Virus record (IMG/VR): IMGVR_UViG_3300001279_000031
Span: 22,340-86,339 of that record
DNA length: 64,000 nucleotides
Strand: one strand, 5' to 3'
DNA from: a virus
Shown here: positions 1-64,000 of the stretch, piece after piece
Layout of the letters: every line of letters begins with the position of its first letter
How positions within the stretch are numbered: the stretch's first letter is position 1
The notes under the pieces: model-generated
What the model was told of the DNA's origin: nothing
Database searches by the model: none
What the model saw: only the letters and a program-made list of their open reading frames with translations
Program-made: the position numbers and the translations under genes

Positions 1-1
1 T

Positions 2-3000
2 GATCTTGCCAAACGCCTTGTTACAATAAGAGACGAGTAGACATGGACACAGTTTGAGACGTTATTGCATTCTGCTAAACATAATTTTATAACTTGTAAA
101 ATAGCTAAAGATCCACAAAGCCAGTTTGTAAAGATACAATTTGTTAATAATACTGTTGATTACAAGGCTATGCAATATCCTAAAATATGGTCTTCAATGT
201 TGTTTAACAATAACAATATATTGAATACAGAAAAATATGAAGATAGTAATTATCATACAAAACTAACAACGCTTGGAAATAAAATAATAAGTAGAGCTAC
301 ATCTTTATACAAATCTATAGACGCTGGTTTTAAAAGTAGCGATAAAAAATATGATATTATACTTGTTGGCGGATAGAAATAGTAGATTGACTTAAATACG
401 CACGAAGGAATAGAATATACTAAAGATCTTTTAGTAAAAATACTCAACAATGTCGGTATTATGATAGATAAAGCTACCATAAACAATGCATTGTTGTCTA
501 GTAATTATTATAATGCTACTCAATTAAGTGAGTAGTAGTTATTACATACATTTGTTACTGGTTCTGCTGGTAAGAATATAGGTGGATTACGTAATATATT
601 TAGTCTATTAGAAGATGTACAAAAGCAAGCATTACATAACAATAATATAATAGACAATGTACCTACTAGATTTTCTACATCGAATCGTATAAGTGCAAAT
701 AACATATATGGTGATAATGGTTTTATAAAATTTTTAGCACAACAATATTCTAAATCTTATACGGATACTGAAGAAATGATGAGTTTGGGTGCTAATGGCA
801 ATAAACTATATCCTATAGCTGATAATAGTTTTGTATTTGATAGAGTAAATGAATTAAATACAGATAAAGATGTTGTATCTAAATTAATGAACAATACATA
901 TTCTAAAGGTTCTTTAATATTAAATCAATTATTGTATAATAAAAATACCAAAATAAATACAGAAACCTTTGTTAATTTTAAAGAAGACCTATCAAACGAT
1001 AAGGGTAGTGATTACTTCAAAATAACAGATAAAGAAGATTATATAGCAAAGTTATGTGCTATGGAAAGTAATAGAATTGTATTTCCAACAATAGCAGATA
1101 AAAAAACATACTACTTTTTAACTGGCGTTGAATTGCCTCATATGCAAACGCAGTTCCATTTAAATGCCGACAATAAAATTATATTTGATTATGGTCAAGA
1201 CTTTTTAAATCAATTTAATAAATATATTGATGATGATTATGCATCAGTAAAGCTTGGTATAAAACAAGTAGATGATAGTAAAGAAGGAAAACTAGATCCA
1301 GAATGGATATCACCAGAAAAGCGTATTAAAAATTATTAGACACCTAGTAAACTTACAATGAATAATGGTACTACTAAAAAAATAGCACCTAATTGTACTA
1401 GGTTTAGATTTATAAGTGGCATATATTATCGAGATAATAAAGGTGAACGATTTGTTGATTTCAACAATTTAAATAGTACTCCGAAAGATAATTTATTATA
1501 GTTTGAAAACATGTTCTATAACACTGAGTATAAGAACGATATGATATCTACTATAATTGATAAATTAATGACAGATGAATTGAACTATTGTAAAGAATTA
1601 GGTATTGTAGATTTTAAAATCAATCCTGCTACTAATAAACCAAATATAAACACTATAAAGAATATTTTATTAGATCAATAGAAATTAAATTCTGTAATTT
1701 CAGTTTATTCTAATCACACAATACCAACAGTAAGTAATCATGCAGAAGCATATGCAGTATATGACACTATAGCTAGATGCTTAATGAATAGTGTTATTTC
1801 TGTAAATGAAATAGAAAAATTATTTAGTGGTGATCCAGCATTTTATAAGTAGGTTGCTATTCAAAATAAACCATTGGATGTATCTATAGATAAAATAAAG
1901 CGTTTAGGTGCATTAACTTCCACTGGTACAAACAATAGACTAGATTTTGAAGCATATCCAATAAATACAAAATATACTTGTGCTGAATTAAAAGATATCG
2001 AAGTAGGTTCTGATATGTATGAACAATTACGAGATACATTTGTAAACGGTGCAATTAACGATCTATATAAAACTGGTGTTGTTACTCATAAAGAAAATGA
2101 ACTAACTGAAAATGAGAAATCTTTAATTCAATAGGCTAAAACATTAGGTTAGTCTAGAGCGGATAGTTATAAATCTGGTATTAATGTCGCTGATGCTGCT
2201 GCTTATATATCTCCGAAGATGTATTATAATTTGATGCGTATGGTTGGTAACATCGACAACAAAACAGCATTAGGTTATAAGTTAATGACTGAAGAAGATA
2301 GATTGTATTTAAATACAAAAGAAGCATAGTACTTATTAAAATATGCCAACAAGTCAATACAAAAAGAAGGTGATAGATACTATATAGATGATCCAGCAGA
2401 TAAGGTACTTTCCGATAAAGATTTGTATAAAACAGCAATGAATTCATCAATGTAGGTATTGAAATATATGGCATTTGGAAATAGAGATCAATAGAATCAA
2501 GATGGTTCTACTAATACGTTAATACCTTATTACAATAAAATGGCATTACAACCACTATTTAAAGGTATAGCTACAGGTTCTATTAAACCATTATATGATA
2601 GAATGACAGATAAAGATGATCCAATAGATATGATCATGTTTGAATCCGCTGTTAAATCTGGCTCACAAAATCCTATGGATTATTATTCTGATTTTAAGAC
2701 AGGTTCTGTAAACGACCTAAATAAACTTACTACTTATCAGTAGTAGTTTAAATATCTCAGACAATAGTTAAATACCGATCCACACGACGAATTAGAATCA
2801 TAGTTTTGTACGTAGCCATTAAAGATTGCAATGTCTAACATGCAAGATGATGAAAGTTACGGTATTGGCGAAGACGTATTAAAAGGCAATGAAATAAAGT
2901 AGTAGGTATTTGATTCTGTGAAAGCATTGTCTGATATTGGTGCAAATGATATAAAAAAGAAATTATTTGATAAAGAAGGTAATATCAACGATTAGAATTT

Positions 3001-6000
3001 TATAAATATGTTACGTGAGCAAGCTGAATAGTCTAATGCTGATGATAACATATTAAATGCGCTAATTGTAAAAGACGGTAAACCAACAATACCATTGGCT
3101 GCATTATCAGATAATGCGTGGCTTGAAAGTAGATTAATATCCTATATCAATAAACAAGTTATAGACATTAAAGTAGCTGGTGTACCAATGATACAAAGAT
3201 CTGATTTTGGTATAAAGAGTGATAGTAAAATCAAAACATTATCAGATAAAGATATCAATTTAGGTTATAAACTAAATATGTATAATTAGGATGGTTCAAT
3301 GGATTGCATACCATCTATTAGTTTGTTTAGAAACATAATACCGAATTATAATATGATATCTTTTAATGAAGCTAAAAAATGGTTAATTGACGAACATATA
3401 ATAGGTAATAAATCAAAAATTGGTGGAATATCATATCGTGTTCCTACATAGGCAGCGGCTTCAATATCTGCAATAAAATTTTGTGATGTATTACCAGCAA
3501 TGACTGGCGATAGCATTGTATTCCCTGACGAATTTACTAAATTAACTGGTTCAGACTTTGACGTTGATAAAGCATTTTTTGCAATATTTGAATATTCGAA
3601 TATATTTGATCACACAATCGATGGTATTTCTCATGGAATACATAGAAAAGAAATTGATACTACCAAGACACTAACTCAACAAGATCCAGGAGCACTTAAA
3701 AATAGAATATTACAGAACTTCATACGTATTCTTACAACAAAAAGAATACAAGATCAATTAAAATAGTCTATTGATAATCCTACTTAGTTGGTTAAGGGTT
3801 TATTAGCTGATATCGAATCATCAGATAATACCAAAGTTAATTTGCCACTATCTTAGTATTCGCTATCATATCAAGAGTCTAAAAAGTTTGAATACACTAG
3901 TGGTAAACTTGGTATAGGTCCAGTAGCATTGAATAATGCTAATCATGTACTAACATAGTTAACGCATTTAGCCTTTGGTAGTGAATCAAAAGATTATAAA
4001 TTATTGAATGCTTTAAATGCTACAAAACTAGATAGAGTATATGATATACCTGATGGATATACAGTTCCAAATAGAATACTAGACTGGACATCTGCTATGA
4101 TTAATGCTTTTGTAGATGTAGCCAAAGACCCATATATAGTTAAGTTAAACGTAATGCCTTATACTTATACAATGGTTATGTATCTAATACGAAGCGGATT
4201 TGGTAAACGAACTTTTTATTTCATTAATCAACCTATTTTAAAGGATATAGCAAAAGCAGTAGAAAGAACTAAAGGTAAGTATGGTATTAATAAGTATAAA
4301 ACTAGAAGTTAGATACAGCAAGATACTATTGATTAGATATTAAACAAATATGATCCAAATAGTAGAATACGTAATAGAATAATATCTGAACAAAAACATA
4401 ACGATAATTTCATCAATAACAAAATATTAGATTTATTTAAAGTTAATGGCACAGAAAAAGATACAAATGGTTAGTTACAACCAAACTGTGTGTTACGTTA
4501 GTTATTAGTAAACAGACAATAGTATGATAATGATGAATTTAATCAAAGACAAATAATTACATACCTGGCTTTTTAGCGATTGTCATTGTATGCGAACGGT
4601 TTGTCACAGTTAGTTATGTCATCTAGAATCGACACAAAACGTACTGGTAAATCGATTGCAGAACAAACGTTATATACAAATAAACTAAACGAAGTTAAAT
4701 TAAATCGTAATAATATATTTGATGGCGAATTATTAAAACGTTACTTTTCAGACACGTTCTTAAATAAAGAATTTGACAATAGTATTACTTTAGCAAATAG
4801 CATATTATAGGATCAATTGATAAGGACACAACCGGTTATTAAACAATTAGCTAATAATATATTATTCACTCTTGGTAAGATAAATTATTGTAGTAATGAG
4901 ACGTTAACTAAAATAAACAGATCAATAGAAGCAGCAGTTAAATCAGAGTTTTTTAATGATTACGTTGTTAAAAACAATATGAATTTATAGGATATGTTTT
5001 ATGGTGACAATACTATTGCTAAACGTGTATTGAAATTAAAGAATGATATATATAGTGGTAAAATACCAAATATGTTAAATCAAGATGGTTCTATTATAAA
5101 TGATTTCTTATCTTACTTGTTACCAGAAATAAATGTAAATTCAGCAATAAGTAATGACCCAGATTTAATCAATACATCAAACCTATTATCTAGTGACGCC
5201 GCTGAAAATAACAATTTAATAAATCATTGGGCTGATATGCTAGAAAATGAAAATCCTGAAATAAATTAGCTAGCAAAGGATTTAGCGGTATACGCATTTT
5301 ATACTTCCGGTGACAATCCTGGATCTAATTCCTTTTTTAAGTACTTACCCAATTCGTTTAGAGAATCTATTGGCTATAATGATTTTATACGTAATAAAAT
5401 GGAATAGCTAAAGAATGATTCTGGATTGCCTATATCAATATCTAAAGATGTATTACTTAATAATTGGTATAATGATGATATAGTAAGACCAATCAAACTG
5501 ATAGAATATGGTACATCAGTAGATAATGAAACCGGTATACTTAACAATCACACTCCTTCAATGTTAATAACGTTGAATGCTAATAAAACTAAAGACGATC
5601 CTAATGGCACACCTATATTGATCTATGGTAAACGTAGTAATCATAATATTGGTAGTGATATACTTCCAGCTAGTTATGCCGCAGATGATTTAAAAAATAA
5701 AATACCAATATGGTCCCCATATATAAAAGTAAATTATGGTAGATCAAATGATCCTACTACTACCTTAATATATCGTATTGTTGGTTATACTAGTGAGGAG
5801 AATAAAAATAATAAAGTTAAATCTTTTTATCCTATTTATGGTCTCACTAATAAAAATGGTATGAAATATCATGGGCACACAATTGTTGAATATGGTCAGT
5901 AGTCAAATCTACTAAAAGCAAATCACTTATAGTCATAGATGTGTGCAGCAAACGAACTAATGAATTATTCATCATTTTTAGATTATTACGATAATTATAA

Positions 6001-6442
6001 AACTATGTTTTCTGGCAATAATGCAACACAAATATAGTTCTTTAATGAATTATTGAAGAATATGAATACTATTGAAGATAATATAATAAATATAAATTCT
6101 TTTGAAAAATCAAATAATTATTTATAGCAAGCTATATATGATGATGACATAGAAGATTTAGATCAATCTGAATATAATCAAGACCCTGATACTAAGTATA
6201 TAGATACAGATAAAAACACAAATGATAGTCCGGTAACAACGCAGTCTACTCCGCCTACTGATTAGATAGAAGATTAGACATCAATAGAAAACGATTAGGA
6301 TTATTTAGATTATCTCTACAACAATGGCGCTACATAGAATGAAGCTGGTTTAGCAGAGATAAATAAGTATAATCAACAAGATTATAACATACTACATGAT
6401 GATGAAAATGATAATAATGATGCATTTAAAAATTGTAAATAA
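2..6442 (+). CDS. Virion-packaged RNA polymerase, crAss type (5'-partial, TAG=Gln, >2100 aa)
   Basis: Ten ORF-track fragments (65-5902) share one frame and end in TAG. The frame closes at TAA 6440-6442. Catalytic GSDFDVDK (DxDxD) lies at 3554-3568, preceded by YRVPT[TAG]A, which resembles the RxPxQ motif. Confidence 0.93.
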
Positions 6443-9400
6443 TGAATAACATGACTTCTTGCCCAGCATATACAAACAAGCAAGTAAAAGATGAATTTAA
6501 TGAAATCATCAAAGCTTATGGTGGACAACCAATGAGCAATGAAGAGTTTAAAGATCAGTCGAAAAGAGATATCAGGACAGGTATCAATAGAAGTGCTATG
6601 ATAGCGGCTTATAAGGTATGGGACTTAACACAAGGTAATGGTATACGTAGAACACCTCTAGGATAGCCCTCACAGCTATTTTAGAGCCTTCTAACGCACT
6701 TTAATGGTGACCTTGATAAAAGTATAAGGACTAAGGTTAACATGCTGTCAGACGGCTTTATAAGCTCATTTGGGTTATACCTGAATGGCTAGTAGTCTAC
6801 TAAATTAAAATTGGGTGATGACGGTGAACCAACATTTGATAGTTTAAATGATACTAGTATATTACAGTCTGAAGAGATGGCCAAAAAAGCTACTAATAAT
6901 TTTAAAGAAACATTCAAATTAGATAATAATAGTATTAATCAACATATGCTGGATAATACTCCTTTTACTTATTCAAAAGATATAATAAAATATGTTGTGG
7001 ATAATCATAAGTTAACTCCGTTACAAAGCAAATACTATGATATGCTAAAAGATAGTAACATACCAATAATGATAAAGCCTCAAATTGGTTATACTACTAT
7101 GTATACTAGCAGTGATGGATATATATCTTTATGTCCATTAGCATTATCAGAAACTGGCGTTAAAGATTTATTTGCTTAGGATTTCTTACACGAATTAATA
7201 CACGCAACATGTTCTAATGCGTTACGGATGGATAATAAAAACGAGGCTCAAAAATAGTTCTTTAATGAGATAAGTAATCTAAAAAACGAAGCAAATAGAA
7301 GTATAAGTAATGAAGAAAAACAGGCATTTCCTGATGATACTTATGGACTTACTAACGAAGATGAATTTTTAGCTGAATTTATATCCAATCCATCATTTCG
7401 TAACATACTTCGTACTCGTAATCTATTTTAGAAAGGTATAGATGCAATAAAGCATTTGTTTTTAAATAATGACGATATTCATACTGATTTAATAAACAAG
7501 CAAACAGATGAAGATATAAATAAATTTGTAACAGATTCAATAGTGTCATATGCATCTACTTATAGAGAAATACCATCACAATATTAGATACCTAGAACAA
7601 GAACTGAAATAAATAATGCGAATCAAACAGAATCAAATCCAATACCAAAGAGTGAAATAGATAATACATACAATAAGATAATAGATGGTTTAAATAGTAT
7701 ACTTAATATCTTAAAGAAAAGGGAAAATGTGTCTAAGGGTACAATTGATAATATGCGATTAACCATAAATAGGTTATAGCGTATGGATGCTAAAACAGGT
7801 GTGGTTAAATTTGTTAATGATTTAGCTTAGGAAGTTACAGCGCAAGCATATAATATAGTCAATGGTGATAAATTTAAAGATATATCTGCTTCTGAATTGA
7901 TGAATTTAAGTAATAACTATTTGGGTTTCTATTCGCCGATGATCAAATCTATAAAACGGTTATTGGATACTACTCATGACTTTGATGATGTACAAAGTAT
8001 TAATCCTGATACAAGTTTAAATGATTTTACTAATACCGTAAATTTATTATAGATACGTGTATCTACTATTCAAAATGCGTTTGATAATATGGTTAATACA
8101 AAAGCTAGACAATGGCTTTTGGATGCAGGTACCAAAAACAATGATCCTAATATCGACAAACTGATAAATGATATGGATAATGGGGACAATGATATCAGTT
8201 GGATAGGATATATGGTAGGTATGACATCTGCATTAAATAGTACAGCCATTAAGGCTGTAGATAATGCAGTTAGAAATTGTAATACCGATACACAACAAGA
8301 AACATTGAAATTTGGTAAAAAATTAGTATTTCAATATTCTAAATTACAGAAAAAACACGGTAAAAATTTTACTAAAATTTATTATGAGCTAGATAAAAAT
8401 GGTAATCCTACTGGTAATTTTGTACGTGATTTAAATTGGGGACAACATACTATTGATTATAAACAACTAATGGCTGATTTAACAGGTAAATATAAACTAG
8501 AAAGAGATGCTGAAGGATATCCAATAAGACCTGTTTATGGCGATAAAAAATTTGATTAGTTTTGGAATGATGTTGATGATTGGCATGAAAAACATTCTAT
8601 ACGTAAATATTCAAAAGCATACTACAAACTACAACGTAAAATGATACCAGAAGCTAGAGAAGCTATCGATGAGATATAGATACGTTAGAATAAAATAATG
8701 TAGCATGTATTTCACGATAATGAATATCATACTGAAGAATTAACACAAAGTCAATCCAACCAATTAGAGGCATTAAAAAAGGAAAGAGCCTAGTTAATGT
8801 CTCCTATAAATAAATAGGGAGAATTTAAAACTGGTATAGAAAAGTAGATTTCTGATAATCTAATTTGGTATAACAAATAGATGACCAACAATCTAAAGTA
8901 TATTACAGATACAGAAGGATATGAGAGCGCAAGAAAACAAATGGCTGATAAATATGGAAAGGATAGCGATAAATATAGAATGTGGCTATATCAAAACAGT
9001 AGAATGAAGCTTGATGATGACTTGTATAGTAATAATAAATCTGTATATGATTCTTTAGACCTTAGTGATCCAGTACAAAAAGAATTGTACGATTTAATAC
9101 AACAAAAAAAAGCAATATTAAAGCCGTATAAAAAAGCATATTCTTTTGGTTATGATTATGATATAATGCCACCAGAAAGTAGTCCTTTTAAGGCTAATTT
9201 AGGTGCGATAGAATCTAAAATAGATAAATTAAAAGATGTCCTACAAATAAAAGGTGACAAATCATTTTTTGATAACTTTGATGTTATTACAGATGCTAGA
9301 TTTAGTAAACAATACAATGAGGAATAGTTAAAAGCAAAAGCAGCTAAAGAGGATTTTTATCAAACTCCTTTTTATTTAAACAATACATATCTCGGATATC

Positions 9401-11514
9401 ACAAAGGTACTGAAGTTCGTAAACTTTTATCAATCCACAAAAACTTAATTCCAAAAAATGTAAAAAAAATAAAACTAGCCCCTAATTCTGTATGGCAAAA
9501 ATTAAATCCTGAATCTTTATGGGCAAATCCAAATTATGATCCTAATTCTATTGGTACATTACCAAATAGAAAAGTGTATGATAATTCAAAAGCATTTTCA
9601 CAAGTAAGCAAAAATTAGGAATTATTAGATTTTTATAATCATTTAATAGAATCTAAAAGATAGGCAAACAGTTTTATAAGTTTTCTCACAAATGTAGACG
9701 ATTATTCTATGCCGCAAATGTCTGGTAGATTATGTGCTACTTTAATACGTAATCATAATCAAATATTTAGTGGTTTAAAATATATGGCAGCTGACTATTT
9801 ATGGAAAATAAAAGATGATGATATAGATTATATTGAAAAATACGATACTAGACCAGATGGTACATCAATAAAATCAGTACCAACCAGATTTATACATCCA
9901 CTGGAAGATCCTAGCAAAATTACTACTGACTTAATAGGTTCTATGATAGAGTATTATAATATGGCTGATAATTTTAAGAACAAAACTAAAATAGCAAATG
10001 ATTTAGAAGTTGTATTAAGTAAGGTAAAACAAACAAGTTATACCAAAAATGGTAAACATAAAAATGTTACAAATGCTGCTGCAAGATTAGAAAAGTATAT
10101 GGATATGTTCGTTTATGGTAAAAGAACCGATGATATGGAAGTATCGATTGGAAGTCATAAAATAAATTTATCAAAGTTTTTAAGCAAGGTTATTTCATAT
10201 ACAGGAACTGTTAATTTAGCAGAAAATGTATGGCCTATGGCTTAGAATATGCTTTCAGGTGGTACTTTATTAGCAATGGAATCTGCATTAGGAAGATATT
10301 TTCATATTAGAGATTTAAAGTTTGCAAAGAAAATATACAATGCATCATTACCAAATATGGTTTAGCATTTAGGTGATAAAACTCACATTAATAAATTATT
10401 AAGTGCTGTAGAATACAATAATATAAGTAGAGATACACAAGAGATATTTAGTAGACTTGATTCTTCCCCATTATTAAGAGCTATAAACAGTCATTTTTGG
10501 TATAATGGATATAATATGGGAGATTACTTTATGAAATCATAGACTGTGGCATCAATATACCACAGTTATAGGTTATGTACAAACAGTGATGGTAGTAAAT
10601 AGTTTTTAAACGAAACATAGTTCATAGATAAAAATTATCCTACTAATAAAAATGAAGGTACTAGAGTGTTTACGTCTTTTTAGACAACCCTTTGGGATGC
10701 ATATGATCCCGATGAAACCAACTATTTTACAATTAATGAAAAATATAAGCAGTATATCAGTAGAGATTTCGAACATATGATAAAAAATAAATCAGAAGAT
10801 TTATGTGGTAGAATAGATGGTAGTATACCAGAAACAGATAAAGCCACAATCCACGCAAATCCAATTGGTAAATTCCTTGTTCAACATAGAAATGTTTATG
10901 TAAACTTTATACACAATAGAATAAAACCAAGACAATTTAATTATAATACATAGGAAACAGAAGAAGGTACGTTTAGAACATTAGCACATTTTATTAGTAA
11001 TTTATTTTCTAGTGGAAGATTTAATATAATAAAGTCTGGTATAAATAATTACTCTAAATTGAAATCTTTTGAAAAATATGCACTTCGTAAAGTAATGCTA
11101 GAAATGTCTGCTATTGCAGTAGCCGTTATGATAACAACATTAGGTTTAATACCTTGGGCTGATGCTGATAAAGATAGTTGGAGTAAATAGGCATTATCTT
11201 ATTTAGCACTACGTTCATCTTTTGATTTAATGACAATGTATAATCCTATAGATGTTGCAAATACATTTTAGTCACCTACGGCATCAATAACATCTTTATC
11301 TAATTTATTTAGTTTTATTAAGTTGTTTTGGATACCTGGTTACTTTGCATAGAATACGCCATTTTCAGAAGTATCCACAGGACCATACGAAGGATTACCA
11401 AAAATTGCTAGATCGTTTATAAAAGCTACACCAGTACGTGAACTTATAGAATTACCATATGCTGCAACGATTAGAGCAAAAAGAAATTATTTGGAGAACC
11501 AATTAATGTTCTAA
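6442..11514 (+). CDS. Large virion cargo/ejection protein with zincin-like domain (TAG=Gln, 1690 aa)
   Basis: Start overlaps the RNAP stop (TAATG). Fragments at 6442, 6811, 8089, 8881 and 9709 are in one frame, ending at TAA 11512-11514. Contains FLHELIHA (HExxH) followed by YGLTNEDEFLAEFISNP. Confidence 0.85.
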
Positions 11515-11570
11515 TAAAATTCTATCTTGAATCCTAGATTTATAGGATAGCAAATAAAAAATTAAATATT

Positions 11571-11605
11571 GCGTCTGAGTACAATTGTATTTGGACGCTT
11601 TTTTT
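11571..11605 (+). terminator. Rho-independent terminator of the late (+) operon
   Basis: Hairpin gcgtctgagtac-aatt-gtatttggacgc followed by a T7 run. Confidence 0.8.
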
Positions 11606-11610
11606 GTATA

Positions 11611-11641
11611 AAAGTAAAGCCCCATGATTTCTCATAGGGCT
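11611..11641 (-). terminator. Probable terminator of the convergent (-) replication operon
   Basis: Hairpin agccccatga-tttc-tcatagggct with an A-rich left flank, which is U-rich on the - strand. Confidence 0.6.
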
Positions 11642-11687
11642 AAACTAATTATTAAATAAAATATATACTATGGCAAATAGTATTTCT

Positions 11688-12161
11688 TTATACCATATCA
11701 AAAGCTATATCAGTTTTTTCATTAAAAATTGTAATATAGTCTTCAATAGGTAGAATATCTTTTTTTAATGGTATTGGTAAATGATAATGAAAATAATCAC
11801 ATATGTTATCACCATGATAAAAATATAATATGTGTGATTCTGACGAAGCACTTATATTTGGTATGCCATTTAAAATATTTTTTACATCTTGGCTATTTTC
11901 TAAATTACGTATAAAGGCATATTCTTTATACCATATACCTTTAATACATATATCATATTTATTATAAAATGTTTTTAAATGTGTTAATATATTATCAACA
12001 CAAAATGGTATATTTTTATATAATAGGAATATATGATTGTTTAAGTATGGTCTATTAATATCTTCTAAATAAGCATTAACAAATCCGCAATCACTTTTAA
12101 TGAATTCATTACTTATCGCTGAATCAACTATCGGTAGTATCATCTTTGTTATTATTTCCAT
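11688..12161 (-). CDS. Hypothetical protein
   Basis: 157-aa ORF overlapping the upstream gene in the operon. Confidence 0.7.
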   Translation of the reverse strand: MEIITKMILPIVDSAISNEFIKSDCGFVNAYLEDINRPYLNNHIFLLYKNIPFCVDNILTHLKTFYNKYDICIKGIWYKEYAFIRNLENSQDVKNILNGIPNISASSESHILYFYHGDNICDYFHYHLPIPLKKDILPIEDYITIFNEKTDIAFDMV

Positions 12162-13161
12162 AATCTAATTTTAATAATTCACTTCCATCGCCATCATAAT
12201 ATTCTTTTGTATGATCCCATTTATTATATTTTTGATGCCATGCTATTGCAGTAGTGGCATTATTTATTATCGCAATTCTGTTGTCTAACTGCTTTTCTGT
12301 TATATCAAATACTCTAATAGTACCGTACAACGAACTTATTGCAATAATATATGTATTAAATTTCCATTCATCTATATTAATATCTAATTTTCTAATATTT
12401 TTTAGATACCAAAATATAGCCATCCAATAATATGATAATTGTCTACAGTAATCGTAGGTTACCATACTATGACCAAAATCATTTATATTTGATGTTGTCT
12501 TTAAATCAATTAATGTTATTTCTTTCTTAGATAAATTAAACAATACTCTATCTAACAAAGATTTACACGGTAATGTATAATCAAGAGTTTTAATTGGTAA
12601 ATCCCAATTTATTTGAAACTCATTATGTGCTTCTTCAAAATTTTTATCATTTAATAAATAAGAAGCTAATTTATGTTCAGATATATTAGTAAATATCTTA
12701 TCTATTAATGTTTTAGTAGCAAAAGATATACTCTTTTTACTATCATTTAAACTATTTATAAAATCTTTTAATTCTATTTCTAGTTTTTTAGCCTTATCTA
12801 ATACAACCTTATCTGTTTGTTTTGTTGATGTAGTATAAGCTAAATTATAAGCATTGATTAATGCTTTATCGTGTATTATTTCTTTAGAGTTATTTAGTTC
12901 ATCTACGAATATCTTCTGCTGATTTGACTTTGGTTTAGTAATATTTCTTACTTGATATGTTTTACTATATTCATTGGGTTGAAGTATAGCCATGTGAATA
13001 AGAGTACCGGTACTTAAATACGAAGTTTCAATATCAATGCCCTTACCAGTTAACATATTATGTAAATAAGTTGGTCCATGTTTAATAAACCAACCTATAT
13101 TACTATTACTTATCCGTGTCATATCTTCATAATACGGTATTGTAAATTCTTGTTTTTTCAT
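12124..13161 (-). CDS. PD-(D/E)xK exonuclease (RecE/ExoVIII-like)
   Basis: Motifs ISNS, GTLIH, CKSLLDRV, LIDLKTT and YCRQLSYY. Confidence 0.8.
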   Translation of the reverse strand: MKKQEFTIPYYEDMTRISNSNIGWFIKHGPTYLHNMLTGKGIDIETSYLSTGTLIHMAILQPNEYSKTYQVRNITKPKSNQQKIFVDELNNSKEIIHDKALINAYNLAYTTSTKQTDKVVLDKAKKLEIELKDFINSLNDSKKSISFATKTLIDKIFTNISEHKLASYLLNDKNFEEAHNEFQINWDLPIKTLDYTLPCKSLLDRVLFNLSKKEITLIDLKTTSNINDFGHSMVTYDYCRQLSYYWMAIFWYLKNIRKLDINIDEWKFNTYIIAISSLYGTIRVFDITEKQLDNRIAIINNATTAIAWHQKYNKWDHTKEYYDGDGSELLKLDYGNNNKDDTTDS

Positions 13162-13424
13162 TTTACTGCTTTATCACTATCATCTTCTTCCGTGTTCATT
13201 GTATTTTCTATTATATCCTTAAATGTAGGATTTAAAAATACTCCATCTTCTATAGATAGAAGATTACCTTTTTCATCGTAAAATTCTTTATTCTTATAGC
13301 TACTTAAAAATTTATATACATCATCATTATCAGTTTCATCAATCATTCTAAGTAAGAATTCTTGATTAAAATAGCTATCTATTATTTCTTTTAATTTAAT
13401 TGTATTTTCACTCATCTTTTTCAC
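13158..13424 (-). CDS. Small acidic hypothetical protein
   Basis: 88-aa ORF overlapping both neighbours. Confidence 0.65.
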   Translation of the reverse strand: MKKMSENTIKLKEIIDSYFNQEFLLRMIDETDNDDVYKFLSSYKNKEFYDEKGNLLSIEDGVFLNPTFKDIIENTMNTEEDDSDKAVK

Positions 13425-14211
13425 TTGTTGATATATTCATATCAGTTAACAAATAATCTAAGTCTTGTTCTGTCATATTATCATGTTCAAATAGACGTAT
13501 TTCTGTAGTAAAAGCCATAATATTGTCCATGCTTAATAATTTTATATTTTTTATCATAAAATCTTTTACTATTTTATGATCTGTAACTATATTAGAATCA
13601 TTTAATACATTATCTATAAACTTAATATTACTATCTAAACCATACTGTCTAATATAACGAATGCGAGAACATCTATCAAACAAATAATTACTCATTCCAT
13701 TTGAGTTGTTACTTGTCATAATAATTAATTTCTTCCCTGTACCTTGCATTCCATCCAAAAATGATAATAAATCATCGCTTTTCCATTTATTATTGCTCTT
13801 ATCGATTTCATCAAAAATTAATACAGTTTCGTCTGTTATTTTTTTGTAGAAATTTTTTAAATTACTTATTTCAACATCTTCGTTTACAATTACTATTGGT
13901 AAATCAGAAGCCATAGCTAATTCTTTAGCCATTACTGTTTTACCAGTTCCCTTAATTCCATTTAGCAATACACCTGTGGTTTGTGTAGTTGCGTTACGGT
14001 AGTAATGTAATACTCGATTTATAAATTTATCATCGTCTTCTTCCTTATACACTTTGTTTGGTAAATTCAATTTACCATCTTCGATTAAATAAACCGCTCC
14101 AGTCCACGGATTGCTTTTACAATCATATATTTTTTTGTTTTCTAACTTCACAAGTAACCCATTAGGTTCCGGCGTTAATTTATTATCAACATTTATAAAA
14201 TTTTGTTTCAT
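13408..14211 (-). CDS. AAA+ ATPase
   Basis: Walker A GIKGTGKT, Walker B LIFDEIDK, sensor IMTSN and DRCSR. Confidence 0.85.
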   Translation of the reverse strand: MKQNFINVDNKLTPEPNGLLVKLENKKIYDCKSNPWTGAVYLIEDGKLNLPNKVYKEEDDDKFINRVLHYYRNATTQTTGVLLNGIKGTGKTVMAKELAMASDLPIVIVNEDVEISNLKNFYKKITDETVLIFDEIDKSNNKWKSDDLLSFLDGMQGTGKKLIIMTSNNSNGMSNYLFDRCSRIRYIRQYGLDSNIKFIDNVLNDSNIVTDHKIVKDFMIKNIKLLSMDNIMAFTTEIRLFEHDNMTEQDLDYLLTDMNISTSEKDE

Positions 14212-14602
14212 GTTTGTTATTTTTTAGTTTTTGTATAACTTCATCAATTTGTTTATGATTTCTAACAATATATAATATAATGTTAGAATTTTGAAGATGC
14301 AAAGTATACTTAAATATTTTCCATCGTAATGGAAAGCTATCTGTTATATTTCCTTTACATTCTATTATAAAGTCCTTACCTACAAAATCAGGTTTATACG
14401 TCATTTTTCGTACATTTTCACCTTGATATTCAAATGCAGGTATTAATAGGAAAGATTTTGGTTCGTAATCTGCTATAATATTATTTAATTTTAATTGTTT
14501 ATAGCAGTAACCTTCAAGTTTAGATTTAAATTTGATACCATCAATAATTGTTGGTGTCGCATTTTTTACTTTTACGTTCTAATTCTTTTTCAGTTGTCTC
14601 AT
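14186..14602 (-). CDS. PD-(D/E)xK endonuclease, Holliday-junction resolvase/T7 endonuclease I-like (one internal TAG, 138 aa)
   Basis: The frame of ORF 14186-14404 extends to ATG 14602: MRQLKKN[TAG]NVKVKNATPTIIDGIKFKSKLE...YKPDF...IIECKG. Confidence 0.8.
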
Positions 14603-15536
14603 CTAACCATTTTTTAATACAATCAAAGCCATTTACTTTAATTGCATCTGAAATATCTTTTGCATGATACTTCTTGTTAATAAATATCGCGTTTAAGCCT
14701 GTTTTAAAGCTCTGTAAGCGCGTTTCTCTTACTCCGGTAACATCTCTATCAAACAAGATAAAAACGTTGTTAAATCGCTTTAAAATGCGTTTTAAGACTA
14801 TATCTGGTATAAATGTAGTTTCACTACTTACTGATATAGCGGCATAACCTAATTCATATAATGCCATTACATCTTTTAATGATTTTGTTATAAACAGGAT
14901 ATTACCAGATTTAGGTAATTGTTTATAACCTTGAATATCATATTCTGTTAAATTATTACGCCATTTTGTTTTTTTATTAGCTAATGGTCTATATATCTTA
15001 AAATGATTATATACTTTATACGAATACATAGGACAATCATCGCGATATGTAAATTTAACTATACCATTACATAAATAATATTTAATACTATTTACATTAA
15101 ATTTCTTTAGTGTGTTTATAGATATATTAAACTGTTGCCAATATTTTATATCGATATCTGTAAATTCCTGTCTAACTACTCCAATCAATGATTCTGACGG
15201 TTGTTCATAATGTTGAATTTCATGATACTTTGGTCGTATATCAATATTTGTATCTTTTGATATACGATGTAGAATCTGTTTAAAATCTTTTATACCTGTT
15301 ATTTTACTAACAAAAGATATTATATTACCACATTCACCAGTTCCATGATCTTTGTACATAAGATTCCCCCGTTTACCAACATATATGGCAAACGAGGGAT
15401 TTTTGTCTTTTCTAAAAGGAGATCTATATAACTTACCAATCTGAAAATCTTTAAAATATGTTTTATATATGTCATATTCTGAGATTTTTGTTAGTATATC
15501 ATTATATTCTAAATTTATATTATTTGTATCATACAT
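14541..15536 (-). CDS. dnaG: DNA primase (DnaG-like)
   Basis: N-terminal SPFRKDKNPSF...YKDHGTGECG and Toprim-like ITKSLKDVM...LFDRD. Confidence 0.85.
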   Translation of the reverse strand: MYDTNNINLEYNDILTKISEYDIYKTYFKDFQIGKLYRSPFRKDKNPSFAIYVGKRGNLMYKDHGTGECGNIISFVSKITGIKDFKQILHRISKDTNIDIRPKYHEIQHYEQPSESLIGVVRQEFTDIDIKYWQQFNISINTLKKFNVNSIKYYLCNGIVKFTYRDDCPMYSYKVYNHFKIYRPLANKKTKWRNNLTEYDIQGYKQLPKSGNILFITKSLKDVMALYELGYAAISVSSETTFIPDIVLKRILKRFNNVFILFDRDVTGVRETRLQSFKTGLNAIFINKKYHAKDISDAIKVNGFDCIKKWLDETTEKELERKSKKCDTNNY

Positions 15537-15545
15537 TTTATGATA

Positions 15546-16334
15546 TTAATAATTATAATATTTTCTAAATTCTTGTACACTTTTTTTCTTATAATAATCC
15601 GCAGATACGGGCATACCGGGTTCACCAAATTGCTCTTTTATTGGTAGTTCCCATACTCTATTCTAATATTTAGTAATACATTTATCATGTTCTTCATTCC
15701 ATGCTTGATTATAAAACCCATCAGAATAATGTCCAACATCTATTTTATAAGTAGTACCTATTTTTGCACCTAATTCTAGATTATCAATGCAGAATTCAAC
15801 ATCATAAAAATGGAATCCCTTTATCCAATCTTCATCATATTTAGTTTTTAACTATTTACGATTTATCATCATAAAAAAACCATCAACACATACAGATGGA
15901 ACTATATCTTCATGACGATAATTTGGAGCAAACATAACTATCATAGGTTTAGTCTTTTTACGATGTAAATCGTTTTTTCTAAACTATATTAATCCACCTA
16001 ATGGTATTCCACTTTTTCCTAACCAACTACCACAATCAAATTTATTACTACCCACAGCTCCTAATATTGCATAATCTGGATGTTCTGTAAATAGATCTTC
16101 GATTATTTTATTCCATCCATTAGTTAATAATATTATATCGTTGTGACATAATAATATAATATCATTTGGAGATTCTTTTATAACTTCGTTATATGCCTAG
16201 CAAATAGTTTTACCATTTGATTTATTACAAATCTTTGGTATTATATTTATTTCACCATCTGCTGTCTACTTTAAATTGTCTAAAAATTCTGTATCTTTAG
16301 ATAAATCTGGTGTACAAAACGCTACTGTTATCAT
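15546..16334 (-). CDS. GT-A fold glycosyltransferase, GT2-like (three internal TAG, 262 aa; absent from the ORF track)
   Basis: Manual translation: MITVAFCTP...TIC[TAG]AYNEVIKES.NDIILLCHNDI...GAVG...VDGFF...GFHFYDVEFC. TAGs at 16266, 16197 and 15663; TAA at 15546. Confidence 0.8.
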
Positions 16335-16352
16335 TGTTTTATTTATTATGGT

Positions 16353-16382
16353 AGTATAGGAAGCGATCAAACTTCCTATACT
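16353..16382. other. Perfect 11-bp intergenic hairpin (possible attenuator or processing site)
   Basis: agtataggaag-cgatcaaa-cttcctatact, between the SSB and glycosyltransferase genes. Confidence 0.55.
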
Positions 16383-16404
16383 TATTATATTCTTAAATAT
16401 TTAT

Positions 16405-17013
16405 TTAAAACGGTAGTTCTGATGCTTTAGTTCCATCAGTTGTCTCTGTCTTAATATCCTCGTTTACTTTTTCTTCTTTGTCTTCAACAATGGGGCGTTC
16501 AAATATATCAAAATCTTTTTTCTCGATAGTAGATGGATTAACAGACATTGGCTCAATGAATGTATATTTACTACTATTTGGAAATTGCTTATAACCACGT
16601 TTGTTATAAACTATTTTAATACGTACAGGTACATTCTCAACAGTACCGTCAATTACATTGTTTAACAAATCACTTATCCATGAACATAATTCACTAAACG
16701 TACTTACGTTTATATTTAGTTTATCTTCTGAATAATAACATTTTAATATTTGTAATATTCTAGACAATTGTCTATTTTGACGATCCTGAAATGCAGTATC
16801 TGTTTGATTTGCAATCTTACGAGGTTCCCATTCGGTGTTTATAAATGTTGCACCGTCTTTTTCAAATGTAAATTCGATAAATGAATTATTATTAATACTT
16901 TTATCTACACGTACTTTCGATAATTTAACATTCTCTTGAATTCCTGCTGAAAGAAATAAAGAATTATCTCTTTCGTTATCAACTTGTTTTATTGCTTCTA
17001 CTGAACTATACAT
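16405..17013 (-). CDS. Probable single-stranded DNA-binding protein
   Basis: Acidic tail ending ELPF; located next to the Sak4-like ATPase. Confidence 0.65.
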   Translation of the reverse strand: MYSSVEAIKQVDNERDNSLFLSAGIQENVKLSKVRVDKSINNNSFIEFTFEKDGATFINTEWEPRKIANQTDTAFQDRQNRQLSRILQILKCYYSEDKLNINVSTFSELCSWISDLLNNVIDGTVENVPVRIKIVYNKRGYKQFPNSSKYTFIEPMSVNPSTIEKKDFDIFERPIVEDKEEKVNEDIKTETTDGTKASELPF

Positions 17014-17018
17014 AATTA

Positions 17019-17774
17019 TTAATTTAGATTTGGTTTAAATATTTTATCCCAATAAGTAGTGATTTGTACATCACCATTCTCATTGATTTGTGACTCTGCT
17101 AGAGTTATTTCTTTTCCAGCTAAATGTGAAGCCCTGGCTTGTGAAATTAATCCACCGCCCTTAAAGCTAACAATAGTTTTATTATTTTTTCTATAAACAT
17201 ATCCAACAGCATCCGCTTCGCCTTCAACAATTCTAGCTAGTTTACCAACTAAGTCTAAATCCATTTTAGTGACTTCTTCGCCATCTTCATTTATATTTAT
17301 ATCTTTTGTATGACCAATTAATATAAATTCATCACACAAACCTTGAAATGTATGCAGCATTTCTTTAACTGCTGTTCTTATCCAAGGCCAACCACCACCA
17401 TGTTCCATAGTACGAATGTCAGTACCTTTATAGTTTTTACCTTGCGGTGTTCGCCTATAAAGTTCTATTGCATAGTCCATACATATTTCTTCTAGTGCTG
17501 TAGAATTATCTATTGTTATACGTTTGTATACGTTATGCCCCGCTTCTTTATTTTTCAAATATATAGCATTTGCTATTTCTTTTAAATGTTCAGCTGTTCT
17601 AGCTTGGACTGCTACTGCATCCATAAATTGAGAGCCACCTTCTAAATCTATAATTAAATTGTTATCTAATTTAGCAGCTAGCGTTGTTTTACCAGTTTTT
17701 GGTAAACCAAACAAAATCAAGAATCGAGGATTTTGTATTTTAGCCTTTATAGGCTCTGTTGGTAATATTAGCAT
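17019..17774 (-). CDS. AAA_24/Sak4-like ATPase (single-strand annealing recombinase)
   Basis: Motifs FGLPKTGKTT, IDLEGG, ITIDN, LIGH and ADAVGY. Confidence 0.8.
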   Translation of the reverse strand: MLILPTEPIKAKIQNPRFLILFGLPKTGKTTLAAKLDNNLIIDLEGGSQFMDAVAVQARTAEHLKEIANAIYLKNKEAGHNVYKRITIDNSTALEEICMDYAIELYRRTPQGKNYKGTDIRTMEHGGGWPWIRTAVKEMLHTFQGLCDEFILIGHTKDININEDGEEVTKMDLDLVGKLARIVEGEADAVGYVYRKNNKTIVSFKGGGLISQARASHLAGKEITLAESQINENGDVQITTYWDKIFKPNLN

Positions 17775-17825
17775 AATTTTATTTGTTTATTATTTATACT
17801 ACCTTTGAAATTTTTGCTATATTTG

Positions 17826-18278
17826 TTAAATTATATAAAACGATTTGTGTTTTTTTATTTTAATTATAATGTCAATTACTTCACGATTTACAATACGATG
17901 ATTGCTATTCATGTATAACGACATTGGAAAATATTTACGAGGAATTAGGTCATAACCTACTTGTACAAAATCACCACGATCTTTTACTGGTGTATTACCA
18001 AGCATAAAATCATAGTCGTCATGTCCTTCTGTAAAATTATTACCTTCAAAATAAATATATAAATCTTTATCTTTGTTTGTGGTCTTATGTGGATCACCGA
18101 AGATACCAATAATATCTTCTAAATTATATTTAGGAATTAAATTCATATTTTTATTAGTGTCCATATATGGATATTTATTAAATATATTTGTTAACAGCAT
18201 TTCATTCAATGCGTTATTATCACTAATATTATTACTATTATTGCCTTTATTTTCTACTTTAAATGTATATTCTTTCAT
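17826..18278 (-). CDS. Hypothetical protein
   Basis: 150-aa ORF in the operon. Confidence 0.65.
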   Translation of the reverse strand: MKEYTFKVENKGNNSNNISDNNALNEMLLTNIFNKYPYMDTNKNMNLIPKYNLEDIIGIFGDPHKTTNKDKDLYIYFEGNNFTEGHDDYDFMLGNTPVKDRGDFVQVGYDLIPRKYFPMSLYMNSNHRIVNREVIDIIIKIKKHKSFYII

Positions 18279-18303
18279 ATTGCTAAAATTTTTTAATTGG
18301 TAC

Positions 18304-19242
18304 TTATAAGTTAAGTTCTTCTTTTAGGTCATTGTAAGCTAAGTTGTTCTCGAATTGTAAGATTGCTGGTTTTCCAGCATCTCTATTTTTAATAATGTGT
18401 AAAAACACTTTATTATCTGTTCTCCAATGATTTACTCCATAACTTGAAATGCCTAATATTTCAGGACGATGAATTACTATTACATAATCACTTGCTTGAA
18501 ATATAGAATCTGCTGAACTTATATCACTTCGCATTGGGAAGTGCATTGCTGGATTATTAACTCTATCTGGTTTTTCTATCTCTCGGTTCATTTGAGCTAC
18601 TTGTATTATACTTGTTAACGGTAATTTCTTAACGTCAATAAATACTCTTTGCAACGAACTCACAGTATCTAATACTGATCCTACTTGATTAGTAAGTAAG
18701 ACATGGTCAAATATCACTATAAAATACTTTCCAGTATTTTCTACATGATCTCGATAGAAAGACATAATTGTTTTTCTAATTTGGTCTGGTGTACCAGATT
18801 TATCACAATAATATATTGGATATGATTTAAATTGACTTGCTACTTTAATGACTGCACCGAAAGAGGCGTCATCAAGGTCCTCGTAGGCACTATACAATTC
18901 AGAAGTTGTCTTATGCAGTTTGCTTGTGATCTTTCTTCCAATTTGTCTATAGCTCATCATTTCCAAATTAAATGATAAAACAATTACTTCTTTATCAGAA
19001 TTTTGTTCTATTAAATCAGTTTCAATCGTGTTCACAAATGAAGATTTACCACTACCAGATATACCAGTTATGGTATATACAGTATTAGGTTCTATTCCAC
19101 CCATACAATACTTGTTGAATTTATGCCAATGTGTCTTTAAAGACTCAATTGTATGTTCTTTACGAGCTTTTACATAATCAATTAATTGTTGTGAAGCTGT
19201 AGATATATTATCTATTTTAAGTTCAGATGAGTTCTGTACCAT
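18304..19242 (-). CDS. dnaB: DnaB-like (SF4) replicative helicase
   Basis: Motifs GISGSGKS, FNLEM, IFDH, QMNREIE, SDI...IFQASD and IIKNRD. Confidence 0.9.
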   Translation of the reverse strand: MVQNSSELKIDNISTASQQLIDYVKARKEHTIESLKTHWHKFNKYCMGGIEPNTVYTITGISGSGKSSFVNTIETDLIEQNSDKEVIVLSFNLEMMSYRQIGRKITSKLHKTTSELYSAYEDLDDASFGAVIKVASQFKSYPIYYCDKSGTPDQIRKTIMSFYRDHVENTGKYFIVIFDHVLLTNQVGSVLDTVSSLQRVFIDVKKLPLTSIIQVAQMNREIEKPDRVNNPAMHFPMRSDISSADSIFQASDYVIVIHRPEILGISSYGVNHWRTDNKVFLHIIKNRDAGKPAILQFENNLAYNDLKEELNL

Positions 19243-19789
19243 AATCAGCTTTTTTTATAGGTTGAATAATATCTTCTTTCATTTGTTGTTCAGAAGTTTC
19301 CCATTCGTGGCTTGTTAGCCACTTGTACATAGTTTTCATATATCCTAATTTATTAGTCATCATCTTATTATCAATTTCGTGTTGTAAACATTCCATAATA
19401 TGATTATGCATTGCAACGCTTTTACCGATTGTTTGACGATATAATATACGACACCTATTTACATTAGTTCTTAAATAACCACGAGTACCATCGGGTCTTT
19501 GAACTATAGCTGGGAATAAGTTGTAAAATTGTTCAAAAGGATCATCTATATTGCCTATCAAATCCTTGAACTCTTGAGTTACCTCATATACACTTGTAGT
19601 ATCATTTTTAGCACATGATACCAACTTTCTGTCTATTAAATCTTGTATTTCTTTATCTGCAATAAGGCTAATTACAGACGTGTCTTTTTGATTATTAGTT
19701 GATTTATCTACTACAAGATTTAAGAACACTAACTGTTCTAATGTTAATCCTTTTATTTTTTTTAAATAACTAGTGTCTATATTAATCAT
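19223..19789 (-). CDS. Putative replication initiator or helicase-loader-like protein
   Basis: N-terminal winged-helix-like segment and a FEQFYNLFP...WL C-terminal pattern; lies between PolB and DnaB. Confidence 0.5.
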   Translation of the reverse strand: MINIDTSYLKKIKGLTLEQLVFLNLVVDKSTNNQKDTSVISLIADKEIQDLIDRKLVSCAKNDTTSVYEVTQEFKDLIGNIDDPFEQFYNLFPAIVQRPDGTRGYLRTNVNRCRILYRQTIGKSVAMHNHIMECLQHEIDNKMMTNKLGYMKTMYKWLTSHEWETSEQQMKEDIIQPIKKADYGTELI

Positions 19790-19842
19790 ATTCTTACTAT
19801 TAAATAGCTTGTTTATGTTTGTAGACTTTTGTTATGTTTGTA

Positions 19843-21768
19843 TTACCACAAGCTTAATTGTCGTGGTTGGATCTTTTCAATTATTTTACGTGCTTCACTT
19901 ATATAATAAGCAAAGTTTATATTTTTTGGCATTTCTGTCGGTAATTTATTCAGGAGCGTTACTCCTGAAGCGCAAACTATAGTTTCATAATTAGTTCTTC
20001 TACCATTAACGATTTCACATCTCTTTAAATATGCGCCATCAGTAGATGCATAAAATCTATTTATACGTTGAACTAATTCGTTATTGTATTCTACTGAAAA
20101 TTTCTTATTTACTTTTTGGTATGTAAGAAATCTTCTAATATCTTTACAGGATTTTATTGTCTGCTCTATTGGTGTTCCAAATACCAAATAGTCTATAACA
20201 GCATCCTTTATAATAAGATATTCCATTCCCTTACCTAATTTGGTTTTGTTTATGAACATACCTTTTAACTTAATTAGTTTCTTGTCACGTGATTCAGTAA
20301 AGCCTTCACTAACTGCTATATAATCATTTATAGCAAATTGATACATTGCTTCATACTTATCTTCTTCTAAATTAAGTTGTGTTAGCTTTTCCCATTCATT
20401 ACATTTCTGTTTGAATAGTTCATATGTGCTCTTTTTTACAATAACAAACAAACCATCAGTATTTGCTTGAACAATCTTTATACCAACGTTTACTAATTTT
20501 TCAACTAGCATCAATAGTAGTAATTGACCATTTATCCTAATCTTCATAACAGTTTCTGGGGAATATACCCAACTGTTCTCATTTTGAAGATTGCCAGACA
20601 GTCCATTTAAACAATATTTAAACGTTATATTCTTTAATTTTTCTCCATTATGCTTTGCTTCAATTCTTTCTTTTTTAATATTAGAATAAATCTTTACAAA
20701 CACATTATTTAAATGTGGTGGACAAAAATTATAAGATATTAATAACGATGGATATAGTGATTCTACATCAACATCTATTAAATATTCATCTACTTTGGGT
20801 TTAATAGTCTCAGGATTGTTCTGAGTATGAATACCACCAACCCCAACTGAATACTTACAATGATCATAAATAAATTTATTATTGTAAGCCCTTCTTCCGG
20901 CTGATACAGTTTGTTCTTTCATTTCTTCAAGAACTTTTTTCAAAATTGGAGTATCAAATTTTATAAATGGCAAAATAATATCATTTAATTTTATAGTAGC
21001 TTTTGGACTACGTAAATCTTTTATATCTTCCCATTTTAAATGAGTACTCTGTAGGTACTTTTGTTTAAGAATTTCCATACCAATATTAACATCATCTCTA
21101 GATAAACAAGATATGTTATATGTATCTTCAATCCATATTCTTAAATCTAATTGTTCTTTACAACGATTTAATAGTTCTATAGTAGCATTAACATCATTTA
21201 GATTATAAGCTATCATTTCATCTATTTTATTAATAGGTAAAAAATCATTGAAATCGCCATTAAATTCTTGTACATTATTAAAGTTCATAGTTACTTCCAT
21301 TTCCTTTAATCCTGTTCTTAATTTAGATGAAAACAGCATTGTTAATAAATCAATACTTTCAAAGTATTGCATATATTTCCAATGCTTCCACATGTCTTGA
21401 TTTTTCTCATTTATAATTATATCTGATAAGTTTTTAATACTATTACATATTCGTGTATATGGCGAATTTATAAGTATTGTACCATATTCAATTATATAAT
21501 TAATAATAGGATTATCATAATGATGATTGTTATATCCTACAAAATAAGTATCTGTATGAAATTTCTTGTGTAATTTATAATCATTCTCCCAACCACGTTG
21601 CTGGGGAATCCTTTTAAAGAATTTTATTATATCTATAATATCATTTTTTCGTTCTGATATTTCAAACATAACAATTTTCTCAGTTTCAGTATTCTTAATA
21701 GTAAGATGAAAAACATTTACAAACACTTCAATATCAAATACCCATAATGTTTTATCTCTTATTATCAT
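19843..21768 (-). CDS. polB: Family B DNA polymerase
   Basis: ExoI FDIE, ExoII GYNNHHYD, ExoIII YNLNDV; polymerase motifs DVESLYPS, KYCLNGLSG, ANTDG and KG. Confidence 0.93.
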   Translation of the reverse strand: MIIRDKTLWVFDIEVFVNVFHLTIKNTETEKIVMFEISERKNDIIDIIKFFKRIPQQRGWENDYKLHKKFHTDTYFVGYNNHHYDNPIINYIIEYGTILINSPYTRICNSIKNLSDIIINEKNQDMWKHWKYMQYFESIDLLTMLFSSKLRTGLKEMEVTMNFNNVQEFNGDFNDFLPINKIDEMIAYNLNDVNATIELLNRCKEQLDLRIWIEDTYNISCLSRDDVNIGMEILKQKYLQSTHLKWEDIKDLRSPKATIKLNDIILPFIKFDTPILKKVLEEMKEQTVSAGRRAYNNKFIYDHCKYSVGVGGIHTQNNPETIKPKVDEYLIDVDVESLYPSLLISYNFCPPHLNNVFVKIYSNIKKERIEAKHNGEKLKNITFKYCLNGLSGNLQNENSWVYSPETVMKIRINGQLLLLMLVEKLVNVGIKIVQANTDGLFVIVKKSTYELFKQKCNEWEKLTQLNLEEDKYEAMYQFAINDYIAVSEGFTESRDKKLIKLKGMFINKTKLGKGMEYLIIKDAVIDYLVFGTPIEQTIKSCKDIRRFLTYQKVNKKFSVEYNNELVQRINRFYASTDGAYLKRCEIVNGRRTNYETIVCASGVTLLNKLPTEMPKNINFAYYISEARKIIEKIQPRQLSLW

Positions 21769-21770
21769 TT

Positions 21771-22412
21771 CTATGCTGTTAAACTATAATGTAAATTTTC
21801 TTTATTTAGAATACATTTTTCTTTATAACTTTTATTTCCCATACTAATATAAAAACTTTCATTATTTATATTATTATATAAAGTTATAAACTTATCATCT
21901 TTAATTTTTTTGGAAAATAGTAATGTTAATTTTTGTAAATCAGCTACATTTTTTGTAGAATTGAAATATATTTTTCTTTGTAAATGTAACATTCCAGGAT
22001 GATATTCTTTGATATCTACTCTATATTTATACTTATTATTTATTACTTTTTTTCCAAAATGTCTATGACTAGAACGAGGATCAGCCAATGTTTGTGCTAA
22101 TCTAAGTTCTTGAATAGCTAAAGTTGCATCTTTTTTGTTTTCAGCTAAAAATTTTAACTTTTTTATACAACTATAACATATTCTATCACGATAATATTCA
22201 ATTAATTTTTTATGATCAATCGATTTATTAATAGATTTTGGTTGTACTCTACGAAAAATATTAAAATTGTGTTTACCACTTATGATTTCATACGCTATAC
22301 CATTTTTAAAAACAATTTGTTTTTTAGGCTTATCGATATAAGCCTTTCCTTTAAAATCACGCCAATTATTTAATTGATGTGAATATTTCTTTAATACTTC
22401 TTTGTCTATCAT
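21771..22412 (-). CDS. Basic hypothetical protein
   Basis: 213-aa ORF ending TAG-AAA-TGA, with the TGA overlapping the polB ATG. Confidence 0.65.
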   Translation of the reverse strand: MIDKEVLKKYSHQLNNWRDFKGKAYIDKPKKQIVFKNGIAYEIISGKHNFNIFRRVQPKSINKSIDHKKLIEYYRDRICYSCIKKLKFLAENKKDATLAIQELRLAQTLADPRSSHRHFGKKVINNKYKYRVDIKEYHPGMLHLQRKIYFNSTKNVADLQKLTLLFSKKIKDDKFITLYNNINNESFYISMGNKSYKEKCILNKENLHYSLTA

Positions 22413-22975
22413 GCTGCTATATACAAATTTAGTTCTTCTTTCTTTACATCTAAATCAATAAAAGTACTATTATTATAATCTTCCATTTGCTTATTTACTT
22501 TATTTATTTTAAGTAATAAAGCATGTTTCATACGTCCAATAGCTTTACCATCAAATGTTTCTATTAATTTATGTTTTACTACAGTACCTTCAGTTAATGG
22601 TTTTAATGTATGAATTGTTTCTAAATGAGAAAGTTCTTCTTTCAATTCGCAAGCTTGAAATATTGTTTCAAAGTTTGTGTGTTTACTTATTAATGATAAG
22701 TCAATATGTTTGTTTTTATCAAACATACCAAGATTTATTGCTTGTAACATCATTTTTAATCTAACTCTTTTATTTGAAAGTTGATGTATAGTATTTAAAA
22801 GAGCTTTTAGATCATATCCTGATCCAACATTTGCTTTACTTTTATCATCACTCATAATATTTTCTGAGCGTATTACGCGCCAATATTTATTTATATCCGA
22901 ATCTATGCGCTTACGGATTGATATAATGTCATTTGAATTTACTAACATATTTATTTTGATTTTAACATTAAACAT
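22409..22975 (-). CDS. Hypothetical protein (helical/coiled-coil)
   Basis: 188-aa ORF with an ATGA overlap to the next gene. Confidence 0.7.
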   Translation of the reverse strand: MFNVKIKINMLVNSNDIISIRKRIDSDINKYWRVIRSENIMSDDKSKANVGSGYDLKALLNTIHQLSNKRVRLKMMLQAINLGMFDKNKHIDLSLISKHTNFETIFQACELKEELSHLETIHTLKPLTEGTVVKHKLIETFDGKAIGRMKHALLLKINKVNKQMEDYNNSTFIDLDVKKEELNLYIAA

Positions 22976-23060
22976 ATATTAATCAAATTCGAGACATTAG
23001 AAAACAGTGTGAGTAGTATAGAAACCAATCTATAGCGATAAAAACGACTACTACCCTAAG

Positions 23061-23127
23061 TGGTAAGATAAGGAGTCAAACCTCATTCCACATTTCTGTG
23101 TGCATTATCATCAATGTTAATCTTACC
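23061..23127 (-). ncRNA. tRNA-like RNA lacking an anticodon loop
   Basis: Acceptor stem GGTAAGA/TCTTACC plus A; T-arm TGAGG-TTTGACT-CCTTA; D-like arm CATT/AATG; third arm CACA-GAAA-TGTG. Confidence 0.55.
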
Positions 23128-23199
23128 AAAAATATCGAGCTCCAACCATAGCTCTATATATTATTATATTATATTCCAACCAAATAATAATCAAGAATT

Positions 23200-23703
23200 T
23201 TATTCAGGGATAATTTTTAACCTTATAACAGGTCCATAATTCTCCCCACTATTTAATCTGCATACACCTTCAACAGTTTTACACTGTTTATTATTAATGT
23301 TAACAAATTTAGAACCAACAATATTACTTCCTCCACCAAAACGAGCATTATCAAATAATGCATCAACTACAGTTATATAGTCATCATTTTCAATTGCTTT
23401 TTCTACAATAGTATTCACCAATCCATTAAATACTATTTTATTTTTATCTTTACCTACTCCACTCAACACACGTGCAGCCTTAAATGCAAAATCAGAAAAA
23501 GTAAATTCTTTATAATCGCCAAGTAGATTTCCCCACCATTTTCCACCTGAGTTATTATAATATGCTACTATATTACCATTGTTTTGTATTACTATATTTC
23601 TTGGTAATTGATTGTTTTTATTTAATATACTAAGAATTGATGGATCGTCTAATAAATCTTGAATATGTCTTTTGTCACATTCTCTTAATTTACATTTGTC
23701 CAT
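23200..23703 (-). CDS. Hypothetical protein
   Basis: 167-aa ORF. Confidence 0.7.
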   Translation of the reverse strand: MDKCKLRECDKRHIQDLLDDPSILSILNKNNQLPRNIVIQNNGNIVAYYNNSGGKWWGNLLGDYKEFTFSDFAFKAARVLSGVGKDKNKIVFNGLVNTIVEKAIENDDYITVVDALFDNARFGGGSNIVGSKFVNINNKQCKTVEGVCRLNSGENYGPVIRLKIIPE

Positions 23704-23707
23704 ACCA

Positions 23708-24331
23708 TTATTCTACTGTTGTTTCTGAATGTATTCCTACATTTATTTCTAGTTCACTATCATTACTATAATTATTGTATTTACGATAATCTTGTAATAG
23801 TAGTGAATTTTGTTCTGCTAATTGAGAATACATAGCTGCCATTCTAGTATATTCTTCAGCTACTTTCTTTGCATCTTCAGCACTTGTTCGATTAAGAGCA
23901 CTTACTTCGATTATTAATTTCTCCAAGTCAGAAAAATAAGTAGTTTTCTCACCTTTCGACCTATCAAATTCATCACATGCTTGTGCTACAGAGGCTGTAT
24001 TTGGCATAATTATGTTTTCTGAAGGATCAGTAAGAGGAAATCGCAGTGCTTTTCCTTCTTTACTATCAAAAATTATTACACCATGCTCATTAGCATCAAT
24101 TTCTATGTGAGCTCCTAAAATAGGAATTCTACTAATAACTATTTGTTTAAACGGTCTTAGCATTACATTCTCACCAGCTGCTCTACGTTTATTATAAGTA
24201 AGATCAGCATTTGTTCTGTTTACTGTATATAAATCACGAAAACAGAATTGTCCGTATTTACGGAGAATTTCATTATTTTGATCATGTATTGCGGTAATAC
24301 GCATTACATGTTCCGTTGATTGATTTTCCAT
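23708..24331 (-). CDS. Hypothetical protein
   Basis: 207-aa ORF with an AT-rich leader. Confidence 0.75.
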   Translation of the reverse strand: MENQSTEHVMRITAIHDQNNEILRKYGQFCFRDLYTVNRTNADLTYNKRRAAGENVMLRPFKQIVISRIPILGAHIEIDANEHGVIIFDSKEGKALRFPLTDPSENIIMPNTASVAQACDEFDRSKGEKTTYFSDLEKLIIEVSALNRTSAEDAKKVAEEYTRMAAMYSQLAEQNSLLLQDYRKYNNYSNDSELEINVGIHSETTVE

Positions 24332-24339
24332 TCTTGATA

Positions 24340-26160
24340 AATTTATTTATTAATAATAATAGTTGTTATAGGTTTTCAATACTATTGGTAGTCATTAACT
24401 ACGAATAGTCTCAAATCAATGAGTTACCCTAAACATTTACTACTTCAATGATTCTTTCAAATCATTAATAGCTAGTAAGCTATTAAATGACTATTAATTA
24501 TGATTTTTTGTAATTTTTTATGACTTTTGTAATTTTTGTATAAAAAGAATTTATAAAGTGTGATATACGATTAATTTTTAAACTAGTTATCGTGGTTGTT
24601 ACCTTAATAACGGGATTCATTCCGAAGAATTGAATAGCTACGCCCATCTTTTAAAAACAATGTACCTTGTTGTCATGAATTTCGGGTACATGACTACCAG
24701 TATAGCTGCCGGAATTACCCTCACCCACTATATGAAATTGTTTATACTGCATGAATATATTTCTATATTCTACGAATATCTAGGATTTCAACCTATTGCC
24801 AGAGTCTACAGGCTTGCTTCTGCTACCTTAACACATGTTAGTACGACGTACTTTGTGGATATACTTATGACGGTTCAGCGCACATATTTTACCTTACATT
24901 TGTGCCCTACTAATAAGTTTAGATATATTTTTAGCGATACCGGTCGGCAGTTAAGTTAGTCTGACTTGTTAATTAAAACTATCAGGGGACTTCTAACTAA
25001 GACGAACTTTTGGTTATATTACTTTAGCTTCTTTAGCTATTTCATAATGAGTTTTCCTTCTCATGACACATACTAATATATTTATGTAAACTCTTCTTTC
25101 ATTGTTTACCGTATTTAGTACTCTAGTCATATTTATACTTTCTCTTCTTATTGGATATAAGCGATGCTCACTATAAATACTTACATGTATTTTAATTGCT
25201 TGTAATTACAATAATTATTTAAAGACAGATAATTACTGCCAATGTATTTTATAAATATTAATAAAACTTATCTTATCTTAAGAAATATATCGAATTAGTG
25301 ATATAGCCCACTTGTTCGGCTTTTGTTTGTCATTTATTTTTGACTATAAACTTATTTTATATTCCGCTTCGTTTACTATGCGGTAGTTCCGTAACATAAT
25401 AGTAATTTTCTCAGCCAATGTTTATTATATTCTGCTCATTATTTATAAGTATAAGATAGGTTAGGCACAAAGTGATTAGCTATCTGTTCTTCCTACTTAT
25501 AAGACATTGCTACCATCCCCTTAAACGGAGAAGTATGGGATTAAACCATTAATTTTTATATAGACCCTGTATTTACCATACAGCTATAGTTCACAACTAT
25601 AGTCCTTGTTTACTTTATTAAATGTTACTTCACATCCAAGCTTCATAAGTACAAGTTCTTTTATAATATAGTTTATTATAAACATGGACAATTTTACACT
25701 TATTTACAATATAAGTCATTAACCAATGCACTGAACACTCTTGTGATAATAATTTTTATAGTTACTTATGGACAGCAACTTTTCTACGTTATCTGTATTA
25801 CAATGATAATATAAGTGTTGTTGGACTTTTTCACTTATTGCTACTCGTGTTTAGACTATAAACCCTTTTTGATATTGTAATTGAAATTACTAACGGTTTA
25901 TATTTATTGTCAAGGTTTCTTTCCATCTATTATCATTAATGGCGCTACATAGCGATGCCTTACTATCATATCAGGATAGGTTTGCATAAACTGTTTATCC
26001 GATACCTTTGTAACATTAGGATTATTCTGTATATATCACCAATCGGTTCTCATATATACTTGCGTGCGTTACGTCCATTCACGCCTTATACATAGTTTTT
26101 CATACTATATATATTTCGTAGCTACTTTTGTGCTGTACACATATCTTACTACCCAGTTTG
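24340..26160 (-). ncRNA. Putative large structured non-coding RNA region
   Basis: ~1.8 kb with no credible ORF and many hairpins whose loops read UUCG or GNRA on the - strand. Boundaries are unknown. Confidence 0.5.
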
Positions 26161-26168
26161 TTTAATTG

Positions 26169-26573
26169 TTAAATAGGCTCTTTAATGATACAAGCCCGTA
26201 TTAATGAATCTAATCCAAGAGTATCCAAATTCTTGTTTATATCTATACTATCGTGTCGGTGTATAGAACGACTTACCGTTTTCCATTTTGTTATATAGAT
26301 TGGAAAATATCTATATTTTGTTCTCCATCTAATTACCACTTTAGATAAAGAGTTATTATTCACACTTACAGTGCGATTTAATGCATTCTGTACATTTACT
26401 TTACCTGTTCTCGATATATCTATATTGAGAGGTAATTCCAATTGATTCGGTGTAAATGAAGCTGTTTTTATTTCTACTGCATTTGCCGTAGAAGGTTTTG
26501 TTATTATATTACCAATAAAACTACCGGCTATTATAAAAACAATACATATTAGATAGGACTCAAACTTCCGCAT
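26169..26573 (-). CDS. Membrane-anchored or secreted hypothetical protein
   Basis: N-terminal hydrophobic segment. Confidence 0.65.
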   Translation of the reverse strand: MRKFESYLICIVFIIAGSFIGNIITKPSTANAVEIKTASFTPNQLELPLNIDISRTGKVNVQNALNRTVSVNNNSLSKVVIRWRTKYRYFPIYITKWKTVSRSIHRHDSIDINKNLDTLGLDSLIRACIIKEPI

Positions 26574-28111
26574 ACATCTTTAATTTTATTACGAAGTTTA
26601 TCTATAAATGAAAAATCCTTATCAATTGTAGTTCGAGCATCTAATGGCTTAAAATAATTAGCAATTTCATTAAGTTTTTCACTTATTGATTTTTTATCAT
26701 CTTCTGTTAAAGTGTTATTATCTAATCTATTTTTAACATCTTTAGGAAAATAAGTAGTCGTTAAAAGTCCTAATGTCATTTTGTCAGCTGCGACACTTGG
26801 ATCTACAACACGATTTTTATCTTTATCATGCGTTGTAGCTTTTACATAATTTTTTAGCATCGTATCAACATCAAACAATGGATTTAATAAAAAATTCAAT
26901 TCAGGCATTGCACTCATTTCATGCGATATCTCCTGTATGCTAGGTGTTGTTTTTATTTTTTCACCACCTGTTTGTGTATAAACAGGATCACCTGCTTTAT
27001 CTTTTATTGCATTGCCATCTTTATCTTTTACTTCAGTTTTAACGATTGGAGTATATGATAATTTTTCTATTGCTTTTTCTTTAGAACTAACTTCAACCAA
27101 TGATGCTACTAAATCGGCTATCGTTTCATCTGAGGTACTTTTAGTTTGGAAGGCCTTTTTAACAAGTAAAAATGAGCTGATTGGATTTTTCGCATTCTTA
27201 ATATTTGTCCGAACAAGGCTGGACATACCGTTGATAAGAAAGGAAGTTCCAACAATTTTACATAATTCTTGTATCAAATCACCTATTGTAGCTTTTTTTG
27301 CTTCATCTTTTGCGTTTTCATCTTTTGCGTTTTGTACATCAAATGCTCTTAAAAAGGTTATAGCGTCAAACAAAGTAGCACCATTCATATATTTACTACC
27401 ATGTAATATTGCATTTAAACTATCAGGCAATTGCTCTTTAGTTATTTTCGTAGCATCTTTTGTTTCAATGCCATTAGCAATATCTGTTTTAGCTTTTTCA
27501 TCTTTCTTTTCATCGGCCTTTGCTTCTTTTGCTAATTCTTTAGGAACTTTAACATCAGTAAATTTTAGTTCTAACTGATCATCATTCTTATTTTCAAGTT
27601 GCTTCGGTGTCATATCTGGCAGTGTTACGCCAAATAAAGCACACGCATCCTTAAGAGCATTTGTAGTATGCTTATTTAATAATAATTTTGCTTCATAATC
27701 ATTATTAACAGCGCCTCTTAATTTAATAAATGATAAAACCATAATCGGATCCATCATCGAATCAGCCATTTCTACCAATTTAGCATCTGGCTTTTTACCA
27801 CCTTTATCATTGTCCATATAACGACGTTGACTAACGTATGCTAGTCTTGATAAAGTATCTAAAGATATTTTACTATCTTCAATGCTTTTTTGTAGATCTG
27901 TCGTAACATTAGTACCAATACTGATTGGTGCTGGCAATGGTTTTTTTACTTCTTCTGCTTTAACAGTTTCAACTTTAACTGTACTAGTTTTAGGAGTACT
28001 TTCCTTTTTATCTACTTTCTCTACAATTACAGGTTCTTTTTCTGTATTATTTGCAGGAATTATTTTAGGTGCATTGTTTTTATTAACGCCCTTGTTATGT
28101 TTCTTACTCAT
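26549..28111 (-). CDS. Large Lys/Asp/Glu-rich hypothetical protein
   Basis: 520-aa ORF without TAG. Confidence 0.8.
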   Translation of the reverse strand: MSKKHNKGVNKNNAPKIIPANNTEKEPVIVEKVDKKESTPKTSTVKVETVKAEEVKKPLPAPISIGTNVTTDLQKSIEDSKISLDTLSRLAYVSQRRYMDNDKGGKKPDAKLVEMADSMMDPIMVLSFIKLRGAVNNDYEAKLLLNKHTTNALKDACALFGVTLPDMTPKQLENKNDDQLELKFTDVKVPKELAKEAKADEKKDEKAKTDIANGIETKDATKITKEQLPDSLNAILHGSKYMNGATLFDAITFLRAFDVQNAKDENAKDEAKKATIGDLIQELCKIVGTSFLINGMSSLVRTNIKNAKNPISSFLLVKKAFQTKSTSDETIADLVASLVEVSSKEKAIEKLSYTPIVKTEVKDKDGNAIKDKAGDPVYTQTGGEKIKTTPSIQEISHEMSAMPELNFLLNPLFDVDTMLKNYVKATTHDKDKNRVVDPSVAADKMTLGLLTTTYFPKDVKNRLDNNTLTEDDKKSISEKLNEIANYFKPLDARTTIDKDFSFIDKLRNKIKDVCGSLSPI

Positions 28112-28183
28112 TATTTACGATTTTTTTTAAATTGATTTTAAAATGTTTATTAAAAAATGGATACTCTTTTACTAACTAAGAAT

Positions 28184-28567
28184 TCATGATGTGTTAATGA
28201 ACTTAGTTGGTTGATTACGCGCCATAGTTGACGTAGGAACTATTAATGTATTAAAAGCAATCGTGTTTACTTTCACATTAAATGAATTAATCGCTGAATA
28301 CAAAGATACAATTGTCTTATTATCTAATTTCTTATCAAATAAATCATATGTATCTACTACTAGTGCATTAAATGCATTACTAATAGGTATTTGTTGACTA
28401 GTAAGTTCTTCTTGCTTTTTTGAATTCCTACCTATGACAGTTCCAATAACTATACCAACAACTAAGCAAAATAATAATTTCCAAAATATTTCATTGCTTC
28501 TGTTGATTCTAGCTATTACAAAACAGGCGACTAAACCTATTAAGACTAAAACCGTTTGTAGTAACAT
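28184..28567 (-). CDS. Two-TM membrane protein
   Basis: Two N-terminal hydrophobic helices; directly downstream of the sigma factor. Confidence 0.65.
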   Translation of the reverse strand: MLLQTVLVLIGLVACFVIARINRSNEIFWKLLFCLVVGIVIGTVIGRNSKKQEELTSQQIPISNAFNALVVDTYDLFDKKLDNKTIVSLYSAINSFNVKVNTIAFNTLIVPTSTMARNQPTKFINTS

Positions 28568-28574
28568 AATGTTA

Positions 28575-29120
28575 TTAATTTTTGTAATTTTTGAGAATTT
28601 TTCTTAATTTTGCTTTAGATCTACTTATGTCACTTTTTACAGTGCCAATAGGGATCCGCATTAATTTACTAATCTCTCGATATGGTAGATTACTATAGTA
28701 GTATAATGTTAAAATCTTACGTTTAATAGGACTTAACTGGCACATACCTTTTTCTAGGAGTTCGCGTAACTCTAGATTTATTATATCAGCATCTGTATTA
28801 TTACAAGATACTTCTATATCTCCTATATTATCATCAATATCAACATTACGATTGCTGTTTTTTAATGATCTAATATAATCTATGCATGTGTTTACTGCTA
28901 TAGCTTTTAGCCAAGCTTCAAAACTTATATCATTTATATATGTATTTAATTTAAGCCATGCTTTTAAGAACGTACGATTGAGTACTTCATCTGTTAGACT
29001 AGTATCTTTCATAATATAACTAATGTTATTACGTATCTTATCTTTATACATATTATAAAGTTTTGTAAATGATATTTCATCTTTATTCTTAGCGTTTTCG
29101 ATTAAGATTTTCTCATTCAT
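28575..29120 (-). CDS. ECF (sigma-70 group 4) RNA polymerase sigma factor
   Basis: Region 2 DEVLNRTFLKAW...FEAWLKAIAVNTCIDYIR; region 4 LPYREISKLMRIPIGTVKSDISRSKAKLR. Confidence 0.9.
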   Translation of the reverse strand: MNEKILIENAKNKDEISFTKLYNMYKDKIRNNISYIMKDTSLTDEVLNRTFLKAWLKLNTYINDISFEAWLKAIAVNTCIDYIRSLKNSNRNVDIDDNIGDIEVSCNNTDADIINLELRELLEKGMCQLSPIKRKILTLYYYSNLPYREISKLMRIPIGTVKSDISRSKAKLRKILKNYKN

Positions 29121-29129
29121 TTAACTGTT

Positions 29130-29609
29130 TTAAAAAGGAAGATGTAGGATATTTGTAGCGTAATAATTACGCCACTCATATTCTGCATCTAAAATATTAA
29201 AATGTAAATTTGCCATTAATTGTGCTTTTTCATTGTGTGTCAATACTGGTAATTTACTTACCATATTACATGCTATTTTTTCAAATACTAAATTTGTTTT
29301 TCTAGTATTTAAGTCAATACACAATGATATGTTTTTGTTAACAAAAGCACAAATATTCCAGAATTTATCTTTAATGAGGTAATTTTGATCACATAAAGAT
29401 AATAGTTGTGTAATTGTAACTGTTTTATCTTTTTTATCATCGAAACATATATTACTGTTTGCTAAATAACGATACTCATTATATAATTCATTTAATGACA
29501 TTGTAAAAAATCTAGCTGTAGTACGTAAAAATACATATTTATCAGCTAGATTTAATTGTGAAATATCTGGATATCCCTTCCAAAAATTCCTATAATCTTT
29601 AAACATCAT
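29130..29609 (-). CDS. Hypothetical protein
   Basis: 159-aa ORF ending LPF. Confidence 0.65.
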   Translation of the reverse strand: MMFKDYRNFWKGYPDISQLNLADKYVFLRTTARFFTMSLNELYNEYRYLANSNICFDDKKDKTVTITQLLSLCDQNYLIKDKFWNICAFVNKNISLCIDLNTRKTNLVFEKIACNMVSKLPVLTHNEKAQLMANLHFNILDAEYEWRNYYATNILHLPF

Positions 29610-30099
29610 ACTCTTTATTATTTATGTATTTTTCCATTAAGGAAAATATAAAATCTGTAATGCTTATAGACCAGCCATTATCTAATTGCATTCTATTTTT
29701 AATGTAAGATAATGGTAATTGTTCTTTTTTAAGAACTAAAAATTGTTTAATCCAAATATTGATATCGTCCTGCGTTACTTTTTGTGGATCTAATTCATTA
29801 TAATCTATAAATAAAGGTGATTGTGGTAATTCTATTCCTTCAAATAATGGAATAACGAATATTTTCCTAGAAGTTTTGTCATTAAAATTGTAAGTTGATA
29901 ACGCATCGATTTCTTCTTTTGTTAAGGCAACAATATTGCCCTTTAAAAATTCTCTAAAATCTATGCCATTTAATATTTTTAATAGAGAATTTCCAATTAT
30001 ATTTACTAAGAATATCCTATCTTGTAAATATATAATGTATTGTCCTTTATTCATTATGAAATATTTTATAGAACTTTTTACTAATAAAAGACGCGTCAA
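29599..30099 (-). CDS. Hypothetical protein (true start probably the internal ATG, MNKGQ)
   Basis: ORF in a tightly packed operon. Confidence 0.6.
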   Translation of the reverse strand: MTRLLLVKSSIKYFIMNKGQYIIYLQDRIFLVNIIGNSLLKILNGIDFREFLKGNIVALTKEEIDALSTYNFNDKTSRKIFVIPLFEGIELPQSPLFIDYNELDPQKVTQDDINIWIKQFLVLKKEQLPLSYIKNRMQLDNGWSISITDFIFSLMEKYINNKEYDV

Positions 30100-30229
30100 C
30101 TATATCTAAGTCATATGTACTTTGTATCGCTAAAGTAAATGTCGACTCGTTACTACATGATTTAGCTAATTTTTTTAAGTTAGCTTTTTCACCAGGTTTA
30201 TCAAAAAAGGTATATTTAATTACTTTCAT
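30047..30229 (-). CDS. Small hypothetical protein
   Basis: 60-aa ORF overlapping both neighbours. Confidence 0.55.
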   Translation of the reverse strand: MKVIKYTFFDKPGEKANLKKLAKSCSNESTFTLAIQSTYDLDIVDASFISKKFYKIFHNE

Positions 30230-30747
30230 CGTACATTTTCTCTATAATTATCTACATCATCTATTATTTGACAATAATTTACTTTTAATTTTTTAAATTC
30301 ATCAAATGCTATTGGACTTAATATTCCTACGGGATAATTATAATTAGTATATTCAAATAATTTATTTATACGTGCAAATCTAGCATTTCTGATATTAGTA
30401 GATAGTAAAAATATGTTACTATATCTGTTAATATCTTCATATAAAATATTAACATATGCTATATATACCTTTTGATTTTTTAAGGCATATATCCATTCTT
30501 CCGGCATCCGTTTCTTTATGTATCCACGAAAGCCTTGTTTGCTTATTTTCTTTGATCCAACCATTTCTTTTTTATTTGATATTTCTAATTCATCAAGACT
30601 ATAATATTTATGATTTGATAATGTTATACTTATATTATTATATAATTCATTACTACTAATCATTTTAAGTACTATGCTAGTACCTATAACCTGTAAATAT
30701 ACAGGTTTTCTACTTATAATTATAGATATATACTCTTCATATGTCAT
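30226..30747 (-). CDS. Hypothetical protein
   Basis: 173-aa ORF. Confidence 0.65.
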   Translation of the reverse strand: MTYEEYISIIISRKPVYLQVIGTSIVLKMISSNELYNNISITLSNHKYYSLDELEISNKKEMVGSKKISKQGFRGYIKKRMPEEWIYALKNQKVYIAYVNILYEDINRYSNIFLLSTNIRNARFARINKLFEYTNYNYPVGILSPIAFDEFKKLKVNYCQIIDDVDNYRENVR

Positions 30748-30963
30748 AATAATAATAATATTATTAATAAAATTAATATAGCACTTAAATACTAAAGATA
30801 TACATGCTATATTAATATTTTATAATTTGATATTATGTAAAATATTGTAAGATTTTAATTTTAGTAGTGTGCGATCCAGTAGGACTTAACCATCAAGGGT
30901 CTCTACTAAAGGTTATTAATCTTAGATACTTAGGATACATCAATATCAAATCTTTTGATAGAT

Positions 30964-31542
30964 TTACCTATTTTTTCCAACATGATAACTTGCATTATTA
31001 GCTACACTTTCAGTGTTACTAGCTACACTTTTATCTGTAACATCGTGCAACTGTTGAGCGTCTTCCGGTAAGACTTCATTCTCAGTTTTACTTTTCCAAC
31101 TGCTAAAATATGTAGCTACATCTTTCGAAGCAAACAATTCTTGCAATTGCGAAATTAACAATGCTGTTTCTGTATTTAAATGATTTAAACCATTTGAATA
31201 CACTTTTTTAATCTCTTCTGATTTATTATAATAATCTCTAACAGATAATGTACCTGTTTTAAAAGTTTCACCGAGCTCGGTTAGACTCTTTAAACGGATT
31301 TTAAAGACTGTTTCTTCACCACGTTTATATCTAAGTAAAATAAGTTGACGACATCTCTCAAACTTATTTTCACTTAAAATCATAGAAGCTTGTTCAATCT
31401 TTATTTCTTGCTCCTTTTTTGTAATTTGTTCTGCAGCAGCTTTCAACGCATCCACATTCATTAATGTTTTTTTGGTGATCTGCTCTTTTATATCACCATC
31501 AACATCTAAAGACATAAAGTCATTTGTCTTTTTTTCTTCCAT
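30964..31542 (-). CDS. Coiled-coil hypothetical protein
   Basis: 192-aa ORF with the leader ttatcaaaATG. Confidence 0.7.
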   Translation of the reverse strand: MEEKKTNDFMSLDVDGDIKEQITKKTLMNVDALKAAAEQITKKEQEIKIEQASMILSENKFERCRQLILLRYKRGEETVFKIRLKSLTELGETFKTGTLSVRDYYNKSEEIKKVYSNGLNHLNTETALLISQLQELFASKDVATYFSSWKSKTENEVLPEDAQQLHDVTDKSVASNTESVANNASYHVGKNR

Positions 31543-31553
31543 TTTGATAATTT

Positions 31554-31739
31554 TTAATTGTTAATACTTTTATTTTGATAATATTGTTTTAATAATTTAT
31601 TTTTAGAAATACCAAATAATTCACGTATAGTGGATGGATTTGTTTTTCTAATTTCAATTATATCTGCATTTTTTTTAGTAGCTTTATAGCTACTATATAA
31701 ATGTGTTCTATCCTCTTTCAATTTTAATTTTTTTATCAT
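31554..31739 (-). CDS. Small basic hypothetical protein
   Basis: 61-aa ORF whose leader and first six codons form the duplicated 54-bp repeat. Confidence 0.6.
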   Translation of the reverse strand: MIKKLKLKEDRTHLYSSYKATKKNADIIEIRKTNPSTIRELFGISKNKLLKQYYQNKSINN

Positions 31740-31774
31740 TTTAATAATTTTAATTTAAAAGTAAGCAGATTAGC
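31721..31774. repeat. 54-bp direct repeat, copy A (left flank of host insert)
   Basis: Matches 34736-34789 at 51 of 54 positions without gaps. Confidence 0.95.
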
Positions 31775-31904
31775 CACCATCGGTTGTTACTTTATACGGT
31801 AATAGAAAGGTTGTCCAACCCAGTGCATAACTAACAAGACCTAATGTTATCAACAAATAGTCCCTAAATTCACGAAGGATAATAGTCTTACCAATTTTAC
31901 TCAT
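31770..31904 (-). pseudogene. yitT: Truncated 5' stub of a host YitT-family membrane protein gene
   Basis: MSKIGKTIILREFRDYLLITLGLVSYALGWTTFLLPYKVTTDGG* resembles the Bacteroidales YitT N-terminus (recalled pattern DYxxIxLG...GWxxFLLP...TTGG). It is cut off where the repeat begins. Confidence 0.75.
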
Positions 31905-31921
31905 ATAATATATTCTTATTT

Positions 31922-34714
31922 TCAGCCGACTACAACGTTCACAATCTTATTCGGAACAACGATAATCTTCCTGATATTCTTCCCGGCAATCCATTTCTGT
32001 GAATCGTCATGCGCAAGTACCGTCTTTTCAATGGCTTCGCGGTCAATGTCGACAGGGAAATCAATGGAGAAACGAGCTTTGCCGTTAAACGAGATTGTGT
32101 ATTTAACGGAATCTTCTTTCAGATATTCTTCATTGCACACAGGCCATTGTGCATCGCAAACGGATGCCGTATGTCCCAATGCTTCCCATAACTCCTCGGC
32201 AATGTGCGGGGCAAACGGAGCAATAAGCACAACCAAGTCACTCAACACCTGCTTGTTGTTGCACGTCAAAGCTGTGAGTTCGTTTACGCAAATCATGAAT
32301 GCACTGATAGAAGTGTTGTATGAGAAACTCTCTATATCTCCGGTTACTTTCTTTATCAGTTTGTTAATGCTTTTCAACTCTTCTTTCGTGGCTTCACCGT
32401 CGACGGGGATAAACTCGTCGGCCTTGTTCCAGAATAAGAACCAGAATTTGCGCAAGAAACGGTGAACACCGTCTATTCCGTTAGTATCCCACGGTTTCGA
32501 TTGCTCAACAGGCCCGAGGAACATCTCGTACATGCGCAGTGTGTCGGCGCCGTATTTCTCAACAATCATATCGGGATTAACGACGTTGAACATCGACTTG
32601 CTCATCTTTTCAACAGCCCAACCGCAGACATACTTGCCATTTTCCAATACAAACTCTGCATTGTTATATTCCGGTCTCCACTTCTTGAAAGCCTCAACGT
32701 CCAATATATCATTCGATACAATATTTACGTTAACATGTATTGGCGTAGTATCATATTTGTCTTTCAACCCGAGAGAAACAAAAGTGTTTGTATCTTTAAT
32801 TCGGTAAACGAAGTTGCTTCGTCCCTGAATCATTCCCTGATTAACCAGTTTTTGGAACGGCTCTTCCTTAACCGAAACTCCTAAATCAAATAAAAACTTG
32901 TTCCAGAAGCGCGAATATATCAAGTGCCCTGTTGCATGCTCGGTACCTCCCACGTACAAATCGACATTCTGCCAATAACGGTCGACCTTTTCCGAAACCA
33001 ACGCCTTATTGTTATGCGGATCCATGTAACGAAGATAGTATGCAGATGAACCTGCAAAACCCGGCATAGTATTGAGTTCCAACGGATAACCTTCTTTTGT
33101 CTTCCAGTTCTTGGCGCGTCCCAATGGCGGTTCGCCGGTTTCCGTCGGTAAATATTTGTCTATTTCAGGCAATTCAAGAGGCAGTTCGTCATCACTTAAA
33201 ACATGAGGTATTCCGTCTTTGTAATACACCGGGAACGGTTCACCCCAATAACGTTGGCGACTAAAGATGGCATCGCGCAGGCGGTAGTTTATCTTTACTC
33301 GCCCGAGATTATTCTCGGTTACGTACTTCTTTGTTGCTGCAATTGCCTCTTTTACTGTCATGCCGTTGAGATTAAGTTGTCCTTCCTTCTCTTGTCCCGG
33401 CTTGGGTGAATTCATCATTATGCCGTCCTTGGCATCAAAGCTCTCCTCGCTGACGTCGCATCCTTCAATCAGCGGACGAATTTCAAGGCCGAACTCTTTG
33501 GCAAAAGCATAGTCGCGACTGTCGTGCGCCGGTACGGCCATAATGGCTCCCGTGCCGTATCCTGCCAATACATAATCGCTAATCCAAATGGGAATAGCTT
33601 CATTTGTCAACGGATTTATAGCATACGAACCTGAGAATACTCCCGTAACCTTGCGGTCGGCAATACGTTCACGTTCGGTTCTTTTCTTTGTTCTTTCCAA
33701 ATATGCCTTCACGTCTGTTTGTTGAGCCGGAGTAGTCAACTCGGCAACCAACTCACTTTCCGGGGCAAGTACCATGAATGTAACACCGAAGATAGTATCT
33801 GCACGCGTAGTGAAAATAGTAAACTCAACGTCGCTGTCTTTTACTTTGAACTGCATTTCAGTACCTTCGCTACGCCCTATCCAGTTACGTTGTGTCTCTT
33901 TAAGCGAATCTGTCCATTCGATAGTGTCCAATCCGTCAAGCAGGCGTTGGGCGTATGCCGACATACGCAAGCACCATTGGCGCATCTTCTTCTGCACAAC
34001 AGGATAACCGCCGCGCAACGAAATTCCTTCAACAACTTCATCATTGGCAAGCACCGTACCTAACTTCGGACACCAGTTAACAACCGAATCTCCAAGATAA
34101 GCTATACGACAATTCATCAAAGCATCGCTTTTTGCCTTTTCGTCCTTGGCTTTCCATTCGTCGGCAGTAAACAAAAGTTCTTCGCTGCAAGCAGCGTTAA
34201 TGCCTTCAGTACCTGTGGTTTCAAACTTCTCTATAAGTTTATCTATCGGTTGGGCTTTGTCCAGGTCTTTATCATAATAACTGTTGAACATACGGATGAA
34301 AGCCCACTGTGTCCAGTGATAATATCCGGGGTCGCACGTACGTACTTCACGGTCCCAATCGAAAGAAAAGCCAATCTTATCCAATTGGCTGCGATAACGG
34401 TTTATATTGTTTGTTGTTGTAATTGCAGGATGTTGTCCGGTCTGAATGGCATATTGTTCTGCTGGAAGCCCGTATGCATCATATCCCATCGGATTAAGAA
34501 CATTAAATCCTTGTAACCGTTTGTAACGGGCATAAATATCTGTAGCAATATATCCCAACGGATGCCCAACATGCAAACCCGCACCGGAGGGATAAGGAAA
34601 CATATTCAGTACATAGTATTTCTTCTTTGTTTCGTCTTCTACAACATGGTACGTTTTATTCTCGACCCATTTTTTTTGCCATTTCTTTTCAATCTCGCTG
34701 AAATTATATTCCAT
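31922..34714 (-). CDS. leuS: Leucyl-tRNA synthetase of Bacteroidales host type, intact (930 aa)
   Basis: [14 protein letters not shown] (HIGH), KMSKS, CP1 editing motifs FTTRADT and [15 protein letters not shown]-terminal IVNVV; visibly GC-richer than its flanks. Confidence 0.98.
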
Positions 34715-34735
34715 GATGACCGTATTTTATTATCT

Positions 34736-34789
34736 ATTTTAATTTTTTTACCATTTTGATAATTTTAATTTAAAAGTAAGCATATTAGC
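34736..34789. repeat. 54-bp direct repeat, copy B (right flank of host insert)
   Basis: Matches 31721-31774 at 51 of 54 positions. Confidence 0.95.
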
Positions 34790-35123
34790 ATATTTGCATA
34801 CCTTATTTTGCTAAATTCCCATGTCCTTCATTCAAATCACGTTTGAACATGATTGCCGTCAAATAGCTTGTATTATATATAATATAATATTAGGGGTCTG
34901 GAATGCTTACCAATTACTTTATTCATATGATAATAATTAATAATTATTTGTTAATGAAGAATATTTCGTTATTCATCATCATTGTAGCGCATCTTTCTAT
35001 CCTTTTTTTTAAAAGGATTTAATTTAGCATGTTTTGCTTTAGTGTGAAAAGTAGGATTATTATCGTTACCACTTCTCTTTTTTTTGTCCTTAAAAGTTTT
35101 GCTCATGACACATAACTTTATTC

Positions 35124-35783
35124 TTAATACAGCATTAAATATTGAAAATATCCAAGTGACTTATGCTTAATAGCTTGTTTACAATCACCAAATATTGGTG
35201 AATTTATAACAGTCGCACCATCTTTTATAGCTCCAAGTAACTGTAAATATGTTAAATTAAACTTAAGATCTGTAAAATTCTTATTCCATTCTACAATTTC
35301 TCGTGAAACGTTTCCAAATTCTGCTGGACGTGTTACTTTTATACTATCTATACCAACATAATCACAAAAATACGAATATTTATTATTTCCATTAAAATTT
35401 GCATGAACTGAATATTCTATATAAAGAGTAATACAAACTTTATACTTTTTGCCATCTATGATTTTTTCAATATTTTTTGAAAATTCTGCATGTTTGTCAT
35501 CATTTATGGCAATTCGATCAAATCCCATTTTATAAAATACACCAAAATCTAATAAAAAATTAGTAGTTATAGTTTTTGGTGAATGCCAACGATGATTTAT
35601 AAACAATCGTTGTTTAATCATTTCTTTATTAGAAAGCATAGCTAAATCAAGTGATAGATTTTCATTAAAATCTTTTACTATATTTGCACGTATACCTTCA
35701 ATTGGATAAGGACATTGTTTGTATTTTACTAATTGTCCTTTGTTGATGGAAACCATACACTTATTTTTATCAACAATCCTCAT
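35124..35783 (-). CDS. Hypothetical protein
   Basis: 219-aa ORF. Confidence 0.7.
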   Translation of the reverse strand: MRIVDKNKCMVSINKGQLVKYKQCPYPIEGIRANIVKDFNENLSLDLAMLSNKEMIKQRLFINHRWHSPKTITTNFLLDFGVFYKMGFDRIAINDDKHAEFSKNIEKIIDGKKYKVCITLYIEYSVHANFNGNNKYSYFCDYVGIDSIKVTRPAEFGNVSREIVEWNKNFTDLKFNLTYLQLLGAIKDGATVINSPIFGDCKQAIKHKSLGYFQYLMLY

Positions 35784-35788
35784 AATTT

Positions 35789-36292
35789 TTATATTTTATA
35801 ATTATTCCGTAGAATTATACGAAAAGTAAATTCATTTATTTGTTTAGAAAAGTTACTTTTCATATATGCGATATTAAACGCAGTAGGATAATCGTGGATA
35901 AACAACAAAATATTTTTTATTAACATTTTTGTATCATCATCGTGCTCTTCGTTAATAAATTTTAATATTCTTAAAATATATATCCATTCTTTTGGAATAG
36001 ATTTTGTAAACTCTTCTACGATTACAAGTGATTTTATTTTTTTATATAATTTATCCAACATTGTATCAATCGTATTTCTTTCTGCAGTTGTACGATGTAT
36101 CATTCGAATATGTCCGGATTCATCGATGCTGATGTTTTTTATTTCTCTAGCATCAAAAATCCTTATTGATCCATTTTTACCACGAAATTGTGTATTCGCG
36201 GTATTACTAATTGATTTAGCAGATTCATCAGTAATCGATTCTGCTGGTATTTGTGGATCGTCAATGCAAATTAAAACAAAGGCGCGTTTCAT
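35789..36292 (-). CDS. Hypothetical protein
   Basis: 167-aa ORF. Confidence 0.7.
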   Translation of the reverse strand: MKRAFVLICIDDPQIPAESITDESAKSISNTANTQFRGKNGSIRIFDAREIKNISIDESGHIRMIHRTTAERNTIDTMLDKLYKKIKSLVIVEEFTKSIPKEWIYILRILKFINEEHDDDTKMLIKNILLFIHDYPTAFNIAYMKSNFSKQINEFTFRIILRNNYKI

Positions 36293-36293
36293 A

Positions 36294-36653
36294 TTAATAC
36301 GAATTATTTTTTCTTATTGATAATATACTATCTATATATTTATTTAACTTAGCATCATAATCTACACGTTTATAGAATTTATAATGTGTTTTATAATTAG
36401 CAACAATAAATTGTTTTGTTATTGGTACTTTACTTTTTACCAAAGTATCAATTATAACTGCTAAACAGTTATTACTAATTGTATAATATACAGAATCTGT
36501 TAAAAACTGTGCTTTACTAGCATTTCTATCTAATATTGTAGATGAAATGATTTCTTTAGTTGTCTTTTTATGTTGGCAACTACTAAGATTAAATACCATT
36601 ACAATTGCAAATATAGCAACTGTAAACATTAAGAATTTTCTAAATTTACTCAT
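36294..36653 (-). CDS. Putative lipoprotein
   Basis: Basic N-terminus, hydrophobic core and LSSC lipobox. Confidence 0.65.
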   Translation of the reverse strand: MSKFRKFLMFTVAIFAIVMVFNLSSCQHKKTTKEIISSTILDRNASKAQFLTDSVYYTISNNCLAVIIDTLVKSKVPITKQFIVANYKTHYKFYKRVDYDAKLNKYIDSILSIRKNNSY

Positions 36654-37003
36654 AATTTATTGATTAAATTAATAATTTTATAAAATCTAATAAAAGATAA
36701 GTATGAACTTTACTAATAGCATAACTTCTACATTATTAAACTTATTAATTGTTCATACTTATCAGGATATATATATTAATAATTGAGGACTATTTAAAAG
36801 TATTACTATATTCACATACCATAATACTAAGTAGGTTATACAACTATATTCACCAACTTTAAAACGAATAATTATGTCAAACATTAGTCTGTTAAAAAAC
36901 AGATTGTATTCACACACTATCTATTTATAACTAGTGCCCTTTAAAAACATATATAACAAAATAGTTATTAAAAAACCATTCACGGTTAATTAACTTTTTA
37001 ATT

Positions 37004-37300
37004 TTAATTTATTGCATTATCTTCATTTTCATTTACTAATTCTTTATTGATTAAAAAGTAAATATAATTTATTGCAAATAATAGAATTATTGAAGATATA
37101 AATGCAATTATACTTATCATTAATATCAAATGAACATTTATTTGATTAAAAAAGTCCATTAAACATTTAAGATAAAAGCTACTAAATATTGACGTGATGC
37201 CAACTACTCCTGCACTAATTAATATTAATATAATAATATCTAAGCTTAAGAATAAAGATATTAATAAAATAGTGTCAATAACTTGCGTTGTTATTTTCAT
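37004..37300 (-). CDS. Small membrane protein
   Basis: Two long hydrophobic stretches. Confidence 0.5.
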   Translation of the reverse strand: MKITTQVIDTILLISLFLSLDIIILILISAGVVGITSIFSSFYLKCLMDFFNQINVHLILMISIIAFISSIILLFAINYIYFLINKELVNENEDNAIN

Positions 37301-37363
37301 TATGTAAATTTAATTATTATAAAATATACACAACTAATAATTATACATAGAATCATAAAAGCT

Positions 37364-37648
37364 CTAATCATTTTCACAATACTCAAAATTACTTTTGTTC
37401 CATTCCTTTGTGTCATAATTATATACTATACTTTTATCATTGATGTCTGTATTTTCATCAATGGCAATACAAATAAAACATTTACTTCCAACATTACTAT
37501 TTACTAATTTTAATAGATCAAAACACATACAATTACATTTATTTTTAAATATAGCGCAATCTTCACATTTTGTAAATGTACTATTAATTTTAAGTCTATA
37601 TACTTTATTATTAAGTATAATTCTAGGCAATTTTCTAAATTTACTCAT
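37364..37648 (-). CDS. Small Cys-rich hypothetical protein
   Basis: CEDC...CNCMC...C pattern, possibly metal-binding. Confidence 0.6.
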   Translation of the reverse strand: MSKFRKLPRIILNNKVYRLKINSTFTKCEDCAIFKNKCNCMCFDLLKLVNSNVGSKCFICIAIDENTDINDKSIVYNYDTKEWNKSNFEYCEND

Positions 37649-37652
37649 AATT

Positions 37653-37889
37653 TTATCGATTACGTCTATTAAGTTGTGCAGCTCTAGCTATACAATTATA
37701 ATCAAGTTCTGATGTTTCATCATCGATATCAACTGTTATTGTTTTACCAATTAGTTTATTCGCTTGATATAATTTAAGTAATTGATTATCAATGGAATTA
37801 GTATTACCTTTATCAGTAATTATATGTAATACTTTCATACTACCGATATCTTCACTTGTTACATTTATTATTTTTGCTGATGTTTGCAT
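37653..37889 (-). CDS. Hypothetical protein
   Basis: 78-aa ORF in the operon. Confidence 0.6.
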   Translation of the reverse strand: MQTSAKIINVTSEDIGSMKVLHIITDKGNTNSIDNQLLKLYQANKLIGKTITVDIDDETSELDYNCIARAAQLNRRNR

Positions 37890-37894
37890 AATAT

Positions 37895-38305
37895 TTATAA
37901 TATATCATTATCTACAGTCTTTAAAAACTGTAATTTATATATAACTGTATATTCTGGATAAATCAATGACAAGAATGCATCATTGTTCATACTTACCCAT
38001 TGTATAGTACATAACTCATTATTACTATCTGTGCCTTTTTGTGTATATGTTATACATAACGTATTATGTATAGATGAATAACTTTTTACAGGTACATCGT
38101 AATTAATTGTTATAGGCTCTTTGCAATCAATATGTAGCATATTATTATCTAAATCAACAAGTATAATGATTTTGTTTACTTCCCAATTAGTAAATTGAGA
38201 ATCAACAATTTTATAACATGTTTCTGTAGATTGCCATACATTGACTTGAGATTTTGCACATATACTTATCATACATATACAAAAAAATAATATAACTTTT
38301 TTCAT
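37895..38305 (-). CDS. Secreted hypothetical protein
   Basis: Signal peptide MKKVILFFCICMISICAKS followed by Q, typical of Bacteroidetes. Confidence 0.7.
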   Translation of the reverse strand: MKKVILFFCICMISICAKSQVNVWQSTETCYKIVDSQFTNWEVNKIIILVDLDNNMLHIDCKEPITINYDVPVKSYSSIHNTLCITYTQKGTDSNNELCTIQWVSMNNDAFLSLIYPEYTVIYKLQFLKTVDNDIL

Positions 38306-38307
38306 TT

Positions 38308-39108
38308 TTATAATTTTTTTATGATATCTCCTCCATATGAATCTTTAGTAATTTTAATAAATTCATGGATATTCATATAATCATGCTGAAGATCAATTTC
38401 ATGATCTCTAGCGAATGATTCTCTTCCAGCCTTGCAACTCCCGGTAAGAATATGATGCCAAATAAATAATTCAGATACTGGATATTTCTTGTCAAAGTCG
38501 CTAAAATGCTTCTTAAACTTATCTATCCTTTCTTCCTCCGAGAAATCATCATATAGCTTTTCACGAAGTGATGCAAATGCTTTGTGCAAAGTTAATCCGT
38601 GAGCAAATTTATTATCTTCCTTTACTATAAAGCAAGGAATCAATGTCAGGTCATTTTGTAGTATACATCCTTTGGCTATATTATTTTTTACAGAAGTAAT
38701 TATTGTTGGGAGGTTATCTATTCTATACACTTTATTATTATTTATTGAAACGATTCCATAACTAGAGTAATTATTAACGATATCGCCATTACCATATTCA
38801 TTACCACATCCATTACTATCGCCATTACCATAACCATTACTATAGCCATTACCATATCCATAACCACATCCATAACCATTACTATCGCCATTACCATTAC
38901 CATTACCATCACCTAAACCATCACCATAACCATTACCATAGCTTGAACCTTCTCCTGAACCGCTTCCTTTACCAAATCCATCAGTATATCCGGAGTTATA
39001 ACCATTACCATAACCTGAATCATCATCATCATCATAAATATAGTTAGATTCATCGTTAGAGAAATGACTGTTGTTTGTTTTTATGAATTCATCTATTGTG
39101 CTGTCCAT
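38308..39108 (-). CDS. Gly-rich (GxGxG repeat) phage protein
   Basis: G-Y/N/D-G repeats followed by FAHGxTL and WHHILTGSCKAGR; a pattern recalled from Bacteroides phages. Confidence 0.75.
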   Translation of the reverse strand: MDSTIDEFIKTNNSHFSNDESNYIYDDDDDSGYGNGYNSGYTDGFGKGSGSGEGSSYGNGYGDGLGDGNGNGNGDSNGYGCGYGYGNGYSNGYGNGDSNGCGNEYGNGDIVNNYSSYGIVSINNNKVYRIDNLPTIITSVKNNIAKGCILQNDLTLIPCFIVKEDNKFAHGLTLHKAFASLREKLYDDFSEEERIDKFKKHFSDFDKKYPVSELFIWHHILTGSCKAGRESFARDHEIDLQHDYMNIHEFIKITKDSYGGDIIKKL

Positions 39109-39428
39109 GGTTTAACACTTTCAATCGATTCTATTGCTTTTTCTGTACAAAGAATTGTCTCTATTTCATCCGATATTTCTACAGATGGGACATAAACTGT
39201 AAATTTACAATTATCTTTTTTCGATGTCCCATCAACAGCCAACTGGTTAATGGTTGCAGCACCAGCCCAGTACCATATTTTACGGGCATTGGTTAATCTT
39301 GCATTATGACCATCTTTTGCTTCCAATGTTCCATAATATACGCCAGATCTATCTCCACGTACTATAACTTTCTTTTCTAAAAAATTTGATTTCATAATTT
39401 TAAAATTTATAATAAATATTCTTTCCAA
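39093..39428 (-). CDS. DUF6948-like Sm-fold protein (true start probably MKSNF)
   Basis: IVRGDRSGVYYGTL...ARKIWYWAGA; usually found upstream of the Gly-rich gene. Confidence 0.7.
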   Translation of the reverse strand: MERIFIINFKIMKSNFLEKKVIVRGDRSGVYYGTLEAKDGHNARLTNARKIWYWAGAATINQLAVDGTSKKDNCKFTVYVPSVEISDEIETILCTEKAIESIESVKPWTAQ

Positions 39429-39742
39429 ATTTCAATAAAAGTTTGGCTTCCTAAATAGAGAGCTGTTTCTTTATTAAAAGAGCCAAGCCAAAATCTAATA
39501 GATGAGTTCATAAATATTAAGTCATAAGAAAAGCGAGCTTCAGTACAAGCATTAAGATCTTTTATATTATTCCACCAAGGAAAATATATTCTTTCTTCTC
39601 TTGTATGTCCAATATTCAATGCTTCGCTAATTGTACATAACTTATAATAGGCTTGCACATTTTTTGGCATATTATCCAAATAACGTGGTTCATCTTTACC
39701 TAAAAGAGTGAGAGCCTTTTCATAACTTTTTACTTTTCTCAT
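39407..39742 (-). CDS. Hypothetical protein
   Basis: VKSYEKA...AYYKLCTISEALN...YFPW, a pattern recalled from Bacteroides phages. Confidence 0.7.
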   Translation of the reverse strand: MRKVKSYEKALTLLGKDEPRYLDNMPKNVQAYYKLCTISEALNIGHTREERIYFPWWNNIKDLNACTEARFSYDLIFMNSSIRFWLGSFNKETALYLGSQTFIEIWKEYLL

Positions 39743-39911
39743 TTTTATTTGTAATATATGTAAATATCATACAAATACCTTTTATTATAACGATAATGGA
39801 TATAATTGAATCTATTATAAACCATTTAACATTAAGTATAAATAAAACACCTAATACAAACAACAGTACTCCTATACATAGTATTGTTATTCCATTATTA
39901 AATTTTTTCAT
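39720..39911 (-). CDS. Small two-TM membrane protein
   Basis: Hydrophobic 63-aa ORF overlapping the next gene. Confidence 0.55.
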   Translation of the reverse strand: MKKFNNGITILCIGVLLFVLGVLFILNVKWFIIDSIISIIVIIKGICMIFTYITNKNEKSKKL

Positions 39912-39943
39912 ATCAAAATTATTTATATTTAAAAAGCTATATA

Positions 39944-40144
39944 TTAGAAAGGTTGTTTTGTTATGAATGTACGTTTACAGTGATTACACCGGCAAAGGAA
40001 ATACTCACATTCTTCATCACCTTCAATGCTATGAACAATACTAATATCATCACTTTTACAGTAAGGACAACTTGTTTTTTTACATACTATCAATATTAAA
40101 AAAACAATACACATTACGAAGATTAACAATAATAAATACAACAT
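39944..40144 (-). CDS. Membrane-anchored zinc-ribbon protein
   Basis: TM helix followed by CPYC...CNHC. Confidence 0.65.
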   Translation of the reverse strand: MLYLLLLIFVMCIVFLILIVCKKTSCPYCKSDDISIVHSIEGDEECEYFLCRCNHCKRTFITKQPF

Positions 40145-40205
40145 AATTTTCTATCTTTTTTGTTGATTAATAATTCTATCTCAATTCAAGATTTGTTGTT
40201 TACAG

Positions 40206-40241
40206 TAATGCAGTAAGTATTGTTACATACTCACTGCATTA
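40206..40241 (-). terminator. Hairpin after the early gene 40246-40869
   Basis: taatgcagt...actgcatta with an inner agtat/atact stem. Confidence 0.55.
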
Positions 40242-40245
40242 TTTA

Positions 40246-40869
40246 CTATCGACGTTGATAACCATTTTGCGGTTGTCTCTGTTGTTGTTGTTGAGGTTGT
40301 TGTTGAGGTGCTATATTCTTAGCAGTTTCTTCAGCAATCGTATCTTCTTCTTTAGCAACAGCTGTACTTGCAAACTCACAGGACGAATTGAACAATCCTT
40401 GTGCAAGTATCTCTTTACTATTGCCACGTTCATAGACATACTTGCAAGCATCACTATCGTAGTACTGCTTACAAAATACTTCCAATGCATTATACAATCT
40501 ATGACCTCCATTAAGATCATCGATGTAATCACCTTTATGATGCATGTTACCAGCGCCATCAACCAAGTCTGACATATAACGTCTATAGAACGGTTTGTCA
40601 TAAGTCACGACCTCAAATGTTCCATGCATTATACTCATCTCTTCCGGTAGTGGTTTATCTTCTTCAGCATCGCCACCTTTTTCTTGTGAAATATACTTCT
40701 TGAATGCATTTACTATACCAGCACTAAAGAAGTTTTGTTTCCTCTCATTTTCACTCCAAAAGTTGTCAGCATTCTTCAGAGTGACTTGCAAATATTCATT
40801 ACCAGCGTTTGCATGCGCTGTAGCCGGAATCGTATTGATCTCAGCATCTATTACTTTAAACTTTGCCAT
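40246..40869 (-). CDS. Acidic early protein with Gln-rich tail
   Basis: 207 aa, preceded by the early motif; ends TAG-TAA. Confidence 0.8.
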   Translation of the reverse strand: MAKFKVIDAEINTIPATAHANAGNEYLQVTLKNADNFWSENERKQNFFSAGIVNAFKKYISQEKGGDAEEDKPLPEEMSIMHGTFEVVTYDKPFYRRYMSDLVDGAGNMHHKGDYIDDLNGGHRLYNALEVFCKQYYDSDACKYVYERGNSKEILAQGLFNSSCEFASTAVAKEEDTIAEETAKNIAPQQQPQQQQQRQPQNGYQRR

Positions 40870-41138
40870 TTTTTGTATTATTTTTATTTAATATTATCCT
40901 TTTTTAATAGTGGTTGTTCATTTTTTATTTTATCCAAATTCCATAGACTATATACAATATTCTATCATGTAAAGTCTATCTTGTTTGGATGATTTCTATT
41001 CGTTTTATGATAGTTGTTGTTCATTTTTTATGTTACCAAAATCTATCATCTCTCATGCGATTTCTATCCATTTTCATGTATAAAGTAGTATATACTGTGA
41101 ATACTACATACTAGGACATCGTACAATGCCCCTCACAC

Positions 41139-41229
41139 GCATTCTCGTGCGTTCTAACGAACTTTCTATGCGAAATGGTATAACTATACCAGACGACATG
41201 AGATCGTGCGTTAGAACGCTTTAAAATGC
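41139..41229. repeat. Concentric dyad-symmetric DNA element
   Basis: gcatt/aatgc, gcgttctaacg/cgttagaacgc and tggtata/tatacca are all centred on ~41184. Confidence 0.75.
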
Positions 41230-41256
41230 ATTTATTTAATTAAATAATACAGTCCC

Positions 41257-41589
41257 CTAATCCGGGAACTGCATTACCATACTTGCGGCGATCTTCTCGA
41301 AAAAATCGCAATCAAGATCTTCTAATTCTATGACATCGTACAAATCAATGCCACGACTATCAAGCTCTTCGGCGAACTTGATATACTCTACGACAACCTC
41401 CTCACGGAAGTCTCCATCGTATTCATCAATTTCATCATAATCATTATACCTTCCTAGAGCCCATTTAATTGGGTTCCAGCCTTCGTCTAATATATGGCAT
41501 ACACCATCCATTAGACGATTATCATGACGACTTCTTGTAGCCATCATGGTATAAGCCTCCTCGATAGAAGCTTTTAATACGTTGTTCAT
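41257..41589 (-). CDS. Highly acidic early protein, paralogue 1
   Basis: 110 aa; aligns end to end with 41698-42018. Confidence 0.85.
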   Translation of the reverse strand: MNNVLKASIEEAYTMMATRSRHDNRLMDGVCHILDEGWNPIKWALGRYNDYDEIDEYDGDFREEVVVEYIKFAEELDSRGIDLYDVIELEDLDCDFFEKIAASMVMQFPD

Positions 41590-41697
41590 AATTTTATTTA
41601 TTTAATTGATTAATATTATCATACTCAAATAGTTGTTGTTCATTTTATATTCTATCCATTTTCATGGATAAAGTGGTACTGTGAATAATACAGTCCC

Positions 41698-42018
41698 TTA
41701 ATCTTGGAACTGTATTATTGTACTCGTAGCGATTCCTTTGAAGAAATCACCATCTAATTGCCACTCATCCCTATCACTTAGATCTACTCCTCTAGCTAGG
41801 AGTTCTTGGTAATATTTGATGTACTCCACAATGACTTCCTTCCGGAAATCATCGTCTTCATCATCCTCAATGTCACGGTATCCACCAGCGGCCCATTTAA
41901 TTGGGTCACACTTCTCGTCCATAATGCAGCATACTGCCCACATTAGACGAGAATCATGGCGACTCTTTATGGCTATTGCACCATAAGCATCGCTCAAACA
42001 ATTCGTTAACATACTCAT
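41698..42018 (-). CDS. Highly acidic early protein, paralogue 2
   Basis: 106 aa; shares SRHD.RLM..VC.I.DE...PIKWA.G.Y and FR.EV.VEYIK with paralogue 1. Confidence 0.85.
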   Translation of the reverse strand: MSMLTNCLSDAYGAIAIKSRHDSRLMWAVCCIMDEKCDPIKWAAGGYRDIEDDEDDDFRKEVIVEYIKYYQELLARGVDLSDRDEWQLDGDFFKGIATSTIIQFQD

Positions 42019-42324
42019 AATATCATTTATTTAATTAACATCACACTCAAATAGTTGGTGTTCATTTTATAAGCACCAAACAATGAAGAAGATACCGATT
42101 TTATAGCATGCTTTTTCGTTAGACCAATATGCCTGACAAGCTTTGCCATTTGCCACAAAGGTGACGGGGGTATCTTCTTCGATAAAGTAGAGTGGGTGTT
42201 CATTTTGGGGGTATTCCTTATTGTCTGATATATACACAACATATTTCAGGACATACCGGATATACATAAAAATACCCCAACATAAATTAATATGCCGGGG
42301 TATGAAAGGAGGAGTATCTTTATA

Positions 42325-42939
42325 TTATTTGTTGTTGTATAAGTTACTTAGTTTATCAAACGTAAATACTATTGATAGATTATTATCAACTTGCTTAGTA
42401 GCATGTATATTATTAGTGAATAAGTATGCCTCAATTAGTTTACCAGTACTTAGTGAGTATACTAACTTAAAGCAATTAACTGGTATTAGATTAGTATAGT
42501 CACAACCACCACAACAAATGAGAAGACTGTCTGTCTACGATAACTAACGTAACTAAGATTCATTTGCTTTCCATATACCACGATTTAGATTTGGGGTTTG
42601 TGGCACGGCATTATAATAGCGAAAGGTTAGTTCTTCGGTTGTACGATTTCTAGCAAAGTCTTCAGCATTACACATGTGACCGATATCATAGCCACTACCA
42701 GTATAATTAAAATGAGGTAATGATGATTTAAAGGTTAGACCTGTACGACTAGATTTACCACCACCATGCCATAGTTTATAGATAACAAAAGATGGGGCTT
42801 CGATTTGATACGAGTAGTATGAAGTGTATATAGGATTCTTTATGATTGTATCTACTTTACTTATAATTTGACTAAAACAGTTGCTAACACTGAATAATAG
42901 TGCTATCATTAATATCTTTACTTTTTTAAATAATTTCAT
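42325..42939 (-). CDS. Secreted DNA/RNA non-specific endonuclease, NucA/EndA-like (three internal TAG, 204 aa)
   Basis: Signal peptide, YDIGHM and NAVPQTPNLNRGIWKANE. Reading TAG at 42553, 42544 and 42535 as Gln restores the IP..FK.V...AYLFTN C-terminus up to TAA 42325. Confidence 0.85.
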
Positions 42940-43145
42940 TAGTGTCTATATTTTTTTCGTGTAAAACTTAATTGTATGTACAATCGATTAATCATTATCC
43001 TAATAACATTATAACTATTACTAACTATATGATAAATACCAGTATGCCAACAATGTGTTAGTGACTTATTGTGTTTCAACTTGTATTTACTAATTGCTTT
43101 TATACATAACGTATCATTGCCATGCTTATCAAAGTTTATTATCAT
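42939..43145 (-). CDS. Small basic hypothetical protein
   Basis: ATG 43145 lies ~25 nt downstream of the leftward ECF-type promoter; its stop overlaps the nuclease ATG. Confidence 0.5.
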   Translation of the reverse strand: MIINFDKHGNDTLCIKAISKYKLKHNKSLTHCWHTGIYHIVSNSYNVIRIMINRLYIQLSFTRKKYRH

Positions 43146-43169
43146 TTTGTGTTGGTGGTTTACAAATAC

Positions 43170-43195
43170 TAACGTAAGATAGATCAAAAAGTTGC
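43170..43195 (-). promoter_or_regulatory. ECF-type promoter GCAAC-N16-CGTTA (leftward)
   Basis: - strand reads GCAAC tttttgatctatctta CGTTA. Confidence 0.7.
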
Positions 43196-43394
43196 TTTTA
43201 AGGGCTTCTTTCTCATATACTCTTTCTTCGTATATATACTATTGTCATAGTATATATACTCATACAGAGTATTATAGAGATTAATAAATACAGTAAGACA
43301 GAGAGATTAATCAACAGAAGAGACAACAATAAAGAAAGAAATATATAAAGAAAGAAAACATAATAGAGAAGATAAGGTTATAGAGAGAGTAATT

Positions 43395-43420
43395 GCAACC
43401 TTTACTTGTTCTATACGTTA
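43395..43420 (+). promoter_or_regulatory. ECF-type promoter GCAAC-N16-CGTTA (rightward)
   Basis: GCAAC ctttacttgttctata CGTTA, ~24 nt before ATG 43444. Confidence 0.7.
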
Positions 43421-43443
43421 CTTATTCAAGTAACATACTACAT

Positions 43444-43962
43444 ATGAATAAATACATAACTCCATTAATTGATTATATACGATATAAAGTATAGAACTGT
43501 GATTTGAAATATATTAATTATATATTATACTATAGCGATTTCAAATCAATACAGTCTTATTGTCGTTCAATGACAAAATCAAGTTATCACTTTATACAAA
43601 ACATGCCTTACTGTAGCGCTATATTAGCGTCAATGAAACCAATAGAAACATATCATTTAAACCATTGTGATATGGATGCTTTATCGCAGGCTTCTAAGAA
43701 AACAATAGATGATGTAATCGAAGAACTGCACATGATCAAATCAAAGACTGGTGAAAAAGGATTAGATGATTTCGTAAGGAATATTTGTAATATTGGTGGC
43801 AGACCAACAGTCGATGGTCGAGATATGCTGATATACTTATCCCAACAGTGGGATAGAAAAGAACGCAGAGATGCATTAAAGTACTATCATGATACTGATG
43901 AACTAGAAAAACTACTTATGGATGATGGAGATTAGAAAATAGAATGTACTAAATATATATAA
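43444..43962 (+). CDS. Hypothetical protein (TAG=Gln, 172 aa)
   Basis: ATG 43444 is in frame with ORF 43504 across TAG 43492; a second TAG at 43933 precedes TAA 43960. Confidence 0.65.
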
Positions 43963-43979
43963 TTTTTAATATTAAAAAT

Positions 43980-44531
43980 ATGAATAAAATAAAATTTATT
44001 AAGGACTATGAAAATAGTTTTATGGATACAATGTTTTCAAACGATTTTCTTAGTGTTATAATACCGAAGGATACTGTATTAGAAGTTAACGCTGATGGCA
44101 TATATGTTTTTACATATACGTTATCTTCAGCATCTATTAACGATACTACAGAAAGTAAAAGTAATGATAACAAAACAGAATGTCCTAGTATAGAAGTAAC
44201 TACCTATATAGCTTTTGATGAAGATGACGTCGAAAAGTTAATTAGTAATGGAACTGTAATAAGACCTATTACGCAAGAGCAATATGAAAAAGACCTATAC
44301 AACAAAGCTGTTAAACAGAACCAACAAGATTGTGAAATACGTGAAAGATTAGACAAACTAAATGAAATGTATAATACCAGATTGAATCAACTACAAAGTA
44401 GGAGTGACAATGACTTTTATTCTAAAACAGATACTGATATTAGAAAGTATGTTTGTGAATCAATTATAGATGCAATATACTATATAAAAAATGGTGAACA
44501 AAAAATAGTAAAAAGAGAAGGAAATATCTAA
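43980..44531 (+). CDS. Hypothetical protein
   Basis: 183-aa ORF. Confidence 0.7.
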   Translation: MNKIKFIKDYENSFMDTMFSNDFLSVIIPKDTVLEVNADGIYVFTYTLSSASINDTTESKSNDNKTECPSIEVTTYIAFDEDDVEKLISNGTVIRPITQEQYEKDLYNKAVKQNQQDCEIRERLDKLNEMYNTRLNQLQSRSDNDFYSKTDTDIRKYVCESIIDAIYYIKNGEQKIVKREGNI

Positions 44532-44532
44532 A

Positions 44533-44997
44533 ATGAAAGAGACAAATTATAAAGAAATGGCTAAGGTTATAAGCGCTGGTCTTGAATATTTAATGACTAA
44601 GGATGTACTAGTAAAACCTTTAGAAGTTGTTAAAGTACAAAAGCAATTCGAAGAACCTATAGTTGATAAACGCACTAAAAAAGATGGTATAGACGTAAAT
44701 GATTATTCTAAAACTAGAACAGTAACAAGGGAAGTTGAATCAAATTTTAAGAAGGGAATCGTATTATCTATACCAACATGTTTAAAAGAAATCAAACAAG
44801 ATTTTGAAGTTGGTGATATAGTCATATTCCCAAAGAAATTCGCAATAGAATATGATCTATTTAAAGACTCATTACTTGTAAAGCCTTACGATATTGTAGC
44901 TGTAGTAACAGAACCTAATAAGGATGGTATCTTAAAGTTAAATGAAGTAATAACGAGTATAATTAAAGATAAAAATGATATCTCCAATAGCAATTGA
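44533..44997 (+). CDS. GroES-like (co-chaperonin fold) protein
   Basis: DVLVKP...GIVLSI...FEVGDIVIF...DIVAVV follows the GroES pattern. Confidence 0.55.
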   Translation: MKETNYKEMAKVISAGLEYLMTKDVLVKPLEVVKVQKQFEEPIVDKRTKKDGIDVNDYSKTRTVTREVESNFKKGIVLSIPTCLKEIKQDFEVGDIVIFPKKFAIEYDLFKDSLLVKPYDIVAVVTEPNKDGILKLNEVITSIIKDKNDISNSN

Positions 44998-45487
44998 TAT
45001 ATATACAGACGGTTCTTCGAAAGGTAATCCTGGCAATGGGGGACTGGCTTACATAATACGAACAAACGGTATTATGTATAAGTTTGCTCAAGGAGAACTT
45101 ACTGCTACTAATAATAGAATGGAATTAAGCGCGGCTATTGCTGCGTTTAATGCTATTAAAAATATAGTAATTGATAACAAATTACAGTATATTATAAATG
45201 TTTATAGTGATTCGCAATATATAACAGAGGCTATTAATAAGAATTGGTTGTTTAATTGGGTTAGAAGAGGCTTTTTGAATGTTAAAAATTCAGATTTATG
45301 GAGTCAATTCTTCTTACTTGTATCTCCATTGATGTTACAAACCAATGTAAAGGTTAATTTTATATGGATAAAAGGGCATAATGGCAATAAATATAATGAA
45401 ATTGTTGATAAATTAGCGAAAAGTGCCTGTGGTAAACAGGGTATTATAACAAATTATTATTTCAATGAGAAAACAACTGAGTGTTAA
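44975..45487 (+). CDS. rnhA: Ribonuclease HI
   Basis: Motifs YTDGS.KGNPG.GG, TNNRMEL, SDSQY, KNSDLW and KGH.GN..NE.VD.LA. Confidence 0.95.
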   Translation: MISPIAIDIYTDGSSKGNPGNGGLAYIIRTNGIMYKFAQGELTATNNRMELSAAIAAFNAIKNIVIDNKLQYIINVYSDSQYITEAINKNWLFNWVRRGFLNVKNSDLWSQFFLLVSPLMLQTNVKVNFIWIKGHNGNKYNEIVDKLAKSACGKQGIITNYYFNEKTTEC

Positions 45488-45731
45488 ATACGATGATTAC
45501 TTTTTAGATGTATATAGGCAATTAGCTAAAGAATTTAACATGGATGAAGATCAAATAATGGCAATATGCCGAAGTGAATTCAGATACACGTCTGAAATAA
45601 TGAAAAGTAATAACACAAAAAACATTTTATTTAACAAGTTATTCAAATTTAAACTAAAGAAAAAATATGAAACTAATAAGACCACATGTAGCAGTAATCC
45701 AACAGAATCCTGGACTAGATGGAATGTATAA
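45465..45731 (+). CDS. Small IHF/HU-like DNA-binding protein
   Basis: Two helices followed by NILFNKLFKFK, resembling the HU beta region. Confidence 0.5.
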   Translation: MRKQLSVKYDDYFLDVYRQLAKEFNMDEDQIMAICRSEFRYTSEIMKSNNTKNILFNKLFKFKLKKKYETNKTTCSSNPTESWTRWNV

Positions 45732-46629
45732 ACATATATTGGAATGTGCTAATATAAAGTCTACTACTACTGATAAAGAAACAGTAGACAAGATAATTGA
45801 CAAGAGTCTATTAGAACACGGTACTGTATACTTATACATTGAGGATAATCAGCAACTAGAAGAAGACTGTGGACCAGAAGAAGGATTTACAGATATGGAT
45901 GTGTTTAAATACATAAGAAGTTTCTTCGTTAAAAACCCATTTAGTAATTGTATGTACAGACACCAAGAAGGAATCTGCGATAGACTATACATTACAACAA
46001 ATTATAGAGTAATTGTTGATAATGATCTTAAGTTTTTAATGAAATACTGGTGTGAACCAAATATTGATTTCGAATGTAGATACACTATTAAATGGAATAT
46101 AGATTACCCTACTTATATTTCTATATTACGGCATAGATTACTTACGACAACGGCAAATAATAGTTTTAAAAGTGTATTGCAGCATTATGATACTGATAAA
46201 AAAGATATGAATTTAACATTCGTAATACCAGATTGCATGGATTTAGTTACTACTGGTGAAGCTAAAGCATCTGATATAATAAAATTATGTAATGATAAAC
46301 TAAAAGATGACAAATTAATTAGTGATGAAAAGCAGTATTTTATATATTTAAAAAATTGTGCATATACAGAAATAGGTTTTAATGACATGTTTAAATCTAA
46401 TGGAGATGACTATGATACGATTAAATATATATATAATGCACCACTTTGTGTTACAATTTATACCACAGGATTTAGATATGATTGGGCCAATATTCTTAAA
46501 TATGAAATGAATAATGCAAATGAAAACAAGCGTTTGTTTAATTCAGTATATGAAATTATAGATAATTTAAACACATTACACAATGAAGGTAGGAATAGGA
46601 GTGATAACTACTCAACAAAGAAAAGTTAA
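45667..46629 (+). CDS. thyX: ThyX-like protein with degenerate catalytic motif
   Basis: LEHGTVYL, ITTNYRV and LRHR are present; the RHRxxSxxxxSxR signature is eroded. Confidence 0.65.
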   Translation: MKLIRPHVAVIQQNPGLDGMYKHILECANIKSTTTDKETVDKIIDKSLLEHGTVYLYIEDNQQLEEDCGPEEGFTDMDVFKYIRSFFVKNPFSNCMYRHQEGICDRLYITTNYRVIVDNDLKFLMKYWCEPNIDFECRYTIKWNIDYPTYISILRHRLLTTTANNSFKSVLQHYDTDKKDMNLTFVIPDCMDLVTTGEAKASDIIKLCNDKLKDDKLISDEKQYFIYLKNCAYTEIGFNDMFKSNGDDYDTIKYIYNAPLCVTIYTTGFRYDWANILKYEMNNANENKRLFNSVYEIIDNLNTLHNEGRNRSDNYSTKKS

Positions 46630-47254
46630 TAGTAATATATTCAATTTGATAAGTCAACCAACAGAATTTTATGTTTATACTGATTATGAACGTAAAGGAT
46701 GTTCATATGGTAGGAATGAATGCATAAAACATTTGTATGATGCTAAATGTGATTATATATTTTTGTTTGATGATGATACTTATCCGATTATAAAAGGTTG
46801 GGAAGATAAAATTATACAGTGGATGAACAAAGAAAATGTTCATGTGACAGGTATAATAGATTATAAAACAAATAAGGCTACGCAATTAATCAACAATGAT
46901 ACACTAGTATTTAATGCGGCTGTTGCAGGACCTTTTTTAGCTATAGATAGAAAAGCAATAGAAACAGTTGGTTATTATAGTACAAAATATACTATATATG
47001 GTTGGGAAGATGTTGCTTATTGTGGTAGATGTAAGAATGCTGGGTTGTGTGGAGATAGAAATGGTGTTAAATTACCTATATGGTTAATGATGTATATACA
47101 CGATGAAGATATGTACAATGAAACAGCATTACAAACATTTTCAGATGAAGATAAAAAGAAAGGAATTGCTTTAAATCAATCAGAATGTGCTACAGAAGTA
47201 ACGTCAAGTAAATTATATTATGATTATGAAGAAAACCAACGTAGGAAAAACTGA
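46583..47254 (+). CDS. GT2-family glycosyltransferase
   Basis: G.SYGRN, YIFLFDDD (DxD), R.AIETVGY and YGWED. Confidence 0.85.
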   Translation: MKVGIGVITTQQRKVNSNIFNLISQPTEFYVYTDYERKGCSYGRNECIKHLYDAKCDYIFLFDDDTYPIIKGWEDKIIQWMNKENVHVTGIIDYKTNKATQLINNDTLVFNAAVAGPFLAIDRKAIETVGYYSTKYTIYGWEDVAYCGRCKNAGLCGDRNGVKLPIWLMMYIHDEDMYNETALQTFSDEDKKKGIALNQSECATEVTSSKLYYDYEENQRRKN

Positions 47255-47278
47255 TAAGTTTAAATACAAAGGTACACC

Positions 47279-47305
47279 GCAACAAATCAAATAAATATTA
47301 CGTTA
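47279..47305 (+). promoter_or_regulatory. ECF-type promoter GCAAC-N17-CGTTA, upstream of the tRNA/late operon
   Basis: GCAAC aaatcaaataaatatta CGTTA in an intergenic gap. Confidence 0.7.
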
Positions 47306-47360
47306 TAACGATAATAACTGTAGAAATACAAGGAAAATTAATACTAGTAAAACTAAGGAA

Positions 47361-47666
47361 ATGGAAGATAAAGAAATTAAAACAACAGTAAAAGATCAAA
47401 AACCGGTCGATACTGTTAAAACGAATAAACAACATAAGACTATTAAGAAGGAAACTTCAAAAAAGCCTATGCTGGAAATCAATCTTATTAAGTATGCAAA
47501 CAACCTATCTCTTGCTATAGCACATGCTAAACAAGAAGCTGGAATAGTGTTAGACAAAGTCGATGAAGAAGCATTAGCAATAGAAGCAGAAACTGCTAAA
47601 AAAGCCAATACAATATTTATGAAAGTAAAGAAATTCTTTACTAAGATTTTCAAACATAATAAATAA
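47361..47666 (+). CDS. Lys-rich hypothetical protein
   Basis: 101-aa ORF with an amphipathic C-terminus. Confidence 0.65.
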   Translation: MEDKEIKTTVKDQKPVDTVKTNKQHKTIKKETSKKPMLEINLIKYANNLSLAIAHAKQEAGIVLDKVDEEALAIEAETAKKANTIFMKVKKFFTKIFKHNK

Positions 47667-47699
47667 TAATATTTAATAATAGAATTTAAATTTAGAATT

Positions 47700-48020
47700 A
47701 TGGACAATAACAATGAACAAGTTGGTGCTACTTACGGAAAGTTAGAACAGACTAAAAAGAGAATAGAGAGATTAGAGAGAGAACTAGGTTCTCGTACTTA
47801 TACTTCAGAGTTGACAGAGGATCAGAAAAAAGAAATTAAATCGGAACTAGATAATCTAAAAACCGATTATACGGTTCTCTTAAAGAAACTAGAAAATAGT
47901 CAGCCTGTAACAAAAGATAAAGACGATACAAGTTTGAATGAATCCGAAGATAAACCCACTAAGGACTATACTAAGCAATCTGTTGAACCTGTTGAGGAAT
48001 CTACCAATACGGTAGCATAA
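47700..48020 (+). CDS. Coiled-coil acidic hypothetical protein
   Basis: 106-aa ORF. Confidence 0.65.
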   Translation: MDNNNEQVGATYGKLEQTKKRIERLERELGSRTYTSELTEDQKKEIKSELDNLKTDYTVLLKKLENSQPVTKDKDDTSLNESEDKPTKDYTKQSVEPVEESTNTVA

Positions 48021-48037
48021 AACAAATTAAAAAATAT

Positions 48038-48060
48038 AGGTGAGTCTCAACAACTCACCT
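48038..48060. other. 8-bp hairpin directly upstream of the tRNA
   Basis: aggtgagt-ctcaaca-actcacct. Confidence 0.5.
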
Positions 48061-48067
48061 AACTTAT

Positions 48068-48139
48068 TGCCCTATGTGTGTAATGGTAGCACGGGAGCTT
48101 CTAAACCTCCAAGTCTGAGTTCGAATCTTAGTGGGGCCG
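48068..48139 (+). tRNA. Amber suppressor tRNA (anticodon CUA) with a Gln-type body
   Basis: Acceptor TGCCCTA/TGGGGCC, D-arm GTGT-AATGGTA-GCAC, anticodon loop TT-CTA-AA (48101-48103), T-arm CTGAG-TTCGAAT-CTTAG, discriminator G; CCA is not encoded. Confidence 0.93.
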
Positions 48140-48160
48140 CTAATTAAATATTAATAATAT

Positions 48161-48628
48161 ATGGAATTAAAATATAAGAAACTTGCTGATAATGCTGTTG
48201 CTCCTGTAAAAATGCATGATAGTGATGCTGGGTTTGATCTAACTGTATCTAGTATAACTACAGAATTGGGTGAAGATGGACAATTGATTATAGTATTTCA
48301 TTCTGGTATATCTATTGAATTACCAAAGAATTATGTAGGATTTGTCTATCCACGATCATCAATTTGTAAGAAATCTGTTTCTTTTGCTAACGGAGTTGGC
48401 GTAATAGATTCTGGTTATCGTGGTGAAATAATTGCTAAATGCAAAACAAATACAAATGTAGTTCCAATCGTATATAAGGAAGGTGAACGATTTGCACAAT
48501 TGATTATTACAACATTACCAAATATTACAATGAACGAGTCAGATCAATTAGCTGATTCAGATAGAGGAACTGATGGTTTCGGTTCTACTGATAAACAAAA
48601 AAATACTACTAGTACTACAAAGAAATAA
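48161..48628 (+). CDS. dut: Trimeric dUTPase
   Basis: Motifs AGFDL, PRSS, GVIDSGYRGEI, ERFAQL and RG..GFGST. Confidence 0.95.
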   Translation: MELKYKKLADNAVAPVKMHDSDAGFDLTVSSITTELGEDGQLIIVFHSGISIELPKNYVGFVYPRSSICKKSVSFANGVGVIDSGYRGEIIAKCKTNTNVVPIVYKEGERFAQLIITTLPNITMNESDQLADSDRGTDGFGSTDKQKNTTSTTKK

Positions 48629-48670
48629 GTAATACTAAGGTTTAAATAAAATTTAAGATTATAAAATACC

Positions 48671-48702
48671 GAAAGGGAGTATCAAGACAGATGCCCCCTT
48701 TC
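48671..48702 (+). other. Hairpin at the boundary between TAG-free and recoded genes
   Basis: gaaaggg...ccctttc with an inner gtatc/gatgc stem. Confidence 0.45.
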
Positions 48703-48709
48703 AGCATAT

Positions 48710-49270
48710 ATGTATATACCGATGTTTAATATACAAGGAAATAAAATAATACTAGATACTGATGAGCTCGCAATTCCACCATTTAAAGACTACTATAACA
48801 ATAGTAAAGATAAGGATAAGGCTATCAAGGAAATAGAATATGTGATTTGGTTATATAAGTGGGATTCACCATACTTATCTTATGATTCTGCAATACGTTC
48901 TAGTATTGTCGGTAAAGATATTATGGGTAACTCAGAATATAAGCCTAGTGATTCCTTACAAGAGTTATCACAGCGTTTTAATTAGTTTTAGTAGACACCA
49001 TTGACTAGGTTATATTAGGCTAGCGAGGAGGCTCTAGAATGGCTTACATAGACATTATAGAACATACGTAGTGAAGTTGAAAGTGCTAATTTAAACATCG
49101 AAGATAAAATGAAAGTAGCCACAAGTATAAGTAGATTAGTCAAAGATGTTGAAGCTAATGCTAAATCAGTTGATTCTGCAAAGAAGAGAGCTATGGCAGA
49201 ACAAGCAGAATCAGGTAGAATAACTGGTGGTGGCAAATTAGGTTTATATGAACGACCACATAAGAAATAA
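48710..49270 (+). CDS. Conserved protein upstream of terminase, possibly TerS (TAG=Gln, 186 aa)
   Basis: Reads through several TAG to TAA 49268-49270, overlapping the terL ATG. Confidence 0.7.
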
Positions 49271-51351
49271 TGATAGATTTTAATAAAATAACAATATATC
49301 CTGATAAGTTTAGGAAAGCTGTAATATTTTTTTAGTAGCATGGTGAGTATTGCTTATACCCAGCTGGTACTACTGATTATATTGCATTTTGGGATGAAGA
49401 AACTGATCGCTGTTTAAATGGTTATACTGCACCAGATGGTGATTGGATTAGCGGTTATAATTATTTTTATTTGAACTATACGCCAATATACCGTTTGATT
49501 AAATCAATGGTTGTTGATAGACATGGTAAAAAACGATTAAAATAGGAACGTGTATAGGATTGGGCATCTTTTTATGATTATGATTATTATTATTTTTTAG
49601 CAATATAGGAAGCAGAAGAAAAAGGTTCACATCTATCAGTATTAAAAGCACGTGGCAAAGGGTATTCATTTAAAGGTGCTTCAATGTTGTGCAGAAATTA
49701 TTTCTTAATAGAAGGTTCTAAATCATATGCAGTAGCATCAGAGAAAGAGTATCTTATGAATGACGGACTATTAAGTAAAGCTTGGGAGATGATGGATTTC
49801 ATTGACCAACATACAGCGTGGTCAAAAAAGAGATTGGTTGATACACAAATGCATAGACAATCTGGTTATGAAACAACTGATGAACACGGCAATAAAACTA
49901 AGGATGGTTATAAATCAGAGATAATCGGTATATCATTAAAGGATAAGCCAGATAGGATACGTGGTAAGCGTGGTAAATTAATATTGTGGGAAGAGGCTGG
50001 TACCTTTCCTAATATACTTACTTCGTGGCAAATAGCTAGACCTAGTATTGAAGAAGATGGTTATGCTTATGGTTTAATGATAGCGTATGGTACAGGTGGT
50101 GAAGAAGGTGAGGACTTTAGGGGATTACGAGAGTTGTTTTATCATGGCGACGGTTATAATATATTATAGTTACCTAATATTTGGGATGAAAATATGTCTA
50201 GTTAGACATGTGGATTCTTTGTACCAACATGGGCTAACATGTCAACTATAGATAAAGCAACAGGTGAACGTTTGTTTATGGATGATTATGGTAATTCATT
50301 AAGAGAAAAGACTATAGATTTTATAAATGAAGACCGTAATAAAGTAATTGAAGGAGCTACTGATAATTCTGCGATAGACAGATATATAGCAGAACACCCA
50401 ATGCGTCCTATGGAAGCTTGCCTAGAAGTATCTGGTAATATATTTCCAAAGAAAGAATTGACTTAGTAGTTAGCATTAGTACGTGGAAATATAAAATTTA
50501 AGAATTTCAAATAGGTTGGTGATCTAATTTATGTTAATGGCGAACTATCGTGGCAGCAAAAGAAACATGGGGATATAACATAGTATCCATTACCTAGGGA
50601 TGTTGATCCTACTGGTAGTATTGTTATATGGGAACATCCTATAAAGGATCCACCAATTGGTTTGTATATAGCAGGTAATGATCCGTATGATCACGATTAG
50701 TCATAGACTAATTCATTAGGTGCTACATTCATTTATAAACGATTTTAGAACTTTGAATCATACTATGATATGATAGTAGCTGAGTATACTGGTAGACCAG
50801 CTACTGCAGAAGATTATTACGAAAATGTTCGTAAATTATTGTTATATTATAATGCTAGACTATTATATGAAAACCAATGGAAAGGATTGGCTACTTATTT
50901 TAAATAGCATCATTGTGATTATTTATTGGCAGATTAGCCAGATATCATAAAAGATATAATTAATGATAGTCATGTTAGTCGTGGTAAAGGAATACATATG
51001 ACAAAAGAAATCAGACAATACGGTGAAGGTTTGATTAAAGAATGGTTGAATACTGAATATGCGCCTGGTAAAAAGAATTTAACTAGGATATTTAGTGAAC
51101 CATTACTTGAAGAACTTATTTAGACGAATGGTATAGTAAACGTCGATAGAATAATAGCCTTATGCATGGTTATGATTTATAAAGAGTAGTTATACAATTT
51201 AACAGTAAAAAAGAACGAGGAAGAAAATAAACAACGTGAACTATTTGAAGTCCCATTATTTAGTAAGCAATGGTTTGATGAATATAATGAACCCGATTAG
51301 CAATTAATTCAAGGATAGGATATACCAGTTTTTACGTTTAATAATAATTAA
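49270..51351 (+). CDS. terL: Terminase large subunit (TAG=Gln, 693 aa)
   Basis: Motifs LKARGKGYSFK, ILWEEAG, YGTGG, AGNDPYD, LYEN and NVDR in one frame interrupted by TAG. Confidence 0.93.
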
Positions 51352-51354
51352 TTT

Positions 51355-53856
51355 ATGAGATATAATTAGTCTGTATTTCCAATATAGAAATTACCAATGT
51401 CTGAAAAGGACGAACCTTGGTAGGAAGCATGTATAGATTATGTGATTGGTATGGGTGAAGTTGTTTCAGGTGGAATGACTAGGTCACGTTTTGAAGAACT
51501 CCAAATGTATTATAATTTATATAATGGTATATTTGATGAAAGAGATTTAAAGGCTGTTACTAATCCATTTAAAGTTGACGATGGATTTCCTGCTACACCA
51601 CATGATTTTAACATAATCAGAAATCGTGTTGATTTACTTATTGGTGAAGAAACAAAACGTCCGTTAAATTTTATTGTAACTAGAACAGATGAAGAAGCTA
51701 CTTCTAGTATGCAAGATAAAACAAAACAGATGGTATTAGACTATGTAATGTAGACTATTACTGCCAAAATGGATCCAAAAGCAGCTGAACAATATTAGTA
51801 GAAGATAAAAAGTGGATAGATAATGCCACCAGCAGATATTGCTGATTATATGAAACGTGATTATAAAGATATCGTAGAGAATGTTGGTTATCATACATTA
51901 AATTATTTACGTTAGAAACTTAATATTGATCATGAGTATATAAAGGGTTGGAAAGATGCTTTAATTAGTGGTTAGGAAGTATACTATGTTGGTATACTTA
52001 ATCATGAGCCAATATTAGAAAGAGTAAATCCAATGTATTTTTCATTTGATAAATCACCAGAACTAGAATTTATTGAAGATGGTGATTGGGCTTGTCGTAG
52101 AATGCGTTTGGCTTATACGGAAGTATATGATCGATTTTTTGATAAGATGGATGAATAGCAATTAAATAAACTAATAGATCTTATAGGTGGATCACCACAA
52201 TCATATATGACAGATAAAAGTATGATTGATGATTTTAATCATATTAAAATGCGTATTGTTGATAATCCTACTTATGATTTTAGAGCTCGTAATACAGTAA
52301 ATGTTTGGCATTGTTGTTGGCGTTCCTTTAAGAAGATAGCATACGTTTATTATAAAGATGAAAATGGTGAAGTATAGTAGACTATAGTTGATGAAAATTA
52401 TACTAAGAATGGTACAGAGATTGATATAAAATGGGATTGGATAGAAGAAATATGGGAAGGTTATCGTATTGGTCATGAATTATATATTGGCTGTAAGCCA
52501 TTAGAATATCAACATGTATCTTTAGATAATCCAAATTCATAGAAATTACCATATTGCGGTGTAGTATACAGTAACACTAATAGCGTTCCACGATCATTGG
52601 TTAGCATACTTAAGCCATTACAATATATGTATATTATACTTTGGTATAGATTAGAGTTAGCTCTTGCTAGAGACAAAGGTAAGGTCATCAATATGGATGT
52701 TACACAGATACCTAAGTCGATGGGTATTGATGTACCAAGATGGTTACATTACTTGAGTTCAGTTGGCGTTAATTTTATTAATCCGTACGAAGAAGGTTGG
52801 AATGTTACTGGTAGAGAAGGAGGTAAACCTTCATAGTTTAATCAAGTTGGTACTATGGATACTAGTATGTCACAAGTAATATCACAGTATATTTAGTTAA
52901 TGACTAAAATAGAGTAGATGGCTAGTGATTTATCTGGTATTTCAGATCAACGTATGGGTTAGATAACACCTAGTGAACTTGTTGGAAATACGCAACAAGC
53001 TATCATATCTTCTTCGAATGTAACAGAACCACTTTTTTGGATGCATAATCAATGTAAACGTAATTCATTGAATATGCTATTAAACACAGCAAAAGGTGCT
53101 TGGCAATAGAGTGGTAAAAAGAAATTATCGTACATATTTGATGATGTCGAAAGAGCATTTATCGATATTGTACCAGAATTTTATTATTCTGATATGGATG
53201 TGTTTGTTTCTGATACTACAAAAGATTTACAAAGAATGGATCAATTAAAACAATTAATACAGCCAGCTATGTAGAATGGTGCTACTTTATTAGAAGCAGC
53301 AGAAATATTAACTAGCGATAATATTTAGAATATTAAAGATAAATTACGTAAGATTGTTGATGAACAACAACAAACTGCTGAACAACAACAACAATAGGAA
53401 GCATAGCAACAATAGCAATTAGCTCAAATACAAAATCAGTCAAAGGCTCAAGAACTTACAATAAAACAGGCAGAACTAGATTTGCAACGTTATAAAGTAG
53501 ATCAAGATAATCAGACAAAAATTACAATAGCTGAAATGGAAACATATAATCATCAACAAGATCTTGATCAAAATAATAATGGTATACCGGATCCTATGGA
53601 AATAGCTGATAAGGAATTACAACATGAAAAAATAGAGTCTGATAAGTTTACTAAGCAATATGAAATTGATAAGAAAATGTCATTAGAAGATAAAAAACTT
53701 GATGTTGAAAAACAAAAGATAACTGCTGCATCATCATTACAAGAATAGAAGGATAATGCTGCGATGGATCGAGAAAAGATGAAAGCGAAAGTAGCGATTG
53801 CTAATCCTGTAGTAGGTGAGATAAAAAATAGTAAAACTAAAAAAATAAAGCAGTAA
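51355..53856 (+). CDS. Portal protein (TAG=Gln, 833 aa)
   Basis: Follows terL. Fragments 51442, 52597 and 53482 are in frame. Contains FP.QKLP, NIIR.RVDLLIGEE.KRP and a Gln-rich coiled C-terminus. Confidence 0.88.
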
Positions 53857-54041
53857 TGAATAATAGTGGCATACATATTAAGAAAAAAAATAAAGGAAAA
53901 TTCACTGCTAGCGCTAAAAGAGCTGGTATGGGAGTATAGGCATATGCCAATAAAGTGCTGAGTGCACCTAAGGGTAAATACAGTGCTTAGCTTAGAAAAC
54001 GTGCTAATTTTGCACGAAATGCATCTAAGTTTAAACATTAA
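53856..54041 (+). CDS. Small basic crAss virion-associated protein (two TAG, 61 aa; absent from the ORF track)
   Basis: MNNSGIHIKKKNKGKFTASAKRAGMGV[TAG]AYANKVL...RKRANFARNASKFKH. Confidence 0.8.
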
Positions 54042-54080
54042 CAGTATTGGATAATATCTACTGATTAAATTTTATAAAAA

Positions 54081-55292
54081 ATGGAAAATATAGACGAAAT
54101 AAAAAGTCCGCTATCTTTGTTAAATGAAGTTTCTGGGGCTATTTTTAGTGAACACGATAATCCAGATAAGGATATAACTAAAATAACTACTGAAGATGAT
54201 AAAGATGAAGATGGTGTAACAGATTTAGATCCAAAACCTAAAGATCATGATGAGGAAGAAATTCCTGAACATATTAAAAGTAAATTGGATAAACCCGTAA
54301 AAAAAGAAGAATCTGATGACGATTCTAACGATGAAACTGAAGATGAAACCGAAGATACGGAAGATAAAAAACAAAAAGAAGACGACAAAGACAATAATGA
54401 TGAGCAAGATAAAGACACTGAAAATGATACTGACGATGAAGTTGATGAAGATGAAACAACGGCAGTTTCTAATTTCTTTGATGTATTTGCAGAGGCATTA
54501 AATGTTGAAGTCGATGAAGAAAATAAACCAGATTCAATTGAGGCATTAACCGATTGGGTTCGTGATTTAATCGATGAAAATTCTAAACCTACTTATTCAT
54601 CAGAACAAGTTAAAAACTTGGATGATTATATTAAAAATGGTGGCAAATTTGAAGATTATTATAATCAATTATCAAAAGGTATTGACTATGATAATATCGA
54701 TATGGAAAATGAAGACAATCAAAAAACTATAATTAAAGAATATTTAAAAAAAGAAGGTTATAGTGATACTCAAATTAATAAAAAAATTAATAGATTCGAA
54801 GAAACCGGATTACTTGAAGATGAAGCTAATGATGCTTTAGAAATACTTGACAAAAAAACTAAATAGGAAAATGAGGAAGTATTAAAGAATCAAGAAATTC
54901 TTAAACAACAACAAGTAAAGCAGCAAAAAGAATTTTACGATGGTTTAACGAATGATATTAATAATTTACAAGCTGTTAAGGAAATTAAGATACCTAAAGA
55001 AGACAGACCTAAATTACTAAATTATTTGTTTAAATCAGATGCCAATGGCGTTACGCAATATCAAAAAGATTGGCAAAAAGATGTAAAAAAGAATCTAATT
55101 GAATCTGCATATTTTATGATGAAAGGCGATTAGTTATTAAAATCCGCTTCAAGAAGTGGTGAAACTTCCGCCGTAAAAAAATTAAAACAATCATTTAAAA
55201 CAGAAAAGGGTAATAGGTCACAAACGACCGTATCCTCAAAACAATCTACACCAGTATTTAAAGCAGCGGCTTCAATACTTGGTAGTATATAA
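54081..55292 (+). CDS. Acidic scaffold-like protein (TAG=Gln, 403 aa)
   Basis: Asp/Glu-rich; immediately upstream of the MCP; reads through TAG 54864 to TAA 55290. Confidence 0.75.
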
Positions 55293-55305
55293 TTAATTAA
55301 ATATA

Positions 55306-56814
55306 ATGGAAAATAATTTTCTAAACAATCTACAGTTATATAGAGGTAAATGGTTCTCAGATTTAGTTGATGAGAACATGCTCTCTAGCGCTTTGTTAAC
55401 TAGACCTCATGAGGTTGCTAGTGTAATTTCATATGTTTTTGGTGCAAAGGATTCAGATTATGGATCTACAATAGACTTCTTAACAGGTGGTCTTGGTAAA
55501 ACTATGATAATTGACAATCGCCAATATGAATGGAATGTGTTAATTGATACAGACCGTGCTATTGACATTCGTTGGGCAAAGTGGAATGGTTCTGCAATTA
55601 CTACAGCAAATGCATCTACAGTTACTCCTGGACTAGGTAATACTCCTATTCTATTAGCTCTTGCAGATAAATGGTTTGGCGCTGGTGCAATAATAGAATT
55701 TGATAACAAAGAGTATCAAGTACGTATACAAGGTACACCGTATCAAGATGGTAATGACTGGGTATATACCGTTTTCTTGGCTGATGGTCAAGCTGGTTCT
55801 TTTGTACCTGGCGAATACTTGTTGGCAGGTCGTCAAGTATCACGTTTAGGTTCTGCCTATGAAGAATACTCTGATGAAGCCGATATCATAAATTATAACA
55901 CATAGGTTAAACTTCGTAATCATTTGACTACAGTTCGTTTATCTTATGACATTACTGGTTCTGTATATTCTACAGTATTAGCTATTGCTTTGCAAGATCC
56001 AGCAACTGGTAAATCTTCTTATTTGTGGTCTGATTATCAAGAGTGGAAAGCTATGCGCGAATGGAATAAACGTATGGAACGTCAATTAATATATTCTAAA
56101 TATAATGCTAATCCAGATGGTACTACATCTTTGGTTGGTAGTAACGGTCGTCCTGTATATATTGGAGCTGGTTTATTACAACAAATTTGTCCTGCAAATC
56201 GTAGATATTACACTAAGTTGACAACTGAATTACTTGAGGATTTCTTATTTGATCTTTCTTATAATATATTGGGTGTTGGTGAACGTAAATTCGTAGCACT
56301 TACAGGTGAAATGGGTATGCGTGAATTTGATCGTGTATTGAAAGAGAAAGTAGCTAATTTTACAATTGTTGATACTAAATTTATAACAGGTGCTGGTCAA
56401 GAATTGACACTTGGTGGACAGTTTACTACTTATAAAATGACGAATGGTATAGAATTGACTCTTAAACATTGTCCTCTTTATGATAATATCGTTTATAATC
56501 GTCAGTTACATCCTATTACTGGTAAACCACTAGAATCTTATAGATTTACATTCTTGGATTTTGGTTCTCGTGATGGTCAACCTAATATCGTAAAAGTTGT
56601 ACGTAAGGGACGTGAATTCGTTCAATGGTATACTGGTGGATCTGTAGCTCCGGGTGCTGGTTATTCAAATGCTATTACGACAATGCGTTCTAACGCTCGT
56701 GATGGGTATCAAGTTCATTTCTTGGGTGAAGTAGGTATTATGGTTCGTGATCCGCGTGCTTGTGGTGAACTGATCTGTGATGCTACTGAGTCTACTGATA
56801 ATGAAGCAGCATAA
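55306..56814 (+). CDS. Major capsid protein (single internal TAG, 502 aa)
   Basis: Fragments 55306 and 55924 are joined across TAG 55903-55905; contains GRPVYIGAGLLQQI and TGEMGMREF; position typical of crAss MCP. Confidence 0.9.
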
Positions 56815-56842
56815 TAATAATTAAAAATAATAATCTACACAG

Positions 56843-56863
56843 TGTGCGGCTAAACACCGCACA
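56843..56863 (+). terminator. Hairpin after the MCP gene (stabiliser or weak terminator)
   Basis: tgtgcgg-ctaaaca-ccgcaca, without a U-run. Confidence 0.45.
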
Positions 56864-56897
56864 GACTGATAGATAACAAATAATCTATCGTTAAGAT

Positions 56898-57656
56898 ATG
56901 GAAGTAACTTTAAGAAAAAAAGGTCTTGACTCATGGTCAAAGATATTAAAATATTAGAATTGTTTCGATTATATTTCTCCTTATTGGACTAGATCTGGAA
57001 GCATATACACTGGTTTAACTAGTGAAGACGAGAGACGTCTTGAAAAACAACTTGGTTTTGAAGAAGGTAAATTAAGTAAGGGTAGTCCTTATTGGGATAC
57101 ATTCTGTGTAAAACTTGGTTCTAAACCAATAATTTTTCATGTTGGTGAAGGTAATCCTTGGGATGATATGCAATACTAGTTTTTAAAAGGACATAAGCGA
57201 GTAGCTACATCACTAAGTGATATTAAACCTGGTACTGACTATGTTCTTATAAATAGTGAAGCAGAAGCTGAACAAAATAATTTGGCAAATCGTATTAAAC
57301 GTGATGCTATTAAAGAGTTCGATAAACTATCAATGGTTGATATGCGTAAATGTCTTAGACTGTATGGCTATAAATCAGATACGATGTCGGAAGATCTTGT
57401 AGAATCAAAATTATTTAGTTCAATAGAACATGACCCAGCATCATTTTTTGATAAATGGGTTAATAACAAAAATAAGAATACTGAATTTATTATAGCACAA
57501 GCTATAAGTAAGAATGTTATTAGAAAGAATAAAAACATTTATTATTATGGTACTGATGTTATAGGTAAATCATTAAGTGACACTGTTGAATACCTGGATG
57601 AACCTAAAAATCAAGATTTAAGAATGACTATTATGAAAGAAATAGATATAAAGTAA
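56898..57656 (+). CDS. Conserved crAss structural/assembly protein (TAG=Gln, 252 aa)
   Basis: ATG 56898 is in frame with ORF 57282 across TAG codons. Confidence 0.75.
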
Positions 57657-57683
57657 TAGTCACAATAATATAAAATAATAACA

Positions 57684-58349
57684 ATGACAACACAAGACTT
57701 ATGCAGTCTCTTTAGAGTATCTATGGATAAGGTTAACATAACTTCATATCCAGACTTTACTAATTCTGAAATATGTATATTTTTGAATCAAGGGCTTTTG
57801 TCATTAATAAATACTAAATTCACAGGTGATAATACACGTAAGGTAGCATTTGAAGGTGATGTTAAACGAATAGCTGATTTACAAAAATTGATTACAACGT
57901 CAAATGTTGCTGTTACTGTATCTGCATCTAATATATAGAATGCCTTTTATATACAATTGCCAAATAATTTTATGTTATTCGTAACAGGTATTGTAGGTTA
58001 TAATAATACATTTTATCCTATGTTGTTAGTTACTCATGAAAAAGCTAAATCCTTTGAATGCACTCCTTACAATAAACCATGGATAAAATATCCAATTTCA
58101 TATATTGAAAACGGGTAGTTGTTTGTAATTTATGACAATAATATAATAACAAACATTGCTAATACTAGTATTTATTTGACATATGTTACTAATCCTAATA
58201 CAATAAATGCTTCTAGTTTAACTGATATTTTTTAGTTTAATGATAGTGTTGCTTATGAATTAATTAATATGGCTGTTTTAATTGCACTAGAAAATATTGA
58301 ATCACAGCGTATGCAAACTAAAAGTCAATTTATAAATACTCAAGAATAA
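57684..58349 (+). CDS. Tail ring/adaptor protein, paralogue 1 (TAG=Gln, 221 aa)
   Basis: EI..FLNQ...F.G.N...FEG..KR..DL..LI pattern shared with the next two genes. Confidence 0.7.
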
Positions 58350-59473
58350 TGGATGCTAGACAAATGTAGGTTGAGTTTGAACGTTTAGTTCAACTCGCAA
58401 ATCCTGATTTTATAATAAACAATAAGATAGATTCTGATACAATATTTTATTTTTTAAATGCTTATCAAGAAAGATATTTAAAAGAGAACTATATTAGTTT
58501 AGATTCTACCAAAAATAGTGTAGAGACACTACATAAAAACTTAGATGCATTCAAGGCATTGATAGTAACAACTACATTAAAAAACGGTTATACATTACCG
58601 GATTATAATTATGCAAAAAGATTTTAGTTACCAAACAATGATAATAGTAAATTCTTTTTATACTTAAGATCAGAAAGTGATGTAACTGGTACATATATGA
58701 ATTTTAGTGGTACAACCACTTAGTATAATATTGATATAAATAGTGCAGTTAGTATAGTCGGCTTAACAATAAGCGGATTAACTTTTACATATGCTGATTT
58801 TAATGCTGTATTACCTGGTTATGTTATTCCGTCTACTTATAATGGTACTACAGAAGGACCTATGTATGATAATGTGAATAACAAAATAGTATTTTTCTAT
58901 CAAGGTAAAATGTATTATAAGTGGGAAGCAAATTCTAGTTTTAAACAGTATACTGCCTATGTTAATATTGATACTACAAAGGATAATACTAATTTAGCTA
59001 CTGTTAATAAAACAATATCTGGTTAGATATATAAGTATTTAACTCAATATTATGATTCAAACATGTCTGTTTTAGCGGTTAATCAATCTGTTACGAATAA
59101 ATTAGTAAAAGTACCGAACAAGTTAATAAGTTAGGATGATGTTGAAAAAGTATTGGTTAGTTATTATAATCAACCAATATTAAGATAGCCATGCGCTGTT
59201 TTAGATGCTGATTCTGCTAAAAACAATTATATAACATTGTATACAGATACATATACTATTGTACAAGATTGCGTTATCACTTATATTAGGAAGCCACGCA
59301 CATTTAATGTAATAAATCCAAACAATGATACAACAATAGTAGACCAATGTGAATTGGCTGAAAATGTACATTAGGAAATAGTTGAAGGTGCTGTTAATAT
59401 GTTTATAACAGAAGGCGCATATAGATTATCAGTAAAACAAGATGATAATCAACAACAAAACAATAATCAATAA
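58349..59473 (+). CDS. Tail ring/adaptor protein, paralogue 2 with insertion (TAG=Gln, 374 aa; absent from the ORF track)
   Basis: TAATG overlap; SDTIFYFLN, YIRKP and H[TAG]EIVEGAV. Confidence 0.7.
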
Positions 59474-59475
59474 TT

Positions 59476-60168
59476 ATGACAAATATAGATTTACAATATG
59501 CATTTGAATTAGAGGCTGCTAATATTGATAATGTTACTACTGACAAATTAATAAGTTCTGATATAGTTTATTGGCTCAACCAAGCTGTAGATAAGTTTAT
59601 TAAAACTCGGTATGATGGTAATAATTCTAATTAGACTTCTTTTGAATAGAATGAGAAGCGTACTAGAGATCTTGTTAATCTATTAACTACTGTATCGTTA
59701 AATCTAAGTGGTATAGAATATAAAACTACTTATACTCAATATAACATAACATATCCTGCTGATCTATTATTTGTATTAGATGAAAATGTAATAATTTATC
59801 CAAACAATGATATTTCAGATAAAAGTGTTAGTGATGTATTTGAATGTACTTTGGATAATTATATGGGTAGAATTACTAATAGTTTAACTGATTTTCATAT
59901 GCATAATGGATCTGCTAGACCATTACGTGTTCATACATCAAATGGTTGTTTACTGTTAACAGATGGTACATATTCAATATCTGAGTATGACATTACTTAT
60001 ATTAGAAAACCTAATAAAGTGTCATTGTCAAATCCATTTGCTGATTATACTGATTTTTCAGATAATATATTAAATGAAATAGTTAAGTTAGCTGTTGCTA
60101 TGTATATCGAAAACTCTAAGAATTCTAGATATCAAACAATAGAAAACGAAATTAACACAATGGAGTAA
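59476..60168 (+). CDS. Tail ring/adaptor protein, paralogue 3 (TAG=Gln, 230 aa)
   Basis: SDIVYWLNQA...FE[TAG]NEKRTRDL, YIRKP and EIVKLAV. Confidence 0.7.
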
Positions 60169-60241
60169 ACCATTTTAAATCAGTCTAGCTTAGAAATATT
60201 ATAGAATAAAGTAGTTAGACTTAAAATAAAATTAAATAATT

Positions 60242-61213
60242 ATGTTACAACATGTAAATTCGGTCCTAGTTGGTGGTCAACAACCTTCAACTGTTGGATC
60301 TCTTAGTACTGCTGGTAATATTGTAATGGTTGATAATACCGGAGCTATAATTACTACAGTAAATGCTGCTACAGCAGCTGACAAAATGAAGTTGGGTTTG
60401 GTTAGTTCTACTACATAGAATTATACTAATCCTGCAACTGGCACAACAAGTTCTGTTAATCTAGTACAGTATACACCGCTTATATCTAAAGAAGATATAA
60501 AGAATTACGATGCATTCGTTTATTCTGCTCCCTATGAAGATATAGTTAATATTAGTGGTGCATCGGCAGTAGCTGTTACTGGTTATCGTTATGTTTTACG
60601 TATAATCTATAGAGATTTATACGAGCATCCAGGACAATTCACGCACACATACGAAGCTTTCGCTACGACATCTAGTATGTCTGATTTGTTTACTGCTTTT
60701 ATGATTCAGATAAACAAAGATACACGTAGACGTTGTACAGCATCTGTATCAAATTCTATATTGACTCTTACTGCTCTTGCAAAAGATGATAACAATGGTA
60801 AAGAATCAATAAACATTTATACTAGAGTAAATATGACAGCTGTCATGTACTACACTAATCCAAATGCTGCAGGTTTTGCTTCAAAAAATAAGTATGCTGT
60901 TGATAATCTTGTAATTGCCAAAACCCCAGGATCTGACGGTAAAGGTTATAACAAGATAATTAGAGATCGTGAACAAGCAGCTCTTGGTTATCGTGGAATT
61001 ACATTCCGTACATGGTGGCCTATAATTAAACCTGAATTAAATGTAGATCTTACAAAGAACTACGATGGCGCTATTATAGAGTTTGAACCTGTACATGCTA
61101 CAGCAGAAGACGATTTCAGAAAAACAAAGCAAACTGTTGAGGTTTATGTTGACAATACAACCGCTTTAGCTAGCAGTATGATTGGACAACAAATCGCAGC
61201 TTTCTGTGCTTAA
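60242..61213 (+). CDS. Structural protein, possibly auxiliary capsid (TAG=Gln, 323 aa)
   Basis: ATG 60242 is in frame with ORF 60677; followed by a terminator. Confidence 0.7.
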
Positions 61214-61234
61214 TATTAATTAAACATTAAAACT

Positions 61235-61277
61235 AAGGTGAGCTTGGAGTTTAAACGGTTCCTTACTCACCTTTTTT
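61235..61277 (+). terminator. Rho-independent terminator
   Basis: aaggtgag...ctcacctt followed by a T-run. Confidence 0.65.
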
Positions 61278-61290
61278 ACTATAATAAACA

Positions 61291-61761
61291 ATGAAAATAC
61301 GAATAGGTAACGATGTAAAAATGATATGTACTTTAAAGCAAGGTATTACTACTGTGGATTTAAGTAAAGTGTAGAATTTTATTGCTAAAATATCTTTAAA
61401 TAATGGTGATGACTTAGATTCAACAACTACTAAAATAAATGATTATATTTCTCCTGGAGAATATACTTATAATTTCTTTTAGTACAAAGCTCCTTATTAT
61501 TTGAATGTTAGCGGAGCTACAATATATATATATTTTCCAGCATCAGAACAAATATATTTAGGAAATTATAATTTATTAGTAACATATGAAATGTAGTCTG
61601 ATACCGATAGTACAGTAGAAAATAATTATACAGTAGACGCTGAAAATGTATTTACTTTGGTAAAAAATACGAAAACATCAACAGACGCTGGTGATATGAC
61701 AATAACTTTTGATAATACAAACTAGGCATTCCCATATACTTTTGATTTAATATTAAGTTAA
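61291..61761 (+). CDS. Beta-rich tail hub/fibre adaptor protein (TAG=Gln, 156 aa)
   Basis: MKIRIGNDV... to ...FPYTFDLILS TAA in one frame with TAG interruptions. Confidence 0.65.
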
Positions 61762-61762
61762 T

Positions 61763-64000
61763 ATGAATGATATAATAAGTATAACTACAAAAAAGACAGG
61801 AGACGAATTATCAGCTTCTGAATTTAACAATGTCGTTTCTTCTATAAATACGACATATCAAGATATAACAAATAATAAATATGTTACAGTATCGCCATCA
61901 AAAAACATATTTACTATAAACTTTTAGAGCACTCCATTTGCTGAAATAACACTTAGTAGTGGCTATTCTGTCTATAATTTAGTTATAACTAATTATTCAG
62001 AAGGATCTTGTGGAAAAATAATAGTAAATCAAACTGGATTCAAAACATTAGTAGCTGAAGGAATAATTGGTAGCATAGATCTTACTATAGCTGAAGGTAC
62101 TTCGTCGTTAATTACATATTATGTTCGCAATGGATCTATATATGCATATACAACTACAATTGTTTCTGATGGAAATGCGTATATACCAACTAAAATAAAT
62201 GATTTATATATTGTATATTCTAATCTAAATATGTGTACAATAACATGGGCATCTCCTAAATCTGGTGTTTCTGGTATTCCTGTTACTGATTATGATATAC
62301 GTTATAGTAATTCACTTTTGGATGATGTTGATAGTTCTTGGAGTTCATTGACTAGAGTAACAAATGATATAACTCCAGCAACAGTAGGTAATACAGAAAA
62401 ATTTACATTAGTTAATTTAAAATCAAATCAAGATTATTACGTTTATATCAAATCAAACAAAATAACAAACAATGTAACATATACATCGGACGCTTCAAAT
62501 TATGTTTATTTTCAAACATCTGGTACAACCGACAATACTTCTTATTATTAGATACCGTTATCTACAAGTAATATAGTTGATATGACATAGTTAGATGGTA
62601 CTGATGATGATGGAAATTCTGTTGTTGGTACGGCTTTATTAATAGATGAAGCAGATAAAACTGTATATTTAAATAATGGTTATCCTGACACTACTAGTAA
62701 TGGTTCATATTCTACGTATTGGTCTCCGAATGAATATTCACGTCCTCACATTTTTTATAATTTAATTTTTGATTTAAAATCTATATTTAAATTAGATAAA
62801 ATGTATATAACTGGTGGCAATAAAGGCAGATTCAGGGTGTATGCTACAGAAAAAATTGGTGGAACATGGCAGTTAATATAGGATTGTTCCGTATATTTTA
62901 AAGATTGGATTATAGTAGATTTTCAAGGCGGAAACTATCGTTTGTTTAAAATTGCATATGATACAATATATTCAAGTGGCGATGGTACATATAGTTGGCC
63001 AGATGATAGTGATTATAATGGTGATATATGTCCAATAGCAAATATATTATTATATGGAAACGCTAATGGTTCAAACATATCTAAAAATAAATTATTACCG
63101 CAAAAAAGGAAAGCTTGGCAGCAAAAGACAGTAGATTAGTTTTTTTGTGTAAATGGCCATTTGTATTAGTAGGGTAGACTACATTCTTTAGTATCCGGTG
63201 AAAAAGTAAGACTTTATGTACATTATGGTCAATTCTGTGCTTAGGATATTAGTGGAAATTTGATAACTACTTCATTTAATGATCTTTCCGATGTTAAATT
63301 TAAATTCAACGATATACCATGGATTACTGGTAACAATGGTACTGGCGAAGGACTAACTGCACATTTATAGAATCATTGGAAAAAATATGGGTTAAAACCA
63401 TATTTAACTAATACTGGTGTACCTGACTATTTTTCATATTCGAATGGCGATAGAGCACGAATGGTAGATGACATATGGTTACCAAATACATGGCGTCCTA
63501 TGCCAAAAAAACAATTAGATGGTTTTATACCATACTATAAGATAACAGAAAATCCATAGCATTACGGTACAATAGCAAAAATGTGTTATGGTTTAGCTGC
63601 AAAATATGGTAGTATAACTGTATCTGCAACCAATATACCGTTATATATAAAAACGACAAATAGCTCTGATGAGAACACGGCATCTGGATTAGATTTAATA
63701 AGCGGAATAGAACCTGGAAATGAAATGGATTAGACATGGTCTGAATGGATTGGATATATGAATGATTCCGAACATTTTGCATTAGTTTGTGGAATTTACG
63801 ATGGTAATAGTAGTGCAATATTAGGTTCAGATAATATAAACAACTATGGTGTAAAGAATGCGGATTCTAATTTATTAGTAATAGATCCTGGTACTGCTAG
63901 TATAGAACCTTAGCACATGTTTGATTATTATTAGTAGACTATCAACCTAAGACCAAATAAGGATGTCCCACTTGATGTTTTTAATTTTCACATGTATCTT
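61763..64000 (+). CDS. Tail spike/fibre with Fn3-like, CBM-like and clan GH-A-like domains (3'-partial, TAG=Gln)
   Basis: Fn3 pattern TITWASP...YDIRY...LVNLKSNQDYYV; GIEPGNEMD at ~63704-63730; LDVFNFHMY at the window end. Confidence 0.7.

Follow-up and report, generated by a model that had tools for sequence, protein, structure and literature searches.

The window analysed here, the whole 64-kb stretch (64,000 nt) of viral DNA, originates from a wetland relative of the Suoliviridae (delta crAss-like phages) with a polymerase that is only 57% identical. A gene-free stretch of 1837 nt (24332-26168), hereafter the gap, is bounded by the stop of a 134-aa gene upstream (26169-26573, − strand) and the start of a 207-aa gene downstream (23708-24331, − strand). 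Both neighbours are complete, and the gap was taken as − strand like these flanking genes. The 134-aa gene is without an assigned family in Pfam and PHROG, and neither collection held a family matching the 207-aa gene, a homologue of which comes after the gap in relatives (4 of 14 loci, E 6e-8 to 3e-4). The gap is located between the sigma-factor cluster and the w207-, w167- and w188-like genes, upstream of the DNA polymerase, and the flanking genes (sigma factor, w207, w167 and w188) are homologous to those in relatives, where tRNA genes or a tRNA-like element are found approximately 1.3 kb downstream of the gap. On the − strand the gap is composed of 0.40 A, 0.30 T, 0.16 G and 0.13 C.

The preliminary description had found no convincing reading frame in this stretch, and the frame analysis agreed. 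No gene was present on either strand at 24332-26168 under table 11 or with TAG read as Q or TGA as W, and only three table 11 ORFs of at least 40 aa were detected, of 49 aa (− strand), 109 aa (+ strand, TTG start) and 46 aa (+ strand). The phage encodes a CUA suppressor tRNA (48069-48138) and recodes TAG, which made TAG a code worth testing in the gap; no additional − strand ORF of 60 aa or more appeared under TAG=Q or table 4. Stops were dense in the three − strand frames (42, 64 and 71 per 612, 612 and 611 codons, respectively), and the longest open run on this strand was 63 codons under table 11, 63 with TAG and 63 with TGA read through, and 116 with TAA read through. No single reassignment thus opens more than 116 codons, and a gene call over the gap is not possible with any of the three stops read through. 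Hidden coding, through conserved ORFs of small size, a non-standard genetic code or a gene broken up by many introns, is suggested by the recoding of TAG and by public annotations which place small ORFs in the gap, namely an antisense gp34 in cr109_1 and, for Dulem virus 42, 13 tiny ORFs. These annotated ORFs differ between genomes, however, and most references annotate none. The indels in the gap are mostly not multiples of 3, and no group I or II intron was matched even at E ≤ 10. We therefore regard hidden coding as very improbable, and the public annotations of small ORFs in the gap are probably wrong.

A gene-free gap of 1.85-2.5 kb was identified at the same syntenic site in all 12 annotated references, representing five subfamilies (Boorivirinae, Loutivirinae, Uncouvirinae, Oafivirinae and Bearivirinae) and Dulem virus 42, and in 27 of 29 IMG/VR loci, the other two of which (L012 and L018) held too little upstream DNA to reach the site. 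In the annotated references the gap measured 1.85-2.2 kb and contained no credible CDS. With 1837 nt and a GC of 0.30 (vs 0.34-0.39 in relatives), the copy in the window is shorter and richer in AT than any other. A family HMM built without the window gave two colinear − strand matches when the whole 64-kb window was searched by nhmmer (E 2.8e-7 and 1e-5), both inside the gap and none elsewhere; the four subfamily HMMs had no match in the window, and only the all-family HMM matched. The covariance model R1 matched exactly once in each of 31 of 36 sources, the remaining five of which do not cover the site. Conservation was concentrated in blocks, comprising a 5′ domain, a 3′ core and a few hairpins, with poorly alignable stretches between them, and these blocks were always colinear and never found apart (one R1 match per locus and one invariant loop per gap).

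Single-sequence searches recovered far less. Pairwise blastn of the gap against 21 relatives gave a single 39-nt match, blastn against 50,697 phage records gave none, and blastn and nhmmer with the single sequence against L002-L033 returned chance-level matches only. The 520-aa and 207-aa flanking proteins identified no related locus among viral contigs, nor did the 207-aa protein among metagenome contigs. One protein 85% identical to the 207-aa protein was located on contigs of at most 2398 bases. A polymerase search revealed one 82% relative (L002), whose contig stops short of the gap site. A 21-base motif was found at three loci in metagenome contigs, all of them chance matches. An exact 17-mer scan of IMG/VR yielded 28 loci (24 family members, none window-like), and a loose motif scan yielded at least 14 family members among the 116 matches listed, which were mostly unrelated contigs. 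L179, which shares a 22-nt identity, was rejected as a relative, being an unrelated contig of 46% GC. A variant approximately 98-99% identical to the window was present in one of the runs of DNA contigs and displayed about 1.1% differences in the gap vs 1.1-2.6% in the flanks, at a depth too low for these figures to carry weight.

The pairwise identity of the gap exceeded that of the ±1400-nt flanks in each comparison (0.770 vs 0.627, 0.678 vs 0.637 and 0.614 vs 0.485), and indels in multiples of 3 made up 16-27% in the gap vs 42-60% in the flanks. Within subfamilies the whole 2 kb, and not just the blocks, exceeded the flanking genes in conservation. These alignments demonstrate that the gap is under stronger nucleotide-level constraint than the neighbouring genes. 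A decaying remnant of lost genes or a neutral spacer would account for the absence of ORFs and for nothing else. Such a stretch would not be expected to be more conserved than its flanking genes, to hold covarying helices, or to be kept in five subfamilies and in a wetland lineage with a 57%-identical polymerase. It is contradicted by the window-free profile matches, the pairing statistics and the constraint comparison alike, and is the least credible of the readings considered here.

Compensatory changes maintain several helices in the family. RNAalifold predicted 14 pairs, of which 13 had changed on both sides. In the MAFFT alignment A2, made without regard to structure, 90.5% of the cells were paired vs 65.7 ± 1.6% in shuffles, double-change cells numbered 77 vs 23.6 ± 3.4, and the covariation score was 0.687 vs 0.232; none of 500 shuffles reached any of these values. 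In the same alignment, 15 of 16 pairs had changes on both sides. Slid controls for this alignment were 30-46% paired, a contrast that is inflated because the counted structures were partly derived from the same sequences. The results were similar for the alignment fitted to the covariance model (28 distinct sequences). Three elements covaried strongly: a 5-bp helix closing a domain of approximately 200-270 nt, a hairpin with a YGCAA loop, and one whose loop, GAGAACCG-NN-UGGNG, is invariant. The motif of this last hairpin, GAGAACCG-N2-3-UGGNG, occurred once in the window and once per gap in the 21 gaps of the family that were searched, and its stem was 80% paired vs 49.8 ± 3.6% with a covariation score of 0.748 vs 0.223 (0 of 500 shuffles). 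An all-against-all helix scan on the sense strand found 9 helices with at least 3 double-covarying pairs, a level at which both the parallel-register control and 10 column permutations gave none. At the looser threshold of 2 covarying pairs the scan was noisy (the antisense parallel control reached 15), and the total of stacked runs equalled the control (53 vs 52). RNAalifold predicted no pairs on the gappy 5′-domain alignment, and an alifoldz-type sliding-window screen of four Loutivirinae sequences was noisy, with some coding windows also scoring strongly. The conservation and covariation in relatives on which the preliminary description had made its proposal depend are accordingly present, in syntenic gaps that are the only matches of the window-free profile and that show the pairing excess of A2.

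In the window, the 3′ core domain was located at 24737-24993 (− strand) by the window-free nhmmer match with E 2.8e-7; R1 matched 24753-24960 with 83.9 bits, a score obtained with the window in the training set. In the family, the 5-mer that precedes CCAACCGUUA pairs with the one preceding UAUAAAYAA, and the window conforms to this rule (ACUGC/GCAGU). The 5′ strand, ACUGC (24947-24951), is followed by the conserved CCGACCGGUAU (together 24937-24951, − strand) and is supported by covariation, and the 3′ strand, GCAGU (24746-24750), is followed by the conserved UAUAAACAA (together 24738-24750, − strand). An exact complement at 24746-24750 was kept in 17 of 18 anchored relatives, by means of five different 5-mers. 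The preliminary description had proposed a long-range ctgccg/cggcag pairing of 24945-24950 with 24706-24711. This pairing exists in the sequence and in the MFE fold, but its partner at 24706-24711 was kept in 1 of 18, the window only, and is probably wrong; the partner supported by the family is 24746-24750.

The hairpins named in the same description were all recovered at their places on the − strand, and three of them folded better than every one of 200 shuffles while two (24616-24634 and 24781-24795) folded no better than chance. The hairpin GAAUAUA-GAAA-UAUAUUC (24753-24770, − strand; −7.0 kcal/mol, z −4.9) beat all 200 shuffles and lies within an insertion of 21 nt, private to this phage, that separates AUAUUCGU from GCAGU. 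A 10-bp GAAA hairpin near the 3′ end (24446-24467, − strand), with no U-run after it, had −7.7 kcal/mol and z −4.3 (0 of 200 shuffles). Two adjacent hairpins of 8 and 6 bp (25567-25602, − strand) had −12.2 kcal/mol and z −2.6 (0 of 200) and are stable in this phage. The cUUCGg hairpin (24616-24634, − strand) was equalled by 61 of 200 shuffles (z −0.37). The hairpin UAGG-UUGAAAU-CCUA (24781-24795, − strand) is conserved and covarying family-wide, its own fold having z −0.41 (59 of 200). At the place of the family YGCAA-loop hairpin, the window carries a GCACA...UGUGC hairpin (24880-24905, − strand) with a different, 16-nt loop. Its equivalence is uncertain because the loop is not conserved and the covariance model aligns it as a deletion.

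Further towards the 5′ end, the hairpin AGUG-GGCUAUAU-CACU (25297-25312, − strand; z −2.8, 4 of 200 shuffles) is the counterpart of family helix 924/939. A 78-nt block (25352-25429, − strand), which includes the hairpin CCGC...GCGG (25364-25390), is shared to approximately 88% with a 547-nt contig of another organism from the same wetland run. The 5′ conserved domain (25824-26104, − strand; window-free nhmmer match, E 1e-5) contains the motif AAACACGA (25845-25852, − strand), conserved in the alignments, and the hairpin GUAAU-UUCA-AUUAC (25877-25890, − strand), which corresponds to a family hairpin with a loop of AUCAA type; judged by eye from the alignments, without a count, the stem of this family hairpin varies from genome to genome. 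The 5′ domain also contains the hairpin whose invariant loop, GAGAACCG-AU-UGGUG, is closed by a stem of 8 bp (26029-26059, loop 26037-26051, − strand), identified by its motif and the covariation of its stem, and a GCGUG...CACGC hairpin (26062-26084, − strand), the counterpart of family helix 233/253, in which all four pairs had changes on both sides. The 300-nt core of the window alone folded no better than shuffles (z −0.50, 58 of 200). The two halves of the region each beat all 20 shuffles (z −1.73 and −3.42), and folding no better than shuffled controls is thus not what the region as a whole displays.

The strand signal was modest. Helices with at least 3 double-covarying pairs numbered 9 in sense vs 3 in antisense, and the 3′ core held 33 G.U cells vs 15 A.C cells, while the invariant-loop hairpin paired equally well on the antisense strand (81.4% vs 80.0% in sense). 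No excess of sigma-70-like sites was found (29 promoter-like sites vs 24.1 ± 4.6 expected), no terminator stood out, and no ECF-type promoter GCAAC-N15-18-CGTTA was detected at the gap. A role as DNA acting in cis, for instance as an origin of replication or a site for packaging or partition, with hairpins forming in single-stranded DNA rather than in a functional RNA, fits the position of the gap directly upstream of the replication gene block, the equal pairing of the invariant-loop hairpin on both strands, and Watson-Crick covariation, which is equally compatible with DNA hairpins. Against it stands the excess of G.U over A.C and of sense over antisense helices. Known phage origins also require far less than a constrained stretch of approximately 2 kb in which one helix spans 200-270 nt and numerous unpaired loops are invariant. 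A phage replication origin was rejected since the gap held neither iterons nor tandem arrays apart from one pair of 13 nt, since no long AT-rich tract for unwinding stood out from the genome background, and since the cumulative GC skew did not turn there. A DNA site is accordingly considered improbable.

The absence of a frame, the orthologous site, the strong constraint, the compensatory helices, including the closure of a 200-270-nt domain, and the unvarying loops are established for the gap by these comparisons of sequences. We consider it probable that all sampled Suoliviridae-type phages carry a structured non-coding RNA gene of very large size (1.8-2.5 kb), and that the stretch is its local copy, which has diverged fast. 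The preliminary reading, one very large or several structured RNAs, is thereby supported, and nothing found here refutes it. Several separate elements, whether at least two structured RNAs of smaller size or structured signals (leader, trailer or processing) in a long polycistronic early or middle transcript, would explain why conservation falls into blocks separated by poorly alignable stretches. The only pairing tying the 5′ domain to the 3′ core, GAAUAU/AUAUUC, consists mostly of invariant or G.U positions with few double changes, and the single-RNA reading is for this reason not established. The processing of a long precursor is made plausible by the tRNA genes or tRNA-like element downstream in relatives, and the authors of the phi14:2 study name two intergenic regions and RNAs in the plural (10.1101/2020.03.07.982082). 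Separate elements would not, however, be expected to keep a total length of 1.85-2.5 kb in all lineages, an unbroken colinearity with one model match and one invariant loop per locus, and a conservation above that of the flanking genes over the whole 2 kb within subfamilies. This arrangement appears unlikely, and the element most likely folds as one very large RNA.

Such an RNA would share the strand of the flanking genes and be transcribed leftward, together with the early/middle operon or as part of it, and would fold into at least the 5′ domain (about 25824-26104) and the 3′ core (24746-24951). It may accumulate as a stable RNA, by analogy with the long non-coding RNAs reported for phi14:2, another crAss-like phage. 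Tertiary contacts, or a phage or host protein, could dock at the invariant loops GAGAACCG-NN-UGGNG, CCAACCGUUAU and UGGAAAU. With low confidence, we would guess at a trans-acting scaffold RNA in replication or in the middle/late switch rather than a cis-acting DNA site. More broadly, and tentatively, with chances somewhat short of even, the element may represent an undescribed class of giant (approximately 2 kb) structured RNA that is universal in the Suoliviridae and reaches environmental relatives, the invariant loops marking a catalytic or protein-recruiting core used in replication or host takeover.

The Suoliviridae rank among the most abundant phages in the human gut, and we know of no part of their biology that has yet been tested at the bench. 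The element must do something central to them, as it is better conserved than genes, holds covarying long-range helices and has nothing like it in Rfam, and the existence of the wetland copy indicates that it predates the gut radiation. This copy also defines the minimal conserved core, consisting of the invariant-loop hairpin, the CCAACCGUUAU junction and the UGGAAAU hairpin, which, once a host is available, can be targeted directly by structure probing, cryo-EM, pull-downs and deletion. If the reading is correct, this RNA of approximately 2 kb would rank with the largest conserved folds that bacterial and phage RNAs form outside ribosomal RNA.

We conclude from the comparative data that the gap probably harbours a new, very large structured RNA element. 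That no known family could be assigned to it, as first noted, was upheld: none of 4227 Rfam families matched the gap, nor the region 24000-26600, at E ≤ 10, and four relatives yielded only tRNAs at the Rfam gathering score. GOLLD and ROOL are very large, intricately folded RNAs of phages and prophages, without an assigned function and often near tRNA genes; the tRNA genes downstream of the gap in relatives are a point of likeness. Membership in either was rejected, as neither covariance model matched, and the gap element is two to three times longer than both. Group I and group II introns resemble it in size range, A-rich joining regions, GNRA-type loops and long-range helices, but were rejected by the lack of an Rfam intron match at E ≤ 10, and the gap differs from them in having neither split flanking exons nor an intron-encoded protein. 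In searches of the crAss-like and Suoliviridae literature no description of the gap element was found, although genome maps in supplements may show the gap, and the texts of Yutin 2021 (PMC7886860) and of a 2023 Crassvirales review (PMC10136315) do not mention 'non-coding' or 'intergenic'.

Long non-coding RNAs are reported from the g004-g005 and g005-g006 intergenic regions of Cellulophaga phage phi14:2 (Steigviridae), and these two long regions are reported to be transcribed early, persistently and above most genes, with no function assigned (10.1101/2020.03.07.982082). The phi14:2 record displayed a gene-free stretch of approximately 1.7 kb about 5 kb upstream of PolB and co-oriented with the genes, with a composition (A 0.39, T 0.31, G 0.16, C 0.14) near that of the gap. 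No nhmmer match to the gap element was found in phi14:2, the best R1 match fell inside a CDS, the invariant loop motif occurred nowhere in the phi14:2 genome, and its flanking proteins were unrelated. Expression is thus reported for phi14:2, whereas the gap element is known from its sequence. The closest counterpart is the element of the gut Suoliviridae. The window copy, from a wetland and not the gut, lacks the RUUGUAA-loop hairpin and the YGCAA loop of the gut element and has its private 21-nt GAAA hairpin insertion. The two have in common the site, the flanking genes, the colinear blocks, the GAGAACCG-NN-UGGNG loop, the long-range helix beside CCAACCGUUAU and UAUAAACAA, and the UGGAAAU hairpin.

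The stretch between a 134-aa gene (26169-26573, − strand) and the gene of the 207-aa product w207 (23708-24331, −) consists of 1837 bases (24332-26168, −) without a credible ORF. Its three − strand frames held 42, 64 and 71 stop codons, the longest open run was 63 codons and any single stop reassignment opened at most 116 codons, bearing out the preliminary description of this 1.8-kb stretch as lacking a convincing ORF. The window covers positions 22340-86339 of an IMG/VR virus record of 86 kb, which stems from a wetland metagenome. The family-A-type DNA polymerase of the phage (19843-21768, −) shared 57% identity with the enzymes of cr4_1, cr10_1 and cr114_1, which are all Suoliviridae, the delta crAss-like phages, and TAG is recoded, since a CUA suppressor tRNA is present at 48069-48138. 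The gap contained no iterons or tandem arrays beyond one 13-nt pair, no excess of promoter- or terminator-like sites and no turning point of the GC skew. GCAAC-N15-18-CGTTA sites occurred three times in the window against 0.15 expected (43170-43195, −; 43395-43420, +; 47279-47305, +), none of them near the element.

A gap of 1.85-2.2 kb without a credible CDS was found at the same place in all 12 annotated relatives inspected, which represent five subfamilies (cr4_1, cr10_1, cr114_1, cr52_1, cr115_1, cr56_1, cr109_1, cr130_1, cr131_1, cr272_1, cr6_1 and Dulem virus 42). Around it, the window and the references have homologous genes, which encode a sigma factor, w207, w167 and w188, and the site is therefore orthologous. 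The polymerase served to retrieve 29 IMG/VR loci, of which 27 had a gap of 2.5 kb that was ORF-free under table 11 and with TAG as Q, and in all but one of these likewise with TGA as W; these 27 represent few lineages, most being mutually 97-99% identical and two 80-83%, and the remaining two loci end short of the site. A few reference records annotate tiny ORFs inside the gap: cr109_1 gp34 (5175-5612 of the fetched locus), 13 in Dulem virus 42 (2336-4344), cr114_1 gp096 (3790-3951) and cr10_1 gp_19744 (2396-2581). They were mostly antisense or unconserved, one of them overlaps or adjoins the invariant-loop hairpin described below in cr114_1 and in cr10_1, and they are probably miscalls. A tRNA gene (Arg or Leu) was located about 1.3 kb downstream of the element in relatives of the L019 type (L034 6720-6794, L036 7100-7184 and L038 7181-7267).

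Within a subfamily the gaps were alignable end to end at 70-88%, whereas across subfamilies alignment was limited to short colinear blocks. The copy in the window was the most divergent: blastn matched it to relatives over a single stretch of 39 nt and to none of the records of the phage collection. An HMM trained on the 21 other gaps nevertheless gave two colinear matches in the 64 kb, both inside the gap and on the − strand, the 3′ core at 24737-24993 (E 2.8e-7) and the 5′ domain at 25824-26104 (E 1e-5). In each of the three subfamily groups compared, identity was higher in the gap than in the flanking genes (±1400 nt), at 0.770 vs 0.627, 0.678 vs 0.637 and 0.614 vs 0.485, and indels in multiples of three made up 16-27% in the gap against 42-60% in the flanks. 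Judged by these comparisons, the gap evolves as a constrained, non-coding sequence. A 78-nt block (25352-25429) was about 88% alike in a 547-nt contig of depth 23 from the wetland sequencing run X1, with loose ends in the run X4; the contig shared no more than this block, differing from the window on either side of it, and a related fragment of the element is apparently present in another organism or phage from this wetland.

RNAalifold on the 3′ core (MAFFT, 22 sequences) predicted 14 pairs, 13 of which showed compensatory double changes. They included a YGCAA-loop hairpin and a 5-bp helix between the 5-mer before CCAACCGUUAU and the 5-mer before UAUAAAYAA, with the partners 200-270 nt apart. 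This long-range helix existed in five sequence versions (ACUGC, CAAGC, ACUAC, AGUGC and AGUAC), and the exact complement was at the expected place in 17 of 18 anchored sequences. In a structure-agnostic alignment (A2; 16 pairs, 500 shuffles), 90.5% of cells formed a standard pair (65.7±1.6% shuffled), 77 cells were changed on both sides (23.6±3.4) and the covariation score was 0.687 (0.232), no shuffle being as high in any of the three; slid controls gave 30-46% paired and scores of 0.03-0.12. A covariance model from A2 matched exactly once in each of the 31 loci covering the site and in none of the five that do not cover it. Pair counts on the covariance-model alignment resembled those of A2; this alignment was fitted to the model and its counts therefore lean towards it.

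All 21 family gaps searched had a single copy of the motif GAGAACCG-N2-3-UGGNG in the 5′ domain; the window copy at 26037-26051 (−) is the sole one in the 64 kb. The sequence of the stem closing this loop varied between genomes, with 80% paired (49.8±3.6 shuffled, 0/500) and a covariation score of 0.748 (0.223, 0/500); on two weaker measures significance was not reached (43/500 and 33/500). Over 22 nt, this hairpin of the window was also matched exactly in L179 (349-370), an unrelated viral contig of 46% GC without other family motifs. An all-against-all scan of 16 non-redundant sequences, counting helices with at least three double-covarying pairs, detected nine antiparallel helices on the sense strand, three on the antisense strand, and none in the parallel-register control or in 10 column permutations. 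Stacked runs in total matched the control (53 vs 52) and a looser threshold was noisy, so the top helices alone count; these include hairpins also formed by the window at 26062-26084 and 25297-25312. A 6-bp pairing GAAUAU/AUAUUC that would link the 5′ domain to the 3′ core, varying mainly through G.U, is a candidate and not established.

The sense strand was favoured by the helix scan, by the GCAA and GAAA loops and by a purine-rich composition, the last being common to the sense strand of the neighbouring genes. G.U cells outnumbered A.C cells in the core (33 vs 15), and in the invariant-loop stem the counts were 7 and 9. We consider the − strand distinctly the more probable RNA strand.

The window's copy retains the hairpin with the invariant loop, the AUCAA-type hairpin together with AAACACGA, the hairpin at 25297-25312, GAAGUCC...GAUAG, the UGGAAAU-type hairpin (24781-24795), and the long-range helix along with the conserved strings that flank it. 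It has lost the RUUGUAA-loop hairpin and the YGCAA loop, and an inserted segment of 21 nt folds into a GAAA hairpin (24753-24770). All hairpins named beforehand were present in the sequence; those at 24753-24770, 24446-24467 and 25567-25602 were more stable than every one of 200 shuffles, and the UUCG hairpin and 24781-24795 were not. Of the ctgccg/cggcag long-range pairing proposed earlier, the 5′ strand stood, and the conserved 3′ partner is 24746-24750 rather than 24706-24711. Each half of the gap folded better than all 20 shuffles (z −1.73 and −3.42), and the 300-nt core by itself did not (z −0.50). On these results single-sequence thermodynamics is just mildly supportive, and the case rests on the comparison with relatives. 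In a consensus-folding screen of the Loutivirinae wide alignment, the best score (−30 kcal/mol, z about −12, 15 shuffles) came from one segment of 150 columns (columns 600-750); it lies in annotated coding DNA within about 1400 nt upstream of the gap, in a hypothetical gene of about 1.5 kb in cr4_1, cr52_1, cr56_1 and cr109_1.

The reading as a large structured non-coding RNA holds on the comparisons of site, sequence and covariation with relatives, and the window gap is a divergent copy, from an environmental phage, of a very large structured non-coding element shared across the family; this element is most likely an RNA of − strand sense. The preliminary description assigned it to no known family, and no Rfam family, GOLLD, ROOL and the group I and II introns included, matched in 24000-26600, even at E≤10, or in four relatives. 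Elsewhere in the window, RAGATH-9 matched at 34775-34920 (−) with 75.4 bits (E 4.7e-11), barely reaching its gathering score of 75.2 and lying directly upstream of a 930-aa ORF (31922-34714). A search of the crAss-like phage literature, covering main texts, found no description of the Suoliviridae element.

In phage phi14:2, transcription of two long intergenic regions is reported to start early, to persist and to exceed that of most genes; they were termed long non-coding RNAs of unknown function (preprint 10.1101/2020.03.07.982082). In its GenBank record no gene is annotated over 1.7 kb (2905-4601), a few kb upstream of PolB, and the depositors deleted eight small ORFs from this stretch in June 2020. 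No homology of the element to phi14:2 was detected by nhmmer, covariance model, invariant motif or flanking proteins, and likewise none to crAss001; the phi14:2 stretch is therefore an analogue and not a shown relative. From its position and the phi14:2 precedent, we tentatively propose that the element may act in trans as a scaffold RNA during replication or the middle phase. Among the published parallels found, phi14:2 is the nearest, and the base composition of its stretch is nearly the same as that of the window gap.

Follow-up and report, generated by a model that had tools for sequence, protein, structure and literature searches.

A crAss-like phage, putatively of the Suoliviridae type, encodes an ECF-type sigma factor and harbors three intergenic copies of the bipartite element GCAAC-N16/17-CGTTA, and sequence comparison suggests that the two most likely form a phage sigma/promoter system conserved among Suoliviridae-type crAss-like phages. 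The explanation that best accounts for the evidence jointly, to which we give about two chances in three, is that the phage ECF sigma directs the host core polymerase to a few phage promoters and is itself likely made first. The window analyzed, a stretch of 64,000 nucleotides, corresponds to bases 22340-86339 of the 86,339-bp phage genome, and its relevant features are collected in Table 1.

Table 1. Features of the sigma factor locus, the promoter-like sites and the adjoining genes (window coordinates; TAG, in-frame TAG codons)
Coordinates	Strand	Feature	Details
16409..16433	-	Weak fourth candidate site, GGAAC-N17-CGTT	14.6 bits; at 3' end of a gene
28184..28567	-	127-aa protein gene, two N-terminal hydrophobic helices	start 7 nt past sigma stop
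28575..29120	-	ECF-type (group 4) sigma factor gene (P0001)	181 aa; Pfam, NCBIfam, PHROG
40907..42206	-	Second, different promoter-like class, five copies of AAAATGAACAMCMACT	≤2 mismatches; 0.63 expected
42272..42303	-	Intrinsic-terminator-like hairpin and T run closing leftward two-gene unit	13 pairs, loop 6, tail TTTTATGTAT
42325..42939	-	Non-specific nuclease gene, N-terminal hydrophobic leader	Pfam Endonuclease_NS; PHROG nuclease
42939..43145	-	68-aa ORF, first after leftward promoter candidate	no family found
43170..43195	-	Leftward ECF-type promoter candidate, GCAAC-N16-CGTTA	24 nt to ATG 43145
43395..43420	+	Rightward ECF-type promoter candidate 1, GCAAC-N16-CGTTA	23 nt to ATG 43444
43444..43962	+	172-aa ORF from ATG 43444, alternative start TTG 43504	TAG at codons 17 and 164 if ATG 43444
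47279..47305	+	Rightward ECF-type promoter candidate 2, GCAAC-N17-CGTTA	55 nt to ATG 47361
47361..48020	+	Two small ORFs (101 aa, 106 aa) between promoter candidate 2 and tRNA	no secure family
48069..48138	+	tRNA, anticodon CUA (amber suppressor)	ARAGORN; Rfam tRNA 39.8 bits
48161..48628	+	dUTPase gene, last TAG-free gene before late block	Pfam dUTPase E = 4.5e-20; 0 TAG
48710..56814	+	TAG-rich late block, beginning	PHROG matches with TAG as Q
within 48710..56814	+	186-aa ORF opening late block	6 TAG
49270-51351	+	Large terminase	20 TAG; PHROG E = 1.2e-144
51355-53856	+	Portal	24 TAG; PHROG E = 8.8e-156
55306-56814	+	Major head protein	PHROG E = 6.5e-138

The Sigma Factor and Its Neighborhood

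Sigma factors of the ECF type (group 4) are characterized by the presence of sigma-2 and sigma-4 domains only, a length of ~180-200 aa, and the lack of regions 1.1 and 3. The phage protein agrees with this pattern in both domain content and size, Sigma70_r2 (residues 21-87) and Sigma70_r4_2 (residues 120-172) being the sole Pfam domains in its 181 aa. It scores 81.8 bits against the NCBIfam sigma70-ECF model TIGR02937 (cut-off 42.9 bits), none of the NCBIfam equivalog models (SigW, RpoE etc.) reaches its own cut-off, and PHROG 1740 ("RNA polymerase sigma factor") matches with E = 3.8e-27. The closest solved structure is that of B. subtilis SigW (5wuq, E = 1.2e-15). The domain and TIGR02937 matches bear out the ECF sigma assignment made for 28575-29120 in an earlier note on this DNA.

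Among phages, the sigma factor finds its best matches exclusively in Suoliviridae records, and the annotated sigma of the crAss-like phage cr50_1 is 46% identical to it. Gene order is likewise kept with cr50_1, running from the sigma gene through genes of ~128 aa, ~500 aa (E = 2e-5) and ~134 aa to a long noncoding stretch. Families of terminase, portal and major head protein are also represented in the genome, as is a 4465-aa ORF, and together with the sigma matches and the cr50_1 synteny these features suggest a Suoliviridae-type placement.

Cellular ECF sigmas typically, but not universally, have an anti-sigma neighbor and activate their own operon. Pfam and NCBIfam searches of the neighbors of the phage sigma revealed no anti-sigma family; the membrane-like protein encoded directly after it has no family in either database, and its cr50_1 counterpart, a 129-aa gene located 6 nt past the sigma gene of that phage, is weakly similar to it (E = 0.078). 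A pattern search found no match to the promoter motif upstream of the sigma gene itself, and thus the usual ECF self-activation is not seen; the nearest match to the promoter matrix described below (29701-29724, 14.4 bits) is intragenic and has CATT replacing CGTT. Flavobacteriaceae homologues, which share 36% identity with the phage sigma, lack the motif upstream, with AAC-N16/17-CGT present in 7 of 80 and GAAC-N16/17-CGTT in none of the 80.

Three Promoter-Like Sites and the Genes They Precede

The pattern GCAACN{16,17}CGTTA has exactly three copies in the window, which are also the only three in the whole 86,339-bp genome, against an expectation of 0.05 in the window; three copies were reached in 0 of 100 shuffles. 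All three are intergenic and oriented toward the following gene, while the 11 matches to a reversed control pattern are intragenic without exception. Each copy contains TACGTTA, and 12 bases are common to all three. A blind genome-wide count of 5+5 bipartite words returned 139,298 words with at least three copies, with GCAAC/CGTTA outside the top 25, so that copy number alone is unremarkable; what gives the motif weight is that the copies share 12 bases, lie between genes in sense orientation, and have counterparts in the relatives. Scored with a matrix built from 24 sites of the relatives only, 43395-43420 ranks first in this genome (19.3 bits) and 47279-47305 second (18.7 bits), and the leftward site ranks sixth (13.7 bits), under three in-gene matches. 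A metagenome fragment of 96-97% identity preserves the 47279-47305 site without change and has 107 nt inserted just upstream of it. From the weak fourth candidate it is 75 nt to a glycosyltransferase gene (15546-16334) with five TAG codons, whose product matches Glyco_tranf_2_5 over residues 15-223 when TAG is read as Q; this candidate may be a chance match.

The earlier note had reported three intergenic, TACGTTA-bearing copies, and pattern searches of window and genome recover them at precisely 43170-43195, 43395-43420 and 47279-47305. It had further described two of them as a divergent pair at the strand switch, where both sites are indeed located, but the leftward copy is not the head of the long leftward arm, its two-gene unit ending at the terminator. 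The nuclease gene in this unit has three in-frame TAG codons (129, 132 and 135), and with TAG read as Q the Endonuclease_NS match covers residues 78-179 and scores 62.9 bits, compared with residues 78-127 and 46.5 bits otherwise. On the rightward side, the ORF behind candidate 1 has only a weak, below-cut-off match to SocA_Panacea. The third copy was said to lie ahead of the genes leading to the CUA tRNA, which proved correct: the two are 763 nt apart, and the interval holds no terminator-like site on the + strand.

Just past the leftward terminator, the copies of AAAATGAACAMCMACT precede the small genes with which the leftward arm begins. At least two contain TGAACA-N16-GATAAT when aligned, and sigma-70-like matches in the arm are located at 41642-41615 and 40920-40893. 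The sigma gene itself lies 14 kb into this arm, behind the sigma-70-like promoter class.

Co-occurrence of Motif and Sigma Factor

According to the available portion of PMC5758882, ECF promoters carry AAC at -35 and CGT at -10. The phage consensus fits this form, and its AAC/CGT content and 16-17 nt spacing, together with the promoter-like class seen in relatives, agree with the interpretation of the motif in the earlier note. Eleven sigma-carrying genomes were compared with eight sigma-less Crassvirales genomes. A de novo search for 4+4 bipartite words in 275 upstream regions of six other sigma-carrying Suoliviridae returned GAAC-N16/17-CGTT as the top word, which was present in 17 upstream regions (0.84 expected) and had 17 of its 26 genome-wide copies upstream of genes; the same search of four sigma-less genomes gave nothing like it. 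A loose pattern, [GC]AAC-N16/17-CGTT, was then scored for intergenic-sense placement, for which 3.0-4.7% of positions qualify. In the 11 sigma-carrying genomes 35 of 97 matches are so placed (3, 7, 6, 5, 3, 1, 2; 3, 2, 1, 2 per genome), as against 0 of 41 in the eight sigma-less genomes, all eight of which lack the sigma domain PF08281 above cut-off. The 35 permuted control patterns average 0.09-0.63 intergenic-sense matches per genome, and for the present genome p = 0.013.

Bases outside the search patterns are shared as well. The base preceding CGTT is A in 18/24 relatives' sites and 3/3 here, and that following CGTT (outside the loose pattern) is A in 16/24 and 3/3, respectively. The -35 variant differs, all three sites here having GCAAC where the relatives have G at that position in 19/24. 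With the matrix of the relatives, the sigma-less genomes have no site above 16.2 bits. In cr50_1 the sites precede the annotated genes gp011, gp025, gp035, gp036, gp039, gp046 and gp072. The signal is weak in cr118_1 and cr124_1 (one site each) and in cr272_1 (two poor sites; control maximum 2). Motif and sigma gene thus co-occur in 11/11 sigma-carrying genomes (3 weakly) and intergenic-sense sites are absent from 8/8 sigma-less ones, a correlation confounded by descent, as the former are Suoliviridae or close to them and the latter Steigviridae or Intestiviridae.

Real promoters of this kind could also be read by a host ECF or other alternative sigma, with the phage sigma serving elsewhere, for example in redirecting host genes. 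Bacteroidota have many ECF sigmas, AAC/CGT promoters are generic for the family (PMC5758882, in the portion available), and no site precedes the phage sigma gene. We nonetheless consider this unlikely, because the motif tracks the phage sigma gene (35/97 vs 0/41 intergenic-sense), sigma-less phages infecting the same bacterial phylum are without such sites, and it would be strange if a phage family that carries an ECF sigma also relied on a host ECF sigma with the family-typical motif. Recognition by a non-sigma factor, such as the giant virion RNA polymerase or a DNA-binding regulator of the phage, appears improbable. That polymerase is common to all crAss-like phages, and two of the three sites lie at the strand switch, a possible very early start; yet the eight sigma-less Crassvirales lack the motif although the polymerase is found in all Crassvirales, and the early transcripts it makes in phi14:2 share no upstream motif (both from the accessible part of 10.1101/2020.03.07.982082), and the fixed 16/17-nt spacing and AAC/CGT content are traits of ECF promoters. 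That the three copies here are unused chance matches or relics, with the motif class genuine only in gut relatives, is very improbable: triple bipartite words do arise often by chance, the loose pattern reaches only the p value given above and the -35 variant departs from the majority of the relatives, but 12 bases are common to copies expected 0.05 times, all three are intergenic and in sense 23-55 nt from a start codon, and two are the top two matrix matches of the genome.

Proposed Order of Events

We infer that the phage sigma reads the three candidate sites. Bound to host core RNA polymerase, it would bring the enzyme to (G/C)AAC at -35 and CGTTA at -10, 16-17 nt apart. The leftward site would then drive the 68-aa ORF and the amber-containing nuclease gene up to the terminator, the 43395-43420 site would head the rightward TAG-poor genes, and the 47279-47305 site would serve the amber-suppressor tRNA and the dUTPase gene, with possible read-on into the TAG-rich terminase, portal and capsid genes. 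Expressed from the different, sigma-70-like promoter class, the sigma would come first and then switch on the three units; its position 14 kb into the leftward arm, behind that class, makes this order probable. As the pairing is common to related sigma-carrying gut phages, it probably times part of phage gene expression, including that of the suppressor tRNA.

The earlier note had gone further and proposed a layered timer, in which virion RNA polymerase, phage sigma and suppressor tRNA act in succession. The proposal is supported in part. In its favor, the terminator-closed leftward unit holds a nuclease gene with three TAG codons. Against it, four standard-code relatives (cr50_1, cr1_1, cr10_1 and cr118_1) share sigma and motif, indicating that the circuit was not built around the suppressor; of the six further recoded genomes with the sigma gene, five have their closest same-strand site 2.0-5.1 kb upstream of the tRNA and one has none, and tight promoter-tRNA pairing is confined to this genome among the recoded sigma-carrying genomes compared; the roles given to the virion RNA polymerase and to timing are carried over by analogy from phi14:2. 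Two gates in series, in which early promoters or the injected polymerase would lead to the sigma, the sigma to the three units including the tRNA, and the tRNA to translation of the TAG-containing virion genes and of an amber-locked secreted nuclease, are a tentative and rather doubtful extension. If true, a transcriptional switch would arm a genetic-code switch.

We found no description of a sigma/promoter system in crAss-like phages in the literature, the sigma gene being only annotated in GenBank, and according to the available text of a 2023 review (PMC10136315), none of the phages of this kind had been cultured. The sole worked-out crAss-like transcription scheme is that of phi14:2, with promoters resembling those of the host primary sigma. 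A conserved sigma with a recognizable consensus provides a concrete, testable map of part of the transcription program, and would permit prediction of where operons start in hundreds of metagenomic genomes, the promoters of intron-borne homing endonucleases included. For recoded members it suggests a candidate route for switching on the suppressor tRNA, and the promoter/sigma pair might double as an orthogonal expression part in Bacteroidota.

Comparison with Known Systems

In phage sigma cascades of the phiEco32 gp36, SPO1 gp28/gp34 and T4 gp55 type, expression of a later temporal class requires a phage sigma that binds the core polymerase of the host. A phage sigma with its own promoters is a known kind of system. 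In the accessible part of PMC12276001, gp36 of phiEco32 combines with the core polymerase of the host, and the middle and late genes are then read from a consensus specific to the phage, the early genes being served by another holoenzyme. The present phage resembles phiEco32 in combining an encoded sigma with a phage-specific promoter consensus, here a predicted one. However, gp36 is a distant sigma homologue with promoters centered on AATGTA near -11.5 and a helper, gp79 (same source), whereas the sigma described here scores above the NCBIfam cut-off as an ordinary member of the ECF family and has candidate promoters of the classic AAC/CGT form and no known helper. In its two-domain architecture, ~180-aa size and AAC (-35)/CGT (-10) candidate promoters it is similar to the B. 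subtilis SigW type (PMC5758882, portion available), but unlike cellular ECF sigmas it is a lytic phage gene for which no anti-sigma family or self-activation was found and whose candidate sites precede phage genes.

phi14:2 is likewise crAss-like. [quoted passage not shown] Unlike the phage described here, it encodes no sigma of this kind; PF08281 is absent, and 0 of 4 matches to ECF-type sites are intergenic-sense. In recoded phages, as described in the available parts of 10.64898/2026.08.21.746148 and PMC10136315, the suppressor tRNA directly precedes the structural and lysis genes that are recoded, and the recoded codon is avoided in early genes; those parts name no promoter or sigma for the tRNA. 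The placement of the tRNA ahead of TAG-rich virion genes is the same here, but unlike in the published code-change modules a candidate promoter class can be assigned to it, with the tight pairing particular to this genome.

Sigma Factor and Genome Context

[quoted passage not shown] A tblastn search of 50,697 phage records with the sigma factor matched 67 records, the best matches being crAss-like Suoliviridae phages (46-29% identity), whose GenBank entries already name the gene "RNA polymerase sigma(-W) factor"; the gene neighborhood is syntenic with that of the relative cr50_1. Protein-family searches revealed no anti-sigma family beside the gene, and pattern and matrix scans of the genome placed no ECF-type site upstream of it. 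A sigma-like gene (29% identical) is also present in the cultured Bacteroides phage BS162P1, which is not classed as crAss-like.

Two further features were observed. The sigma gene cluster is followed by a 1.5-kb ORF-free stretch (coordinates in the table), where Rfam returned no family above threshold; the syntenic place in cr50_1 is an unannotated 2.5-kb gap (44404-46919), and in the sigma-less crAss-like phage phi14:2 long intergenic regions reportedly express long non-coding RNAs (10.1101/2020.03.07.982082). Direct repeats at least about 35 nt long, which include GCTTACTTTTAAATTAAAATTAT and each run into a start codon, stand on both sides of the leucyl-tRNA synthetase gene (31740-34968), and a RAGATH-9 RNA match (75.4 bits; gathering score 75.2) lies directly upstream of the gene.

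The genome is a single 86,339-bp contig of 30% G+C, of which the window covers bases 22340-86339, and the DNA runs containing this stretch are labeled as wetland metagenomes. Under the standard code the plus-strand virion genes are shattered, while reading TAG as Gln yields long abutting ORFs and raises coding cover from 0.60 to 0.92. TAG is almost absent from the minus-strand arm (43145 to about 11540) and from the plus-strand stretch 43980-48628, and the TAG-rich late block begins after 48710. A single ORF of 4465 aa with 117 TAG codons (genome positions 15384-28781, in the window up to 6442) presumably encodes the giant crAss-like phage virion protein that contains the RNA polymerase.

Coordinates of features (window positions unless a genome is named)
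Feature	Position	Strand	Remarks
Glycosyltransferase gene	15546-16334	-	5 in-frame TAG codons within the otherwise TAG-free replication arm
Weak ECF-type match	16409-16433		75 nt upstream of the glycosyltransferase gene
ORF-free stretch	24648-26168; 22976-23199		
ECF-type sigma factor gene	28575-29120	-	P0001
Leucyl-tRNA synthetase gene	31922-34714	-	930 aa
RAGATH-9 match	34775-34920	-	
AAAATGAACAMCMACT copies	40907-42206	-	five copies
Terminator	42303-42272	-	clear hairpin and T run, after nuclease gene
Non-specific nuclease gene	42325-42939		three TAG codons within seven codons
Leftward site	43195-43170	-	followed by 68-aa ORF, then nuclease gene
Inverted repeat	43217-43272		26 nt, 85% complementary, 4 nt between arms
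Purine-rich tract	43275-43390		short direct repeats
Rightward site 1	43395-43420	+	upstream of ORF that would contain two TAGs from ATG 43444 (start unsettled)
Rightward site 2	47279-47305	+	followed by two small ORFs, tRNA, dUTPase gene, TAG-rich late block
Hairpin	48037-48061		T run on - strand only
tRNA, anticodon CUA	48069-48138	+	sole tRNA found
Large terminase	49270-51351	+	TAG as Gln, 20 TAG
Portal	51355-53856	+	TAG as Gln, 24 TAG
Major head protein	55306-56814	+	TAG as Gln
Sites before HNH/homing endonuclease genes	cr50_1 15628-15651, 27870-27893; second cr50_1 piece 4767-4790		

The Bipartite Element in This Genome

The three copies of GCAAC-N16/17-CGTTA described in the earlier note are present and are the only ones in the window (0.05 expected; none of 100 shuffles had three), the rest of the genome containing no further copy. 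All three are intergenic and oriented toward the next gene, with gaps to the next ATG of 24, 23 and 55 nt for the leftward site and rightward sites 1 and 2, respectively. In a blind count of 5+5 bipartite words, three copies of some word were commonplace, and the GCAAC/CGTTA word fell outside the top 25. The relaxed pattern [GC]AAC-N16/17-CGTT gave 3 intergenic-sense matches out of 12, against 4.3% expected (p = 0.013). Taken by itself, this genome makes a suggestive but not compelling case.

Close strains were uninformative: contigs of two DNA runs represent near-identical strains whose sites vary in no useful way, and the third site (rightward site 2) falls between contig pieces, and a metagenome scan returned two fragments, 96-99% identical to the window and too close for footprinting. 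Both fragments carry a 107-nt insertion (at their positions 2530-2636 and 773-879) relative to window position 47257, between the stop codon of a glycosyltransferase gene and the third site, which is itself unchanged. IMG/VR scans with the sigma factor and with a 320-aa protein as queries found no relatives, a megablast against the phage collection gave no match, and an RNase H query gave two distant loci only, which were left out of the analysis.

The Element in Sigma-Carrying Relatives

Ten fetched sigma-carrying genomes, with this genome as the eleventh, were compared with eight Crassvirales genomes lacking a sigma domain. PF08281 scored above cut-off in 9/9 sigma-carrying records searched (cr50_1, outside this search, has an annotated sigma) and in none of the eight sigma-less genomes, where one sub-threshold match reached 16.7 bits. 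ORFs were called per genome under the best-fitting code, giving crude in-house gene maps rather than curated annotation.

In a de novo search of all 4+4 bipartite words in 275 upstream regions of six sigma-carrying genomes, this genome excluded, the top-ranked word was GAAC-N16/17-CGTT, present in 17 regions where 0.84 would be expected (p about 1e-16), and the ranks just below it were shifted versions of the same word; the same search of four sigma-less genomes yielded no comparable element. Co-occurrence of motif and sigma gene across Crassvirales, the check proposed in the earlier note, was borne out in these genomes: [GC]AAC-N16/17-CGTT is intergenic-sense in 35 of 97 matches in the eleven carriers (3, 7, 6, 5, 3, 1, 2, 3, 2, 1 and 2 per genome) and in 0 of 41 in the eight sigma-less genomes, a comparison confounded by phylogeny. 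For 35 permuted control patterns, the mean was 0.09-0.63 intergenic-sense matches per genome. The count of 35 excludes matches separated by over 200 nt from the next ORF of at least 60 aa, or beside small ORFs missed by the caller, among them cr50_1 32488, cr1_1 26655 and cr52_1 27641; several of the excluded matches resemble good sites. The most divergent sigma carriers have one or two weak sites.

The aligned sites give the consensus (G/A)(G/C)AAC-N16/17-aCGTTAta, in which AAC at -35 and CGT at -10 correspond to the form reported for ECF promoters (PMC5758882); the -35 element is GCAAC at all three sites here and mostly GAAC in the relatives. A scoring matrix built solely from 24 sites of the relatives ranked positions 43396, 47280 and 43171 of this genome first (19.3 bits), second (18.7 bits) and sixth (13.7 bits), the maximum in any sigma-less genome being 16.2 bits. 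On these sequence comparisons, we consider the sigma/promoter pairing probably real, with a probability of roughly two in three. No help on sigma specificity came from the nearest cellular sigma: among its 64-100% relatives, encoded at 80 Flavobacteriaceae loci, the upstream 250 nt contained AAC-N16/17-CGT in 7/80, GAAC-N16/17-CGTT in 0/80 and no shared bipartite element of this kind.

Three HNH or homing endonuclease genes are among the annotated genes preceded by sites in cr50_1, as are a chaperonin-like gene and a putative holin. An orthologous site in three relatives lies 9 nt before the ATG, a distance that suggests a leaderless message. The ECF-type sites of the relatives often stand directly before HNH/homing endonuclease genes that interrupt core genes (major head protein, dUTPase, replication block), and a near-identical site ending ATCTCCACATACGTT is found again in cr1_1, cr118_1 and cr4_1, which would fit a promoter carried along with the mobile gene.

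Predicted Transcription Units and Other Promoter Classes

Because a terminator follows the nuclease gene, the leftward site heads a short closed unit rather than the long leftward arm. The Pfam match of this nuclease spans the TAG codons only when TAG is read as Gln. Beyond the ORF behind rightward site 1 lie TAG-free genes, including a weak GroES-like match, RNase H and a glycosyltransferase-like gene. No plus-strand terminator-like site was found between rightward site 2 and the tRNA, and the hairpin immediately preceding the tRNA resembles a terminator of antisense transcription, not of the rightward operon. Midway between the divergent promoter candidates, an inverted repeat adjoining a purine-rich tract may serve as an operator, an origin or a two-way terminator.

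Beyond the leftward terminator, the AAAATGAACAMCMACT copies (0.63 expected) precede the arm's first small genes, and at least two copies contain TGAACA-N16-GATAAT. The element is a candidate second, sigma-70-like promoter class and the likelier source of early transcripts, eventually including the sigma mRNA 12-14 kb downstream. A genome-wide sigma-70 scan was at chance level (54 found, 55.9 expected). TAnnTTTG is a Bacteroidota-type promoter element; host-type promoters of this form were rejected as candidates, with 148 in the genome and nine in or beside defined intergenic gaps, mostly on the wrong strand.

Implications for the Timing of Late Gene Expression

The earlier note proposed a layered timer, in which virion RNA polymerase, the ECF sigma, the suppressor tRNA and TAG-containing late genes act in succession. 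The order of features, an ECF-type site, TAG-poor genes, the CUA tRNA and TAG-full terminase and portal genes, is seen again in recoded relatives that carry the sigma; the nearest same-strand site lies upstream of the tRNA by 2.0 kb in cr124_1, 3.9 kb in cr52_1, 4.2 kb in cr109_1 and cr4_1, and 5.1 kb in cr125_1, with none nearby in cr272_1. Four standard-code sigma carriers, however, share this promoter class, placed at the corresponding end of the module, indicating that the sigma circuit predates recoding and is more general. The tRNA of recoded genomes simply lies within a module probably under sigma-circuit control. In this genome, the pairing of site and tRNA at 0.76 kb, together with an amber-locked nuclease that has a site of its own, would fit transcriptional and translational gates in series. 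The role of the virion polymerase would follow by analogy from phi14:2, whose early genes are reported as rifampicin-resistant and without a common motif, and whose middle and late genes are reportedly transcribed by host polymerase at primary-sigma-like promoters (10.1101/2020.03.07.982082). The full timer, taken as a whole, we regard as possible but less likely than not.

In the literature and records searched, the crAss-like sigma appears only as a GenBank product name, and a full-text search found no account of a crAss-like sigma regulon. The words "sigma" and "promoter" do not occur in the main texts of PMC7886860 (Yutin et al. 2021), PMC10136315 (a 2023 Crassvirales review) and 10.64898/2026.08.21.746148 (a 2026 preprint on a recoded relative), a search of main texts; the supplementary data of PMC7886860 and Supplementary file 1 of the phi14:2 preprint could mention this sigma factor or these motifs.

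For a phage family that is abundant and uncultured, the sigma/promoter pair offers a map of transcription that can be tested, as well as a candidate switch for the suppressor tRNA. The predicted crAss-like system would work as known phage sigma cascades do, the closest being that of phiEco32, in which gp36 is reported to direct the host core polymerase to middle and late promoters (PMC12276001).

Follow-up and report, generated by a model that had tools for sequence, protein, structure and literature searches.

The question raised by this locus is how a complete gene for leucyl-tRNA synthetase (LeuRS) came to stand between two copies of a short repeat among the genes of a phage, and whether the phage gains anything from its presence. 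The window, i.e., the whole stretch of 64,000 nucleotides that was analyzed, comes from a tailed phage of at least 86 kb and ~28% GC that is TAG-recoded, TAG being read as an amino acid in its late genes. As argued below, it is highly probable that the phage infects a wetland Bacteroidaceae bacterium, that a very recent illegitimate recombination put ~2.97 kb of this host's chromosome into the phage, and that leuS is now a passenger with no demonstrated benefit. The features concerned, all on the minus strand, are as follows, L084 being a donor-like bacterial locus.

31554..31739, minus strand: phage gene, intact, 61 aa, uncharacterised; its leader and first codons are duplicated
31734..31774, minus strand: phage-only duplicated segment, copy 1; 41 nt in the original place before the phage gene
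31774..31775, minus strand: downstream junction, blunt, with 0 nt of microhomology
31775..31904, minus strand: host-derived 5' part of yitT; 43 codons, 95.3% amino acid identity to the gene after leuS in L084
31905..31921, minus strand: leuS-yitT intergenic spacer from the host; 17 nt, no terminator-sized gap
31922..34714, minus strand: host-derived leuS; uninterrupted, 930 aa, stop TGA, no in-frame TAG
34715..34735, minus strand: native host 5' leader of leuS; 21 nt, identical to L084
34734..34754, minus strand: upstream mini-ORF MVKKLK with stop TAG; six codons, made by the joint and ending 19 nt before the leuS ATG
34736..34748, minus strand: upstream junction; 13-nt microhomology AAAAAATTAAAAT, found both in the 5' leader of host leuS and in codons 2-6 of the phage gene
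34749..34789, minus strand: phage-only duplicated segment, copy 2; 41 nt spanning the phage gene's leader and the region of its start codon, here placed upstream of leuS

The GC-rich block between the repeats is 3,015 bp long and holds the intact leuS, the yitT stub, and no other ORF. GC is 0.438 and 0.472 within 32001-34000 versus 0.217-0.294 in the 1-kb bins of 28001-32000 and 35001-38000. The sole direct-repeat family reported by the repeat search pairs 31718-31774 with 34733-34789 (57 nt, 93% identical, 53/57, ungapped, spacing 3015), and its 54-bp version, 31721-31774 and 34736-34789, is identical at 51 of 54 positions. The insert sits among small early genes of uncharacterised function, and the 61-aa gene itself found no family in Pfam, PHROG, or NCBIfam. 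An earlier, sequence-only reading had described a GC-richer block between near-identical 54-bp repeats that consist of the leader and first codons of an intact phage gene, holding a 930-aa LeuRS and the first 44 codons of a YitT-like gene with no transposase or integrase, and every element of that description agrees with the repeat search, the GC bins, the ORFs, and the TIGR00396 and Pfam matches.

The LeuRS translation matches TIGR00396 (leuS_bact) over its full length with 918.9 bits against a cut-off of 548.4, and PDB chain 1h3n_A with E=4.7e-181. Pfam finds the editing, catalytic, and anticodon-binding domains (PF13603 editing domain, E=1.7e-58), and the translation contains HVGH and KMSKS, which we take as the HIGH-type and KMSKS signatures of class I. 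Judged by TIGR00396, the motifs, and the CP1 editing domain, the product is evidently a bacterial leucine--tRNA ligase, for which the charging of tRNA-Leu can be predicted. A link between this LeuRS and the CUA tRNA of the phage was considered and dropped: a long variable arm marks tRNA-Leu, and the CUA tRNA, at 70 nt, has no room for one. The substitution W202C was also rejected as a sign of decay, as depth in X1 suggests that the resident host has the same residue; that alignment column holds Y in 107, W in 17, and C in 2 of 126 sequences. The stub ORF (31770-31904, minus strand) has 44 codons, its TAA being supplied by phage sequence at 31770-31772, and scores 17.8 bits against Pfam PF02588, below the cut-off of 24.3. 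That yitT follows leuS in Bacteroidales, as stated in the sequence-only reading, is borne out by tblastn: in 67 of 82 Bacteroidales loci, the strand that bears leuS also bears a homolog of the stub, starting 9-183 nt downstream of it; the remaining 15 gave no match, and two of them end within 444 nt of leuS.

The donor can be approached closely. Record 10 of X4, a bacterial contig of 17,394 nt from another wetland run, covers 31775-34747 with 7 differences in 2,973 nt and extends at both ends into sequence equal to the flanks of L084, while record 25 of X6 (10,530 nt) covers the same interval with 49 differing letters and also runs into host flanks. The host contigs of X1, X4, and X6 all depart from the window at 31775 with the same continuation, namely the rest of yitT. 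L084 aligns to the window from 34748 to 31775 with 94.47% identity over 3001 columns (blastn), and the species-representative Bacteroidaceae genome G036 (3.5 Mb) matches at 94% over positions 1-2958 of 2963 query bases, the next best genome reaching 77%; this family-wide search took in 401 genomes of the family of G001, among which 99 were not scored and 294 of the 302 scored matched. The relatives P0004, P0005, P0125, and P0128 stand at 96-99.7%. An old or orphan leuS had been suggested by a scan of genome contigs with LeuRS, in which the best among at least 600 matches listed was 80% identical in amino acids and 73.8% in nucleotides; this idea was overturned by the protein search and by the family-wide search that found G036. 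The insert has undergone no amelioration towards phage composition: GC3 is 0.471 versus 0.452 in L084, with 18 GC-to-AT versus 36 AT-to-GC changes on the window side. A recent capture from the host had been proposed from the letters alone, with a search for the donor in Bacteroidales as its check, and the X4 contig (7/2,973) and G036/L084 (94.5%) bear out both the origin and the recency. A search of 11800-31700 and 34800-54700 for matches of CRISPR-spacer grade in G036 or G064 gave none (best 28 nt at 93%, E=0.009), and three weak hits clustered on G036:C11 lie where there is no repeat array.

The anatomy of the joints was read from a three-way comparison in which L084 stood for the host. At the upstream joint, the 13-nt identity occurs within the window only in the two repeat copies (0.17 expected) and twice in the 3.5-Mb G036, one occurrence being at the leuS leader. 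Beyond it, 34749-34789 differs from 31734-31774 at 3 of 41 nt, where L084 is unrelated. The 54 bp are thus composed of 41 nt of phage-only sequence and a 13-nt overlap shared with the donor, and only 41 nt are truly duplicated because the other 13 are microhomology at the upstream joint. The "unusually long target duplication" of the sequence-only reading does not survive this comparison, since 13 of its 54 bp are host/phage microhomology and the second joint, a blunt one, is placed 54 bp upstream on the phage sequence; by its anatomy, the duplication is evidently not a transposon target site. Capture through RNA, to which a start of the insert close to where the leuS transcript presumably begins might point, was considered and set aside: the other end of the insert falls within yitT, and the 13-nt identity accounts for the joint.

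These features, an insert collinear with its donor, joints of short identity or blunt, and a known uninterrupted recipient site, suggest the following course of events. A contiguous piece reaching from about the leuS transcript start through leuS to codon 43 of yitT would have been taken up by illegitimate recombination with no mobile element involved. One joint probably arose from a chance match of 13 nt between the A/T-rich leuS leader and codons 2-6 of the phage gene, and the other is a blunt, non-homologous join, 54 nt further upstream in the phage. Since the phage sequence was re-entered upstream of where it had been left, the 41-nt leader and the 13-nt overlap stand on both sides of the insert and the phage gene is intact. 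This might occur by a template switch during replication, from phage to host at the microhomology and back to phage, or a host fragment might be joined to two different copies of the phage genome; either route could give the structure seen. The three repeat mismatches might be explained by the second route or by later recombination with diverged relatives.

The recipient site is known in its uninterrupted state. Record 20 of X5 joins 31768 to 34784, skipping exactly 3015, with 115 and 615 letters on its sides, and the related phage contig L090 aligns along 36661-34736 and then 31774-31551 with a single leader, conserving the phage gene 31554-31739 at 96.4% nucleotide identity. An empty site with one leader copy, which had been named as something to look for in related phages, is therefore present in both. 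In other collections, megablast of 28000-38500 found nothing among GenBank phages, scanning viral contigs with the flanking 192-aa protein confirmed 0 of 21 pattern hits, and scanning them with the 31-nt leader pattern returned 0.

The empty sites admit the opposite reading, in which an ancestor had the block and recombination between its repeats removed it from the empty-site phages. A 54-bp direct repeat could serve for a deletion of that kind, X5 skips exactly 3015, and clean loss of the insert in this way is possible. However, the flanks of filled and empty phages are 3.6-6.2% apart while insert and host DNA differ by 0.24%, so the insertion is younger than the split between them. Moreover, at the three variable leader sites L090 reads C,T,G, copy 2 reads A,C,G, and copy 1 reads C,T,A; L090 is thus copy-1-like at its 5' side and copy-2-like at its 3' side, the reverse of a deletion product. 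L090, the readable empty-site contig, is evidently not a simple deletion product of this genome, and ancestry of the filled form appears very improbable. The thought that phage and host DNA were brought together as a chimera, in assembly or in the library, draws on the co-occurrence of host and phage in the source sample, on a summed depth in the insert region (25-34) that is above the flanks, and on the finding of the filled form only in runs of one sample, S1 (runs X1-X3), from which the record probably comes. The contig evidence here consists of Logan contigs and unitigs, not raw reads or read pairs, and Logan assembles with k=31; the identities at the joints, 13 nt and 0 nt, are too short to mislead a k-mer assembler. 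The separate Logan assembly of X1 yields unitigs across both junctions with no differing letters: record 1 (depth 19.4) passes the downstream junction by 38 letters and record 8 (depth 23.4) the upstream one by 30, 1 short of the 31 letters taken as bridging. Phage-allele unitigs inside leuS, records 4 and 6, have depths of 18.6 and 17.8, in keeping with the phage flanks (19.4-23.4) and not with the host, the other allele (record 3) standing at 10.8; on the comparison of insert coverage with phage and host, which had been proposed as a check, this speaks for the phage. A misjoin, in addition, would not yield a 54-nt duplication with 3 mismatches at a site contiguous in two related phages. The objection is largely answered by the junction unitigs and the depth; a chimeric assembly is unlikely, and we see only a very slight chance that assembly or library preparation made the join.

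It might also be supposed that a transposon, an integrase island, or a dispersed regulatory cassette of the PeSL kind moved the block, the repeat being a target duplication, an att site, or the cassette itself, and the flanking direct repeats and the position among small uncharacterised early genes are what such a movement could leave. Yet no ORF for a transposase or integrase turned up within the insert or next to it in the ORF list, in Pfam, or among the neighbors tested; the insert has leuS and the stub as its only ORFs, and the repeat search found no inverted repeats bounding it or pairing its ends. The shared portion with the donor is 13 of 54 nt. The 31-nt repeat core, at up to 3 mismatches, occurs at two places in the window, both being the copies (0 expected, 100 shuffles); the 24-nt core occurs twice in the whole 86,339-bp record; and the 20-nt leader pattern has 4 matches at up to 3 mismatches, 2 of which are the repeat copies themselves. 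The empty site has one repeat copy, and what was inserted is simply a stretch of chromosome, collinear with the donor and broken off within a gene. Movement by any such element can hardly be credited. PeSL promoter/stem-loop cassettes shuffle genes in T4-type phages from many dispersed, pre-existing copies, as the available text of the reports describes (PMC2839356, PMC4122927); as in that system, a novel gene lies in the early region bracketed by direct repeats of a regulatory leader, but in this phage it was the insertion that created the repeat, of which there are just two copies.

Illegitimate recombination with the host being preferred, the age of the capture bears on whether leuS has been kept. 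To go by the 7 differences, the capture of host DNA is evidently very recent. The repeat copies differ at 3/41 positions and the insert differs from the bacterial contig at 7/2,973 (Fisher p=2.6e-4), so the repeat mismatches cannot be divergence since insertion at one shared rate; they fit the diversity among related phages, the 3.6-6.2% seen in the flanks. The claim that three mismatches beside an intact leuS point to retention consequently fails, and leuS is intact through newness, not through being kept.

A real capture whose LeuRS was kept as helpful to the phage, with the filled genome having swept S1 by selection, has to be weighed against passenger status. The enzyme might supply Leu-tRNA to a TTA-rich genome (in eight phage genes, 56% of the 230 Leu codons are TTA, versus 12% of 67 in leuS), serve translation after host shut-off, or bypass a defense directed against LeuRS or tRNA-Leu. 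No domain is missing from the complete gene, aminoacyl-tRNA synthetase genes are known from huge phages, according to the accessible part of PMC7162821, and no empty-site joint was seen in the contigs of X1, at a phage depth of 19-23, which also fits a selective sweep over a neutral passenger, although contigs cannot show the empty form to be absent. On the other side, an insert with 7 differences in 2,973 nt is of too recent an origin to carry a readable record of selection. Among the six of the seven insert-X4 differences that are visible in the comparison, three change an amino acid, a share with no significant departure either from the bacterial omega of 0.053 (p=0.064) or from neutrality (p=0.11), and X1 depth (records 5 and 7) suggests that two of these three are also present in the resident host. 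Related phages lack leuS, and that leuS was the gene captured is accounted for by the 13-mer, which the donor-like genome has at only two places, one of them the leuS leader. The benefit of leuS to the phage is unproven, and its retention as a helpful gene seems rather unlikely. The bolder proposal that the leuS-carrying genome replaced its leuS-free ancestor through the advantage of a phage-timed second LeuRS, the repeat mismatches perhaps being favored as hindering recombinational loss, is distinctly unlikely. If a sweep did take place, this would be the first step in the domestication of an aminoacyl-tRNA synthetase by a mid-sized phage, a few mutations from its origin, the possible gain being to feed TTA-rich Leu codons or to charge Leu-tRNA when the host enzyme is shut off or attacked.

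A host TATATTTG box lies immediately upstream of the captured leuS leader, outside the captured piece. TAnnTTTG is the Bacteroides -7 promoter consensus, and none was found in the 430 nt upstream of leuS. Because its own promoter box was lost, leuS would be transcribed by read-through from the leftward gene run of the phage, and the mini-ORF MVKKLK ahead of it may be translated. An own promoter and terminator, as expected around a moron, were not found, the box being outside and the spacer not terminator-sized. Like morons and auxiliary metabolic genes, leuS is a host-derived extra gene between phage genes; unlike them, it has near-zero age and may be a passenger that is not domesticated.

In homology-facilitated illegitimate recombination, known from natural transformation and from the lambda bio/gal phages, one end is placed by short identity and the other is joined non-homologously. 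The present case resembles it in both ends and in the entry of host DNA into a phage genome, whereas the anchor is just 13 nt, no phage gene is lost, no integrase gene lies in the window, and a duplication of 41-54 bp replaces the usual substitution. In populations of the baculovirus AcMNPV, as far as the available text of PMC4735498 goes, host DNA is integrated continually during infection through microhomology without a transposase, at junctions that have 1-20 bp of identity or are blunt; the inserts are mostly transposable-element fragments of low frequency that are rapidly purged. Transfer from host to virus without a transposase through short-identity and blunt joints is common to both, but the virus here is a bacteriophage, its cargo is a complete and essential housekeeping gene whose depth equals that of all the phage in the sample, and donor and empty site are known.

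Host-derived genes are present in many phage genomes. The act of capture is seldom seen, donors usually having diverged, junctions eroded, and empty sites being lacking, while all three states are found here in public data: the donor at 99.8%, the empty site, and the filled site. It is a clear case of a known process, the capture of a host gene through an accidental DNA join, and implies that a phage of lytic type can gain 3 kb of chromosome via one chance identity of 13 nt and one blunt join, a local duplication being the telling trace. Through the insert, this uncultivated TAG-recoded phage can be linked to a specific Bacteroidaceae lineage at the strain level. The case also suggests that where a viral contig holds an intact "auxiliary" gene, this may have arrived only days before, as a passenger and not as an adaptation.

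Synthetases of other phages give a different picture. Those of huge phages, with genomes over 200 kb, are "distinct from but related to" the host enzymes in the excerpted report (PMC7162821), and the synthetase of recoded phages is, in the available portion of bioRxiv 10.1101/2021.08.26.457843, a TrpRS paired with a TGA suppressor. The present gene resembles these as a class I synthetase of host-phylum origin in a translation-manipulating phage, and differs from what those sources describe in coding for LeuRS and in being 99.8% identical to host DNA, with no evident tie to the 70-nt CUA tRNA. The tblastn search of phages with LeuRS returned 43 records, the best full-length match being 47% identical and most resembling host contamination or huge-phage homologs of ~30%, and the scan of viral contigs with LeuRS found two loci, at 78% and 67%.

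Within the leftward gene run, GC content rises from ~0.22-0.29 outside to 0.44-0.47 across ~31.8-34.7 kb, and this block carries two coding features:

31922-34714, - strand: leuS, an uninterrupted gene for a 930-aa LeuRS (TIGR00396, 918.9 bits against a cut-off of 548.4)
31770-31904: a 44-codon ORF (the stub) resembling the 5' part, that is the start, of a gene for a YitT-family membrane protein

Catalytic, editing, and anticodon-binding domains were recognized in the LeuRS by Pfam and, judged from its sequence, the product appears to bear all the marks of an active enzyme. A repeat search found one ungapped direct repeat bracketing the block (31718-31774 and 34733-34789, 53 of 57 positions identical, spacing 3015). 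Its 31-nt core has no further match in the window, where 0 are expected, and a 24-nt core occurs twice in the entire 86,339-bp record. Neither a transposase, an integrase, nor terminal inverted repeats were found inside the insert. The sequence-only reading had described a GC-rich block with an intact LeuRS and a YitT-like stub between ungapped repeats, without transposase or integrase, and this description is borne out throughout, the last point for the insert.

The virus is a genuine tailed phage, whose source record (86,339 bp) IMG/VR classes as linear and ~86% complete. The leftward gene run encodes a DNA polymerase, a sigma factor, a DnaB-like helicase, and a primase-like protein. The late genes, on the + strand at 1-11514 and 49270-64000, need TAG to be translated as an amino acid for their frames to be open: the late ORFs of 2146, 1690, 693, 833, and 746+ aa hold 14-49 in-frame TAGs apiece, and ORFs of 693, 833, and 502 aa, translated with TAG as Q, match the terminase large subunit, portal, and major head protein PHROGs (E <= 1e-138). 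Just upstream of the late genes lies the following feature:

48069-48138: a 70-nt tRNA with anticodon CUA

Among the matches listed from a scan of species-representative genomes, the highest identity was 80% aa and 73.8% nt. A search of a large metagenome protein collection gave far closer LeuRS matches, with identities of 927/930 (P0004), 920/930 (P0126), 918/930 (P0128), and 908/930 (P0125), while P0006 and P0127 share 905/930 and have a 9-residue insertion; the 1.45-Mb NCBI contig that encodes P0127 places it on a bacterial chromosome. The DNA search covered 401 genomes of the family containing Phocaeicola coprocola, 99 of them unscored, and 294 of the 302 scored genomes gave a match. The donor-like Bacteroidaceae genome G036 (3.5 Mb) matched at 94% over bases 1-2958 of 2963, versus 77% for the runner-up, and pairwise blastn gave 94.47% over 3001 columns, from 34748 to 31775. 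This homology spans the leuS leader, leuS, a 17-nt spacer, and the stub. Moreover, a stub-like ORF follows leuS at 9-183 nt on the same strand in 67 of 82 Bacteroidales loci, in agreement with the gene order given in the sequence-only reading. The extent of the homology and the native gene order indicate that the block is an ordinary collinear segment of chromosome. Within the donor lineage, the 9-residue insertion, at LeuRS residues ~407-410 (window ~33490), is present in the 939-aa proteins P0006, P0124, P0127, and that of G036 and absent from the 930-aa forms, a polymorphism in which the phage has the short form. In the region of a phage nuclease-like gene, 246 nt at 42451-42696 are 69% identical to G036:C11:395295-395540 (E=5.7e-18) and may represent an older host-derived gene from the donor lineage.

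The stretch occurs in public wetland metagenome runs, with no RNA run among those listed. Of its words, 95-97% are present in each of three runs of the wetland sample S1, likely the source sample, and 32-46% in each of three runs of other studies; depth and junctions were read from Logan contigs and unitigs. In X4, one of the other-study runs, a contig of 17,394 nt spans 31775-34747 at 99.76%, with 7 letters different, and extends at both ends into sequence equal to the G036 leuS-yitT flanks, which, together with the G036 match, confirms the proposed host origin. A 10,530-nt contig of X6, also from another study, has the same span and extension with 49 differences. In the S1 run X1, host-type loose ends occur at 31775 and 34747/34748, as in the bacterial contigs, and unitigs of 473-853 nt within leuS have a depth of ~28-31. 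This is close to the sum of the phage depth (19-23) and a further 10.8, suggesting identical host and phage k-mers across these unitigs. The sequence-only reading had proposed a dN/dS comparison, which against G036 gave dS 0.22, dN 0.012, and omega 0.053, a value of ordinary bacterial purifying selection. No shift toward the AT-rich phage composition was seen (GC3 0.471 versus 0.452 in G036; window-side changes, 18 GC-to-AT and 36 AT-to-GC). The 7-letter difference from the bacterial contig and the absence of AT drift indicate that the capture is very recent, as that reading had supposed, and nearly traceless in the gene. The two X1 loose ends at 34747/34748 exit one letter apart at the upstream junction, and 33338-33353 shows an additional allele of depth 5.26; alongside the phage, this run seems to contain two or more donor-like strains.

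The junctions were read on the - strand by a three-way comparison of the filled site, G036, and the start of the phage gene itself. At the upstream joint, the phage leader, ATG, and one further codon precede the 13-nt AAAAAATTAAAAT, common to codons 2-6 of the phage gene and the host leuS leader; past it the sequence is purely host and consists of 21 nt of native leader followed by leuS. The captured piece stops just short of the host box TATATTTG, which we take to fit the Bacteroides -7 consensus. The 13-mer occurs twice in the 3.5 Mb of G036, once at the leuS leader site, and in the window only in the two repeat copies, versus 0.17 expected, and the position of the joint is hence not due to chance. 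At the downstream joint, the host sequence ends ...GGTG at 31775 and the phage resumes GCTAAT... with zero shared letters, and the host contigs of X1, X4, and X6 all leave the window precisely at 31775. The phage sequence is re-entered 54 nt upstream of where it was left, and therefore each side of the insert bears the 41 phage-only nt together with the 13-nt overlap. Thus, what had been taken for an unusually long target duplication comprises 41 duplicated nt and 13 nt of host/phage identity, with the other joint blunt. As far as sequence can tell, this anatomy bears the signature of illegitimate recombination rather than that of transposition or site-specific integration. Either a replicative template switch or the joining of a host fragment onto two phage genome copies might have produced it; on the simplest reading, leuS was captured on account of its leader, where one of the donor genome's two 13-mer copies lies, and the duplication happened to keep every phage gene intact.

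A contig of 731 nt in X5, from a different study, matches 31154-31768 and resumes at 34784-34898, skipping exactly 3015 bases. A metagenome scan with the 24-nt repeat core returned the JGI contig Ga0055513_10003407 (2,162 bp), which carries one leader only and aligns to 36661-34736 at 93.8% and directly after that to 31774-31551 at 96.4%. These joints show that the flanks adjoin in related phages, the empty site that the sequence-only reading had proposed to look for. It is very improbable that this empty form arose by recombination between the repeat copies, with the filled form being older. At the three leader sites that distinguish the copies the JGI contig has C,T,G, copy 2 (34749-34789) A,C,G, and copy 1 (31734-31774) C,T,A, the reverse of what inter-copy recombination would leave, and its flanks are 4-6% diverged whereas the insert is only 0.24% from host DNA, which argues that the empty form is the older state. 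A phage-host chimera made during assembly is scarcely credible either: in the separate Logan assembly of X1, the left flank continues 38 letters into the insert on an 11,062-nt contig (depth 19.4, 0 differences), and a contig of 16,780 nt and depth 23.4, likewise with 0 differences, begins 30 letters inside the insert, 17 of them host-unique and the total one short of the 31-letter bridging criterion, and enters the right flank. Within leuS, the window allele has depths of 18.6 and 17.8, versus 10.8 for the alternative allele. With identities of 13 and 0 nt, the joints share too little sequence to mislead a k-mer assembler, and a misjoin would not make a mismatched 54-nt duplication exactly where relatives are contiguous.

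Mean depths of the X1 flank contigs are unequal, 19.4 (27000-31586) versus 23.4 (34923-39500), which could reflect a second phage variant that has only the right flank in common, or contig averaging. Two X6 joints within 28495-31725, skipping 1933 and 2587 nt with sides of 20-21 letters, are probably spurious matches from other organisms.

Of the 41 phage-only positions, 3 are mismatched between the repeat copies, and the insert differs from the X4 bacterial contig at 7 of 2,973 (Fisher p=2.6e-4; P=1.3e-4 for at least 3 repeat mismatches at the insert's rate), and hence the mismatches cannot postdate insertion at one common rate. They match the level of diversity among related phages, and their best explanation is that two different parental phage genomes took part in the event or that a flank was later exchanged with a relative. 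Six of the 7 X4 differences were examined: the window is derived relative to G036 at all six, five are toward A/T, and three change an amino acid (W202C, I251M, and A577V). This replacement ratio does not differ significantly from omega = 0.053 (p=0.064) or from neutrality (p=0.11), and X1 depth suggests that C202 and V577 are common to the resident host. There is, consequently, no measurable sign of retention or decay, and the retention that had been read from the mismatches and the intact leuS is not supported.

Since the captured piece lacks leuS's own promoter box, and TAnnTTTG was not found in the 430 nt upstream, any leuS expression must ride on phage transcription. TTA makes up 56% of Leu codons in the phage versus 12% in leuS, which makes a benefit from LeuRS imaginable. 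The simplest reading is, nevertheless, that leuS is currently a passenger. Because no empty-site joint was seen among the Logan contigs of S1, a selective sweep there by the leuS-carrying phage is conceivable, albeit rather unlikely.

In baculovirus populations, according to one report, host DNA enters viral genomes at 1-20-bp microhomologies or blunt joints (PMC4735498), as in the leuS insert (13 nt and 0 nt). A study on stop-codon-recoded phages describes aaRS genes as rare, the reported one being TrpRS (bioRxiv 10.1101/2021.08.26.457843), and a viral leucyl-tRNA synthetase is listed with high pN/pS in a paper on a cold-seep virome (PMC10504277). No report of a phage LeuRS beside both its donor and an empty site was found in a partial coverage of the literature. 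The leuS capture is well documented and of unusual freshness; it can help to assign the host and can serve as a natural experiment. The mechanism is not new.

The upstream joint also created a short reading frame:

34734-34754, - strand: mini-ORF MVKKLK, six codons with stop TAG, ending 19 nt before the leuS ATG

Read-through of this TAG would lengthen it to a TAA overlapping the leuS start codon, and late TAG suppression could in this way change leuS translation over time. A dispersed regulatory cassette of the PeSL type (promoter/stem-loop cassettes of T4-type phages) was ruled out by the two occurrences of the repeat core in the whole record. The leader of the downstream gene (30964-31542), at 31531-31559, is similar but not identical, with 2 mismatches in 20 nt, which suggests a translation-start context shared in the gene run rather than a mobile cassette.
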